Shown one piece after another: positions 1 to 64,000 of a stretch of 64,000 bases of DNA (positions within the stretch are counted from its first letter, which is position 1; each line of letters starts with the position of its first letter). Under the pieces are notes generated by a model. The model was not told the DNA's origin, searched no databases, and was given only the letters and a program-made list of their open reading frames with translations. Source of the stretch: Lepidodermella squamata. Its lineage: Eukaryota > Animalia > Gastrotricha. The stretch spans positions 1,116,001 to 1,180,000 of the forward strand of contig JBLDXI010000042.1 in the NCBI GenBank assembly GCA_047495785.1. Direction: 5' to 3'. Both the position numbers and the translations under genes were made by a program.

Positions 1-372
1 AATATCTGCCTACAACTTGTTCTGATCGCCGCTGGTTTCATGCAACCTGAACAACCGGATCGACCGAACTTCTGTATCACTGTCGTACTGGCCTATGCAG
101 TTTCGCAATCGAGCATCAGCGAGTCGATACCGAAATCTGCGGAAATTCCGTACATTTTGATATTCCTAGCCGGTCAAATGGCGATTGCCGTGCTTTGCGC
201 CATCTATTGCCTTATTGTCTGCGATTTAGCCAGTATAAAGCGGTTTCAAGGCATTAAACCTAATTTCATGAATATGAGCCTCATTCGCCTGATTGATTGT
301 ATCGTTTTTGGGTTCATTCTCCTCATCACTGTTTTGACCGATGTCGTTGTGATTGTGTTAATGACCAAGTAA
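1..372 (+). CDS. Cys-loop ligand-gated ion channel subunit, copy A (3' part of last exon only; end of M1 to M4)
   Basis: NICLQLVLIAAGFMQPEQPDRPNFCITVVLAYAV...LIDCIVFGFILLITVLTDVVVIVLMTK*; near-identical to the last exon of copies B-E; truncated by the window edge. Confidence 0.9.
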   Translation, partial: NICLQLVLIAAGFMQPEQPDRPNFCITVVLAYAVSQSSISESIPKSAEIPYILIFLAGQMAIAVLCAIYCLIVCDLASIKRFQGIKPNFMNMSLIRLIDCIVFGFILLITVLTDVVVIVLMTK

Positions 373-845
373 ACAATTCGTACTTATTTCATTTGACGAT
401 TTCGTATAAATGAAGTAGCGAAAAGCTATTTTCTAGGTATTGCCTTCACAAGAGCAAGTAACAAATAACCATGGTATATTAATTCGATCTGAAGCTAACA
501 GAAAGCAAATCGTATAATTCGCAAACTGACCACTCATAGCGCGAAACTGAACGCTTAACACGAACGTCTATCGTTTATGCATGATAACAAAAAAATGTGA
601 GATTCTAGTTGAAGACCAAGGTATATTAAATTTTTGAATACCTCAATCGGTAAAAAACCCAGGAGCCAGTGTGTTAAACGCCAGACGATTTAAAAAAAAC
701 CACTGGGACTAAGTAGTATTGGCGTTGATTGCCTCCATGGCTCCTAAATATCCGGCATAGGTTCGGCTATCAAAGCGGTACAATATATAAGAGTCGTGAG
801 TCGTGAGCCTGAAGTTTGCAAGTTTTTTCTCTTAGCTCAAATCAA

Positions 846-895
846 CCCAGACGTTGACGTCAGCGTTGACGTCAGCGTTGACGTTCATGTCTGGG
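846..895. repeat. 12-bp tandem (GTTGACGTCAGC) within a short inverted repeat; possible MITE remnant
   Basis: cccagac-gttgacgtcagc-gttgacgtcagc-gttgacgttcat-gtctggg; the ends are inverted; contains two TGACGTCA palindromes. Confidence 0.5.
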
Positions 896-1087
896 CCTCT
901 CAAATCCCTCTCAATCGATATTCCTATACTGCATACGTTGAAAACAGTCTGGCGCGGTTTTCATTTCAAAGAGTAAACATTAAACATGGGATTCCGCTTT
1001 ACACTAGGCTAGCGAGTCTGACGCAGAGCTAATGTTATTTCAAAACCACTGTTTCATAATACCTATTTTCGTACATACGTTTTTTCC

Positions 1088-1149
1088 AAGTCCGGAAATT
1101 TGACAGGAGATTGATACAGGTTGTTTATTTACTCAACGCAAATCACTAG
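1088..1149 (+). promoter_or_regulatory. Conserved upstream block of the channel genes (AAGTCCGGATATTTGAC ... ATCACTAG)
   Basis: Variants at ~1088, ~4992, ~16868, ~17589 and ~24038, i.e. 130-143 bp upstream of the ATG (254 bp in copy C). Confidence 0.55.
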
Positions 1150-1217
1150 TTACGTATGACTTTCGCACGGGTTGAAGCATATTGTCTGTAGATTCTTCTA
1201 GAGCCGGACTCTCTTGC

Positions 1218-4200
1218 ATGATGTATCGTTACCGCTTATCATTTTCGATCATTTTTACAGTCTATTTGGCGTATTCTGAAGCTGGGAATCTTGACGAAGA
1301 GATTTCGTTGTTCAACCCGGATGCGATTGAGCTGAGAGACATCCTGATCTCAAGATGCCGTCTCGACCAGCGCATTCGACCTGTCGCTAACTTCAGCGAA
1401 ACTACGCTCATTCATGCGTCAATATCGCCTTATTATTTCCGAGGGATAAACGAAGACGAACAATCGTAAGCATTCGAAACCTATATGTCTGCCATGAATC
1501 TATAGTTACATGATTTCATAGTTTCTCTTTTCACGGCGAGCTTGCTCTCAGGTGGAAGCATCCATGCGCGATATGGAATAACACTTCAAACTATTCCCAT
1601 ATAAGAATCATCGATTTAAAGGGCTCGGAGACTTGGACCCCTGCGTTCACTCATATAAATGCATTCGAAATGTCGACAATTGAAAGGTTTCTAAGAAGAA
1701 CGTTGAATTATCGCCATTGTATAGATCCTTCTGTTTTCCACCTTAGTTTGAGCAAGAGTGCAACGATTTTGTTTTACCGGGATGGCCAAGTAACAATGTA
1801 CCTGCAAAGTACTTACAAATCAACTTGCAGCCTCAAGTAAGTGAAAAGTGAACAATCAGTTTCGTCGCCTGGCTTCTTTTCTGGGCGTGAGGAAGGGGGT
1901 TTCGGATAGGATAGGAAAGCCTTGAGTGGCTTGCCGAGTGGCTCTGAGAAGAGCTTCAAAGTTCTCATGTATGATGCATACGCAGACATGTTCTGGGTGG
2001 TCACCTTTCAGGCGAATATGTAACGGTCGAAGATCACTGAATTTTGTAATTCCTATCAATAAAATCAAATTTGATTGCTCAATATTATATTCAAAAACGA
2101 GACAAACCCAAGAGATTGTTAGGATTTTCCGCTATATACAGCCCAAATGCCTCGCGTAAGTAATGCTCCATATCGGCTTTGCTAACTGGCTTGCCATCAA
2201 TTTTCACCACGTCCTTTTGGTTCGGGGATATACGGCTGTTGGCGTGGTAAAACGCGATGACTTTCGACTTCGTTTCTTCTGGCAAAGCGTTAGCTGGCTT
2301 CCTTGCAACAGGATCAGCAACCTTGACCCCATGCCGCTCAGCCAGCTTTTTCACCAGAATAGCCCTCTTCTCGTCGGATATTGCTTTCGGCAATGATGAC
2401 TCAAGCTTCTTGAGGTCGCGACTTGATCGGCTTCGGTCATAAGTGTCTTCTTCCTGAGGCCCAACGCTGAGATTTTCCATGGCTGTACATGCTGAAACCG
2501 CTCGTGTTCTCGCGTGTGCCGCTCTGTCCTTGACTCGGACATTTTTCTTCTTCGTCTCAGCAAGCAAAGCTCGCTGCTCACGCCTAGCAATCCTAAATGA
2601 AAAAGTTTACCATATAGAAATGCTTCGCAATCAAATCTTACGTGTTCTCAATCCTAATTTTCTCTTTTTTCTCCTCCGAGTAATTAGCGCGACATTTTGC
2701 CGAACGCTCAGCTGCAGTACTCATGACATTAACAAATCTTAAAAACAGTTATTTGAATCTGAAACTGGAACTTAGTGGAAGTATTTCAGTAATTATTCGA
2801 TAATAATTAAATAGTAATAATAATAACAAAATTGGGTGCTTCTAATGTCCGACTGTGACCATGTCTACATGCGGATAATGAAAACGCATCATGACTCCTT
2901 CTGGAACCCGCGAAAATACTTATTTGCATAGGTTTTACAGTGACAGCCGCTCCTTTTCCACGCTAGAAATTATTTTTTTCTAATATCCGTTGTGTCTGTC
3001 CGCAACATCTGTCCGCAACAAAAAATGTCTGTCCGCAACAAGGGTTTCGACGCCGAAACGATGAGTCACTCTGCATTTATATTTCCAAATCGGTACATCA
3101 TATATTTGCTGACTTGGAAAAATTAATGTGGGGCTAGCTGAGAGCCTTCAGTAGCATGTGAAGCCAAAATTCATGTTTACCGTTGCGGACAGACAATTTG
3201 ACAGATCAATTTTTTGACAGGATTTGACTATTACGCAAGTGACAAGTAACTTCGGAGTTTGCTGATTTTTTATGCTGAGTAACCAAACTGCTACAATATA
3301 TAATAACATCGTGAAGTCGGTCAAGTAATTGGTACATTTTATTGACATCAAGATGTACAAAAATAGGCAAATTTGACATTGGATCAGACGGCTTTGCTAT
3401 TACATAACAACGGAGTGGAAAATTAGCCAAAATAGTTGTAAATATTCAAATTATGAAAGATCAAATCCTGGTCTATCCAAAAATATGTAACATGAGGGTT
3501 ATATCGCTTGTTTATTTTCGACTGCTTCTGCGACAAACTCGCGGAATCGTCCATATTATACTTAGGATTCCCATCCTTTGTTAGTAGAAAATACTTTGGC
3601 AGTTTATTCCTCTTATGCCGGCCCTGTCTGAAAATAGAAGTTTTAGAACCACGATTTTGGAGAAGCTTCTAGTTCATATCAGAAGAATTAGGATAATAGT
3701 TGGAATACAGCTATATATGCACCATGGCAACTGTGAACCTATTGATGAATGAAAACTTTGTTTTTCGCAGCTTCTTGAAATTCCCATTCGACAAGCAATC
3801 CTGCAGTATGGACCTGGAATCTTTTCACATCACACGGGTAACAAAATACCTTCTCAAAGATGGGGGTATTAAATTGATGAACATTGGCAAATTTATCAAG
3901 CCAAGTGAAATGTGGCTACTGAAGTCATACCACGCCGTAGACGTGTTGGAAGAAAGTGAGAATGGAGACTTGAAGTACTCACTGTTACGATTCACCTTCG
4001 AATTCGAACGACGTTACGGGTTTCATTTGCTGACAATAATTTTCCCGAATATTTGCTTGCAACTGGTGCTGATCGCCGCTGGTTTCATGCCGCCTGAGCA
4101 ACCGGATCGGCCGAATTTTTGCATAACTGTCGTACTGGCCTATGCAGTTTCGCAATCGAGCATCAGCGAGTCGATACCGAAATCAGCCGAAATTCCTTAT

Positions 4201-4419
4201 ATTCTGGTATTCCTAACCGGTCAAATGGCGATTGCTGTGCTGTGCACTATTTATTGCCTTATTGCTAGCGATTTGGCCGGGCAAGAGCGGTTCCGAAAAA
4301 TGTCAGCTTACTTGATGAGAATGAGCGTCATTCGCGTTATTGATTGCATCGTTTTTGCTTTCATTCTAATCATCTCTATTTTCATCGATGTTGTTGTGCT
4401 TGTATTAATGAGCGAGTAA
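1218..4419 (+). CDS. Cys-loop ligand-gated ion channel subunit, copy B (exons 1218-1465, 1522-1686, 1747-1836, 3771-4419)
   Basis: Signal peptide; RIRPV; spliced Cys-loop C-x13-C (CSLNFLKFPFDKQSC); four TM helices; all introns GT-AG and in frame; intron 3 is enlarged to 1934 bp. Confidence 0.9.
1856..2724 (-). mobile_element. Spliced, C-terminally truncated DNA-transposase-like gene (254 aa; exons 2724-2642, 2592-2108, 2052-1856), antisense in intron 3 of channel B
   Basis: Two GT-AG introns (49 and 55 bp) join MSTAAERSAKCR...VIAFYHANSRISPNQKDVV...LREAFGLYIAENPNNLLGITKFSDLRP...HVCVCIIHENF. I recognise this motif series from an invertebrate DDE transposase family (tentatively Sola2-like); no catalytic domain follows. 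Confidence 0.7.
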
Positions 4420-5245
4420 ACAATGTATATTTGTTGCAAATAATTGAAATGATTTGTTGTTGATGTTTCTAGCCTCCAGCTTTTCATTTATCAAAACCAA
4501 GTTATATCTGACCGTAATTTGCCGGGAAACTAGAGAGCGCTGAACGCTTGCACCTTTAGCCAATTCTCTTCAAAGTGAAGTCCTGACTCTACACCCATGC
4601 AAAACTGACTTCGTAGCGCGAAATCGAATCAAAAATTCATTTTCCAGACTTCGGTCTACGATCTTGCGTTTTGTCGCAGAATGCGCTGTAAAAATACGCA
4701 CCCTTTTTGAAATGAGACATTTCTAGCTATATTTCGGCATTATCTTTGAGTATCTTCGCTGTATCTTCGAAGTCATTTTAATAGCTGACTCATATCTTTC
4801 GGACGGCGGAGTCAATTACGATGCCTTCGAACAACTCGTTAAACCTACCTGCCCGGTGAAACTTCCATCTCAGATAATGGTATAACTCGTGCTGTCGTAT
4901 ACTTTGCCGAAAATTGCGACTCCGCTTATTGCCAATCATTGCTTAGTTTATACCGTTTATTGCTTATGTTTTCGTGCATTTTCATTTTTCCAAGCCCGAT
5001 ATTTGACCGGATATGGATCTTGGTTGTGTATTTACTCGGCACTAATCACTAGGTAGATATGGGGTAATTCCATGTCATTTCGGCCAAGCCCATGTTTTCA
5101 AAACCATCTAAAATTATTTGCTTCGGATAGAGCATCAATTTGGTCGTTGGTCGAATTGACATGTCATTGCTCTATGGCGCTCAATAAATGTGCCTGGGTG
5201 GGGCATATTTTGCATCCGACTGAGAATGACCGCCTCTTCTATAGG

Positions 5246-6649
5246 ATGTTTCAGCACCTCATATCATTCATAATTATTATCGCCTATTTGGCTTATTCAA
5301 AAGCTGGAAATCTTGACGAGGAAATTCCGTTGTTCAGACAGGATGCACGTGAGTTGAGAGACGTCCTAATATCAAGATGTGGCCTTGATCAGCGGATTCG
5401 ACCTGTTGCTAATTATAACAAAACTACGCTCGTTTATGTATCAGTGTCGCCCTTTTATTTCCGAGGGATAAACGAAGACGATCAATCGTAAGAATTCATC
5501 TTTTGTATGTCCTGAATCTGTGGTTTGATATGTTCCTAGGTTCTCGTTTTACGGCGAGATAGTTATTACCTGGACGCACCCATGCGCGACTTGGCAGCAC
5601 ATTTCGAACTATTCACACATCAGGGCCATCGATATGAAAGCTCCGGAGACGTGGACGCCTATCTTCAATCATATTAATGCGTTCGGAATGTCAAATATTG
5701 AAAGGTTTTCAATCATAACTTGAAATTTTTAAGCTATTGATTTTCCTTCAAGCTTGAGAAAGAGTGCTACAGTCGTTTATTACAAGGATGGCCAAGTACA
5801 AATGTACCTTCAAAGCGAGTACAAATCACTTTGTAGCCTAAAGTAAGTCATCAATATAACACGATTTGTCGGCTTTAAATCTAGAATTGAATAAGAGTTG
5901 TATTCGTAGCTTTTATTTAGGGTCAACAAAATCAGGGCAAGATTGGTTATGACTTGAACATTTTACCATTTAAGTGACTTTGATTCATATTTCGCAGCTT
6001 TTTGAGCTTTCCCTTCGACACGCAATCTTGTAGCATGAACATCGAATCTTTCTTCATCACAAAAATAACGAAATACGTCCTTAACGATGAGGGCATCAGC
6101 ATGATGAGCGTTGGCGGCTTCATTAACCCGAGTGAGATGTGGCGTTTGAAATCTTACAACGCCGGTTACGAGTGGGACGAAAATTATCCGAATGATGATT
6201 TTGAATTTTCCCTACTACGATTCACATTCGATTTCGAACGTCGTTACGGGTTTCATTTGCTGACAATATTTTTCCCGAATATCTGCCTACAACTGGTCCT
6301 GATCGCCGCTGGTTTCATGCCGCCTGAGCACCCGGATCGGCCTACATTCTGCATAACTGTCGTACTGGCCTATGCAGTTTCGCAATCAAGCGTCAGTGAA
6401 TCAATACCAAAATCGGCGGAAATTCCGTACATTTTGATATTCCTAGCCGGTCAAACAGCGATAGCTGTGTTTTGCGCCATCTATTGCCTTATTGCCAGCG
6501 ACTTGGCCGGGCGGAAGCGGTTCCAAGGCATTAAAGCTAATTTCATGAATATGAGCCTTATTCGCATGATTGATTCTGTCGTTTTTGCGTTCATTCTCGT
6601 CATTACCGTTTTCATTGATGTTGTTGTCATTGTATTGATGACCAAGTGA
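5246..6649 (+). CDS. Cys-loop ligand-gated ion channel subunit, copy C (exons 5246-5487, 5540-5704, 5753-5842, 5998-6649)
   Basis: Same four-exon structure; Cys-loop CSLNFLSFPFDTQSC; M1-M4 present. Confidence 0.92.
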
Positions 6650-8540
6650 ATAATTCGCTTTTATTGTATTAGTCTACTTCTTCAAGGGAGTTCCGGTGTC
6701 CAAGATCGCACCCTGCAGCAACAAATTTGTTTGAATAAAAAAAAGTGGAAAGTATCGGTTTTACATGTTATGTGTCTTGAATTATATCACGTCCTGTTAT
6801 TTTTATTTTGTAGCCTGGTTTATAGACCCCTTGGTTTTATGGACGTAAAGAAAATGAATAAAAACACGCACGCGATTCGTTGCGTTCACTTTGTAACAGG
6901 ACACCAGTCATTGAATGACGAAAATACATAACGCGAGTGATTTATGAATGAGTCCTTTTAAAAACAGTTCTTTTTTTCATGGTCAAATCAATTTAGAGTT
7001 ACTAACTCAAATCTATTCATGAATTGCGGTTTTAAAATTGTTATCGCGACTGCGGCGCTCGTTGGCGTAGTCGAGTGTACGGCCTGGGTTCGCTGTTATT
7101 CACAGGTCGATGATTCGTTTGTCGATTGCCGTCAGCTTCCAGGCGGCTGTCTTCTCTTGCAAGAGTACCAGGTAAAATTCTGAACTTATTACCTTATTTG
7201 ATCAACAATTCGGGTTATTCTTAAGTATGGGGGAAACCTAACGGATCAAACGATGTGCTTGCGAGCTGTAAGTCTTGCTTCAAAGTACCCTGATAGTGAT
7301 AGTAATTTATGATTCTAGACTGCCAGGATGTGCTACCGCTGGTCAACCTTCACGATTCGCTGTAGACCTGGAATTCCAGGCTGTAAACGCGATGAAATAC
7401 AGGTGATGATACCTAAACTAGTCGAATTGCTGTGAAATTTCTGTTTTGGCCAGGTCAGTGGCTCGTTCAACGGGGCTATCCCGCACAAGACGAATGTTGT
7501 GAATTGTTTTTCGAGTGAAGCCACTTTCACGGTAATAGGATTCAACCGTACTATATTCAGGAATGCATTTCACATTGGACTGATAGAGCCAAGCCTTCGA
7601 CTCGTGCCTCGCATCTGCTGGTGGCGAATTCGGTACATGCGTTCCTAGTGGCACGCCCTGCTTCAATGATTTCCCCGTTAGCCTTGTCCTCCCTCCCAAG
7701 TTCTAATCGAAATTGTTCTTTCAAAGGTAAAGGGCCAGTCGAAAATTGGAAATCTGGACACTTGCCTTCGTAGCGCTAATGGTGCGGTGGCTAGTCATTG
7801 TTCAATAAACGTTTTCGATTTGTTTTAATTTTTCGATAAAGCTACGCTTCCTGATGTTCGGAAGCCACACAAACGGTGTTTCAATGCAGCGGATGGCAAA
7901 TTCACGGCATGCTGTCTTAACAGCACCGGCTGCCTCGCCAACGAAACTGACCAGTACTCGAGCCGAGTCTATCGGAACAAGGACAACTGTGAATCATGGG
8001 TAAGAGCTGCTTGCGATTTATCTCAATTCAATATGAATTGGAAAAATGAATTTTGTATAGTTCGCTGCTCAGTGTGACACTCCTGTAGGCAAGAAATGCT
8101 ACAGCATCTGCCCAGCTGAAACTACAAGAGTACGTTTAGAGTGAATTGGCCTTCGTTCTTCGCTCTATACTCGATTGCTCTTTTCACAGGTGAAAACCTA
8201 TAGTTCTGGGCCCAAGTTCGCGGCAAATCACGCCAGGTGCTTGCTCGAAATTCTCGCTCTAGGCTCCAACAAGACGTACTTCACATCACCACAGTCTATC
8301 GGCACCTTCCGCATGCAACTAGATGCCTGTGCAGAAAACGGCGGCCGGCTAGCCACCATGCAGACCAACCCGGACAAAAAAGTTTCATGTTGTAAACTCG
8401 TGTAAATGGTGTGAAAACACGTCCGTGTATTTTGCTGTAAAATCAGGTAGAAATGGTAACGACTCCTATGAATTTACATGATCACTTTATTGATTCAGCT
8501 CACACGAATTTACATTTAGACCTTAATTGGCCGCCGTTCG

Positions 8541-8787
8541 CCCTGCGCTTCCACGGGATTACACGGAGTTGTGAGTCTGGTTGATTTCGCCGGAAACGCT
8601 GGAAAAACCTGTCTTGACTTGCTTCTCCCAGCTGAATCTTCAAACTTGAGATTTCAACGACATTTCGCCGTTGTAAACTCATGTAAGAAGATTCAGCCAA
8701 GCAAAGCAAGTCAAGACAAGTTTTTACAGCGTTTCCGGCGAAATCAACCAGACTCACAACTCCGTGTAATCCCGTGGAAGCGCAGGG
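8541..8787. repeat. Long hairpin/foldback (arms ~100 bp)
   Basis: ccctgcgcttccacgggattacacggagttgtgagtctggttgatttcgccggaaacgct... recurs as its reverse complement ending ...cccgtggaagcgcaggg. Confidence 0.85.
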
Positions 8788-11644
8788 AAATTGGCTCAGC
8801 AATATAGCATTTTTCACACAGAATCGCAAAAACCGGCACAAAAAATCGAGAAACATCGTGTAATTCCGTGTAAGCACAGGCAGAGCAGCGCAGAAAAATC
8901 AATTTTCACACAAAATTCGCAAAAATGTGGAAAAAATCGAGACAAATAGTGTGATCAGCAGAGAATCGGCAGCATGAAAACAACAAGAGAAAATAGCAAT
9001 TTTCCAACAAACGACGATATTCACAGCAGCAAAGGCAATTTTCATGAAAATTTCAAATTCAATGATAATTCGCAAAAAGGACAAAAAATCGTTATTTTAT
9101 TGTCTTTCTTCGGCGCATTTTTGCGCCTAACTGCGACTCATTTGGCGTTCCCGGAACAGCCAGAATTCGGCCCTAGACAACAGCTTCAGTCCGCGGTTGC
9201 AACAGAATTCAGCTGAAAATAACGAAAAATGTAAATTTAGTAGAAACTTGATATCGAGGGTTGATCACCTGAATTTCAAAATCAGCAGCAGCAGCAACAT
9301 CAGCGTAATGAATGTACTTCAACAGAATCAGTAGTCGAGCAAAGTTCCTGAAAATTAACAGTTTCCCAATTCAGCTGAATGTGACGACAAATTCCCAAAA
9401 TAACCTAAAGTTTTCTAAGGCAGGCTTCACACTTCTTCATAACACATGCATCAGCTTGCAGTAGTTATACTCATGATCACAGTCTGACCCAGCATGATGT
9501 AGGTGATCGCACTTGGAAATGAAAATGGCAATCATTTTTTATTAAAAACTGTCTCAAAATTTACCTTCATTGCAGTCTGTTTTCGGGTTCGCTCGACGCG
9601 CCCGTTCCTTACAGTTGTTCGAGGACATAAAACTCGTCCAGAGTAAAAACTTGAATTAAATAATTATCTAATAATTAAGTAAATTTTCGATCAATAGTAA
9701 CTCACCACGTTTCCGGAAATCCGAGAGGCTAGGCGGAATTGGGGGCCATTGCCCAAATACTATAGTGAAACAGAAATTGAATTAAATTAAAACAAAAAAG
9801 TTCTCAAATCTGCGCCCTCCTGAGATTTTTTAAATTTTATATGGTGATATTATTGGGCCCTCCTTTTATCGAAACCAAATTAACAATAAGCGGTACCAAA
9901 TTTGAGAATTCTTCAGTGGCCTGAAATTTCTTTTCGGATTTTTTGCGGTTCAAGATCGACCACAATAATTCTAAAAAACTCACAAGTGAATTTAGCACAA
10001 TATTCTATATCAGACAGAGTGTTCAATCCAGAACTAAAAGTCTAAGGGTGTATTTCAAACGCTCACTTAAAAATCATTTTCAATTGTGAAATTCCATGTT
10101 ATTCAATTAAAAATGGAATTTCACAATGAAAAATCAATTCTCCGCGGGGAAATGAAATACACCATAATAGTCGTAGAATTATTCAATAAATTGACTCTTA
10201 GCATATTTTGACTTTGGTTCCGTAAAATGCAAATTCAGTTATTTGTTGAGAAATTAAACAATTTTTCAATTAATACTAAATTAATTCCGGAGAAGAAGGA
10301 TTCCCGGAAAATTCCATTTTTTCAATTGAAAAACTTCATTATGAAAAAGGCTGAAGAAATCTCAAGATGAAGATGAAAGATGAAATGCCTTGAGTAAATT
10401 TAGTGAGCAGCTAAAATGCAATTTTTTCTAATTTTTCATAATTTTCAGGGAATTTTAGGTGGGCAGTAAAAAATTCAATCATTTTAATTATAATTAATAG
10501 TCCGTGTTTTTGATTTTGGTATTTTTGCAAAAACACCGAATTGATCAAACAGAAAATTTATGACCACCGAAAATTAGTATATAGGCAGTATTAACATCCT
10601 CTAAATTTAAAATAATATCGCTGAAAAATGACACGATTTTTAGTACGAAGTACAAGCAGTTGGCGATGTCAAAATTCTAAAATCAAGCCCAATGTGTCGA
10701 GAAAAAATACTGCGAATGACTTGTTCCAATAGTAGCCCAGTCGCTAATAATCGCCCATCGCTAATAGTAGCCTAGGGTTGACAGGTGAAGTCGGTTGGAA
10801 AACATAAACGATCGACCAAAGATTAACTTCAAATTTTTTCAAATTTAGATGTAGTAATTTTGGTATCCCGGGCTGTCGTAAGAATAATACGTTTATGATG
10901 CAATTCGTGTTGATCGTCAAAAACCACGATGAATAATCGTGATAAAAATCCAATAAAATTATAGCTAACATAAATGAAAGACCTTTTCTAATTTTATACG
11001 ATTTGATAAACGCACAGGTGGAAAGCGAGTTATCTACGTTGCATTTGCCTGTCGAAATTATGACTTACTCAGGTAGAGGAATAAAGTTGGCATCGACAGG
11101 CTGGAATACCTGTTGGCGCTGTTTCCGTAAAATCGAATTGCCGAAGTCCCGTAATTGACCAGGCGCAGCCAATAAACAACCGCCATAGCCAATAAACAAT
11201 AGCTGGCAGCGGGCGATTATGTGCTTTGCCTGCTTACCTTTGACCTTGCCACTCGCAACCGAACCGAGGCAGGCCAACCAGTTTGTTCCATCAAAAAGCG
11301 ATCTGCATGAAATAAAAAATTGACCTGATTTCAAACGACGTAAAAAATCCCGATTAACTGTGTGGCTCTCTCGCTCCACTTAGTTTGTCCTAAGGCGCAC
11401 GTGCCAGATGTCACGTAACAATGGTCAGCGCATTATTTAAAATTGTTTTTTATTTTCAATTTTTAACATTTTTCTTCGGTCCTATTTCTCTCATTACATT
11501 TACATAATCATTTACAAGGATTTTTTTAAGACAACAGGTAAATTTTGTATAGGGGCTTACTCATTTCTGTCCGCAATCGATGAATAGCTGTCTTGAATTT
11601 CATTTAATTTAAATTAAATTCAATAATGATAATGGTTTTATTTA

Positions 11645-11645
<1 letters not shown>

Positions 11646-11706
<61 letters not shown>
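11646..11706. repeat. (TAA)n microsatellite, ~20 units
   Basis: Directly visible. Confidence 0.95.
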
Positions 11707-11707
<1 letters not shown>

Positions 11708-13800
11708 GATTTATTTAGTCCTCCTCTCGATCTATACCGTAAAAACGGTTTTGAGGAGGGCGAAGGCAGGCGAAAGATGGAAATCACCCACCCCCACAGT
11801 TATAGTTATCAAATTATAATGAAATTAAAAATAAACCTCAAGGTTTAAGCGCTTTCGAATTTTGAGAAATTGCTTATCCAAAAATGTTTTTTTTCAATTG
11901 CAAACCGATAAGTAAAATTTTGTGATGTTTTGATAGCGATTTTGCCTGCCAATACGGTGTGAAAAAACTTTTGCATTTGGCTTTTTTACTTGCACAATTT
12001 ACCTGCAGCGTGCCATGCTACCTAACATTGTGCCACATTATAATCAGAGACCGTTTAATTTCGATAATTCCAATCAGGCTTGATATGCCCGCTTGATCAT
12101 GAGCACCTTCATTACTAGAACTCGAATCTATGCGCCTTGCCTTTAGAACGTGGGAATTTTCGGCATGTCACTTGTTTCTATGATTTTTTCAACTCTATTT
12201 TCGCACAAATATTAATTTCTAAATATTTCCCGAAAATTCAAAAATTCCTTTTTTCAACCTGGCTAGGTTTTCTCCGAATTTTCCGGTAATTTTTCTCAAA
12301 AACAAATTTTTAATTTTAACCGACCTTGAGGGCTCTTGTTGATCACTAAATACGCAACGGACTTCGAGATTTGGATGGAGCGAGAATGGTTACAATAAAT
12401 ATATAATTTCAGCAATTAATTTCCACCCTAATAACGATGATTTTTGGTAAATTTTGAAAGCAATTATAGGTCACCAAGACACCACCAAGACACTACTTGA
12501 AAATGGCGAAGAATAGCTTAGACAAATTAATTTCATGACAAATAAAAAATCGAAATTAAAGCAAATCAAATTCCTGAAGTTTCCTCTAAATTTTTAAATT
12601 TTGATAAATTTCTAAAAGTTCTGAAAATCTCAAAAAATTCTATATGAAGCAAGCGGGAATAAAGCAAACATTCCACATTGCGCAATATTGCGTTGTTCTT
12701 TACGAAAATAACTTGGTTGGAAAGCATTTCCAAATTTTCCTGAATTTTCCTGAATTTTTAAAGTGAAGTCATCACGCGAAAGAACGCGAAATATTGCTAA
12801 AGTCTTGAAAATTGTGTTTCAAATTTTTGCGCTGAATTTCCGACTGCGTCATTTTCACGACTTCGCAGTTTGGCGTAAATAAAAAAAATCCGCTAAAATT
12901 TAACTTGGCCGATTTTTTTCAACATTTTCGCATGATAAAAACTAAAATCGCCTAATTTAGTTTTTGGTGAAAATTACATCAATTTTTTCAAAATTTTGTT
13001 ATATCCTGATTAATTTGTATAAATTCAGTCTACATGAATTTACACGGTGATTTTCGAGCCAGTATTTCTCATTTTTTACTCCGTGTATTTTCGTGTAACT
13101 ACTCTGATTTCTCCAGAGCCAAAGTTTTCTTGAAATTCCGCGAAATTTCCGATCTTGTAATTTCATGTAAAGTGAATTGCGGCTCGAACTTGAAAATTCG
13201 AGCCGGAGAATGATGGTAATATCGGCTGAATTTTCTAAATTTGTTCTTTTTTTATTCAATCGATCTTCCCACATGAGAATACAACGTCTTTTTCAGGATG
13301 TAAAATCATGTGAGGATATTCCAGTCGGGAAATCGTTCAGCTTCCATTGAAATACATCGAAGAAATAACTGAAGGACGAAAATCCATGAGTTTACATGAC
13401 CGAATTTCAGGGTTTACACGAATATCCATGAGTTTCCTCAGCCGAAAAACGACAAACCCTGTTTTACAACGCTGAATTCCGGATCGCTGAGCTGGTTCCT
13501 GATCTGCTTACATGAAAACACCCAAATAAACTGCTAAATACCTCAAAATACAGGAATTTACAATGTTAATTTACTCAAACTTTTTTGTCCGGGAAGGCCG
13601 ATGTCGCTGCAGCGATTCTCGCTCTGCCTCCCAGCGGCGTGGCTCTCATAGGGCTGACGGGTACTTTTCGCTGGCAGGCCGATAACTCGATCGTCGACAT
13701 GACTTCGCCGTTCTGGGATTCAAACAGCCCAGCGGGTTGGGGGTCTTGTAAGTGAACGTGGTCATTTTTCTAATACGCATCCACAAAAGGGCGCGATGTA

Positions 13801-13900
13801 GGATCCTTATATTCCTTATAAGATTCCTATATTCTTTATAGGATTCCTATATCCTTTACAGGATTCCTATATCCTTTTCATGGTTCCTATATTCCTATAA
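13801..13900. repeat. 20-bp minisatellite x5 (GGATTCCTATATTCCTTATA-like), intronic
   Basis: Five imperfect 20-mers with no spacers. Confidence 0.85.
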
Positions 13901-14988
13901 TGCCCGAACTTATGGGCCCAAATTGTACGATCAAAGTGGTTTCATTTTTCATTCAAGCTTTTCGCCTTGGCCTTGGGAATTTGAGGGCATAGGTTATAGG
14001 ATCCTTGAATTATCAGGTATCAGACCAGAATTTTGCGACTAAAGGGTCCACCAATGGGGGTTTCAACATCGACCTTGTCAACTTGGTGGTATGATACGTA
14101 CCCCGAATCTCTCGGTACTTCGCGCACTGATCCGCAAACTATAGATACTCTTTATAAAACAATTTTTTCCGATTTCCGATGTATTGTTCAGTTTCCTTGC
14201 TCTGCCTTTAGGTCTGGCAATAACTGGAAACGGCTTGGTCGATAAGGACTGTTCGCAACCAGCTGACAGCGCGGTTTGTTACAGAAGTGGCAACGTGAGT
14301 TCTGGAACTTTTTATCGCTTAGCTACACAGATTGCATGCTTAGGATTCTGCAAGTCTCAGGTCTCTTTTCGCGAAAGACCCTGTCGGTAACTGGTCGCAT
14401 GCTTCGGCAAAGTGCATATCGTTAAGCCGGGCGCTTCCAACCGTAACTGACAATGATACGTACAACCGAACCATCAGTATGATGAACGATTTCGGCACAT
14501 TGTACGTTTGGACAAATGGAAAAAGGTCGGATCTGGCTGAGAAAACTTGGATAACAGGCCAGACCTTCGATAGCTCGCTGATTCAAATCGCCGGTAACCC
14601 TGCGCCCAGCGAAACAGAGTACTGTTAGTTTTTCGCCGAACGTTTTCGGTTGCTTTGTATTTGATATATTCTAGGCTACGCGTTGGACAATAATCAGCTG
14701 AAGCAGCAACAATGCTTCAATCTCATCGCTGGATTGTGCGAGCGCATATAAAAATTGATGCGAAATATAACTGCGAGATGTCAAGACTGAAAAATGCTAT
14801 GATTAGCTTTCAACCTCACAATTATACCTTATATCGATTATCATTCCGCGCATTATCAATCAATAAAACGTTTCTGCTATCAATCTGGTAACAATTGGAT
14901 TTTCATTGACCATGGCGGCGTGACACTTTTGAATAGCTGCGGCAGAATTCTTGCAGAATTTTTGATTGTCCATTGTTTGTTTCTACAG

Positions 14989-16120
14989 GATCCAAGCATT
15001 TCTAGGTCGGCATAACACAAGTGTTCGGGCTGAGACGGCCTCTTACGAATCTTTTGTGTCTCTCCCACCTTTGGTTCATCCGTTATACAACGGAAGTCGG
15101 AATTTCTACGACTACGATTTCGCTCTACTGCGATTGATGAGTCCTGTTCCTAGATTCTCGCAGCAGATCAAACCGATTTGTTTACCTGACGTGACAATCA
15201 TGTGCCGAAACAACACTTTCACCGCAAATTCGATAGACCGATGCGATTCAGCGGTTGCAGCTGGCTGGGGTCATTTCGCGCTCAGTTAGACACCATCTTA
15301 CACCACCGCCTTACCACTATTTCGTATTTTAGCCAGGTTATCTGAGATCCCGAGGAAGCTGGAACTTCAAGTTCGATCTTACCGAAATTGTTCACTGGAG
15401 TATTCCCGCGGTCGATCTGATCCGGTCAACATCACCGACTCGAAGATGTGTTTGGCTGCCGATGACAGCGACGTTTGCTTTGGAGATTCTGGAGGCCCGC
15501 TAATGTGCTCGAAATCAAGGCAGATTTACCTACTCGGTATTATTTCGAATGGCGATGAGTCATGCAACGGATACTCTCCGGGAATCTACAGTCGAGTCTG
15601 CAAGGTTGTTGATTGGATTTCGGAGAACTCAGATGTTCGAAGCTACAGGAGTACTCCAGAACAGTCTTGTGCCGTACCGAATGTAACCGCGGGATTTGTG
15701 ACCCGTGTGGACCCAGATACTTCGGAAGATACTGGCTTAGTTCTAAGGCCTGGAGCTGCTGTGGAAAAAGGCGGGTTCGTGAGCGTTAAATGTAACCTTG
15801 GATATACCTACTCATCATCAGTTAATTTTGCCACGTGCATGCCACCATTTCGACCACTGATAAATGGAAGGTGTACCCTTCTAGGTAAGGAAAAGCTCTA
15901 AACATTTACAAGGCATTTGAAACGCGTCCTCTATTGAGGCTGCGTTACTGTTCCAGCGATTCAAAACGGCAACGTATCTCTTGGTCTGTCTAACGTCGGA
16001 GCCACCCGACGTATATTCTGCAACCTAAACTTTGCGATCCGGGGGAATGCTTCCATACTGTGCCGCTCAAATTCGACGTGGTCTCAGCCTGGTTATTGTG
16101 TCTCAAGACTAGGAAGATCT
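14989..16120 (+). pseudogene. Trypsin-like (S1) serine protease lacking its N-terminal part, followed by two sushi/CCP-like domains (exons 14989-15284, 15333-15884, 15939-16120)
   Basis: YDYDFALLRL (Asp102), SDVCFGDSGGPL (Asp189, Ser195), PGIYSRV; then CAVPNV...VSVKCNLGY and CVTVPAIQNG...FCNLNFAIRGNASILCRSNSTWSQPGYC. No His57 (TAAHC) exon, signal peptide or terminal exon found. Confidence 0.75.
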
Positions 16121-17010
16121 GTTAGTTTTGTCTAACCTAGTAGTGTTTCTGGGAACCGGGAAATCAGATCGCAAACCGGCTAAGTCGCGTTTTAAAACTA
16201 GATTTCAGGGGTATTGGTTAGGCCGAGCCAATAGCCTATTTGTGCTTTATTCTTTTACCTTATGATCTAAGTTGAACAAATGAATCAACATCGAATGTTT
16301 CCAAGCCCCACATTGGGCAGCTTCACATTGGCCAGTCGGGCACACCCAGGGGCGCCCGTGGATGAATTAAAGGTTCATTGCCTGGAACTCTTAAGTTGGG
16401 GGTACCCCCGTTACCCCCGTAATTTGCACATTTCAGCATGAAAATGATCATACCCTGTATAGATTCGTGAAATGTACGAGCAGTTGTGGAATGTCACAGC
16501 CGAGACGACTGACGTAGAGCAGGTGCGGCGACTCGTTGCGGAGATCGACGAATCCACTGGCGGCAAGTTCGACCCGAACTGGAGAGTGGAGAGCCGCCAG
16601 CCCATTGATAACAGGGTGATCACTCTGTTCTCTATGTTTTTATCACTTGGTTCATTGCTTAGTTAACGGGATCTCTCAACATCGCAGCAGGTACTTCCTT
16701 GAGTAGTCATTGCGTTATAATCCGAAGCGATAATATTCATTTCAGCCGCTGGGTAAACATCGAGAATTCCATTTCAGCAAACCAGGAAAGGCTCACGAGA
16801 GTACGCGTCATTAAATTCAATTAATTCAAGTAAATTGTGTATGCTTTCGTGCATGTGTATTTTTCTAAAGTCCGGATATTTGACAGGGCATGGATTTGGG
16901 TTGTGTATTTGCTCTGTACCGATCACTAGATAGACATTTCGACTTTCAGCTAAGTTTTAAAAGTAGGGCGTATTTCCCATCCAACAACAGCAGTTGGCCT
17001 CTTCTATGTA

Positions 17011-17115
17011 ATGTATCAGCAACTCATACCATTAATAATTCTTGCAGCGTATTTGAATGCTGGGAGTCTTGACGAGGAGATTCCGTGGTTCCAACCGGAT
17101 GCTCAAGAACCTTAA
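17011..17115 (+). pseudogene. 5' remnant of a channel gene (upstream region from ~16600 plus start of exon 1)
   Basis: MYQQLIPLIILAAYLNAGSLDEEIPWFQPDAQEP*; matches the start of copies D/E and then breaks off. Confidence 0.85.
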
Positions 17116-17728
17116 AGTTGTAACTTGTAACTAAGTGAGTGATCACTTAGTTCAGCTTCACTCCAACCGAAGGCCGACAGTGTTAATTACATGGTATCGG
17201 TCTTGGATGAAAAAAGTAGCAGACGAAAAGTCTGGATGTCGATTTGGTCGTCTTCGAACAGCTCGCCACGCCTGCCTGCCCGCTGAAACGTCCATCTCGG
17301 ACAGTGACTACTGACTACACTCCTGTTGCAGGTTGTAGTACTTTTCCAACATTTATTTCAGCCGCTGAGTAAACATCGAATTCCATTTCAGCAAGCCAGG
17401 AAAGAGGAAAGAGAGGGAGATATGTCCGTGAATACTCATCGCGTTTTAATCCGAAACTACATTCATTTCAGCCGCTGATTAAACATCGAATTCCATTTCA
17501 GAAGCCAGGAAAGACTCACGTGAGTATGCGTCATTAAATTCAATGCATTTAAGTGAAATGCGTATGTTTTCGTGCATGTGTTTTTTTCAAGTCCGGATAT
17601 TTGACAGGATGAAGATCTGGGCTGTGAATTTACTCGGTATCGATCTCTAGATAAACATTTTGCCTTTCAGTTAATTTCTAAAAGTAGGGCGTATTTCCCA
17701 TCTAACGACAGTTAGCCTCTTCTATGTA

Positions 17729-19083
17729 ATGTATCAGCAACTCATACCATTGATAATTCTAACAGCTTATTCGAAAGCTGGGAATCTTGACGAGGAGATT
17801 CCTTTGTTCAACCCGGATGTTCTTGAGTTGAGAGACTTTCTGATTTCAAGATGTCGCCTCGATCAACGTATTCGACCTGTTTCTAATTTCAGCGAAACTA
17901 CGCTCATATATGTATCGGTGGAACCATTTTATTTTCGAGGGATAAACGAAGACGAGCAATCGTAAGATTTGTTCTTTCTTATTTCTATTACCATGAATTT
18001 ACTTGTGTCCCTAGGTTTTCGTTTTATGGCGAGCTTGCTATCAGTTGGATGCACCCATGTGCGGCCTGGCAGCACGTTACGAATTACTCTCATATAAGGG
18101 CCATCGAGTTGAAAGGTTCCGAGACGTGGACTCCTATCTTCACTCATATAAATGCTTTCGAAATGTCGATAATTGAAAGGTTTTTAGCGAAATCTTGGAA
18201 TTGTTGTCTATCAATTTTCCTTTAAGCTTGAGCAAGAGAGCTACAGTTGTGTATTACAAGAATGGCAAAGGTGCAATGTACCTGCAAGGCGCTTACAAGT
18301 CACTTTGTAACCTAAAGTAAGTCAATGTAGTGATTTTTAATTGTTTGAATAAGAGTTGCATTCGGGCTAGGGTCAAGCTTAGTTATGACTTTTTACCACT
18401 TGATTGACTGTGATTCACAATTTGCTTTACGCAGCTTTTTGAACTTTCCCTTCGACAAGCAAACTTGTAGCATGGACATCAAATCTTTCTTCACCACACG
18501 GCTAACGAAATACCTCTTCGAGAATGGGGGCATCGAAATAGTGAAATTTGGCGAATTCATTAACCCGAGCGAAATGTGGCGATTGAATTCATACAACGCC
18601 GGATACATTTTGGACGAAAGCGATAATGGGGAAACAAATTATTCATCACTGCGATTTACCTTTGACTTCGAACGGCGTTACGGATTTCATTTGCTGACAA
18701 TATTTTTCCCAAATATCTGCCTACAACTGGTTCTGATCGCAGCTGGATTCATGCCACCTGAGCACCCCGATCGGCCAACATTTTGCATAACCGTCGTACT
18801 GGCCTATGCAGTTTCGCAATCGAGCATCAGCGAATCCTTACCAAAATCAGCCGAGATACCTTACATTTTGCTATTTCTAGCCGGTCAAATGGCCATTGCT
18901 GTACTTTGCGCCATCTATTGCCTGATTGCTAGCGAGTTAGCCAGCAGGAAGCGGTTTTTACTCATTCAAGCCAATTTCATGAATATCAGCCTCATTCGCC
19001 TGATCGATTGTATCGTGTTCGCAGTCATTCTAATCATCACTGTTTTAACAGATGTCGTTGTGCTTATATTAATGATCCAATAA
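17729..19083 (+). CDS. Cys-loop ligand-gated ion channel subunit, copy D (exons 17729-17961, 18015-18179, 18227-18316, 18435-19083)
   Basis: Cys-loop CNLNFLNFPFDKQTC; same architecture as B and C. Confidence 0.92.
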
Positions 19084-20600
19084 CGATTTTCAATCGCATT
19101 GACTTTAAAACCTATTCTTTAAAAAGGTTTAGCACATTTGACGATTTACTAGAATTTACCTGATAGATGATGCCTTTAGCTAGTTGAGAGGATGAGATTG
19201 CCCCAGTTCTGGACTCCAATTATTATTCATTAGTTCTTTCTCATCATTAGCCAACGCTCGTGCCAGCAAGATAACGTGTCGCACATCATTATAATTCATC
19301 CAATTTGGCGTCCTGTTGGCTATATAAGCCCTAAAGAAATACAATAAAATATCCGAGAGCTTCGATTATTTGATTTTGTCGTTGTTCAGTCTGATAGCCG
19401 TAGTACGAAACCAGGTAAGGGTTATCTACCCTTCACTAGTCACATTGACTGGTGGGTGTTGAATTAAAATTGAAACGGGCTCTCGAGCACATAGACAGTG
19501 AGAACATGATTAGGAATCATTTATCCAGATTTTTCGAAAAAATTCCGAAGAAGCTGGTGGCGAAAGAATCGAGAATTTGCCGAAATTCGCCTATAATAGG
19601 TAATTTTTTGGAATATTGGGGAAATTTATTCTTGCGAGACGATGAGTTGCACCTTGACTCATTTGATGGAGGGCAATCCAGGATTTTCTTTACAAAAGTT
19701 CAATCATTTTGGGAGACCATAATAGCGCTGCCGATTTTCGAAATAAAAATATTTATAAATGCTGACCTCTTGTACCTGTACTTGTAACTCGTTGTTTTAA
19801 CCTTTCAGTTTGTTGGTTCCCTTCTGTAACACCTCAGAATTTTCCACTTTCAGGCAATGTTGTCTTGATCGTTGCTTTTGTCGCCAGAGAGTTGGACGAA
19901 CCAGTTCACGAAAGACGTTTTAAAGTTAAACTGTTAAGCTTGATTTGAATTTTAAACTTCAATCATCGCGAACCCTTGTTCGACCCAGTTATTAAAGTGG
20001 ATTATTACCCACTTGTAGCTTGTAGTATTTAACGTCTGAGCCATAAAATTAGTCGGCCACTGTGTTCACCATTGTTCGCGGATTAAGTCAGACGGGCGGA
20101 TTTTTAAATCACCGCCCGTCTGATTTTTGTCTTAACCCGAGCAATAGATCAACTCAGTGGCCATCTGTTCTGGACAAACATTAAGACAAACCAGAAATAG
20201 ACAAAAATTAACAACAGCAAAACAATAAAGCTTAATACACAACAAAATATTTACATTTACCCCCAATACCGTAACGAGTGGTAACTTTGGACAAAACGTG
20301 TTTTTCGAACATTAAAAATCAGCCTTTGCGCCTAAATTTTTGAAATTTTGGCCAATGGTGGGGACGGTGATTCTTGAATTTACTGCAAATTTTAACAATT
20401 TTTAGAATTTTACCTGACCTTTGGCTAATTCATATGTGTTCCGGTAACTTTAGAGAATTAGAGGGTAATTTTGGACACTCATTTGCATATGCAAAAATGA
20501 ATCACGTGACCAGATAAATGTGTTGAATGAATGCTATGATTAATGGTTGATTGGTTGATTGAAATGTATGTATATGTTGCTCAGAATGGAATTCGATATA

Positions 20601-21930
20601 TTACCGAGTATCGACATGCGTGCAGTGGTTTGCACAACTTGAACAGCTAACCATCAAACTTAGACCATTTTTTAGCAAGAGAGGCTCAAACCGCTGCCAT
20701 GAGTAATGCAACTCGGCATGCGGACTCTCACAGCCGAAAATCTTGATTGTAGTTTCGAACAAAGTCGCTGCCGCCTCGACTATGGCGTCGTGAGTAAATT
20801 CATGCTGATTTCTCATTTTTCTGTCCAACAAGAAGTGGTGAACGTCGTGATACTTAGGAGGGATGAGGTCAACAAAATGCGCGTCGTTTGATTCCATAAA
20901 ATTGCAGATTGCGATTCGAACCTTCAAAGTATGAACAATTAGCATCAAGTCAATTAGCATGAGGACACAGTATCCTTACTTTGTGTTGATGCTTGGTCGA
21001 GCCAGTTATCAACCACGAGAAGGTAGAGAAAAAGCAGTTACCATTACCAATGATTGGAACAATATGTGCAGGAGCTTCACGTAATGCAAGTAAGCCCGGC
21101 GTGTTAGGCCTCTCTTTAACCTCTCCGACGTCTATATTGCTCTTAGCCGCGCATTCAAGCTGCCAATCAAGAGTCACAGAGACAAATTCAATATTTTCAC
21201 CACCAAAATTTCGCTGCGACTCCAACTCCGTATCCTTCTGTTTTTGCTCATCAGCCTTCGCCACAGCCTTGGCTGTTCTGCCATTTTTCTTTGCCAGTTT
21301 ATCATCGTCCTTGGCTGTTTTCGTTTTCTCGCGTTCGATTTTCCTCTCTTTTTTCAGGCGTTTTGCCTCTTCAGCTTCCTCTGCAGCATTCTTGAACCTT
21401 TGATAAGCATCCTCTCCAGTCATGCATTCTCCTTCTGCGAGCACGATTCTTTTCCGTTTACGCCGTGATTCAGCCGGATCTTTTGAATGGGCTATGCTTG
21501 CTTGTAGAGCCTCTTTCACAACTTTCGAAATTCTATTTTCCAAATCATTCTCCGACTGAGAGGCCACAGTTGCTGCCACTCCCAGAAGCGACGCGGCACT
21601 CGCCAATAAAGCGCTGAAGGGCATCTTGGGTTCGTGTTTCTTGTTTCCAGCGTGGAGGTTGCTGGTTTTTACGGCTGACTGTAGAGCTCTGCCAGCCCGA
21701 TTTAGCGCGGAAATCGCAGTGACGCCAACTCGTTCTTTCGATGAGTTCTTCATAAGTCTAATTGACTTGCGTGGTGATGAGCCTGTTTTGATTACTCGCT
21801 CCTCGGCCTGAAAGCTGTCCTCCTCTTCGCCATCGACATCAGACGTCTCCGAGTCTTCCGAATCGGTTTCTTCCTTCTTCCTCACCAGGCCGACAGTGGT
21901 AATTGTCCTATTGGCTGTTGCGCAATTCAT
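20601..21930 (-). CDS. Coiled-coil plus OTU-like cysteine protease domain protein (3' end uncertain)
   Basis: IVPIIGNGNCFFSTFSWLITGSTKHQHK, a GT-AG intron, then VRIAICNFM...VEAAATLFETTIKIF...WQRFEP (OTU pattern); preceded by RKRKRIVLAEGECMTGED plus a K/E-rich coil resembling pogo transposase C-termini. Confidence 0.7.
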
Positions 21931-21964
21931 TTCTAGTGTTAATTTATAGGAATTGTATTTTGAA

Positions 21965-22246
21965 ATGAAACTTTGTCTTTGGCTGTTATTTTTCTCGGTC
22001 CTCGCTGCTGGCGAAAGCAAGAAGACAGTTCGGAAGAATGCCAAAGTAGCCGACGATAATTTGAACCGAGCCCTGGAACGTATCAGTAGAGGAGTGTTAT
22101 CGTACCGTCAGGCGGCCTTACGATTTAAGATAGGCAAATCGACGCTGTATAACAAGGCTAACAATTTACATTCAAGGTCTATTGGCGGGAAGCGAGCATT
22201 GAGTGACAAAGAAGAGGCAAGCCTCGTTCAAGCGTTCAAGCGATAA
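21965..22246 (+). pseudogene. Pipsqueak-type HTH, N-terminal fragment of a pogo-like transposase
   Basis: DNLNRALERISRGVLSYRQAALRFKIGKSTLYNK...GGKRALSDKEEASLV, then a stop. Confidence 0.75.
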
Positions 22247-22254
22247 AGGCGGGT

Positions 22255-22623
22255 TTGGAATTTTTTATTGTTGCCTCCGGCAAATGTTTTTTTTCGGCGC
22301 CACTCATCGAGGCCAAGGATAACAGTGACAGGTCGGTGCTGATGATTGCGGCTAAAAAAGAACAGTTAGAAGTAGTTCGACTGTTGCTGGATCGAAAAGC
22401 TGCAATCGAAGCCAAGGATATAGATAGTTGGACAGCGTTGATGTATGCGGCTGCATTTGGGCAAGTCGAGGTAGTTCGAATGTTGCTTGACAGAGGTGCA
22501 AATAAGGATGCCGTAAAATCAGATGGCAAGACAGCTCTAGATATTGCTATTTGCGAAAACAAAATAGCTATAACAGACTTGCTGAGATCGCGAGGAGCAA
22601 GCCGAGCAAAGTCATCTTGTTGA
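22255..22623 (+). CDS. Ankyrin-repeat fragment (three repeats; no ATG start identified)
   Basis: IEAKDIDSWTALMYAAAFGQVEVVRMLLDRGANKDAVKSDGKTALDIA. Confidence 0.8.
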   Translation: MEFFIVASGKCFFSAPLIEAKDNSDRSVLMIAAKKEQLEVVRLLLDRKAAIEAKDIDSWTALMYAAAFGQVEVVRMLLDRGANKDAVKSDGKTALDIAICENKIAITDLLRSRGASRAKSSC

Positions 22624-24177
22624 AATTAGTGCAATCACGCAGATCAATAACTTATATTACCAAATGCATAATAAAATGTTCCCTCTCTCGCCTTCAAGAA
22701 ATTGTGTGTCTTTCAGGAGGGGATCGTCACCCCTAGCTCGGCAGGGCCAGACAACAAACCTCTTTCTTCGGTTTCTTCGCTCGGTATCTAGTTAAAACCA
22801 CTAGTCATCTTTTCAAATAGGGCAAACAAATTTTGTCCATCCTTGGCAGCTCCTGGATCCAAGATCGCACCCTGTCTTCGAACAAAAAGCTGGAAAAATC
22901 CCTGTTGGTGAGGGAAAACAATATGCAACGGGTATCATTCGAGAACCATGAGAGGGCGGAAGATTTTCGCTATTCCGGCCTTATGTCTTCTTCAAAGTCA
23001 TTTAAAGAGGAGACAGCTAGGGATGCAATCAAAAAACTTGAAATCTCGGATGCCGCTAAACCAAGATCTTTCCGCCTGTTTTAATTCAAATTCGCTTTGG
23101 AGAGGGATAAAAGGATAATATACAGGGTGCGAAGTACAAGGGTGCTGGGGTGTCGCAACACCCCATAGCTCCGGGACTCCAACCAGGAGTAGGCTGAAAA
23201 ATCTACAGGGGGACCCAGTAAACATCTCAATTCCCTGATCCTACTTCGCACACTGAGAGGGACAGTAGTTTCAAATTCGGACGATATTTGAATTTTTGAG
23301 GACCCCGGATTTGTGAATATCCTGATGTGTCGGGATTTTTTTGATTTATCAGATTGAATGATTTGATTTGATGGATTTAGTTCCGTGAAAGTGGGACATT
23401 GATTGATTTTGATTGATTGAAGGGGTTCAGTGATTTAAGCCATAAATCAAATCCAAAGCTCTCTGCTTAAATTACCGTATAAAGTGGAATATAAGTGAGA
23501 ACTTGTGTTGCAAGGCATTTGAAATAATTGAAGAGAAGGGTTTTCGGACCGTTAAAAAGTCCTTTATAATATTCCGGTATATATGGTACGATACATTATG
23601 GTTTTGATAGAAGAAAAAGCTGACCGATTGCGGCGTGTTCGAACATTATCTCGCTACTGGTCACGCCTGGTCACGCCTGCACCTGCCCGATTAAACTTTT
23701 CTATCTCAAACAGTGGCTAAACTTGTGCTGCCGCACTCAGCCAAAAATTGCGACTGAGCTTATTACCCATTGATAACAGGATGATCACTGCGTTCTCCAT
23801 GTTTTTAAGTTAACGGTTTTAAAACTTGTTTCATTGCTCAGTTAACGGGATCTCTCAGCATCGCAGCAGGTACTTCCATGAGTATTCATTGCCTTATAAT
23901 CCAATAATGCGATAATATTCATTTCAGCCGCTGAGTAAACGAGAATTCCATTTCAGCAAACCAGGAAAGACTCACGCGTCATCAAATTCAATTGATTTAA
24001 GTTATCTGTGCATGTTTTCGTGCATGTGTTTTTTCCGAAGTCCGGATATTTGACCGGGCATGGATTTAGGTTGTGTATTTGCTCGGTACCGATCACTAGA
24101 TAGACATTTCGACTTTCAGTTAATGTTTACAAGTAGGACGAATTTCCCATCTAACTACAATTAACCTCTTCTACGTA

Positions 24178-25474
24178 ATGTACCAGCAACTTTTACCATT
24201 TATGATTCTTACAGCCTATTCGGAAGCTGGGAATCTTGACGAGGAGATTCCGTTGTTCAACCCGGATGCGCTTGAGTTGAGAGACATCCTGATCTCAAGA
24301 TGCCGCCTCGATCAACGTATTCGACCTGTCGCTAACTTCAGCGAAACTGCGCTCATATATGTATCAGTGGAGCCATATTATTTTCGAGGGATAAATGAAG
24401 ACGAACAATCGTGAGAATTGTTCCGCCTTATTTCTACCATGAATTTACTTGTGTTACCAGGTTCTCGTTTTACGGCGAGCTTGCTATCAGCTGGAAGCAC
24501 CCATGCGCGACCTGGCAGCACATTTCGAACTATTCACACATAAGGGCCATCGATATGAAAGGTTTGGAGACTTGGACTCCTGTCTTCACTCATATAAATG
24601 CGTTCGAAGAGTCGAATATTGAAAGGTTTGCTAGCTAAACTTTGAATTTCGCCAAACTATCTACGCATTTCCCTTCAAGCTTAAGCAAGAGAGCTACAGT
24701 TGTATATTACAACGATGGCAATGTAACAATGTACCTGCAAGGCGCTTTCAAGTCACTCTGTAGCCTAAAGTATGTTAATAAGAGTTGTGATTCAACTTGC
24801 GGTGATTTAAAATTCCTTATCGCAGCTTTTTGAACTTTCCTTTCGACAAGCAATCTTGTGGCATGAGGATCGAATCTTTCTTCAACACACGGCTAACAAA
24901 GTACGTTTTCCAAAATGGTGGCATCAAAATAGTGAACTTTGCCGAGTTCATTAACCCGAGTGAGATGTGGCGATTGAAATCTTACAATGCGGTATACATT
25001 CCTGATGATAGCGATGATGGGGAAGTGCCCTATTCTGCACTACGATTCGCCTTCGACTTTGAACGTCGTTACGGATTCCATTTGCTAACGATATTTTTCC
25101 CGAATATCTGCCTACAACTGGTTCTGATCGCAGCTGGTTTCATGCCGCCTGAACACCCGGATCGGCCTACATTCTGCATAACTGTCGTACTGGCCTATGC
25201 AGTTTCGCAATCAAGCATCGGCGAATCCATACCAAAATCCGCTGAAATTCCGTACATTTTGCTATTCCTAGCCGGTCAAATGGCGATTGCTGTGCTTTGC
25301 GCTATTTATTGCCTTATTGCTAGCGATTTGGCGGGTAGGAAGCCGTTTCTACGCATTCAACCTAATTTAATGAATACGACCCTCATTCGCTGTATTGATT
25401 GCATCGTGTTTGCAGTCATTCTAATCATCACTGTTTTAACCGATGTTGTTGTGCTCATATTGATGATCCAATAA
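24178..25474 (+). CDS. Cys-loop ligand-gated ion channel subunit, copy E (exons 24178-24410, 24461-24625, 24680-24769, 24826-25474)
   Basis: Cys-loop CSLNFLNFPFDKQSC; same architecture as the other copies. Confidence 0.92.
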
Positions 25475-26274
25475 CGGCGGTATTCAATCTGTTTCCGGTA
25501 TAATCGCATCGACTTTATAATACAAATTTCCCAGCAAGATTGTGCAGGTTTACTGATTGACCAGGATTTACGTTATGTCCGAAAACTATGCCTTTAGCTA
25601 GTCCAGTTTAATTATGTAATACCATTGAAACGGGTTCGCGAGCAGAGGCAAAGAAAGGCTTACTGAATAAAAATGCCGAGTAGAGAGCCGGTGTGAACAT
25701 GATTGAGAATCTGTTATGCAGATTTTTCGAAATGATTCTGAAGAATTAAAAATTTGCCGAAAATCGACATATTCAGGTTATTTTTTAGTATTGGGGAAAT
25801 TAATTTCTGCGAGCCTTTCAGTTGCAATTTGTCGTATTCGATTAAGAGGGGAATCCAGCATTTTCCCCACTAAAATTCAAACACTTTGGGGGAGGAAATT
25901 AGCGCCGTCGATTTGTAATAAATCCATCGGTAAAAGCTGATGAGTGGCCTCTTGTAACTTGCAACTCTTTGAGTGTTCCACTTTGTGAGTTTCCCTTCGG
26001 TAACAGTTTTGTCTGAGCTCAGACAATGTTACTTTTGTTGCTGCTGTTGGGCGAACCAGTTCACGAGAAAGACATTTTAACCTTGATGAACATTTCAAAT
26101 TTTAATTAAATGTCGCGCACCATTTGTTCGACCGTGTTTGCTCAACTCGTGCTCAAATTAATTACGAAGCCATAAGGCTAGCCAGTAACAGCTTGACAGA
26201 GTTTCGCGGGCTAGAACTAACTTGAAATTTTATTGCGTTCTGCTTTCAGTCACCTTAATTTCTGGCTACTGATC

Positions 26275-29200
26275 ATGATTGTTTTACCAATTTTACTCAT
26301 TATTACGCAGTGTTTTCCTGGCTGCGTTTCAACAGCACTGGGCAGTCGTGATTATAATTCATTAAATGACAGCTACATAACGCAGGTAAATTTTTTTTCA
26401 GTTCTACTTTTCTTTCTGTAACTGATTCAATTATTAGCTCTATTTAAGAATCTACGTCTAATTTGTTTGTCCATTTTTTAGGACAGGTCATCGATTGGAC
26501 GCCACGTTAGAGAGGAGCCTTACAACGAAGACCTCGAAGATACAGATGGAAGCGAAAGCTCTGCGCCAACTGCCGATGTTGACGAAGACGCAATGATTCA
26601 TGACGATACTGAAACAGCCGCTATCTACGAAGAAATAGCCCAGCTGATGGAACAACGTCGAAAAGTGATGTCAGAGCAGGTAAGAAGCAACTTTGTTGTT
26701 TGGAGCGGCTCAGTTAGTCTAAATTCGAAATCACCATAGACAACTCTATACAGATCGAAAAGTATTCAGATCGTCCTATAGTAAATAAATTCAGACCAAA
26801 ACGTGGGCACGCGACCTTCATTTTCATTCACTCATCGTTCTAATTTTTGCAATTTTAAATTGTTTATTCTATAAATTCTTACTGAACAAGTTTTATTTCC
26901 TAAAAATTCCAAACAAATTTTGCGGAATGAGCCCCGTCTCATGAGACGGGTTTTTTCAAACTTCTTTTAATTGTCTCAAAGTTAGTCACTTTTACGTAGA
27001 ATCGCCATTTTAAGAGTTTTCATGGCGGTACAACTTTTTTATTTTACGTTTTACGCCGAAAAATTCCGAGAAAAATACCATGATCTTATTTGATTTTTGT
27101 TCTATCCAACGATATAAAACTTGAGCAAATCGGAATTTCTTTGCGAAATTGTCATGTTCGCGTGATGATACTCTGAGCGAGCTAAAAATAGCTAAATAAA
27201 AGGTTAACTTGCGTGGAAAAAGTAGCAAAGCCAAAGCTATTTAGAAGAAATGACTTTTTTTCTCTGGGAATTTTATAAAAAAATTTATAATGAAAAAATA
27301 CAATGGGCGGATAGGGCGATAATTGAATGAAGATGAAGGTCGCGTGCCCACTCTTTCACGTTTTGACGTGAATTTATTTTCTATAGGACGATCTTTATTT
27401 TCCGATCTGTATATATAGTTGTCTATGGAAATCACAAGAGGACTGAAGTTCAAAATCTCAGATTTCTTTTTAGAATTAGGTTGCAGCTTCCTTTCATCAA
27501 ATTTAGAAAGAAATAAACTTGGAATTTAAAATATGTTCAAGAATTAAAAAAATTTAATTTTTGGTTGGGGGTTTGGTTGGGGTTCAGGGTTAAAATTAGG
27601 GTTGGGGTTAGATCGATTTTGTTCCCCTTGCACTTCACCAATAAAATTTGAAACAGTTCGCCATTAGGGTTACGGTTATGGTTTGGTTAGGGCTCAGAGT
27701 TAAGTTTAGGATCGGTTCGAGTCCTAGTTCGATTTGTTTCAATTCAAATGGAATCATCGAGCTAAGGGGTAATAAACCTGGGAAAATGTCTTCAGTGGAT
27801 ATACCGACCCAATTTTTCGGAGCAAATGTTCTCTCTATGGTTTTTTCTGAGTTTTCGCGTGAACCCCTTCATCTGGGATATACGAAACCCCCATTTTCCC
27901 TCTACTTTGTGCATCGCTTAATTCTGCCTCTGTTTTTGCAAACAGGATGAATCGAATCACGAACAAGATTCGGAAAACGATGCCGAGGACGAAGCCGTCA
28001 GATGGCTGCCGCCGAATCCCGACGAAGAGGATGACGACCAGCGGGCCAGTGAATTTCCAGCGGCACCTGCATGCGAGGTCCGCCATTCGGCCGATCAAGC
28101 CCGAGTAATGCTACACGAGTTGAAGAAAGAATTGGGACTCGAGACTGACGACGAATCGATCCGTGGAATCAACGCTGGGATTTTGAAGTGGAATTTCCCG
28201 ATAAGCTTCTCCTTCGACAGAACTATCAGTAAGATGGCCAGGTTTCTAGAAATCTGCAAATAATTTCATGTATAACAGCTCGAGATGTTGCTGACGTCAT
28301 TCGCCGGGCAGCAAAACAGTGGGAGAAAATGACTTGTGTTCGATTTCGAGAGGTATCCAATCCAACGCATGGTAACGGAATCCATTTCATTAGTGGTGAC
28401 GGGTGAGAGTTACTCAATATTCACGAAAGCCAGAGCGTTAATTTTATTGTTTCCTGCAACAGGTGCTACTCGCTTCTTGGAATGGCAAGTGAAAGCAAAT
28501 TCCAGCCTGTTTCGATTGGCAGAGGCTGTGAAATGGTTTGCCTTTGTGCCATTGTTCTATTGATGCCCTATCTATTACAAATTCAACACAGGTTGCCATT
28601 GCAGCTCACGAAATCGGTCACGCTCTTGGAATGGTAAGCTATTTGAGTTTAAAGCTTCTTTTATCACTATATCCCCTTATTTGTAGGAACACGAACAGAA
28701 GCGTTCCGATGGCGAGTCTCACATTCGAGTTTTCTTCGACGCTGTCGAGAAGTGGGCATAACTGTTTTTTATAATTTCTTTATTATTATTAATTATTTTA
28801 TTTTATTCTTCTAGGAAAATGCATCACAATTTCTACCCGTTGAAGGCTGATACGGACAAAAATTACGGAACGCCCTATGATTTTGCGTCCGTCATGCAGT
28901 ACACCTCGGATTCGTTCTCGCAAGATCGCAAACGTCGCACTATGATTCCTCATGATCGGCGCTATTTGGCCTCGATGGGACAGCGCGACTTCATTGCGTT
29001 CAATGATGCGAAACGGGTCAATTTCCACTACAACTGCATGCGTGAGTTTCATTTCTTCGATCCATAGATCGGAACTCAATTACCTCTTTTTCTAGAGATG
29101 AGCTGTGGATCTACTGAGGTGAAGTGTCAAAACGGTGGCTACCAAGATCCGAACAACTGCAGGAAATGTTTGTGCCCTGATGGCTACGGTGGCGATGATT

Positions 29201-30940
29201 GCTCAGCTCTAGAGTCAACCTCCTGTGGCGGCCTTGCTGAAATCAAAGCTGGCGCGATTGCCTCCCTAACCTCGCCTGACCACCCGCGACCATACAAGGG
29301 CAATATGCGATGTGTTTGGCTGATCAGAGCGGTTTGTCGAATTATGTGCGAAATAGTAATATTGCTCTCTCTTTTGTAACCAGCCTGAAGGGAGCGGATT
29401 GCTGTTTGGGTTCGAAAAAAGGCCGGAAGTGAAGCATTCGAAATATTTTAATGGTAAAGATTGAATTTCGACATTCGAATCGCATATTAGATTTTTCTAA
29501 ATGATTCAGGCATTTGTGAAGACTATGTCGAAATCAAAACCGACGCAGACCCTACGAAAAGTGGGCCAAAGTGAGTCATTCTCCGATCTTAGAAGTAGAC
29601 TGAATTATTTTTTCTCAGATTTTGCCGAGTTGGAGTTTCAGCCGGCCGCGCCGCTTGGACTGACCGAAATTGGGCGATGGTGATCTTCCAAACGTTCGAG
29701 AAAGGTGACTCGAGCAACATAGGCTTCAATCTCCACATCTACGCAACTGCCGCCGGTGAGCGGGCGTCCGACCTAGCGAAAAGCGGTTGTAGAATCACGA
29801 ATACCGGCTATGATTACGAGGGGCCACTTTCAACGACAGACTCGGGCAAGCAGTGTGCCAATTGGGAGGAGTTGAACCGCCACGGCCTGCATCCAGATAA
29901 CTTCCCCCAGGGTACAATGAAGGGCAACGGGTGTCGAATGCCGTACAGCGACGTCAAAGCTCCGATGTGCATCCTCGCCTCTGATACTAGCAAATTCGAA
30001 TATTGCTCGAAAATTCCGGTCTGCGGCTCAACCTCTCGATCTGAAACCAACGATCGTATGGTGAAACACTTTTTCATCGCTAAGGAATCAGCGGCAAGTG
30101 ACGCCTTCGAAACTTGCCGTAAAGAAGGTGGCTACCCAGCTGTTTTGACGGACGAAAACGATGTGGATAAAGCTGTTTCAACTCTCGATGGATCACCTGC
30201 TTGGATTGGACTGCGTTACCAGCCAAAGAATCAAGCTTTCTGGGTCGATGGGTCAAACTTTGATGCTGAAATCGATTCTGAAGCAGCGAATTGGTGTCTG
30301 AGCTATCGAGTTGAAGATGGAAAGGCTGTTTTCAAAGCTGACGAATGCGCTGAAAAGAAGCCCGTTATCTGCCGGTTCTACCGATCACCTAAGGTTAACT
30401 TTCAAAGTTCAGGGAATTTTAATGAAATTTCAATTTTTTAGGTGACCTATTATGATTATGTTGCTGAGGAACTGGCATGGCAGGATGCAGCGGAATTTTG
30501 CCGGGAAAAGGGTGGTTTCCTTGCGATCGCTTCTTCTGCTACTGAACTCGCGAAAATCGAGAAGATTTTGCTGAATTTTGCCGATGAATCTGATAGTCGA
30601 GGCGCGTGGCTCGGCGCTCGAATTCCCGAAGCCGGGCGATGGCTTTGGTTTGGCGGGGTAGCTGTTTCGGAAGAAAAAGCTCCGCAAAAACAGGCTGATC
30701 GTGAATGTAACAGCTTGAACTTCTTCTCTTTAGCTTTGATTTCAATGTTTTTGTATCTTAGGTGGAGCTTTAGAACCACAAGGCGTTTTTGCGGCTGATT
30801 CTTGCGACGTGGCTAAACCAGTGCTTTGTGAGTTTCTGAAAGCTGAGTCGGCTGAACATGATTTTGTCAAGCCCGCGAACGGCGAGAGAATTTTAATACA
30901 ATCTGACGAAGCTAACAATGAAGAAGACGATGAATCCTGA
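26275..30940 (+). CDS. Astacin (M12A) metalloprotease copy 1: signal peptide, acidic prodomain, astacin, EGF-like, CUB, kringle, two C-type lectin domains
   Basis: Spliced HEIGHALGMEHEQKRSD zinc motif; SVMQY Met-turn; CQNGGYQDPNNCRKCLCPDGYGGDDC; LTSPDHPRPY...CVWLI; YEGPLSTTDSGKQCANW (kringle); two CTL patterns (AFETCRKEGGYPA...WIGL and WQDAAEFCREKGGFLA...WLG). Confidence 0.9.
26735..27427. mobile_element. Non-autonomous TIR element with CATAGAC termini and 8-bp TSD (P or hAT superfamily), in astacin 1 intron 2
   Basis: CATAGACAACTCTATACAGATCG ... CGATCTGTATATATAGTTGTCTATG, flanked on both sides by GAAATCAC. Confidence 0.9.
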
Positions 30941-31549
30941 GAATTATTGTCTGCAACTGATTGAAATAGTTTTGATTTTCAATCAGCCTTAAAATATCGA
31001 CTTTCAATGTTATCAATTTCTCAATGTTAATAGTTTGATTTCGTAATACGTTTCATGATATCAGACTTAACTTTTATCGAATGGAAGAATGCTCATCCGT
31101 TTCTCGCAAGCTACTTTGATAAAATAAAAATGTTTCTAGCGAAGTTCATGGAAAATCTGAAAATTCTAGGGGAATGAAATTCCGGAATGATGAAGTGCTG
31201 ACCGTTGACCCGAAAGCGCGGCGAAGCTATAAGAAAAGCTACCAGATCAGCAATCAGTATATTAGATCGCAAAATTATTCAGTCGATCACGAAGTACCTA
31301 ATCCAAAGGCTAGACAACGGAGATTATTGAAACCACCAATCCGGTCAGGGTCGCCATGAGCTCAAGCGGCTCTATAAGAAACATTATTCTGGAAGTTTCC
31401 TTTATTTTAAATCGCCCAGTGCCCACAAAACCAGTGTGGTATACCGTTAAAACTGCAGTTTTTATCATGCGGTTTTTACCGGTTTTTACCCGTTTGGTAG
31501 ATTCGAGTATTATTTCCACCGTTTTTCCACCACTTTTTCTCAGTTTCCA

Positions 31550-32580
31550 AACAGCATGATGTAACATGATGTATTTAATCAGCATGATGTTTACTGAACG
31601 TAAAACAGCTAAAGGCTGCGCACTGGCGCGTGAAATAGAAAATAGAGCTTAGTCCATAACAATCCATAACAAATGATGAGACTTCCAGGACAAGTGGAAG
31701 ATAGTTTTTTGTCGGCTTTTTCTGTTAATCAGCCTCTATGTCGTTCTAACATGCTGTTTTTCTGAAATAGAGGTTGCCGAGTTTCTATATATCAGAATCA
31801 TATTAGAGAAAAAAATGACCAGAGAGTAATCACACACGCTAAAATTTCGGAATTTGCATTTTTTTCAAAGTTGAATTTCTCAAAACGGATATCTCTGTTT
31901 TCACCAAATTTTGCATTATTATAGAACGCGAGCTGCTCTTTCACATGGTACCGTCAGATGGGGTGACTTTAGCTGGTGGGGCGACTTTGGCGTGCCAAAA
32001 TGGGGCAACTTTAGCATACCAAAAATCGACGATGTTTAGGTAAATACCCCATGAGTGGGATACCGTTGGATAGCCTTGCGGAAATGAAGTCTGAAAATGG
32101 CATACGATTTCCATTTTGACCAGACGGCTTCAAGTGAGCAATCACCAAAGTTTCAATAAAAATATGAATTTTTGAAATTTTTTTAAAACTTCACCTGCTA
32201 TTATATTGGTGGCTTCTAGGTGGCTTCTATTGATTTTCGTTGTACACAGCCAGGTTGACCTTTCTTTGGGCTATCCAACGGTACCTCAGGGGTATTTACC
32301 TTACCATCGTCCATTTTTGTACCATCGTTCGAAATTTATAAGGGATGTTTTCTTGTTGCTTCAAATGAAAAATAAAAAATAAACCTATAAATTGTTTCAT
32401 CGTATTCATCGTATTCATCGTGTTTCATCATATCAATGCATAGCTGGGAGGTCTGTAACCTGCGACATATGTCAATCGTAAGCTCTATTTTCTATTTCAC
32501 GCGCCAGTGCGCAGCCTTTAGCTGTTTTACGTTCAGTAAACATCACGCTGATTAAATACATCATGTTACATCATGCTGTT
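31550..32580. repeat. Segment bounded by ~100-bp inverted repeats (31550-31651 / 32479-32580)
   Basis: Arms are near-perfect reverse complements; a TACCGTCAGATGGGGTGACTTT Tc1/pogo-like terminus lies inside at ~31949. Confidence 0.75.
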
Positions 32581-33678
32581 ACATCATGCATGTTACATCA
32601 TGCTGCATAGCAAATGATGAGACTTCCAGGACAAGTGGAAGATAGTGCTGATGAAAACACGCTGCTAGGTTCCGTTGGGTCGCTGAGAACAAAATTAGAG
32701 AAAACCGTGCACCTAATTTTCTTCTTTTAGATCTTTTAGGAGAAAATTCCTGGTTTTTAAAGAAGGATTTCCTAATCGGTTCACGGTTTGTTCCAGCAGG
32801 ATTTCCTTTAAAAAACGAAAAAATATCTTCCGAATAGGAGTATCTGAGTAGGAAATAACTGAAAATGTCAGTTTTCAAACTAAAAATCTCGTTTTTAATA
32901 ACGATTTGACCATGCTGATAGATTAAAAGAGATTATTCTGGCAGGGAAAACTCATAAAACATAAAAAAAAACAAGGCAATTCAGATGGGTGAGTAGCTGA
33001 TGAGCAAGTGACCTCAGGCCTCATTGAGGGAATAATATATGGAAATAGGAATAAATTATAGAATGAAACTAAATTGCTGATCCGCTTCTGATGAGCTGGT
33101 GGAAATTATGATGGATTTGTGATTGAAAAAAGCAGTGTACGACTCGCAGCACGACTCAAGTGGCAGCTAATCCACAAACTCTGTTGCATAATCAAACTCA
33201 TGAACAGCTTTACGTGCACTGATGATCTGTCAACTCGTTTAACTGAAATAACAGGACCTCTCAAAACCACGACAACGCGCCGCTAGGTTTCTAGGAACGC
33301 TAATTTAAAACATTTTCACACTTAATTTTTGTAACTGTTCAGATAATTATTCTTCGTTTAATGTTTAATTTAAAATTAACAACTGATTTGTTTTGCGGGG
33401 TCCAAAATTACGGTCAACAAACGAGGAAGTTCTTTTAGCGAGGGTGCCACTAACGAGGGAGCACTGTATCGCGCACCATTTGTTAAAATGGATTAGCAAA
33501 TTTACTTAAGGCGTGCTCAGAGACATAATTTAAGATGTCCTTATGTCTATGGGCGTGCTCAAAGCTCAAACTTGTTACGAAGCCATATGTAACAGCTGGA
33601 CGCTGGACGCGGGCCTCGAACTAATTTAAAATTCCAGTGAGTTCTGTCTTAAGTCATTCTAGTTTTTGTTTAGAGATA

Positions 33679-36600
33679 ATGATTGTTTTGCCTATTATCC
33701 TCATTCTTACGCTGTGTCTTTCTAGCTGCCATTCATCGGCTTTGGGTAGTAGAAATGCCTATAATGACAGCTACCTAACCAAGGTAATTTTATCGCGAGT
33801 TCTATTCATTTTGTTTGCCCCTCCGATAATTCGTCTCGTAAATATTTTCAAATTCTAAAAAATCCTAAAAATCCATATTTCAGGTACGACGCCATGCTAG
33901 CGAGGAGCCTTACAACGAAGATCTCGATTATACAGATGGCGGCGAAACCTCCACGCCAGCTGTTGATGTCGACGAGGACACAGCGGTTAATGACGACACT
34001 GAAACAGCTGCTATCTACGAGGAAATAGCCCAGCTAATGGAACAAAGGCGAAAAGCGATGACAGAGGTAGGTGGAAAATTTCAAAATCTGCGGCTACTGT
34101 TTAAAATGAGGTTGCACAGTCTATTTTTTTAGAAATTTTGGTTTGAAAAATTAAAAAAATTTTGTTTAGAATTTTCCGGAATTTTCAACGGTCATGAATT
34201 TTGAATTGTTTTCTGAATTTCAAACTGGGAGTTACGAGACGCTCCTTCGGTGAAACTCTTAAGGCGGTACCAAACTTCATTTAAATTTAATACCTAACCT
34301 TTTTATTCGGTTTATAACGGGTTAGGGTTAGGCTTAGGGTTATGGCTCAGGGGACTTGAAATTGGGGATTTAAACATTTTTGGTAATGAATTCACTACCG
34401 TCATTTGGGGCGAGTTGGGCAGTGAACAAATTAACCCCTGATTTTATTGCATATTTACACGTTTTCAAGGGTCCGGATTCCGAAAATTCATTTATCTCAA
34501 TTCGCCCAGGTATGGGGCAAACTGGGCAGGTGTTTTGGGGCGAATTTGCCCAATTCACCCCAAACGACGGTATATCGCAATTTAAATCACCGAGGCTCAA
34601 AATCTCTCGCTACTTTTTATAATTGGGTTGCACCTTCCGTTTTTTTAGAAATTTAGGATTTGGAAAATTTATTTTTGAAATTCAATTGTTCGCAAAATTT
34701 CAGGAATTTCTAACAAAAATTAATTTTGAATTTCTATTTTGAATTTCGGAAATTCCGAAATTTGCAATTTACAAGACGCCCCATTGCTATCGTACTTCGT
34801 ACACTGCTCGAGTTTAATTTGTGTCGTTTTTTCATTAACAGGATGAATCGCGCCAAGACCAAGAATCGGAAAATGAAGACGAGGACGAAGCTGTCAGATT
34901 GATGCCGCCGAATCCTGACGAAGAGGACGATGAGCACCGGACTATCGATTTTCGACCGGTGCCTGCATGTGGAGTCCGCCATTCGGCCGATCAAGCCCGA
35001 GTAATACTAAACGAGTTGAAGAATGAATTAGGACTCGAGACCGACGACGACTCTGTCCGTGGAATCAACGTTGAGACTAGGAAGTGGAACTTTCCGATAT
35101 ACTACTCTTTCGACAAAGCCATCAGTAAGAAGTTTCCTTGTATCTTGAAATTGCAGCTAATTTTGTTCCCATTAGCTCGAGATGTTGCTGATGTCATTCG
35201 GAAGGCAGTAAAACAGTGGGAGAAAATGACTTGTGTTCGATTTAGACTGGTTTTCCGCCCGTTGCGTAGGAACGGAATCCATTTCATTAGTGATGACGGG
35301 TAAGAATAACTCAATATTAACAAAACGATATTATATTTTTCTGTAACAGGTGCTACTCGATTCTAGGAATGTCCCAGGAAAGAAAATTCCAGAATGTTTC
35401 GATTGGCACAGGATGTGATATGGTTAGTACTTGTGCCAATACTCTGTTGATGCACTACCTATATTGCAAATTTAACACAGGTTGCCATAGTAGCTCACGA
35501 AATAGGCCACGCCCTTGGATTGGTAAGTGAACTAAGTTTCAAGCATCTTCTATTAGCATTTAATTTGTTTAGGAACACGAACAGAATCGTTTCGATGGCG
35601 AGACCCACATTCGTGTCTTCTTCGACGCCATCGAGAAGTTTGTAAAATTTCTAAGCTATTAAACGGCGGAGGTACTCAACGGCTGAGATTTGAATTTCTC
35701 AGCGTTGATTGGACGCTCTTGGCTTACGCTTAATATCATACTTCCGTTAGGCCCGTAATCTTGAATTTGATATCAGTAGATAAAGAAAACGTTTTTATGG
35801 GAGCGAAAACTCGGACTTTTTGACTTCGTCAAAACGGCGGCGTCAAAACAGCCAGAAAACAAATCGAACGTTTTCTAATTCTGAACGTGTCAATTTTCTT
35901 ATTAAAATAATTTAACATTTAAAGCTTGAGAAATATTTTCAAATTTAATTATCTAAAATTTAAAATTTTCCATGGTAACGCATTTGTGGGGAATTCAGAA
36001 TTTCAGTTCGCCCGCGTCGCCTGACCTTAGGGTTCCAAAATCTTGACGAAGGACGTCCCAGGGTATGTGAAATTCAAAATTCATGCTTGAATGGAAAATA
36101 TGTTTCGTTTCGGTCATCTTTTCATGCTGCTATATAATGAATTCAGCCATGCTTTTCATGAATTTGGCATGCGCTGATCTCTGGTAAGTGTCCTTCGTTG
36201 AGATTTCGGTCCTAGGTCAATTGACGCGTCGATCACCTATCCGAATATTGAATTTCCCCCCTTTGCTTTACAATGGCGGCCGCTATAGCGGCTATATGCT
36301 ACGATACTAGTTTTCTATTATTTTCCATTTGTTGCTTACATAGGAAAAAGCATCACAATTTCTACCCGTTGAAGGCTAATGAGGATAGAAATTACGGAAC
36401 GCCCTATGATTTTTCGTCCGTCATGCATTACACCTCGAATTCATTCTCACAAGATCGGAAACAGCGCACTATCGTGCCGCATGATCGCCGCTACTTAGCT
36501 TCGATGGGTCAGCGCGATTTCATTGCGTTCAATGACGCGAAACGGGTCAATTACCACTACAACTGCATGCGTGAGTTTCATTTCTTACATCAATAGATCA

Positions 36601-38525
36601 GGATTTCCTAATTTGAAACTGGAAATTCAATGTTCTTCTTTTCTAGAAATGAGCTGTGGATCAACTAAGGTGAAGTGTCAAAACGGCGGCTACCAAGATC
36701 CGAACAACTGCAGGAAATGCTTGTGCCCCGATGGCTTCGGAGGCGATGATTGCTTAGCGCTAGAGGCAACCTCATGTGGCGGCGTTGCTGAAATCAAAGC
36801 TGACGATGTTGCCTCTTTAACCTCGCCCGACCACCCGCGACCTTACAAGCCTAATATGCGCTGTGTTTGGCTGATCAGAGCGGTTCGTCGAAATAAGTTG
36901 ATAATTTCAATATTGCTCTCTTTTTTATAACTAGCCAAAAAGAAGCGGATTGCTGTTTGGGTTTGAAGACACGCCGCAAATTAAGCATTCGCAACATTTT
37001 AACGGTAACGATCAAATTTTGACATTCAAATCGTGTATTAGATTATTTTTGTGATTCAGGCATTTGCGAGGACTATGTTGAAATCAAAACCGACGCTGAC
37101 CCTACGAAAAGTGGGCCAAAGTAAGTTTCTTGTATCATATTAGACCGAACCGCCTCACATATGATTAGACTCCTTCAAATCTTTAAATTTAATAAATTTT
37201 GTTTAGATTTTGCCGAGCTGGAGTTTCATCTGGCCGCGTCGCTTGGACTGACCGAAATTGGGCTATCGTGATCTTCCAGTCATTCAAGAAGGGCGACTCG
37301 AGCAACACAGGCTTCAATCTCTTCATCTACGCAACTGCCGCCGGTGAGAAGGCGTCCGACCTAGCGAAAAGCGGTTGTAGAATCACGAAGAACGGCAACG
37401 ATTACGATGGGCCAGTTTCGACGACTGATTCAGGCAAACAATGTGCTAACTGGGAGAAGTTGAACCGCAGCGAACTGCACCCGAATCACTTCCCACAGGG
37501 TACAATGAAGGGCAACGCGTGTCGAATGCCGTACGGCAACGTCCGAGCTCCGATGTGTTTTCTCGCCTCTGATACTAGAAAATTCGAATATTGCTCAAAA
37601 ATTCCAGTCTGCGGCTCAACGGCTCGATCTGAAATCGGGAATGCGATGGCGAAACACTTCTTCCTCGCCGGCGAATCAACTGCAAGTGACGCATTCGAAA
37701 CTTGCCGTAAAGAAGGTGGCTACCCAGCTGTTCTAACTGACGATAACGATCTAGATAAAGCTGTTTCAACTCTCGATGGATCACCAGCTTGGATTGGACT
37801 GCGGTACCAGCCAAAGAATCAAGCTTTTTGGGTCGATGGGTCAACCTTTGATGCTGAAATCGATTCTGAAGCAGCGAATTGGTGTCTGAGTTATCGAGTT
37901 GAAGATGGAAAGGCTGTTTTCAAAGCTGACGAGTGCGCTGAAAAGAAGCCCGTTATCTGCCGGTTCTACCGATCTCCTAAGGTTAGCTTTCAAAGTGCAG
38001 GGAATTTTGACAAAATTTCGAATTTTTCAGGTGACACTCTATGATTATTTCACTGAGGAACTAGCTTGGCAGAATGCGGCGGAATTTTGCCGGGAAAAGG
38101 GTGGTTTCCTTGCGGTCGCATCTTCTGCTGTTGAGCTTGCAAAAATCGAGAAGATTATGCTGAATTTCGCCGATGAATCTGATAGTCGAGGCGCGTGGCT
38201 TGGAGCTAGAATTCCGGAAGTCGGGCGATGGAATTGGTTTGGCGGGATAGCTGTTTCGGAAGAACAAGCCCCGCAACAAGAGGGCGATCGTGAATGTGAT
38301 TACTTGCTCTTTTTCTCCTTGGCCTTGACTATTTCTTGTATCTTAGGTGGAGTTTTGGAACCAAAACGCGTTTTCTCTGCTGATTCTTGCGACGTGGCAA
38401 AACCAGTGCTTTGCGAGTATCTAAAAGCTGAGTCGGCTGAACATGATGTTGTCAAGCCTGCGAACGACGAGAGAATTCTGATACAAGCGGATACAGCCAA
38501 TGAAGAAGAAGATGATGTTTCCTGA
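33679..38525 (+). CDS. Astacin metalloprotease copy 2 (same domain order as copy 1)
   Basis: HEIGHALGLEHEQNRFD, SVMHY, EGF, CUB, kringle and two CTLs; exon-for-exon paralogue of copy 1. Confidence 0.9.
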
Positions 38526-40075
38526 TAATTGATAATATCGACCTTTTGTGTTAACAATTTCTCCATGTTAATTGTTTGATCAATTTCGTCATACGTTTCA
38601 TGATATCAGACGTTACTTTCACTCGTAACGAATGGGAAAATGTTCAACCAGTTCTCACAAGTTACTACACTCTCATAAAAGTCCCGTTATAGCCCTATAC
38701 AAAAAGAATAAAGACGCGGGAAGAACTTTGTCACTTTCTTTTGGGATAAAGGGACAAAATAGCCGCGAGCAGTGATAAAAGCTTCTAAAAGGTCCCTTTG
38801 TCATCGTGTAATTGTCCCTTACTTAAAACGTGACAAAGTTCTTCCCGCGTACCCATTCTCCTCTACGCAATGGAGGAGAACAAAGACAACTATAATGTTA
38901 AATTTATCTTCGTTTCATCGTAATATTGATTGATAAAACGCAAAGGTCCCGTTATTTCGATGATTATGAGTGACGTTTGTAGTCCATCCGTGGGTTCATT
39001 CATTATTTTTATTCATATTGTTGATCTATCGATCTTCTGAGTTCAGAAGATACTCAACGCTCAGAATCTAATACAATCTATTATCCTATACTAAGGGCGT
39101 CAAATGAGGTGTCAGGGAAGTGGTAAGAGCAAAGGTAGATAAAGGCGGTCATGGGTAGTAGATGGAGTCCAAGGTTCAAGTTGAAGATCGACGCGAGATG
39201 GAATTTCACTGAAAATTATTCTTTGACCCCACTCCTGAGTAATCAGCGTGTATTCCAGCCAATTTATTTGCATATGCACAAAATTTATCAGCCTTTATGA
39301 CAAAGTGACATTTTTAGTTTTACCTAAAAAATATGTTAGTTTTTGAGCACTGAAAATGTCCCTTTGTCAATTGGCAAAATTTCTCTCTGATTCGGGTTTT
39401 GTTTTGCATTGAAACTGTCCCTTTAGCCTACTAAGGGACAATTAAAGCCGATAAAGGGACAAGTGGCAAGATTTCAAAATGTACACGTTCCTTTACCCAT
39501 TAAAGGACATTTATGAAAATATAAAGTGACATTTGCGTTTAGAATGGGACCGAAAAGTGGGGTACGGGACTTTTTTGAGAGTGTATGATAAAATAAAGTT
39601 TTTTCACCGAAGTGTATGGAGAATCTGAAAATTATTACACTCCAGTTCTGCGAGTATAGGGCCCCAGCTCGAGAGGTCCCAGCGTAAGAAACCCTGATGT
39701 TACCATGGGGGTCCTTTGGTCCAAAAGTTTGATGCCGAAATATACCACCTAGCCCGAGGATTCCGTTTCGCACACTGTAAAAATCTTGAAAATCTGTTGA
39801 TGCTAGGTGTTAAAGTGGAAAAGTTTTCAAATTTCGACGGCTGCCACACCTGCTGTGAAATTATTTTGCTAGCGCAGGTCAAATATACGTCAAGAAGTGA
39901 TTTATTATGTTCAACTGCCTAGTTTAGAAATCAAAAAGTAATTCACAATATTTCATATACCTGAATTGTTGGTATGATGTAAGTTATAGCACATGTGTTC
40001 GCTTATGGCCAGCCGAAAGAATACAAGTCACAAATTATTGAGCAGTAATCCAGCGATCGCTATAATAGAAGGGTT

Positions 40076-43000
40076 TCAAAACAGGGCGGGAATGAAGAAA
40101 GATGCGCAGTTGATTTCGACGATACGCTGTTGGTAGAGAGTCAGTGCTTCATTGAAAACGTTGAGACAAGCAAAACTGCCTGTGAGCGTTTCGTATTCGA
40201 CAGCCCAAGATCTAATGAGTGCAATTCAAATAGAGCTGAATAGTTGAGGTTTAACAAGAATTAGGTCAAGCTTACCGGCCCATCATGAACTTGCCGGTTT
40301 GAGTGATTGGTCTCGATGACAATTGGGCACCCTGATTGCCCTTCCAGTCGCACAGAAAAGACATTTTGCTGGTATTCGAGTTGAAAGTCGTGGTGACGAA
40401 ATTCCATTCTAAGTTTTCCGGGCAACTGGCAGAAACGGAAAAGCCGTCATAAGGCCTCGCCACGTAAGATTGATCGGCCGCCAAGAATTTGAGTCCTACG
40501 CCTGAGGAGGCAGGTTCATATTCTAATATCGGCAATTGTAGATTACCAAAATGCCTAAGGCTGAAGAACGCAAAGGTAAAATCGCCAGTTTCCAGCTTAA
40601 CCTTGTCAGAAGTCACGACAATCGGGTCCGATGTGTCGAAGAAAAGCGCCGAGCGTACCGAGAAGAACGGGCCGGGAGTCAATTCTAGTTCCGTGTTTGG
40701 GGGAGTTGCATTAGCGATAGGATCGACGCGATCCGATAAATCAGAAACCAGCGGCCACAGACCTATGTGTGAGGGAATCAGAGTTTTCAATGACTCTGCT
40801 GGCCACGTTTTCCCAGCGTGGATCTGAAGGCATCTTCTGCGAAGAATCCATAGCTGTTGAGTGGAGAGGGCTTGCTTGAATACGGATAGGCACGACATTT
40901 GACCCGGGAAGCTGATGGAGTTGTCGAAGCTTCGGCCGACTCTCATTCTGGTACTCGTTTTCGGTACAGGTACTACTACCGCGAAGCTGACCGAGTCGCA
41001 CATCGCAGTCACTTTTCCAATAGAAGGGTCGTATATGAATGCGAAGTAGGTCCAAGAGTTGAATTGGCTATCGATTGATCGGCAGGTGACGAAATTCCCA
41101 GCAGATGCATCTGCAATTGTAGGAAAATTAGGCATTTGTTGAGCATAATAAAAATGGCTCTAATTCTCTCGAGTCGCAGGGAAGGTCCCCCCCAGTTCGC
41201 AAGGCCGAGGTGGATAACCCGGGTGGATAAAATTCGGGCCTGAAAATAGCCCCGAGGATCCTTGGCCTAATAGGTGGGCAATTTTAGAAAAAAAGTCCTA
41301 TGTGGCCTTAGATCCTGAATCGCATCCTGGGATAAGATTTCTAGTGATTATTTAGCAAATTTTTCCCTTACCTCTGTATACATTAAAGGCATTGTTTGAA
41401 GGGTTGTAGTAGGCACGAAAAAGTGATGTACTATTGTCGTAGAACTCGATAACTGGAAAATTTGAGTTGCTAAAATCGGAGAAGCCAGCGTAGATCGCTA
41501 TGGTGAAGGATGACTGAAGTGCACTAAGTTTGCTACTAGCGATTTCCAAATAGCCAGCTGTGGCACCGACAGCGAGCGCAGTAGAAGGGAAGTTGAAAGG
41601 GCCGCTGGTAAAGGTCACCGAACCTCCGGAGAAAGTTGCGTTCACGTCATTACCGCTGATATCCCTTATGTCGAACGCTTGCGTTAGCGGGAAAAAAGCC
41701 AGCTCTTGAGGTAGCCCGAATACAGACTCTGGAGATCATGACCTAATTTTGAACAAAATCGATTGGAAATGGTGAAAACGCACGTTGTTCGCAAAGCGTC
41801 AAGGTATCAAACACTGATGAACCAGGAATTTGCGGCTAAATTACAGGAAGAAATGTTCACAGAAAAATCTCATTTTAAAAATTACCCAGGCTTCCGAGCA
41901 ATTGCTGGTAACTACTGTACAGTAGGTTTTCATCAGCAATTTGTTGGCGCAAATTTTGTACTGTGGATAAGCCATAAGGTAGAGCTATAACTTGAAATTT
42001 AAAATCTTACCGTAACTGGGTTGCAATTGCTTTCCAATGAATATATCAAGCTCCCATTCTATAAAAAATGAAGGATCAATAGAAGGAAGAATCTCGTTTC
42101 CGAAATTACGTTAATTTCAGGATTAGGACAAGTTGTGCCATTAAAGCAGCCATTGTAAGAATTATCGGTGTAGAAGCAGCGAATGTACGAGGGGGCAGCT
42201 GTAATATAGATCAATTATGAATTATTAGTAAAATTCGCTGAAATACCTTTGCAAATAGCAAATGAGTCATATGAGACTTCATCTTGGTTTGGAATCTTCG
42301 AATAGAAAGCTTATATAACTTGAGCACATGTCGTTGTAGTACAACTCACCGTCGATGTTGGACAGCTCGAGCCAACTGGAACGCAAATCGCGAAGACCTT
42401 AGTGTTGGAATCAAAACATTTCTTATGTTTCCCCTGCAAAGAAAATAGAAAACTTTAAGGTAAGTTAAGCCAAGCTGCGTTAGGTACCTGAGTGGCAGTA
42501 ACGCGTGTTTCAAAATTGGAGGCAAAACTTGTCGAATTCGACCCGATGATCCCGAGCTGTAAAAAAAGTCATTAAACAAAGAAATTAAAGGAAAAATAAC
42601 AAAATTAATTACATCATATTTTCCAGTTCCGTTTGGACATGAATCAAGGCAGCTACCCCCAGTTGCAGTATCGTAGCACATATTGATTGGCTAGTAACAT
42701 GATTATTCCATATAATTCGATAGAATTTGAAACGAAATACCCCAGTTTCGCAAGCTGCTTTCGTCGGTAAAACAGATTGACTCGGTGTCTGTAAAGCAAA
42801 CAAAAATAAAAGGATTTGCTTTCATGATATCAACTTACATCTGTTCCATCGCATGGCAACTGAGCTGGCTTACAACCGGAAAATTTCGGCTCTGTTGAAC
42901 CAAAACAGCGCTTATGAGGAAAAAAAGACTGAGGAGCTAGGAGGAAAATACAAAAAATCTTAGAAATTAAGTCAATTTAAAAAAAAACCGGATTCGCATT

Positions 43001-44477
43001 CGCCTTGATTCGAAAAGGTCACACCAGCCGAAAACTGATTTGTACTACCGTCTGGGCAATTTTCACTGTTATCAGTCGGTACGCATTTGACCAGAGCGTA
43101 GGTTTGCGAGTTCAGACACAACTGCTGCGGTTTCTAGAAATAAAGTTGAGTTTCGAAGTAGAAGAGCCGAAACTTTATTCCAATGCCTACAATATACTGG
43201 GCAAGATCGGTCAAACATCCAGCATAGTTCGAACCGAAATCCTTCGTTGTTTTGAATGTTGCCACCTGAGTAAAAATAATGACATTTTCTTTTCATAGGA
43301 GAAGAAATATCCTACCAAGCTCATGGGCGATCTGCATGCCCCTCGGCAAACCAACGAGGAATCAGATTTACATAACGCTGCTGGCTAGAAGCAGTAAAGA
43401 GGACGAATTTACGCAAAAGTATCAGTTGTTCCAACTAACCCCATCTGAGCAATGGCTTTTGTCGATGTATATTCCGCCGCTGAAGTCCTGGAATAACAGC
43501 ATTGAGTCCAAGTTTTCATTTGGAAAGAAGAACTAACCTGAGTTTGTGAGGTAACATTGCAACCAGGGGTAGCAGCTTTGCATCCTGCGAAGGAGCGATC
43601 AGCTTTCCAGAAGCAGCGAACGTGAGAGGAATAGTCCGGATTCCTGGCGACTAGACATAGAAACAAACAAAAATGGCTGGAAAAATGGTCGCTTCCGAGC
43701 AATAGCAAACCTGGAATCTCGTTTAGGCAGTCATTCAAAGTGATTTTAGGCGGCAATTCAAGCTGGAAAAATTGCAACAAAATTATAGAAATGTTCTTCA
43801 AACCCAAATTCAAATTTTAAACTTGAAATTGAAGCACGAAAAAATACCTACCCATCCCGCTGAACAGTTGCTTTCTATGGGAATGCAGGTAATGACGGAG
43901 TTTTTCGAACACTGTTTCGCCGGGTTACTCTGATCAAGATAAAAATTGAAGTTCTACAAATCCATAAATTTTGTTAATAATACCATGTAAGGCCGAATTG
44001 TATCGATGCAAGCTTTGTATCGGGGCTTGAACGACAATCCCGCAAAATCAACGTGCTTGAATAAAAATTTATAATTTTGTTAAGAAAGAAAATCAAGTTA
44101 ATTTTACCTGAATTTCGTCGTTTGAGCATGACCCCATTTGAGGAAGACATCGAAGAGTGAACAGTTTCGTGTTGTAGCAGCTGCGGGTAGACTATATAGG
44201 CTTTGCTAAGCCATAGCTCCAACCAAAGATCGTTTTTGATAAAACTTACGCCCTGTGTACAGGTTGAATAACTTGAAAAATTCGGACCAAGCTGAATTGA
44301 AATACAATGATCAAAGCACGTTGTAATTTCCAGTAAAAATACATGGGCTTCATCGAATACGTCGCAATCATCTTTGCAGGCGATGAATTCGTCACTCCAG
44401 CGTGAAAAGCATCGCTTGTAGCAGTCACAGCAGCTAAAGGCGATTGCTAACAGCAGTAAACCTTCTACGAGCTTCAT
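40076..44477 (-). CDS. Secreted protein: ~11 four-Cys repeats plus two LamG/concanavalin-like domains (~20 exons)
   Basis: Signal peptide MKLVEGLLLLAIAFSCCDC; short GT-AG introns keep frame; C-terminal LAFFPLTQAFDIRDISGN...SFTIAIY...WTYFAFIYD...FPGQMSCLSVFKQALS and a second similar unit (IGLWPL...DFTFAFF...WNFVTTTFN...CLNVFNEALT). Confidence 0.8.
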
Positions 44478-45065
44478 TTATAAAAATAAATCAACGAAAA
44501 TAAATGAGTTATTTTTCGCCTCAGCGTTTTTTGAAGCAATTCTATGGCACGAGCGTGTTTATCGCCTGTTTTTTTGATGTGTTTACATACTACGATGCAT
44601 TTAATTTTTGCACTGGAAAGAGAACGGACAAGGCTGGCACGGTGAGCATTATGGTGGTACATGCTTGTTTATCGCTATTTCATAATCACGAGATTTACGA
44701 GGTTTCCAAACTTGTTCAGCTTCGGAGTAGCTAAAAGGCATTTCTTTCTGTTACAGAACTTGTAGCCAAGAGTTGAAGGAATTAATTCAAGCTATGGATT
44801 TAGAAGGATGCGAAAATAAGCATTCAATCACGAAGCCCCAATTCAAATCGAGAGAAACTTTCATCGATTGACCATCTGCCTGGTTGACTCAACTTTAACC
44901 CGAGGCTGAGCAAAATTAATTGACACAAAATACTGCCGGATTTTAATTTATTAGTTTGTTAAAAGCCACATAGGAACTCATCTCTCAACTTTGCTACGGC
45001 AAAGTGCTGTCAGTGGTTCGGAACAGGTTCATCCTCATCTTAATCTCCCTTGAGTAGCTTCAAAC

Positions 45066-45352
45066 TTAAGTCACAAGCCGCCTGCCTGCGGCCTCTTCTG
45101 CTGGGTCTGCCCTTGCACCTTCCTCTCGCCCAGCTGTGATTTGATATTGCGTGATGCAGTCAATGTACGGCTGGGCTGACTCGGTATTACTGGGAATTTG
45201 CGCTATGCAACTCAACTGAGCAGCATTCAGGCGATCTGCCCCAGCTACAGCAGCAACAGTAACCTGTAAAATATGTCTTAGGATCAGCCATGTGGAGAAA
45301 CTTGATACGAAAGCTTTACCAAAATTGCAATAATTGAAGCTAGCTTAGCCAT
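45066..45352 (-). CDS. Small secreted peptide precursor, copy 1 (76 aa; exons 45352-45320, 45263-45066)
   Basis: MAKLASIIAILVTVAAVAGADRLNAAQLSCIAQIPSNTESAQPYIDCITQYQITAGREEGARADPAEEAAGRRLVT*. Confidence 0.85.
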
Positions 45353-46779
45353 AGTTAATACAATTTATTTTTGTTATGAGGAAAGGAAACGAAAAGAATG
45401 AAGAAAAGGATGAGCGGCATCTCGATCCTATAGTCGTCGGCCTGCTGAGCAAACAATAACCGATTATGTCACAGGAGGATAATACCATTGGCTATAGACA
45501 TGTTTAGACATAACATTTTGCCAACATTTTGAATGAAAAGTTCGTCCGTGATGTGGCTTGCTGGGGTCCTCTTCATTCTGCCTCCCGGTGTGTTACTTTC
45601 ACGGTCATGAACTAATCAATATTTTCAACCAGAAAAAATGTGTGTTTTAGCTAGGCATACTCAACTAAGCTTCACTCAGTGCCATTATCTTCTCTCTGAG
45701 ATATGAGCTACAGCATCAGAATGCAACCAGTAAAATTGTGTAAAGCAAATTTCAAGCAAATTTCAAACAAGGAAAGATTTGTACCCTGATATCTTACCAT
45801 TAGAAGGATTAAGGCTAGCTTTGCCTTGATTATCAAAACTGTCGAAAATTACAAGATCTTGCAAGCTTTCCAAGATCATTTATTGTCAATTCATACCATT
45901 GATTTATCTTGAATCGACAGGCTACGAGCTGATAAACGAAAACGATGCGGTTATGCGTTTGTTTTGCTAGCTACTGAATGAATAGCACCACAGTTTTATT
46001 CATCTTATTACCCCGACTAGTTTTAATGAAGCAAACCTATGGTAAAGAACTCTTTACAGAAGATTTAGCTACGCATTTCATTTTTCACAGCTGATCCTGA
46101 CAGCATTTCAGATTGCGTTTGCCGGAACTAAATTTACTGTAGCGGAACCAAATTTGCTGTTAGCGGAACCACATTTTGAAATTTTCTAGATTCTAGAGGC
46201 CTGAAATGACCTTGTGGATTTTTCTGCGGGTCAAGATTGAGCAAAAGAATTCTACAAAAAACACCAGTAAATTCAGCGTAACATTCTCTATAAGACAGCG
46301 TGGTCAATTCAGAACTCGTGCTTCACCTAAAATTTGCAGAATTATTAAAAAAATCTTGGCATATTGCATATTTCGACTTTGGTTCCGCAAAATGTAAATT
46401 TGGTTCCGCTCACCCACACCGTACATTTGGTTCCCATAAAAGATATTCCGTTTCAGATTTTCCAATCCGATTCACTGACCACAGCGAATTTTGGCCCTGT
46501 AACAACCGGCGGTCCTTTCCGGTTAACCCGGTCCGGTCCTCTTCCGGACCGGAGCTCCAGCTAAAATCGCATCACCTGACCACTTATCCTGCTGACTGCA
46601 GACCCTAAGCTTGATACGAGTCTGAACTCTAAACAACAATGTGATCCCGGCAAACTAGCCAGAAAAAACCACATTATAACGATATTTTTATTCGTTATCT
46701 GTAAACCAAATCCATCAGATTAGTTTCCCTACTACGACAGCTTGCTCATTATCATCTCACTTGCGCGGCAACAATGTTG

Positions 46780-47090
46780 TTAGAAAACCCGCTTTCTGGC
46801 CCCCTCTTTAGCAGGGTCTGCGCGAGCGGCTTCCTCTGGCTCAGCTTCCTCTCGTCCAGCAGTGATTTGATATTGTGTGATGCAGTCAATGTACGGCTGG
46901 GCTGACTCGGTATTACTGGGAATTTGCGCTATGCAACTCAACTGAGCAGCATTCAGCCGATCTGCCCCAGCTACAGCAGCAACAGCAACAACAACCTGTA
47001 AAATATACAATAGGTTCAGCGATGAAGCGATGAAGTGGAAAGTCTTAAAAGTTGTACCAGAACTGCGATAATTGAAGCTAGCTTAGTCAT
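46780..47090 (-). CDS. Small secreted peptide precursor, copy 2 (82 aa; exons 47090-47058, 46995-46780)
   Basis: MTKLASIIAVLVVVAVAAVAGADRLNAAQLSCIAQIPSNTESAQPYIDCITQYQITAGREEAEPEEAARADPAKEGARKRVF*. Confidence 0.85.
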
Positions 47091-48495
47091 AGTAAAGAAA
47101 AGTTTTTATGAGAAGTGCAAAAGAAAAGAATGAAGAAAAGGATGAGCAGGCATCTCGAAATGCATCTCGAAATGCCGTTTCCTATAGTCATCGGCCCGCT
47201 GAGTAAACAATAACCGATTATCTCATGGAAGGATATTATCATCGGCTAGACACATTCAGACTTAACATTTTGCCAAAGTGTATGAAAATTTCGACCGTGC
47301 TGTGGCTTCAGGTACTCTGCCTACCAAGGCCTTTGCCTTCCTTCCGCCTTTAAATGCTACGTCTCGATCATGGTTCCATCCTAGTTTATGGAATGATCCA
47401 ACGCGCCTCATACGGCAAGAACAGCCAGATACGAAGGGGTGTTTTGTTAGGCATTTATTCAGCGCCCTTTTCTGTCAGAGCTACAGCAGCAAAAGCAAAT
47501 TTCAAACAAGAAGTGAATCTGACCACTATGATTTATAACCATTATAGAATGCTTATGGCTGGGATTAAAATTTATGGAAATTACCAGATCCCACGGATGA
47601 TCACACAAATAATATTACCGCTGGGATGCAGGGTTGCTATGAGCGAGCTAAGTTTTCATCATATTTATAATGTCGGCTTGTTTTTATATTGAAGCAATTG
47701 GGAAAAGCAGCATTCCATATTACAAATAGCTAGCTAATAGCCCTTTTCGCTAAGAATTTCCCGCAAGCGGGTGAGCTATGCATTTCATTGTTATCAGCTG
47801 ATCCTGCCCTGTCGGGTGAAGTTGGACGTTTGTGGACCTTTTGGTCTTTCTAAAAAGACCGCAGGCCATGGTCGTCCATTTTGTGAAATAGATTTTTGCA
47901 AAATAATCGGAAAATTAGTAAAAAATGGACCACGGATGGCCAAAACCTCTCTGCGCCGAAAATACCAAATGTTTCACATGCTTTTGCGCGGTCTCATCGG
48001 CACGACGGTGGTAATATTGAACACCGCGGAAATACACGATAAGTTCGCAATAATTCGACTAGACGTGAACTAAGGATGACAGGCCAAATTAGGCCAACAG
48101 TTAACCGCTAATTTTTGCAACTTTCCTGGCGAATTTCGATACTCAACTTCGCAACTTCGCAACTTTTCGCCAGAAAATGTGTAAGTCTTGAGAAATGTGC
48201 GGAAATAATCGCAGTCGAAATAGAATGGGACTCGACGGATTCCTCACTAACTCTATAACCTAGAAAAAAGCTTCCTTATTCGTTCATGAGCTAGTTATCC
48301 CGATTAAATCGGATATAGATTGTAGGTTTTAATACGATAAAATTTAATGCATTAGAGTTAAAAAGTTTAAATTAAGATGAATGCAATTCGAAAAATTCGA
48401 AAATTCGTAAGAAATTAAGGATGGGCATTCGACAAGGAAAAAATTGAGCAATCTAAATTCCAATTTTGTCGCTGCCTTAAAATTTTGTCTTAAAT

Positions 48496-49768
48496 CAGTG
48501 GTTCGCAAATACCTTTCCCCAGATGCGCAAGAGTGGCGCACGCGGCCGGTCCTACGTGCGCCACTCTTGCATATTGTATTCTCCTCAAGCCAATTGCAAA
48601 GAACTAATATTCAGGATGTTTCTCATGAATAATTTGGGTTTCTGCGAATTTTGCCAAGTTGAACTTCTTCATATTATATCATAGGTCAATATTGGTTGTT
48701 AGAAACGTTTTGTTGCTAGCATAGACTGAATAATGTCTATGGTTGCAAGTTACCTCGCTCAAAAATGAACATGTGTGTTCCGCGTTCCGCATTGGTTCAA
48801 ATTATAAGTTATCTGAACAAATTATATGAGCGATGCGAGGAAATTTTGAGGATTTTCCCTCTAAAAAGGCTCCGAAATCTTCTAAAAATGAGGACTTCCA
48901 GACTTCGACTTTGTTTATTACATTCATTCCGATTAGTTGTTACATTGTGACATGTGTAGCATGCTTGAACACACTACCTAAACCTAGAAAATCGAACACT
49001 TAGCTGTCAGGGAGTTTAACACTTTAACTGCCAAAATAGACTGCGAGGTCCGATATTTGGGTCTAATTCCTGGGTCTGTCAAAAAGTCATTTTTTTCGGG
49101 TCAACGATGCGTCGAGGGGCAAAATGCTTGACGGCAAAATGTAGGCCATGACCTGGTGGTTCTTTTGACTCCGAATTTGGGGCCACAAGGTCTGAGCAGG
49201 TCATTGAAAATGACAGTGAAATAACGTCGAAAATTTTGGATTAGAGCCAAAAATCAGACCCAAGAATTGGACCTAATTATTAGACCCAGATTATGGCGCA
49301 ACAATCGAAATTTCACTGTTTTTCAAGTTTGATTTCTGTGCGTTCCTTGAAGTCTTTGGCCCCAAATTCGTCAAAAGAACCGCCAGGTCATGGCCTACAT
49401 TTTGCTGTCAGGCATTTTGCCCCTCGACGCATCGTTGACCCGAAAAAAATGACTTTTTGACAGACCCAGGAATTAGACCCAAATATCGGACCTCGCAGTC
49501 TATTTTTGGCAGTTAAAGTGTTAACGGAAGAAACCTGGCGAGCGAAGCGAGCTAAATTTTTATCATTTGCACTCTTAAAAAGCTGAAAATAGCCTAAAAA
49601 TGACAGAAAACCGATGTCCTTCAACTTATAAAACGTCTATAGAAGGAGTGGAATCGCTGGCCAGAGAGAGTTGGCTTAAAGGCTCCGCGTGCGCCAATGC
49701 GCATGCGTGCGAAACTGATCTTTCGAAATGCGCCAATGCGCACGGGTGCGCCACTTTGCGAACCGCTG
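48496..49768. mobile_element. Non-autonomous hAT-like element
   Basis: TIR CAGTGGTTCGCAAA / TTTGCGAACCGCTG; 8-bp TSD TCTTAAAT. Confidence 0.88.
49020..49520. mobile_element. piggyBac-like MITE nested in the hAT element
   Basis: TTAA|CACTTTAACTGCC...GGCAGTTAAAGTG|TTAA with ~150-bp near-perfect TIRs. Confidence 0.88.
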
Positions 49769-51340
49769 TCTTAAATCTGTAGAATCAGAGAGCGAAGTAG
49801 GACAGCTGAACTGGTTGGGATAAGGAAAATCGACATAAGGGTCCCCCCTTTGGTCTTCGACTGAGTTCACCTTGCGGACCGATTGAACTGGTGGGGATGA
49901 TCCCTAGCGCGCGGTACGTTATGTAGGTGGTGTTTTGCATAGTGAACTCAGTGATGAATCATAGCCGTGCTGTTGTTGGCTAGTAGCATTTAAAGGCTAG
50001 TAGCATTTAAAGGAAGGAAGGCAGAGGCCTTGGTAGTTGGTAGGCAGAGTAACTGAAGCCACGTCACGGACGAACTTTTCATACAAAATGTCAAGTCTAA
50101 ACATGTCTGGCCGATGATATCAACCTCCGGTGAGATAATGTGGTGATGGCGGTGCGGTCGTGAGTTCGGTATTTTTCAACTGGTTAATTAGATGGAGATT
50201 AATGGAAAAATACTCGAAAAAAACAAAACAAAGTTCAACTTAAATTTCGCTGTTACTAGTAGCGAAAAACATGATACCAGTGATACAAGGCGAGCAATTT
50301 CGTGACGAGTGAAAGTCTGATATAATGCAGCTATTTAGTGAGCGAAACTATTCCTGATTCCTGAGTCTCAGAGCGCGAAGTACGACGGGAAAGAGGAGTA
50401 TCGTACCCCCAGTTCGCAATGTCAAAGTGGAAACCCCCCAAAAAACACAAACCACAGGGTCATAAAATTAAGGCTAAAAACAGAAAATACTCCCGTAGTT
50501 CGGTGATCCTACTTTGCGCACTGCTGGGCCTGAACATTTCTTTCAAACAATTTTCTAATTTAAAGTATACTTCAGAATTTTCCAACACTCAACTCCAATC
50601 TCCAATTCTCAAGCGAATTATTTTCTTTTAGGGCCTGGAAAACTCTGATTTTCGGAAAAGGCCTTTGCTGTGTGGTAGAATGCCGACCAGCCTTGAACAA
50701 TGCGATTATTAGTACCTTTTCAACTAACCTTCCGGCTATTCGGCTATTCGAGGTTTGTTTTTGAAAATTTCTGGATTTTTCAAACATTGACGCTGTTACG
50801 TGTTGATGAAAATAATTTCATTAAAATTGTAGTTTAGATATTTTCTGTGGAATCTGTGGAATCTTTTCTGTGGATCGCACCCTGGATTTAGCTTTTTTCG
50901 ACAAGATGATGACAATGCGTTTTCCCCATTTGTCTTACTAGCAAATGAATAGCACCGCAGGGATGCTTTGAGCAAAAAAAGATTTCTCAGTTTCACGCCG
51001 GCTGCCGGCTGGTTCCATAATTGAAGCCATGGGGAGAAGCAGCATTTCATATTACAATTAGCTAGCCCGAGCAAAATAAAAAGTTTATCAAATGTTGCTT
51101 TTTTCGTTTTTTTCACGTAAATTCCAAATTCCAAATTCCAACTGCCCACGAGTTTTGGTTCGCATACATGTTTACGGGTTTTTTTGCTATTATTTTGTAT
51201 CGCTAACGATAATTTATTCAGCCATGCCGAGGTATATTCCTATTATGGAAAAGTGTTAGTTCATACAGGGTACTTCATACAGTGATAATTTCATGCAAAA
51301 CCAGTAGTAACTCGTACATTATTTCCGTGATATTTTCATG

Positions 51341-52818
51341 CATAGACAAGTCTATACAGATCGGAAACTAGCGATCTTCCTAAAGTAAATAAATTCACAC
51401 CAAAACGTGAAAAAGTGGGCGCGCGACCTTCATTTTTTTTCACTCATCGCCCTATCCGCCCATAGTAATTTTTCCGATTTTTAATTATTTTCTAAAATTC
51501 TTAGCTCGCTCAAAGTATTACCAAGCGAAAGCGGTAAAGGCTCCGATAAACGGGCAAACAGTTTGTCAAACATTTACTTCAAACATCGATGTTTGATGAA
51601 AATGTTTGAAATGCATTTATACGATCAAACTTGTTTGGCAAACATCGGAAAGGGTGAAAGGTCACTTCTGAGAGCTTGAAACATCAGTTTGTCAAACTTT
51701 CATTTACACTCTCAAACAATGTTTGCAAGAAAATTAGCAAAATGTATGCAAATCATCAAGAAATTAGCATAATTTATGCAAATTTATGCAAATTTTGTTT
51801 AATTTATGCAAATTAGGAGAAAAATGACATAAACGGCTAGAATGCTTTTACATTTTCGACCGCTCTGATTCGATTTTTTTCGTTGCCGCGTGACCGTAGC
51901 AATTTACGAATCAATGTGATTAGATTCTATCCATTGTTGAAGAAGCGCATGCAAGACTTCCACAGATGCCGTTCCGGCTGGCACCTTCGCAGCAGCCATA
52001 GCGCCAAATGTTTGCATGTTTGTCAAACAAAATCGCCTCCCCGAGTGATTTTGTTTGAAGTCATTTTCAACAAACTTCACAAACATGTTCTTTTAAACAC
52101 GTCTATTTAGACGGACAAACATGTTTGAAAGCCTTGTTGGTCTTATCAATGTTTGAACAAAAAGTTTGAACGTGTAAATGCAATGTTTGATCAAACAATG
52201 TTTGAAGCCGTTGTTTGTCAAACAATGTTTGAAGTCAATGTTTGACAAACATGTTTGCCCGTTTATCCGAGCCTTAATACTTTGAGCGAGCTAAAAATAG
52301 CTACAAAAAACCTAATAGCTATTTTTAGAAAAGCATTATCACGCAAAATCCCAATATTACAAGTCCGAAGATTTCGCGAAATTCAAAAAAAAATTCTGAT
52401 TCGCTCATCGTTGGATAGAGCAAAAATCGAATAAGATCATTGTATTTTTCTCGGAATTTTTCGGCTTAAAATGAAAAATTGTACCGTCCTGAAAGACTCT
52501 TGAAATGGCGATTTTTCGTAAAAGTGACCAACTTTGAGATAATTTTAAAAAAGTTAGAAAAAAAACGTCTCATGAGACGGGACTCATTCGATAGAGGAGC
52601 GCTTCTAGTATTCCGGTAAATTTGTTTTAATTTTTTGGGATTTGGGAAATGAAAGATTTTCTCTGAGAATTTTAGAAAATAATTAAAAATCGGAAAAATT
52701 TACAATGGGCGGATAGGGCGATGAGTGAATAAAAATGAAAGTCGCGTGCCCACTTTTTCACGTTTTGGTGTGAATTTAGGAAGATCGCTAGTTTCCGATC
52801 TATATAGAGTTGTCTATG
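51341..52818. mobile_element. Second CATAGAC-terminus element (same family as 26735-27427)
   Basis: Same TIR and shared internal sequence; 8-bp TSD TTTTCATG. Confidence 0.9.
51538..52274. mobile_element. PIF/Harbinger-like MITE nested in the CATAGAC element
   Basis: TAA|AGGCTCCGATAAACGGGCAAACA ... TGTTTGCCCGTTTATCCGAGCCT|TAA; many subterminal CAAACA/TGTTTG motifs. Confidence 0.82.
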
Positions 52819-55301
52819 TTTTCATGACATTTTTCTGATTTTTTCGTGACTTTCTCATACGAAAATAAATACCCACGAAAATCGTGATAATTTCATACTT
52901 TATTTTCTCTACAACCCGAAAACAGATTTGATCGTTAATCATCATCTTTATCACCATTATTATCATCTTCACTTTCACCCTCAGGATCAACAACGTCCAA
53001 AGGGGCCAGTTCGCGAAAGTCTTCTTTCGCCTTTGGCTTCTTCTCCTTGAGTTGAGAAAGCGCATCGGAAACCGCATCCAAGAGCTCAATTGGAGTAAGC
53101 TTGTTCTGATCGAACTCGTCCCAGCGCAGCTTGATTAAGTTCGATCTTTTTGCATAAAGCTTGATGATTGCACGAACCGGAACGGTTTTAGCGGCGGAAC
53201 TCAATCAATGAGGAAATTTTCAGCGACAAGGCCGTTTCTCGGTCCATAGACCGTTCTCATGCAACCATTACAAAACGGCTTGGCAGTAATGAAAATGACA
53301 CCCTGCTATGTCGCAGAGGAAAACCAGAGCCAAGGCCCAAGGTTTTGAGCAATGGTTCTTGACTTTGACTCTTGACTTCTTTGAGCAATGCTCAGTGACC
53401 CCTGATTGGTCTTTGAACTGAAGTCGATACCCACCACTCTCAAAAAGTCAAACAGTGAGAGGAATTTTAGGTAATATTTTGGCCAATTAATATTTGGCCT
53501 CTAAACTCCAAACCGTGCATTAATTAACCGAGCGAGCGAAGCGAGCTTTAGCTAAAGATTTTTTCCAAATATTCTCTCTGAAAATGGGCTAAAAATGCTT
53601 TCAAAGTGGGCTTTCGGATGCGTCGAATGTAGCTGGAAATGTGCACAAAATTATGTGAAACCCTGGACTATTTCCCTCGAAAGAGCCGTCCGGCCGCGCG
53701 CAATGCAAGAGATGGGTGGACCTCTGCCGGCCGCCAAAGTGGGCCTCGCCGGCCGCATGCGGCCGGAAAAACGGGGTTTGAGAACCACTGTCCTAGTTGA
53801 CTGAGCCATCCGAATCAAACCAGCATCGGTCGCGTAAACAGCGAATGCTCCGGGAACCTTGATATTCCGAACGATCTCGAAATGGCGAAGGAAGAGCTGG
53901 TTGCGGCTGTTGAAGCGATACTGGTTGACGTTCTCGGCTCCTGAGCTAAGCTGATCGAACCATTTGGCGACGGTTTTCGGCTTCTTCGGTTGACAGCGAT
54001 CGAAGTGCTGTTAGAGCGTCCGCTTGCAATTCTCGTAGCAAGGAATAGCAGTGACTAGTTTCGACCGTTCTAAGCCATGATCTTCGCCAAAGTCCAACAT
54101 CTTCCCAACCTTGTCGTTGTATACATCGTGCACCGGTGGCGGCGGAGGCGGAGCTTGCATAGCCGCAGTTGGCTGCATCCATCTCATGAACTGAGCGAAC
54201 TGTTGAAACATTGGCTGGAACATGGTTTGATCAGGGGCGGCGAGGCGGGCAGGAGTACACGAGACGCTTGGCATGAACGAGTTACTCATGTTGAAGGTGA
54301 CATCGTTCTGTGAGAATGAAGAGCCTCAGGATGAGCATTGTGTTTCAAGTAGTAAGTAGCACTTTGACCCGCGTGCTGATTGGTTAATTTATTGTTGCTA
54401 TGACTCCGGGATGAAACAATTTAGTCGTGCAATCCACTAATAAATTATTTTCTATTTATGCAAAAAATGACCTTGCCACACCCTCTGCACGGTTTCCATT
54501 GACCACGAGCGTAAACCCCATAATAATCGTAGCAATTTACTGCGGCAAAAAACACTTGTTGCAAAAAATTTCACGGATCGCACAGCCAACATGTTTCATC
54601 CAGGAGTCATAGCAACGATCGATTGACCAATCAGCGCGCGCCCAGAAATTCTACTATTTAGCTCAAGCACAATGAGGCCATGAGAATAGAGTCCTCGAAC
54701 TCCATTGCAACTGAAGTTTGGCGGCTCATTGCCGGCGTAGAAGATGTAGACGCCGGTGTGGCATTTCCTACTATACAGCGACTTATTAGCTACAAATTTT
54801 ACTCATTGGGCCTGCTATTTACCTGGATGCATCTTTGTCTTGTGAATCTTCAAGCCGCGCTCAGTGGGGCAATCCTTACCGCATACGTCGCATACGATAA
54901 ACAAAGACAGTAAATGCCGTAAGATTGAGAAAAGCATGGTACCGATTAAGTAGCAATTAAGAGGTATTAAGCTGGATTATGGTTCCTGAGCCGCTTTATA
55001 GCTCGTTCAACATGCGTTTCATTCACATCTCCCGCCTTTTCGGTATGAAATTATCACGATTTCATGAGTTAAAATCAATAATCCTTGTTTTGTACGAAAT
55101 AATCACGATTTCCACTGATATTTACGAAAAATCATTGTCCAGATTGACACTGTATGAAATAGTCACGATTTAATGTAAAAATGTATGAAATTATCACTGT
55201 TTGAAATACCCTGTATGAAGTAACACCGATTCCTATTAGAATTGGAGTATTTCTGCTAATTTAAAGCTAATGTTTCCCAGTACCACAAACCAACTCGGAT
55301 A

Positions 55302-55647
55302 ATGTATCAACAACAAATCTACATGCTTGTTGCTCTGCTATTTTGTGTTTCTGCATCTGTTGCCTGTAAGTCAATCCTCGGTATCACTGGAAAAATACGA
55401 CTTTCCTATTTAGTTATTCTTTTCAGGTAGGCAGAGGCCTGATCGATGTGATTATCCAGAAAACCTCCGCCGCCATACATACGAAGCGTGTACACCTGGT
55501 CCTTATTCGGCTTATGTTTACGACGAAACTGTCAACCATTGCATACGCGTATCGTTTGGAGATTCATGCTTAGCTGAAGCTGTTTTACCTTACGCGTTCT
55601 TACAAATCAGAGACTGCAACAACAAATGCCGGCAGTTCATAACCTGA
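55302..55647 (+). CDS. Secreted single-domain Kunitz/BPTI-like peptide, divergent (exons 55302-55365, 55427-55647)
   Basis: Signal peptide, then RPDRCDYPENLRRHTYEACTPGPYSAYVYDETVNHCIRVSFGDSCLAEAVLPYAFLQIRDCNNKC: six Cys in Kunitz order with YxYD and F-x5-C-x3-C. Not in the ORF track. Confidence 0.75.
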
Positions 55648-56257
55648 GTAACAAATACTCCAGTAAAAATATATGTTATGCTTACTGTAGAAGTGAATTT
55701 CAGATTATGAATTTTTTAAAAACAAACTTTGAAAAATGGGAAATCCCGCCGAGTTGCAGCCACAGTAACGTAACACATTTTAACACATTTAGAAATAAAT
55801 TTTCAAAAATCATCCTTTATTTTGGAGTTGTTTGTTTCCATTCTCCATTCATGTGATTTACCAAGCGATAGACTAGTCTTTTTTGCTGAAACCACGAGCT
55901 GGCCAAGATGATAGTAATTTCATTCATTTTTTCACGTTCGCATCGATTGGGTTAAAAGAATTACTTTAATTTAATGCTAATAATTTATTGCTTCTTTAAC
56001 TCTGGATTCGTAAATTAGATGAATTTTCTAGGCTAGTAAAACCGATCATTCCGTTTTGAAGGATATTGAGGTAAAAACGTATTTATTCCTCATCGATTTC
56101 TCCTCAAGGTCTAGCACCTATTGTTTACCATCCTACAGTACGGCATAAATTCTCCATAGTCAAACAAAGGCAAATATCGACTGGTTACTGGTTAGCTCTC
56201 TATTTCTCCGATTATTGAACAAGCTCGATTTGCTACCGAATTTTGTTAGGTAGTTAA

Positions 56258-58750
56258 ATGCATGCTGAATTGAACCGGCGCCGCTGGCTTGCTCTTTCCA
56301 TATTCATTCTACTAGCCCTGATTCCTATAATTTGGCACAGCCTCGTCATATCTCATGGAAGAAATGGAGTTACTAGCAGCCATGGAGCTAGATCAGACCA
56401 TGTTACCAAACTGCTACAACACATTTCCAATTCAGCATACAGCTCGATTTATCACCAATTTTACGACGCCTCCCTTCAGAATACTGGCGACTCGAGCTAT
56501 ATACAACGGGCTTTGCTGCGATTGTTGGATCCACCAGAAGAGTTTTGGTTTAAAAACCTCAACGATGAAAGAAGACGATTTAAAATAGCGATTTTCGGAG
56601 AATCCATCTCTGTTCCAAGGGCAATTTGGAAGGTATGTAACATTATTTCATAATTTCTTACGTTATTCTTCGAAAATTCTTTTTTTTTATTTACGGAGCA
56701 CTCAGTTTGCAGATGTTAAAAAACTAGACCCAGGGCCTTCACGGATTTTTTAAATCGAGAAGGGTCAATTTTATCGGGGAATACAGCCTTGGGCAGGTCG
56801 TTCCACCGTTGGATAATGGTTTTCATGCCCCTGTCTTTCGCTGCTAACTGAATCTGGTAGTGGTGTAGGTGTTGCCATCTTCTCGATTTGCTTTCGATGT
56901 TGATTTTGACGAATTTCGATCGGAGTCGGGCTGTTCCTCGGCCTGCGACCACAATCTTGTAAATATAGGTCATTGCGCCGACAAATAGCCGCTGCGAAAG
57001 CGGTTGAAGTTGTACACCCGTCGCTTTCACGAACCTCTCTTGTACCTGGTCGAGCTTGTCGAGTAGTTTTGGATTCGATGCAAATGTGTAAGCTACCACG
57101 CCGAATTCTGAATATGGCCAGACGTGCGTTTTGAAAGCGTTTGCCAATTGCCCCAACGATAGAAATGGTTGAAGCCGTAGTAGCTCAGCCATGGCTCTTG
57201 TAGCTTGTACAACTTTTTTCTTGATGCATGATTCCATCGATAAGTTGATGTCACGTAGCAAATCTAGTAGGGTAGTCGAGGCAGTTTCGTATTCTCGATC
57301 GGCTTTGGCTTCCTCGCCGCCATTTTTCCTTTCATGTAGTCTCGGGTTTGAGAATACCGTGTCTGCCCGTTTGGTAGCGTCGATCGACACTTGATGCGTC
57401 TTGGCCCAATCGGTAACGTTGATTTCGACGAATCCCACCTCTGTCTTGGAAGTGCTGCCTATACTGAAGTCGTCCGCGAAAGTCAATGTCTGGGGGTCTC
57501 TGCTAATACTAGCGTAGAAGAATAGCCACATGGGGGTGCTAGTAAACTGCCTTTGAGATGAGTGTCAACTTTAACAATTTCCTAATTTGAGGCAATAATG
57601 AAATAAAATAAAATGTTTAGGAGCAGGGATTTTTCGGGAGATTTTGCAACTGGCTCAACACGACGCTGACCTCAATCGGTTTCGGAGTTTCTAAGTGCGA
57701 CAATTGGTCCCAGGGTGGCACTAACGCTCGATTTTTCGGCTACTGTGCTGCCGCTATGACTGAGCTGCGTGATTACGACCTAATTCTATATCAAGTCACT
57801 TGGAACTTGGAGTACCTCAATTTCGATCCGGATTTTTTTATTGAAAACTGCCGGAACGAGAATTCGAATGCTCAAATCTTGATTATTGACTTCCCAGATA
57901 TTAGGGACCTATTAAAAGGACCTCGAACTGGTGTGAATGATAATTTTCACACCCATCTTAAAACCGCTCAGAGGCAAAATGTGCCCTACATCGCTTTCCC
58001 GAGATTTTTCCCCATCTCAAAAATGGACTCTACAACGGCTGAGTTGGTTAAAAGTAAGTTTGGTGATTTTGGGCATTTTCGTATTAATTTTGGAATTTTC
58101 TAGAATTTTATGTCGCTACGGATGACAAGCACCCAAGTGCTGATACTCACCTGCTAATGAGCGAATTTATGGTTCATTGGTTCCAAAATTCAATCGATGA
58201 TTTGCTGAAGTCGAAGATCGATTTCGAAGTTCCCGCAGTGGAACCGAAGCGTAAAAAATATGTCGACTGTTACCTTTCATACGATTCGCACAATTCTCGA
58301 GTGAGAAATCTATTGTTACCTCGAAATGCATCGGCGAACCCAAAAATGAAGCCTTGGGATTTCTTGACAGCTTTCGAGTTCAGCCGAGTTGCAACCATGG
58401 AATTTGACCTGGCGAATCTTACCAAGCTCAAAATTGGCTCATACTGCGCTGAGCTAAACTTTCGAATAGCCATTTCTCACCGGCCTTGCTGTGATTGGGT
58501 GATCAATGCGACCCTGCTCATTTCGGCCGAGCTCCAGTTCCAAAATGACGATTCAACGATCTTGGATGACGAAATTCCGATAGACCAGTACGGCGGGCGG
58601 CATCACGTTATCGAGACGAAACGTAGCATTCGCAGACTCTGTGATATTGATATTGAATGTGATATAAAATCTGTGACGCTAAAACTACAGAATCCAGTAA
58701 AAAACCATGCTAGGACGTTAATTTGGTTCATTTTGGCAGCTTTGCGCTGA
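56258..58750 (+). CDS. Type II membrane SGNH/GDSL-hydrolase-like protein (exons 56258-56632, 57621-58053, 58104-58750)
   Basis: RRR followed by an N-terminal TM helix; block I IAIFGESIS, block II NWSQGGT, block III DLILYQVTWN, block V DDKHP. Confidence 0.75.
56680..57540 (-). mobile_element. 5'-truncated non-LTR retrotransposon (RT C-terminal part), antisense in intron 1 of the SGNH gene
   Basis: FADD motif, FKTHVWPYSEFG, KLDQVQERFVK, IIQRWNDLP...RFKKSV; A-rich tail on the minus strand at ~56680-56692. Confidence 0.85.
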
Positions 58751-58899
58751 GCAAAAAGGTTTAATACGGTTCAAATCACTACCCCTTGAAATTCCCCTCC
58801 TAGCCATCTTGGAGGGGAACGTTTTTCGCCCCTCCCCAATCTTCAATGATTGCGCGGACCCAAGGGTCCAGTTGTTGACAAACTTTTCACTTTTGTTTC

Positions 58900-61800
58900 G
58901 ATGGCTTAGCCAAATCGCGCTGACATTTAAATTATTTCAACGCTTAGAGCATGGTCAGCTGGTCATTTTGAGACCAGCCTCGCCGTTGTAGCCCCCGTAT
59001 TTATGGCGCTAATTATCGCTAATTAGTGCGCAGCGGCGTTCACACACTCACTGAATGTCGGGTTTTGTCAAATTTTGGACACATGCAGCAGTTCTGTGTG
59101 CATATCAAAATAACACTGGTCGTCGTAGAATTTCAAGACGAATCGAACAAGCTTAAGATCATCGTCGTAGCCCTCATAGTTTTGAGCCTATAGGAGGCGC
59201 GGTCCATCCACCTTAAAATTTCGAAATTTCGTTGTTTTTCGGAATATTTTCGCGACAGTTTGAAAGAGACCCTGTGTAACATAACAACCATTTCTAGTAC
59301 AACATTTGACGGGCTTTCGATCGGTGAAAACCGCATGTCGATGCCTCTCACAGTTTTTTGCCAATAAGCCGGGCGGTAAAATGTGAGATAAAAAACACAC
59401 TTGGTAAATCTCGAAATTTCGCTTCTACAATTCCGGCTCGTGTATACCTGCAGCTTCAATGAAGAATTTTCATGTGATATAGTAGGTAACTTGAGACGCC
59501 CTATTAAATGGTAGACACCCTATGTTCACAGGGCACACCCATTTGACGACCCGCCCTTGACAAAGTAAAATTTTTTCCAATTGTCGACTAGGTAACTTTA
59601 CACTCTCATTTCAATTATATAGCCGGTTCGCGCTGATACTTTTAAGATGCCAACACTTGGAGTATAGTCCGCTGGCCATTTTGAGACCAGGCTGGTCGTT
59701 TTAGCCCTCGTATTCATGATGCTATAATACGCGCGGTAAAACTTGGTATGGGCATATTTTGTGTGTGTGCGCATGCAGTTAGGCTTTCTCACTTGCATTT
59801 TTGACTTTTACGCAATATTTGCGCGCAAGATTAATGGCAGCCGACCTCTTCAGTAAAATGCGACAAATCGAACGAGACTAAGCTTGTCTTGCCAGCTATC
59901 AGGGCTGTTGAGCAAATTTTGTCGTGGTACGGCCTCAAAAATCATCCGAAAATCCAAATTAATATTGTGATTTTTCGAATTATGCCTATTTTGCACATTC
60001 ACCTGAAAGATAACTGGCAATATCGTTTGACCTTTTCTAGTGCAGGATTTCACGTTATTTCTTCGCAAGAAACCACGCGGTGAATTTATTTTTATATTCA
60101 AAGTATTATATGTGCTCTAAATGCTTTAGCATCAAAAACCTGGCGAATTTCACGACAATTGTTTTCAGAATATCAAAAAATCTGCGTTTTCCATAAACTT
60201 CGCACTGTAGCAGCGGTGGTTACGAGAAAATTACGAGAATATTGTTCTCGCTGCTTACGATATGCAAAATCATGTCCTTGAAACCTTTAAAAATTAACAA
60301 AGAATCAGCCACTCGTTATATATACGTAATCTGTACACCATTCGATGAAGAACTTTCAGTTCTGTTTTGGAGTCCCTCCCCTGTTTGAGAAAAATTTGAA
60401 ACGAAAATCATCATTGCTGAGGATTTTATTATAGGGTAATGAGGGGCCAATTGAAGTGAGGGTTTTATTGAGGGTAATTAAGGTGCGCGCGCGCCGTCGC
60501 CGTTAACCGTGTCATGACCCAGATAATTAGGAGATAAATAAAATGATCACGACCTTGCCTACAGTCAAAACTTGGGATGGGCATTTTTTAAAGGTGCGTA
60601 CACTCACTATTAGATAAGTAAAATTATTAGATTAGAAGTATTAGATTGTAAAATTCGCCACTGAACTCGCATTTGAATATGACCAGCAGAACTGTAGAAG
60701 CGATATTTCAAAATTTATTGGGTTTGTTTTTTATCTCAAATTTTACCAGGAGGCATACGGGCAAAAAACGGCAGCTGATATCGGCTTGCGGTTTTCGCCC
60801 ATGGATAGCCCGTGAAATGTTGTATTAGAAATGGCTAATAATTTACGCCCGGTCGCTTCCGTATCGTCGCGAAAACATTCACGAAAACATAAAAATCTCG
60901 AAATTTCAAGTTTTAAGGTGGATCAAAACTAGTTCTACCGCGCCTCTTATAGGCAAAAAACTATGAGGGCTACGACGATAGGCATATTCTCGTTCGGTTC
61001 GTCTTGAAATTCTACGTCGGCCTGTGTAATGTGTATGTGCGCACAAAACTGCTGGTTATCAGAGTCATGACCCGGTTAACGGCGGCGGCGCATACCGTGA
61101 TTACCCTCAAAATAATTATATTCTGCATGATTAACGACTTGCATTTTATTACCTGGAATTAAGCTAGAACCAGGGGAATGGACTTGGGCTTATGAGTTTA
61201 TTTGAACCGTGATCGAAAAATATAAAAATTGTTTTCCAATTTCAAATTTCCAGCAAAATTCTACGTCGTCACATGAAAAGTCATTTTCAAGTCAAAAATC
61301 ATTTTTTTCAATTTTTTTGTCAAAATTTGACAAATAACCACTTCCAAGGTGTAGAGAGAAAGTATTTCAAGCTATCGAATGATATACGATACATACCTAT
61401 GTGAAACTTGTTTGCATGTAGAGGCGCGGCTCCGATCAAATTTTGACCTTGGCAAAGGGTGTGCTGCCCACAGGGTGCGGCCTATGAACATGGGGCGTAA
61501 ACCATTCGATAGGCCGCTTCGAGTTACCTATTGGTTAACTAAATTCGTCAATACAATCCTAGACCCGGAATTGGTAAAGCAAAATTTCAAATTTTACTTG
61601 GTCTGTTTTTATCTCAAAATATACCGCGTGCCTTATTGGCAAAAAACCATGAGGGGTATTGACAAGCGGTTTTCACCATAAAATAGCCCGCAAAATGTTG
61701 TAGTAGACATGGCTATTATATAACGCCGAGAAGCTTCTACACCGTCGCGAAAAAATTCACAAAAACATTGAAATTTCGAAATTCTCAAGTTTTAAGGTGG

Positions 61801-63800
61801 GTCGAAACAAATTCTACCACGCCTCATGGGCAGAATACTATGAGGGCTACGACGATGGGCCTAGTGTCGTTCGATTCCTCGCATTTTTCCGCACATGATG
61901 GTTGCAACTAACTTTGCGCACAAATATTACATACAGGTCAAAAATGCAAGTGAGAAAGCCTAACTGCGTGAGTGCGCACACTAAAAATACCAAGTATTAC
62001 CGCGCAGCGAAAAACACCATAACTACGGCGGCCACAACGACCAGCTTGGTCTCAAAATTCTTAGCTGAATAAGCTCTACGCGTTAAAATTATTAATATAT
62101 CAGCACAAATTCGCTGAATAAAAAAATGCGAATGCAAAGTTGATCAACAAAATTATGAAAATTTGTCTTGACAAAGGGTGTGGCGTCAAATGGGTGCGCC
62201 CTGTGAATGTGGGGCTTGGACCAGTTGAAGGGGCGCCTTGAGTTACCCATTTCTCATGAATATTTGTAATTGAAGTCGCAGTTAAAATACACCTAGAATA
62301 AAAGAATCGATATTTGAAAATTTACTCAGTTTGTTATTTATCTCATATTAGACCGCGTGGCCTATTGGCAAAAATCTGTGATAGGTGTTGGCATGCGGAT
62401 TTCACCTCTCGAAAGCCCGTCATATTCTGTAATTGACATGGTTATTTTACTAAACCGGGACTATTCCTAATTGTCGTGAAATGATTCTCAAAAACGTCGA
62501 AATTTCGAAATTTTAAGGTGGATCGGCCGCGCCTCCTATAGACAAAAAACTATGAGGGCTACGACGATGGGCCTAGTGTCGTTCGATTCGTCTTGAAATT
62601 CTACGTCGGCCTACATAATGTCTATGTGCGCACAAAACTGCTACGCGTGTCGGAAATATGACAGAAAACGGCTCTGAGTGAGTGTGTTAGCGCCGCCGCG
62701 CACTAGAAATGAGTTGAAAAACGCGATTCTCCGGGCTTCTATTGCTCGACAACCATGAGCGCTACGATTATGCGGTTGGGCTCTAAAAATTCAGCGGAAA
62801 ATTTGCTGCATTTTACGTACATTCAAATACAAGCGCTACCAGAATGAGGTGTCAAAAAAAATTAACAATAGTCGGAAAAATTGAAAATTTTACTGCGCAA
62901 TCAATAGCGCCATAAATAAAAGGGCTACAACGACCAGCCCGGACTCAAATTGGCCAGCCTGCTATGCTCTAAGCGTTAGAATCATTAATATAACAGCGCA
63001 AATGAAGATAATGATGAACATGAGAGTGCAAAGTTGATAAATGTTAAACAAAATTTACTTTGGCTTGGGCGTGGCATCAAATGGGTGCGTCTTGTGAGTG
63101 TGAGGCATCAACCATCAAGTAGGGCGCCTCGAATAACCTATGTCTCATGAAAATTCGTCACTGATGTCGCAGTAAAATATGACCCGTAAATATAAAAGCG
63201 AAATTTCGAATTTTTTTGCGTTGATTTTTATCTCACATTTCACCGCGAGGCTTATATGCAAACAACCGTGATAGGTGTTGGCATGCGGTGTTCACCGTTC
63301 GAAAGCCCGTCAAACTTTGTACGGGAAATAGTTGCTTTATTACACAGGGACTCTTCCAAACTTTCGTGAAAAAAATCACAAAAACATCGAAATTGTGAAA
63401 TTTTAAGGTGGATGGACCGCGCCTTCTATAGGCAAATAACTGTGAGTGCTACGGCGATGGGCGTAGTCTCGTTCGATTCGTCTTGAAATTTTACGTTGGA
63501 CTCAATGATTTGTATGTGCGCACAAGACTGCTGCATGTGCTTAAAATTTGACAGAAATCAACTCACTGTGAGTGTGCGAGCGCCGCGGCACGCTAAAAAT
63601 AGGTTGAAAAATGCGATTTACCGCGCCTCTTGCTGTTCAACAACCATGAGGGCTGTTATAACGCGGCTGGTCTCTAAAAATTCAGCGCAAAATTTGCTAC
63701 ATTCTACGTGCATTCAAATATGAGCGCTACCAGGTTGAGCTGCCAAACAAATTGACAAAAGTCGAAAAAATTGAAATTTTAATTTTCACTAAAAATCAAT
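58900..63800. repeat. Degenerate long-unit (~0.7-0.9 kb) repeat array with one inverted block
   Basis: Marker TTTTAAGGTGG...ATGAGGGCTACGACGAT...CGTCTTGAAATT recurs at ~60912, ~61790, ~62511 and ~63401, and as reverse complement at ~59130-59220. Confidence 0.85.
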
Positions 63801-64000
63801 CGCGCGCTAAACGCTCTAGTCAGGGGAAATCTGGCGAATCTCGCGGCGGTTTTGGTACCAAAAAATCGGCCATCCTTTCTAGTATCTAAAAATTTGACTT
63901 TGTCACGACAAATTCCGCACCTATCTGGGTGTCATACGCGCCTTGAAAGTTTCACACACAGTTAGTGAGGGCCACTTTTTCAAGTGCGCACAACTTGTAA

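What the first reader, a model, noticed from the sequence alone, without database searches (positions are those of the whole stretch)
1..25474. Tandem expansion of minimal, non-canonical Cys-loop receptors: candidate chemosensory family
Seen: at least six copies in one orientation, complete ones ~380 aa with four exons, a canonical C-x13-C loop and an M3-M4 linker of only ~20-25 aa. By manual alignment to nicotinic alpha subunits there is no vicinal CC in loop C, loop B W is F (ESFF/KSFF/ESFH), the loop A Y position is I (HIN) and the loop D W position is E (GEL/GEI). Known: cephalopod chemotactile receptors are nAChR-derived, clustered, and have lost ACh-binding residues; conventional nAChRs have a long intracellular loop. 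Inference: an analogous, probably independent, birth-and-death expansion of ionotropic sensors for a ligand other than ACh.
Basis: partly seen in the sequence, partly recalled or inferred. Interest (0 to 1): 0.8.

Follow-up and report, generated by a model that had tools for sequence, protein, structure and literature searches.

The report
Tandem array of minimal orphan Cys-loop channels
Four intact neighbouring genes (plus one cut off by the window edge and one dead fragment) encode unusually small, nicotinic-receptor-like ion channel subunits that have lost the acetylcholine-binding residues; they are real, conserved and probably transcribed, but a role in chemical sensing is untested.

Summary
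Window 1-25474 carries, all on the + strand, four intact four-exon genes of 378-382 aa. It also carries the last 123 codons of a fifth gene, cut by the window start, and a dead promoter-plus-exon-1 relic.

All four have a C-x13-C Cys-loop with FPFD, four TM helices and a 20-aa M3-M4 linker. None has a vicinal CC. The acetylcholine positions read E (loop D), I (loop A) and F (loop B).

The copies are 72-85% identical. dS is 0.48-0.83 and dN/dS 0.16-0.29. The pore core is nearly invariant; loops B, C, E and F vary most. An RNA-labelled run covers exons of copies B and C but not introns.

[quoted passage not shown] Its marks are an x-D/E-R (mostly P-D-R) pore filter, a 15-27-aa intracellular linker and an extra conserved Cys. 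Nearest relatives are only 25-36% identical, all from metagenome eukaryotic contigs. Nicotinic receptors are the best solved match.

The chemosensory role is plausible but unsupported. Tandem expansions of orphan nicotinic-like genes are already described in invertebrates. The scan noted many similar arrays elsewhere in this genome.

The parts
1..372 (+). Copy A: the last 123 codons (M1 to M4 and the stop) of a fifth gene. The rest lies before the window start.
   Evidence: tblastn finds 81-82% identity to copy E residues 256-376. The ORF 40-372 is listed.
1221..4419 (+). Copy B, intact, 382 aa. Exons 1221-1465, 1522-1686, 1747-1836 and 3771-4419. Intron 3 is 1934 nt because of an inserted element.
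   Evidence: Model. In the RNA-labelled run X2, depth on copy B is almost all on exon 4. DNA run X1 holds an allele that skips 1642 nt (1910 to 3553) inside intron 3.
5246..6649 (+). Copy C, intact, 382 aa. Exons 5246-5487, 5540-5704, 5753-5842 and 5998-6649.
   Evidence: Model. X2 contigs with no mismatches lie on exon 4 and run past the stop codon to 6700. The bin 5800-5983, almost all intron 3, has zero depth.
16601..17109 (+). Relic: about 410 nt of upstream region plus the first 33 codons of exon 1. Homology then ends and a stop follows.
   Evidence: blastn finds 83% identity to 23766-24269, the upstream region and exon 1 of copy E. The translation hits a stop after codon 34.
17729..19083 (+). 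Copy D, intact, 378 aa. Exons 17729-17961, 18015-18179, 18227-18316 and 18435-19083.
   Evidence: Model. Pfam Neur_chan_memb and Neur_chan_LBD hit the terminal-exon ORF. 5-HT3A is the best solved match to this exon, E 3.5e-11.
24178..25474 (+). Copy E, intact, 378 aa. Exons 24178-24410, 24461-24625, 24680-24769 and 24826-25474.
   Evidence: Sequence read and model. It is 85% identical to copy D at the protein level, with dS 0.48.

Best explanation
[quoted passage not shown] They belong to a divergent clade with a minimal cytoplasmic linker.

Shown:
- A complete extracellular domain, a Cys-loop and four TM helices.
- Intact gating elements (FPFD, the pre-M1 Arg, the M2-M3 Pro and the 9' Leu) that barely vary between copies.
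- Intact reading frames under purifying selection.
- Exon-restricted coverage in an RNA-labelled run.

Inferred:
- The channel is cation-selective. It has Asp at -1', Glu at 20', Val at 13' and a cation-type M1-M2 length, although Pro replaces Gly at -2'.
- It opens when an extracellular ligand other than acetylcholine binds at subunit interfaces. Three of the four aromatic-box positions checked are replaced.
- The 20-aa M3-M4 linker leaves no room for the scaffold-binding and MA-helix region that anchors synaptic receptors, so a non-synaptic site of action is likely.
- The paralogues differ mainly in loops B, C, E and F, which tunes ligand preference or heteromer assembly.

The array grew by local tandem duplication within this lineage.
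For: - Gene models.
- Pfam hits.
- The HMMER alignment to 5-HT3A places P-D-R on G-E-R without a gap and E on the 20' D.
- A profile of relatives scores nicotinic subunits at 152 bits, a chain titled only 'Acetylcholine receptor' (8bx5) at 151 and 5-HT3A at 130. That 8bx5 is the orphan Alpo4 is from my memory, not the tool.
- An AlphaFold model of the nearest full-length relative has pLDDT 86.8. It matches alpha-7 and muscle nicotinic structures at TM 0.76-0.79, and M3 and M4 are joined by 12 non-helical residues.
- dN/dS is 0.16-0.29 overall. It is 0.02-0.12 for pre-M1 to M3 and 0.20-0.46 for the binding loops.
- Variable columns: 76% in loop C, 67% in loop B, 0-22% in M1 to M3.
- The window copies are monophyletic inside the short-linker x-D/E-R group. 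That group is split from the G-E-K long-loop hits at SH-aLRT 95.
- RNA-labelled run X2 covers exons only.
Against: - No functional data of any kind exist, and ion selectivity and gating are read from sequence alone.
- Pro at -2' is the anion-channel residue.
- The structure model is of a 28%-identical relative, not of a window protein.
- X2 is marked only 'RNA?' and is held as short assembled contigs, with no clean splice joints reported. Part of its depth in M1-M2 may come from paralogues elsewhere, because 31-mers are shared between copies.
- The reference classes in the tree are unnamed, so the placement relative to 5-HT3 and ZAC is not resolved.
Confidence: 0.65

Rival explanations
1. One reading: the family is an ionotropic chemoreceptor repertoire for environmental chemicals, expressed in sensory cells. 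It would have arisen independently of, but in parallel to, the cephalopod chemotactile receptors.
For: - The acetylcholine site is lost, the genes sit in a tandem cluster, and variation is concentrated in the orthosteric loops.
- Unchecked scan notes describe many more such arrays in this genome.
- There is a precedent: octopus chemotactile receptors derive from nicotinic receptors and bind hydrophobic ligands (PMC11526382).
Against: - No tissue information is available.
- dN/dS in the loops is below 1, whereas octopus receptors show positively selected pocket sites.
- These loops are the least constrained in any family of this kind.
- In bivalves, expanded nicotinic-like genes are linked to early development and to immune and stress responses, not to chemosensation (PMC6896357).
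Confidence: 0.25
2. The channels are gated by protons or metal ions, or are constitutively open, rather than by an organic ligand. This would resemble GLIC, ZAC or the pH-sensitive invertebrate channels.
For: - The minimal cytoplasmic linker resembles the prokaryotic proton-gated type.
- Three extracellular His are invariant in all four copies: K/T/M-H-P-C, S-H-I-R and H-I-N.
- The H-x-N of loop A is the consensus of the wider clade.
- pH-gated chloride channels appear among the solved matches at E 1e-7.
Against: - The His argument is speculative.
- Paralogue variation concentrated in loops B, C and F fits diversification for organic ligands better.
- The nearest solved relatives are ligand-gated nicotinic receptors.
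Confidence: 0.15
3. The subunits act in non-neuronal signalling, for example immune or stress signalling, or as modulatory partners that co-assemble with canonical subunits. This has been proposed for expanded nicotinic-like genes of bivalves.
For: - Jiao et al. report pathogen- and stress-responsive and pre-neural expression of expanded genes.
- The neighbours in the window are lectin, CUB, kringle and trypsin genes.
Against: Neighbourhood is weak evidence in animals. The organism is unknown, and there are no expression data by condition.
Confidence: 0.15
4. The copies are decaying duplicates without function.
For: One 5' relic and a polymorphic insertion in intron 3 of copy B.
Against: All four frames are intact at dS 0.48-0.83. 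dN/dS is 0.16-0.29, and 0.02-0.12 in the pore core. Splice sites are conserved. An RNA-labelled run covers exons only.
Confidence: 0.03

Closest known systems
Nicotinic acetylcholine receptor subunits (alpha-7, muscle type) and the wider cationic Cys-loop branch, including 5-HT3A
   Same: - The fold, the C-x13-C Cys-loop with FPFD, four TM helices and the 9' Leu.
- An acidic -1' and an acidic 20' ring.
- The best sequence-profile and structural matches.
   Different: - Loop A Tyr is Ile, loop B Trp is Phe, and loop D Trp is Glu.
- There is no vicinal Cys pair, and the W-x-P-D Asp is lost.
- The filter is P-D-R rather than G-E-K/R.
- The M3-M4 linker is 20 aa rather than about 100 or more.
- There is an extra conserved Cys pair, at positions 42 and 93 of copy E.
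Expanded, intron-poor, tandemly arrayed nicotinic-like genes of lophotrochozoans (Jiao et al. 2019, PMC6896357), including orphan Alpo4 (PMC10338036)
   Same: - Lineage-specific tandem arrays with few or short introns.
- Loss of acetylcholine-site residues and unknown ligands.
- Chain 8bx5, which I take from memory to be Alpo4, is the third-best solved match.
   Different: - The named mollusc proteins recovered here keep G-E-K and a long cytoplasmic loop. They are only 21-29% identical and fall outside the short-linker clade.
- Alpo4 has an intracellular domain of about 100 residues.
- The phylum of the window's organism is unknown.
Cephalopod chemotactile receptors
   Same: Derived from the nicotinic branch, clustered, acetylcholine site lost, cation channels.
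   Different: - No evidence of shared descent. No entry titled as a chemotactile receptor is among the 60 sequence rows or 50 structural rows listed.
- No sensory-organ expression is shown.
- No positive selection was detected with four sequences.
Prokaryotic pentameric channels (GLIC, ELIC)
   Same: A very short M3-M4 connection.
   Different: The window proteins have a disulfide Cys-loop, an N-terminal helix and a signal peptide, all eukaryotic features. Their sequence affinity is to animal nicotinic receptors.

Membership tests
Cys-loop / pentameric ligand-gated ion channel superfamily | Extracellular beta-sandwich domain with a C-x13-C loop containing the F/Y-P-x-D motif | tested here: met
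   The C-x13-C loop with FPFD is present in all four models. Pfam Neur_chan_LBD hits the part encoded by the last exon.
Cys-loop / pentameric ligand-gated ion channel superfamily | Four TM helices with a 9' Leu in M2 | tested here: met
   Pfam Neur_chan_memb scores 28.8 bits against a cut-off of 28.1. The 9' Leu is present in all copies. The model of the nearest full-length relative shows four TM helices.
Acetylcholine-gated nicotinic receptor (alpha-type subunit) | Aromatic box (loop A Tyr, loop B Trp, loop D Trp) and a vicinal Cys-Cys in loop C | tested here: not met
   The positions read I, F and E, and there is no CC. The register comes from the HMMER alignments. One loop-C aromatic (Y or F) is kept.
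Acetylcholine-gated nicotinic receptor (alpha-type subunit) | G-E-K/R intermediate ring and a long M3-M4 intracellular domain | tested here: not met
   The filter is P-D-R and the linker is 20 aa in all copies.
Short-linker x-D/E-R clade (unnamed, defined here) | An x-D/E-R (mostly P-D-R) filter, a 15-27-aa M3-M4 linker, and a conserved Cys after W-x-H/x-P in the beta2-beta3 region | tested here: met
   The feature table covers 166 aligned proteins: the 162 then fetched plus the 4 window models. The A2 consensus shows C41 invariant and C92 nearly invariant. The clade is separated from G-E-K hits at SH-aLRT 95.
Cephalopod chemotactile receptors | Descent from the cephalopod receptor clade and expression in sensory epithelium | not testable with these tools
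   No reference sequences could be brought into a tree. No entry titled as one is among the listed solved matches. No tissue data are available.
Lophotrochozoan expanded nicotinic-like genes | Tandem arrays of intron-poor, divergent nicotinic-like genes in a lophotrochozoan genome | tested here: inconclusive
   Tandem arrangement and three short introns are met. The organism's phylum is not disclosed and could not be inferred. The named mollusc hits are distant.

The most novel reading that the evidence does not exclude
The short-linker P-D-R channels form a large, so far undescribed clade of eukaryotic Cys-loop receptors. By unchecked scan notes there are many arrays in this genome, and the clade also occurs in tandem in uncultured eukaryotes. 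In this reading it serves as an ionotropic chemoreceptor repertoire, a further independent recruitment of nicotinic-type channels for environmental sensing alongside the cephalopod chemotactile receptors.
Probability: 0.2. Interest if true: 0.8.

Novelty: new variant of a known kind. Interest (0 to 1): 0.45.

Why it matters
Cys-loop receptors of animals are usually described as having a large cytoplasmic domain that controls trafficking, clustering and conductance. A naturally minimal, stable-looking eukaryotic subunit of about 380 aa could be a convenient subject for structural and gating studies.

The P-D-R filter is a natural test of how the -2' and -1' positions set charge selectivity.

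If the wider family proves to be sensory, it would be another case of neurotransmitter receptors turned into chemoreceptors.

As it stands, the window adds one small array to a phenomenon already documented in invertebrates: orphan, tandemly expanded nicotinic-like genes.

Tried and rejected
- The word-indexed protein search with the terminal-exon ORF found nothing. This was a sensitivity limit, since the exhaustive HMMER search then found 1879 relatives.
- The same tool with a family profile returned only two family members and three distant mollusc nicotinic-like proteins.
- Searching exon 2 alone against solved structures gave only chance hits.
- The source look-ups (30 proteins asked about; P0003 again, and P0005) gave only unnamed ENA or Logan metagenome sources, so no named member of the clade was found.
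- I tried to infer the organism from scan notes, accession strings in papers and the ESM Atlas. This gave only weak nematode-leaning leads, which I do not rely on.
- I did not submit a spliced window protein to the structure or search tools, because it has no reference and would have had to be typed. The structure shown is therefore that of the nearest full-length relative.
- A reading as recent gene conversion of the pore region was rejected, because dS there is 0.33-0.64.
Full report
**What is there**

The window is eukaryotic DNA of about 41% G+C. ORF listing and tblastn with a spliced model find five terminal exons on the + strand. Each encodes the second half of the Cys-loop through M4. 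They also find four complete first exons and one short exon-1 fragment. No further copies lie anywhere in the 64 kb.

Splice-aware modelling gives four intact genes:

| Copy | Exons | Length |
|---|---|---|
| B | 1221-1465, 1522-1686, 1747-1836, 3771-4419 | 382 aa |
| C | 5246-5487, 5540-5704, 5753-5842, 5998-6649 | 382 aa |
| D | 17729-17961, 18015-18179, 18227-18316, 18435-19083 | 378 aa |
| E | 24178-24410, 24461-24625, 24680-24769, 24826-25474 | 378 aa |

All introns are GT-AG and phase 2, at identical positions. Most are 47-60 nt. Intron 3 is longer in copies C (155 nt) and D (118 nt), and 1934 nt in copy B.

Copy A (1-372) is the 3' end of a fifth gene cut by the window edge. At 16601-17109 lies a relic. 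It is about 410 nt of upstream sequence plus 33 codons, 83% identical to copy E, after which homology stops and a stop codon follows.

The long intron 3 of copy B holds an insertion. This appears to be polymorphic: DNA run X1 contains a contig that skips 1642 nt of it, at a depth similar to the inserted form.

All were checked and hold.
- The Cys-loop is C-x13-C with FPFD.
- There is no CC anywhere in the proteins.
- The residue seven positions after the second loop Cys, the nicotinic loop-B Trp, is Phe.
- The loop-A position W+7 is Ile within H-I-N.
- The position five residues before the W of the W-x-D-x-x-L-x-W equivalent is Glu.

The register is anchored by the HMMER alignments to 5-HT3A and Torpedo/alpha-6 subunits.

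The M3-M4 linker is 20 residues. One loop-C aromatic (Y or F) is retained. The Asp of W-x-P-D is lost. From my own knowledge, Phe at the loop-B position is what glycine receptors use, so that residue alone is not exotic.

**Are the genes alive?**

- The four proteins are 72-85% identical. dS is 0.48-0.83 and dN/dS 0.16-0.29.
- Constraint is very uneven.
  - In pre-M1 to M3, dN/dS is 0.02-0.12 and few columns vary.
  - The orthosteric loops D, E, B, F and C reach 0.20-0.46.
  - Variable columns are 76% in loop C and 67% in loop B.
- dS of 0.33-0.64 in the pore region argues for protein-level constraint, not recent gene conversion.
- In run X2, labelled RNA and kept as short contigs, depth falls on exons and is zero in most intron and intergenic bins.
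  - It falls mainly on exon 4 of copy B and on exons 1 to 4 of copy C.
  - The one clear exception inside the genes is bin 2856-3039 in intron 3 of copy B, where DNA depth also rises.
  - Zero-mismatch pieces reach into the 3' UTR of copy C.
  - This supports transcription, but the run's nature and tissue are unknown and no clean splice joints were reported.
- DNA depth in X1 rises about ten-fold over the M1-M2 region. Some 31-mers are shared between copies. Both fit many paralogues, though this is not a copy count.

**What family is it?**

- Pfam finds both neurotransmitter-gated channel domains.
- With the terminal exon alone, the best solved match is 5-HT3A (E 3.5e-11). GluCl, glycine and nicotinic subunits are close behind.
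- An exhaustive HMMER search of 1.84 billion representatives gives 1879 hits. The nearest are only 25-36% identical.
- Aligning the hits to a model of the window proteins shows a clear split.
  - Many hits carry an x-D/E-R filter, most often P-D-R, with a 15-27-aa M3-M4 linker, an aligned M4 and a conserved Cys after W-x-x-P.
  - The rest are ordinary G-E-K/R subunits with long loops.
- In a maximum-likelihood tree the short-linker group plus the window copies is one side of a branch with SH-aLRT 95. The window copies form a clade (100) on a long stem.
- Every member whose source I looked up comes from unnamed eukaryotic contigs of a few metagenome assemblies or one Logan run (30 proteins asked about; P0005). 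They often sit in tandem pairs and are mostly intronless.
- One such gene shares two of the three window intron positions, including the one inside the Cys-loop.
- A profile of twenty full-length members scores nicotinic subunits best (152 bits), then the 8bx5 chain (151; Alpo4 by my memory) and 5-HT3A (130).
- An AlphaFold model of the nearest full-length relative has pLDDT 86.8. It superposes on alpha-7 and muscle nicotinic structures at TM 0.76-0.79, with M3 and M4 joined by 12 non-helical residues.
- The only named proteins recovered are mollusc 'nicotinic-like' predictions. They are distant, have G-E-K and a long loop, and lie outside the clade.

**How it probably works**

The gating elements are intact and almost invariant, so a working channel is the economical reading.

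The HMMER alignment to 5-HT3A places P-D-R on G-E-R without a gap and Glu on the 20' Asp. With Val at 13', I infer cation selectivity from established mutagenesis of the -1' position (my own knowledge). The -2' Pro, the anion-type residue, makes this worth testing.

Three of the four aromatic-box positions I checked are replaced, so the agonist is very unlikely to be acetylcholine.

The 20-aa linker leaves no room for the MX/MA region or for scaffold-binding motifs, which argues against a classical postsynaptic role.

Divergence between paralogues in the interface loops fits different ligand tuning or assembly rules. A second disulfide between Cys42 and Cys93 is proposed only from conservation.

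**Comparison with what is known, and novelty**

Massive, lineage-specific, tandem and intron-poor expansions of nicotinic-like genes with degraded acetylcholine sites are documented in molluscs and annelids (PMC6896357). Orphans such as Alpo4 have resisted deorphanisation (PMC10338036). Octopus and squid chemotactile receptors show that such genes can become chemoreceptors (PMC11526382).

The window therefore shows a known kind of event.

What I could not find described, within a limited full-text search, is the specific variant. It is a Cys-loop-bearing eukaryotic clade with a prokaryote-like minimal linker, a P-D-R filter and an extra Cys pair.

The chemosensory reading remains an analogy. 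The organism is not disclosed and I could not infer its phylum.

First-stage notes of this scan report many similar arrays elsewhere in the same genome, described as 5 to 17 loci each. I did not check them. This window is one small instance of a genome-wide family that the scan has already flagged repeatedly.

Noticed in passing
window 1837-3770 (intron 3 of copy B): A roughly 1.6-kb insertion appears heterozygous. DNA run X1 has a contig joining 1910 to 3553 at depth 36.8, against about 33 for the inserted form. Part of the insert (2856-3039) is repeated in the genome (depth 163) and is also covered in the RNA-labelled run. A 158-aa ORF on the minus strand (2091-2567) has no Pfam hit.
   Followed up: partly
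window 14966-15901: A trypsin-like serine protease gene lies between copies C and D, with two ORF pieces hitting Pfam Trypsin. A Cys-containing C-terminal extension is of unknown type.
   Followed up: partly
window 20267-22623: Between copies D and E lie a 364-aa ORF on the minus strand (no Pfam hit; a scan note calls it an OTU protease in a Pogo-like element) and an ankyrin-repeat ORF on the + strand (Pfam Ank_2, E 4e-34).
   Followed up: partly
window 26151-38666: A duplicated block (27932-31115 is about 79-82% identical to 34826-38666) encodes CUB, kringle and C-type lectin domains. This is a second local tandem duplication, unrelated to the channels.
   Followed up: partly
window 58881-63780: A dense set of 350-900-bp repeats, 69-77% identical, in both direct and inverted orientation. 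Its nature was not examined.
   Followed up: no
L001 5792-8388; L005 10001-12457: Metagenome eukaryotic contigs carry tandem pairs of the same short-linker P-D-R channel family. In L001 the first gene shares the window's intron positions 1 and 3. The neighbours include a class C GPCR and a GH20 hexosaminidase. The organism is unknown.
   Followed up: partly
P0024, P0034, P0035, P0043, P0046 and other hits of 800-1075 aa: Some relatives are two to three times the normal length, with the channel part at varying positions. They may be domain fusions or run-on gene calls. Scan notes mention lectin- and SRCR-fused Cys-loop channels in this genome.
   Followed up: no

Follow-up and report, generated by a model that had tools for sequence, protein, structure and literature searches.

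Two paralogous genes join a shared array of four-cysteine units to C-type-lectin-like or LamG-like domains

Two genes on opposite strands were modelled in the 64-kb window, i.e. the whole stretch of DNA that was analysed (Table 1). The protein deduced from gene 1 consists of a signal peptide, five copies of a four-cysteine unit and two C-type-lectin-like domains, the last ending at position 14751. The protein deduced from gene 2 also starts with a signal peptide, followed by 11 units and two LamG-like domains. Both layouts had been proposed in an earlier note on this DNA, of which the six quoted peptides were all found at the claimed places and strands. Hydrophobicity analysis of the gene 1 protein gave two maxima, one at the N-terminus and one at 310-328, the latter inside a lectin-like domain. 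In the gene 2 protein, no membrane-type segment was detected by hydrophobicity apart from the N-terminal maximum.

Table 1. Coordinates of both genes and of their encoded features in the window.
Feature	Position	Strand	Remarks
Gene 1, complete CDS	7019..14751	+	13 exons, 503 aa; hand-curated chain
Gene 1 exons 1-5	7019-7171, 7226-7267, 7319-7402, 7454-7531, 7587-7676	+	
Gene 1 exons 6-9	7727-7781, 7842-7999, 8061-8129, 8190-8381	+	
Gene 1 exons 10-13	13597-13747, 14212-14294, 14344-14623, 14675-14751	+	
Gene 1 putative signal peptide	7019..7075	+	Hydrophobic N-terminus, read by eye
Gene 1 unit 1	7076..7267	+	3-Cys exon part 7076-7171 and micro-exon 7226-7267
Gene 1 unit 2	7319..7531	+	7319-7402 and 7454-7531
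Gene 1 unit 3	7587..7781	+	7587-7676 and 7727-7781, then phase-1 intron
Gene 1 unit 4	7842..7999	+	Single exon, without the within-unit intron of gene 2
Gene 1 unit 5	8061..8249	+	Short-loop subtype C-x7-C-x3-C; 8061-8129 and start of exon 8190-8381
Gene 1 C-type-lectin-like domain 1	8238..14294	+	Cys and 'LIGL' landmarks read from sequence
Gene 1 C-type-lectin-like domain 2 and stop codon	14344..14751	+	ESM Atlas features, PDB, neighbouring CTLD
Gene 2, complete CDS	40076..44477	-	24 exons, 976 aa; hand-curated chain
Gene 2 exons	21 exons from 44477 to 41784, then 41728-41372, 41110-40276, 40211-40076	-	
Gene 2 putative signal peptide	44430..44477	-	N-terminal hydrophobic maximum
Gene 2 unit 1	44250..44429	-	
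Gene 2 unit 2	43984..44191	-	
Gene 2 unit 3	43711..43929	-	Then phase-1 intron
Gene 2 unit 4	43440..43650	-	
Gene 2 unit 5	43191..43384	-	Short-loop subtype; internal intron 43315-43266 seen spliced in X1 contig
Gene 2 unit 6	42989..43133	-	Whole unit in a single exon
Gene 2 unit 7	42741..42936	-	
Gene 2 unit 8	42488..42690	-	Short-loop subtype; Arg in place of Cys4 (codon CGC, 42505-42503)
Gene 2 unit 9	42247..42433	-	Next intron 42246-42199 seen spliced in X1 contig
Gene 2 unit 10	42011..42198	-	
Gene 2 unit 11	41784..41960	-	
Gene 2 LamG/ConA-like domain 1	40820..41728	-	Exon 41728-41372 and first third of exon 41110-40276
Gene 2 LamG/ConA-like domain 2 and stop codon	40076..40819	-	Similarity to domain 1

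The arrangement of five units and two lectin-like domains in gene 1 was confirmed in the spliced model. The second domain is probably a very diverged member of the C-type lectin-like family (PF00059): Lectin_C was recognised in 94 of 100 ESM Atlas feature matches (top score 0.93), the top PDB match was KLRB1 (E=0.012), and a neighbouring Pfam-verified CTLD was matched with E=0.006. The first lectin-like domain is interrupted by an intron of 5.2 kb (8382-13596) and another of 464 nt (13748-14211). It showed a weak similarity, in register, to a neighbouring Pfam-verified CTLD (E=0.03). Pfam searches with single exons as queries gave no match for the lectin-like domains. The sugar-binding motifs EPN/QPD and WND were absent at the expected places of both domains in the spliced models; glycan binding is thus not assured.

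For gene 2, the arrangement of 11 units followed by two LamG-like domains was likewise upheld by the spliced model. The first domain matched Laminin_G_3 (PF13385, Laminin_G_3/ConA-like superfamily) with E=2e-7 and 31.7 bits, above the Pfam cut-off of 27.6, although its sequence is very diverged. No match of its own was obtained in Pfam for the second domain; it was identified through an internal duplication, since both domains align over about 210 aa with E=7e-9. No relatives of the 295-aa LamG exon were found among proteins of 162-516 aa.

The exon chains of both genes were curated by hand. A naive exon-chain predictor found most exons of gene 2 and failed on gene 1; exons of 3-21 nt which it proposed were discarded as invented. 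In the curated chains the frame is open throughout (503 and 976 codons, no in-frame stop), all 35 introns are of the canonical GT..AG type and their phases are consistent. Most introns are 48-61 nt long, a range that holds in the repeat regions for all but one of 89 nt. Transcript support was sought in run X1, whose RNA origin is a guess and whose contigs measure 87-170 nt; over gene 2 they lie at 39955-43965 with low depth. Two gene 2 introns (42246-42199 and 43315-43266) were exactly spliced out in X1 contigs, whereas run X2, from DNA, gave no such case. A predicted 45-nt intron of gene 2 (40546-40502) was ruled out, as an X1 contig runs unbroken over 40507-40571. None of the RNA runs looked at contained transcripts of gene 1. 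Of the splice junctions on which the earlier note depended, two of gene 2 have support from a likely RNA run and those of gene 1 have none.

The unit has a length of 42-54 aa and a spacing of C-x7-10-C-x3-8-C-x15-25-C across its 16 copies, the loop between Cys2 and Cys3 having mostly 6 residues. As a rule, it is encoded by an exon with Cys1-3 followed by a micro-exon of 14-26 aa with Cys4, and nearly all boundaries are in phase 0. Cysteines 1 to 4 are kept in 16, 16, 16 and 15 of the units, respectively. The single loss, a fourth cysteine replaced by arginine in unit 8 of gene 2, had been correctly described. The earlier unit definition of about 45 aa with an RC(F/Y) pattern needs small corrections, as the length varies and an aromatic residue follows Cys1 in only 9 of 16 units. 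Beyond the cysteines the units are strongly divergent, with a mean column identity of about 20%. In a leave-one-out HMM analysis 12 of the 16 units scored higher than any of 200 composition-preserving shuffles; the outlier was the unit-5 type. Unit 5 of gene 1 is the poorest fit to the unit HMM, yet it aligns with unit 5 of gene 2. The repeat is more than chance. An HMM scan of the six frames of the window revealed no further copies outside both genes.

Sequence comparison identifies genes 1 and 2 as paralogs which share their first five units. Their N-terminal regions are colinear over 250 aa (BLASTP E=2e-24), and each of the eight introns of gene 1 in this region has a partner of the same phase in gene 2. 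Two further introns occur only in gene 2, the first within unit 4 and the second behind unit 5. The homology and matching introns claimed previously were thus recovered. The modular reading, in which a Cys-rich array of variable length is joined to alternative heads, also held: the array counts 5 units in gene 1 vs 11 in gene 2, and the heads are lectin-like in one and LamG-like in the other. Within 40 kb, a shared five-unit array with conserved intron phases precedes recognition heads of two unrelated kinds, a clear case of domain shuffling. The arrays probably grew as exon pairs, or blocks of three units, were duplicated.

Searches gave no real match to a known domain. Pfam hmmscan of all 16 unit exons, with E values up to 10, yielded no recurrent family, the sensitivity for such short single sequences being low; stray chance matches were obtained for Omega-toxin (0.033) and MarR (0.2). 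No unit reached or approached the gathering score of the small Cys-rich Pfam families (TIL, Kunitz, ShK, WAP, CBM14, LDLa, Kazal, TSP1 and others), and a profile search of the PDB with the unit gave nothing real. A unit was not recognised by ESM Atlas features (top score 0.64), comparison of the unit alignment with one of cbEGF by hhalign returned a probability of 0.09%, and the regular expression of the disulfide-directed beta-hairpin (DDH) fitted only one of the 16 units. A scan of 1.84 billion proteins produced two matches, both artefacts, with a profile composed of 3 full units and 12 three-Cys exons, in which Cys4 was modelled from three sequences only. This composition is explained by MAFFT having set micro-exon fragments on the wrong cysteine. 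One match, P0001, a 4275-aa cbEGF-rich and bacterial-looking protein, was rejected because the clean 16-unit HMM gives it about 0 bits; the other, P0002, was rejected as a translated tandem repeat. Literature searches gave no description of such a module. For calibration, an HMM from gene 1 only scored gene 2 at 0.8 bits, and one from gene 2 only scored gene 1 at 15 bits. Sequence searches thus barely detect the repeat between the paralogs themselves. The claim that the unit is not a described domain agrees with all searches run; their low power means that neither 'lineage-specific' nor 'undescribed' is established.

AlphaFold2 models of unit 4 of gene 1 (pLDDT 86.9) and unit 6 of gene 2 (pLDDT 75.0) displayed a common secondary-structure pattern of a beta-hairpin, a short strand and a C-terminal helix. 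The earlier note had proposed structure prediction and a Foldseek search. Foldseek and VIA-align against PDB, AFDB and Atlas returned no significant match and only MbtH-like look-alikes, fold searches being unreliable at about 50 aa. These structural matches had E values above 1 and identities of 8-17%. MbtH-like proteins (PF03621) are bacterial, cytosolic NRPS partners without disulfides. Membership of the unit in this family was rejected, as the resemblance is topological only.

A reading to which we give slightly better than even credence is that the two paralogous genes encode secreted, soluble, modular proteins in which the array acts as an extended spacer or scaffold for different heads. 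Secretion in soluble form is suggested by the hydrophobic N-terminal signal in both proteins and the lack of a C-terminal anchor. Each module would adopt the hairpin-strand-helix fold of the models, with two disulfides holding it together. By analogy, the array may form an extended, protease-resistant spacer or a multivalent scaffold, which would keep the C-terminal recognition heads away from the attachment site of the protein, in a putative setting of matrix, mucus or immune recognition. The unit is probably a lineage-specific building block and is likely, though not proven, to be an undescribed domain. A wider proposal, in which it is a new disulfide-stabilised extracellular fold and a principal exon-shuffling module of the secretome of the lineage, combined genome-wide with lectin, LamG, protease and other heads, is possible but doubtful.

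It is highly improbable that an artefact or a pseudogene underlies one or both of the gene models and that the repeat is a product of exons picked to fit a pattern. Exons were indeed chosen by hand after errors of the naive predictor, gene 1 is without RNA support and Cys4 is missing from unit 8 of gene 2. The canonical, phase-consistent introns and the open frames, the agreement of both paralogs in intron positions and phases along with their BLASTP similarity, and the two junctions present in X1 contigs all argue against such an origin. That the module is a highly diverged form of a described small disulfide-rich domain (EGF-like, TSR-like, Kazal/FIMAC-like or chitin-binding type) appears unlikely. 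Kinship could be missed in a short domain with little conserved beyond its cysteines, but the 16 unit exons did not point to any recurrent Pfam family, the cbEGF comparison was negative and the DDH consensus was nearly always violated. Moreover, the four-Cys spacing fits none of the known patterns of EGF, TIL, Kunitz, ShK, WAP, CBM14 and LDLa, and the top structural matches were cysteine-free bacterial proteins and not an extracellular module.

Alternatively, the repeat array itself may be the main ligand-binding or adhesive part, with the C-terminal domains as accessories, which we regard as somewhat unlikely. The strong divergence of the units outside the cysteines is expected under surface diversification, and the lectin-like heads are devoid of canonical sugar-binding motifs; a spacer, however, would equally show low conservation.

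If the module is truly undescribed, the known extracellular building blocks would gain one more domain family. It would account, too, for the many secreted genes that go unannotated in this compact, short-intron genome, since ORF scans miss the micro-exons and a domain profile would not exist. With a profile of the family, genes of the lineage could be predicted and their domains annotated better. The finding has no bearing on long-standing open questions.

Among known modules, EGF and cbEGF resemble the unit in their length of about 40-45 aa, extracellular location, tandem arrangement and beta-hairpin basis. EGF modules contain six cysteines in the fixed pattern C-x-C-x5-G-x2-C, whereas the present unit has four conserved cysteines, a modelled C-terminal helix and no Pfam EGF match. 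The DDH motif, defined further by Cys1-Cys3 and Cys2-Cys4 disulfides, belongs to peptides of a single domain (small toxins) and does not form a family of tandem modules. It shares with the unit four cysteines around a beta-hairpin and a broadly similar spacing, but its consensus, C-x5-19-C-x2-[GP]-x2-C-x6-19-C, suits a single copy here, and the Cys2-Cys3 loop of the unit has mostly 6 residues. Arrays of LDLa, TSR and SRCR modules are ligand-binding or adhesive. In poorly sampled invertebrates, Cys-rich modules confined to one lineage are common.

Modular lectins with Cys-rich arrays include the selectins (a CTLD followed by an EGF-CCP array), the mannose-receptor family and invertebrate proteins combining CTLD with EGF, CCP or ShK modules. 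Modular secreted lectins and the two proteins have in common a signal peptide, a variable number of small disulfide-bonded modules in tandem, lectin-type domains on the same chain and an exon-per-module layout with symmetric phase. In contrast to them, the present module matches none of EGF, CCP and ShK, the array is N-terminal with C-terminal heads and without a membrane anchor, and a paralog joins the array to LamG-like heads.

The genes starting at 7019 on the forward strand (gene 1) and at 44477 on the reverse strand (gene 2) encode two paralogous secreted modular proteins, in which a common array of two-exon, four-cysteine modules is combined with alternative C-terminal domains (heads). 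This conclusion is considered solid. The exons of both genes were curated by hand, since a simple predictor recovered much of gene 2 with obvious errors. The resulting models comprise 13 exons and 503 aa for gene 1, and 24 exons and 976 aa for gene 2. Gene 1 also contains a 464-nt intron beyond its repeats. Both proteins display a hydrophobic N-terminus, and hydrophobicity analysis of the spliced models revealed no C-terminal anchor in either; the only other hydrophobic stretch of the gene 1 protein lies inside a lectin-like domain. The foldbacks and the microsatellite of the long gene 1 intron are probably inserted repeat elements.

Features of the two genes and of their surroundings
Feature	Position	Strand	Remarks
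Gene 1, repeat region	7019-8381	+	9 exons; 8 canonical introns of 50-61 nt
Gene 1, intron within first lectin-like domain	8382-13596	+	5.2 kb, AT-rich
Foldback inverted repeat in this intron	8541-8659, 8669-8787		119-nt arms, 90% complementary, 9 nt apart
Second foldback inverted repeat in this intron	10034-10176		67-nt arms
(TAA)20 microsatellite in this intron	11646-11706
Gene 1, stop	14751	+
Gene 2, repeat region	44477 to 41784	-	21 exons, frame open throughout; 20 canonical introns of 48-60 nt, except one of 89 nt
Gene 2, downstream exons	41728-41372, 41110-40276, 40211-40076	-
Cys-loop ligand-gated ion-channel exons	1-369, 3700-4416, 5984-6646, 18349-19080, 24806-25471	+	At least five, long, similar
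Trypsin gene fragment, then CCP/sushi-like Cys-rich exons	14966-16234	+	C-terminal half of domain; Pfam E 9e-17
Kringle then C-type lectin domain per exon	29599-30438, 37196-38041	+	Tandem pair of paralogous exons; Pfam E 1e-8 to 1e-12
CUB exon	36499-36927		Upstream of second Kringle-CTLD copy

Read evidence came from a sequencing run (X1) that is only guessed to be RNA and contains only 5% of the sampled words. It covers gene 2 at low depth from about 39955 to 43965. Two pieces, 42246-42199 and 43315-43266, are exactly skipped in two X1 contigs and not in the DNA run X2. Both are canonical GT..AG introns on the minus strand (48 and 50 nt), and this size was therefore expected of introns during modelling. 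The proposed splice junctions are thus backed for these two introns, as far as X1 is RNA. An intron placed by the predictor near 40507-40571 was ruled out, because an X1 contig reads straight through. Over much of gene 2 (40600-43100), X2 gives two contig versions that differ by closely spaced single-base changes and by small indels, some of them inside introns; the two versions look like diverged haplotypes or alleles.

In a pattern scan and in listings of the three reading frames, both start codons are followed by runs of short open three-cysteine segments, alternating with very short one-cysteine segments. All six peptides quoted in the earlier note were found where it had placed them, strand included. 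Alignment of the 16 units (five from gene 1, 11 from gene 2) gave four cysteine columns, conserved in 16/16, 16/16, 16/16 and 15/16 units; the exception is gene 2 unit 8, where Arg (CGC) replaces Cys4, as noticed earlier. The unit had been described as about 45 aa with four cysteines; the cysteines stand, and the length is refined to 42-54 aa with a C-x7-10-C-x3-8-C-x15-25-C spacing. Usually a 23-37-aa exon bears Cys1-3 and a 14-26-aa micro-exon Cys4; unit 4 in gene 1 and unit 6 in gene 2 are each encoded by a single exon. A short-loop subtype (C-x7-8-C-x3-C) comprises the fifth unit of each gene and gene 2 unit 8. With a leave-one-out HMM, 12 of the 16 units outscored all 200 composition-preserving shuffles; both unit-5 copies fell short of this mark, and gene 2 units 6 and 10 were borderline. 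AlphaFold2 models of two different single-exon units (pLDDT 86.9 with pTM 0.66, and 75.0) share a pattern made up of a hairpin, a short strand and a C-terminal helix.

The earlier claim that the first five repeats are homologous, with largely matching introns, was borne out: the N-terminal regions are colinear over 250 aa (E=2e-24), and all eight gene 1 introns of the repeat region have same-phase counterparts in gene 2, which has two extra introns, within unit 4 and after unit 5. In gene 2, phase-1 introns follow units 3, 6, 9 and 11, all other unit boundaries being phase 0; '[RK]CF'-type units occupy positions 1, 4, 7 and 10, and short-loop units positions 5 and 8. Together with secondary BLAST alignments between the genes offset by three and six units, these features hint at a three-unit super-repeat, so that the array may have grown by three-unit blocks.

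The unit is likely an undescribed module. Pfam searches of every unit exon (E up to 10) gave no recurrent family, the unit profile had a single chance match among PDB sequences (E=4.9), ESM Atlas features left it unrecognised (top score 0.64), and hhalign against cbEGF gave 0.09% probability. Two matches among 1.84 billion representative proteins were both rejected as artefacts. Sequence and fold searches, both of low power, gave no genuine match that would contradict the novelty proposed earlier. An HMM from gene 1 units only gave gene 2 0.8 bits, and one from gene 2 units only gave gene 1 15 bits (E about 1600 at library size); such profiles are nearly blind between paralogs, and a blank sequence search is therefore no proof of the module's absence elsewhere. 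Fold search is weak at about 50 residues.

The surrounding window is animal DNA (G+C about 41%) with very short introns, containing, besides a Cys-loop receptor gene array and a trypsin/CCP gene, a CUB exon and a tandem pair of Kringle-CTLD genes. Neur_chan_LBD and Neur_chan_memb (Pfam) were found on one of the channel exons, whose tandem array is broken up by the gene 1 locus. The trypsin fragment, directly downstream of the gene 1 stop, belongs to a distinct gene; no N-terminal half of its protease domain was found.

By analogy, the unit array may act as a spacer or scaffold that would present recognition heads; it could equally be the binding part itself. For gene 2, the proposed 11 units and two LamG-like domains held: a 295-aa exon matches Pfam Laminin_G_3 above cut-off (E=2e-7), and the two halves of the C-terminal region align with each other (E=7e-9), which therefore represent two such domains. 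For gene 1, the five units were recovered and the two lectin domains in part. Pfam gave no match on their single exons, and the EPN/QPD and WND motifs are absent from both. A neighbouring Pfam-verified CTLD aligns weakly, and in register, with both domains. The 93-aa exon of the second was assigned to Lectin_C by ESM features (94/100 hits, 0.93), and its best PDB match is KLRB1 (E=0.012).
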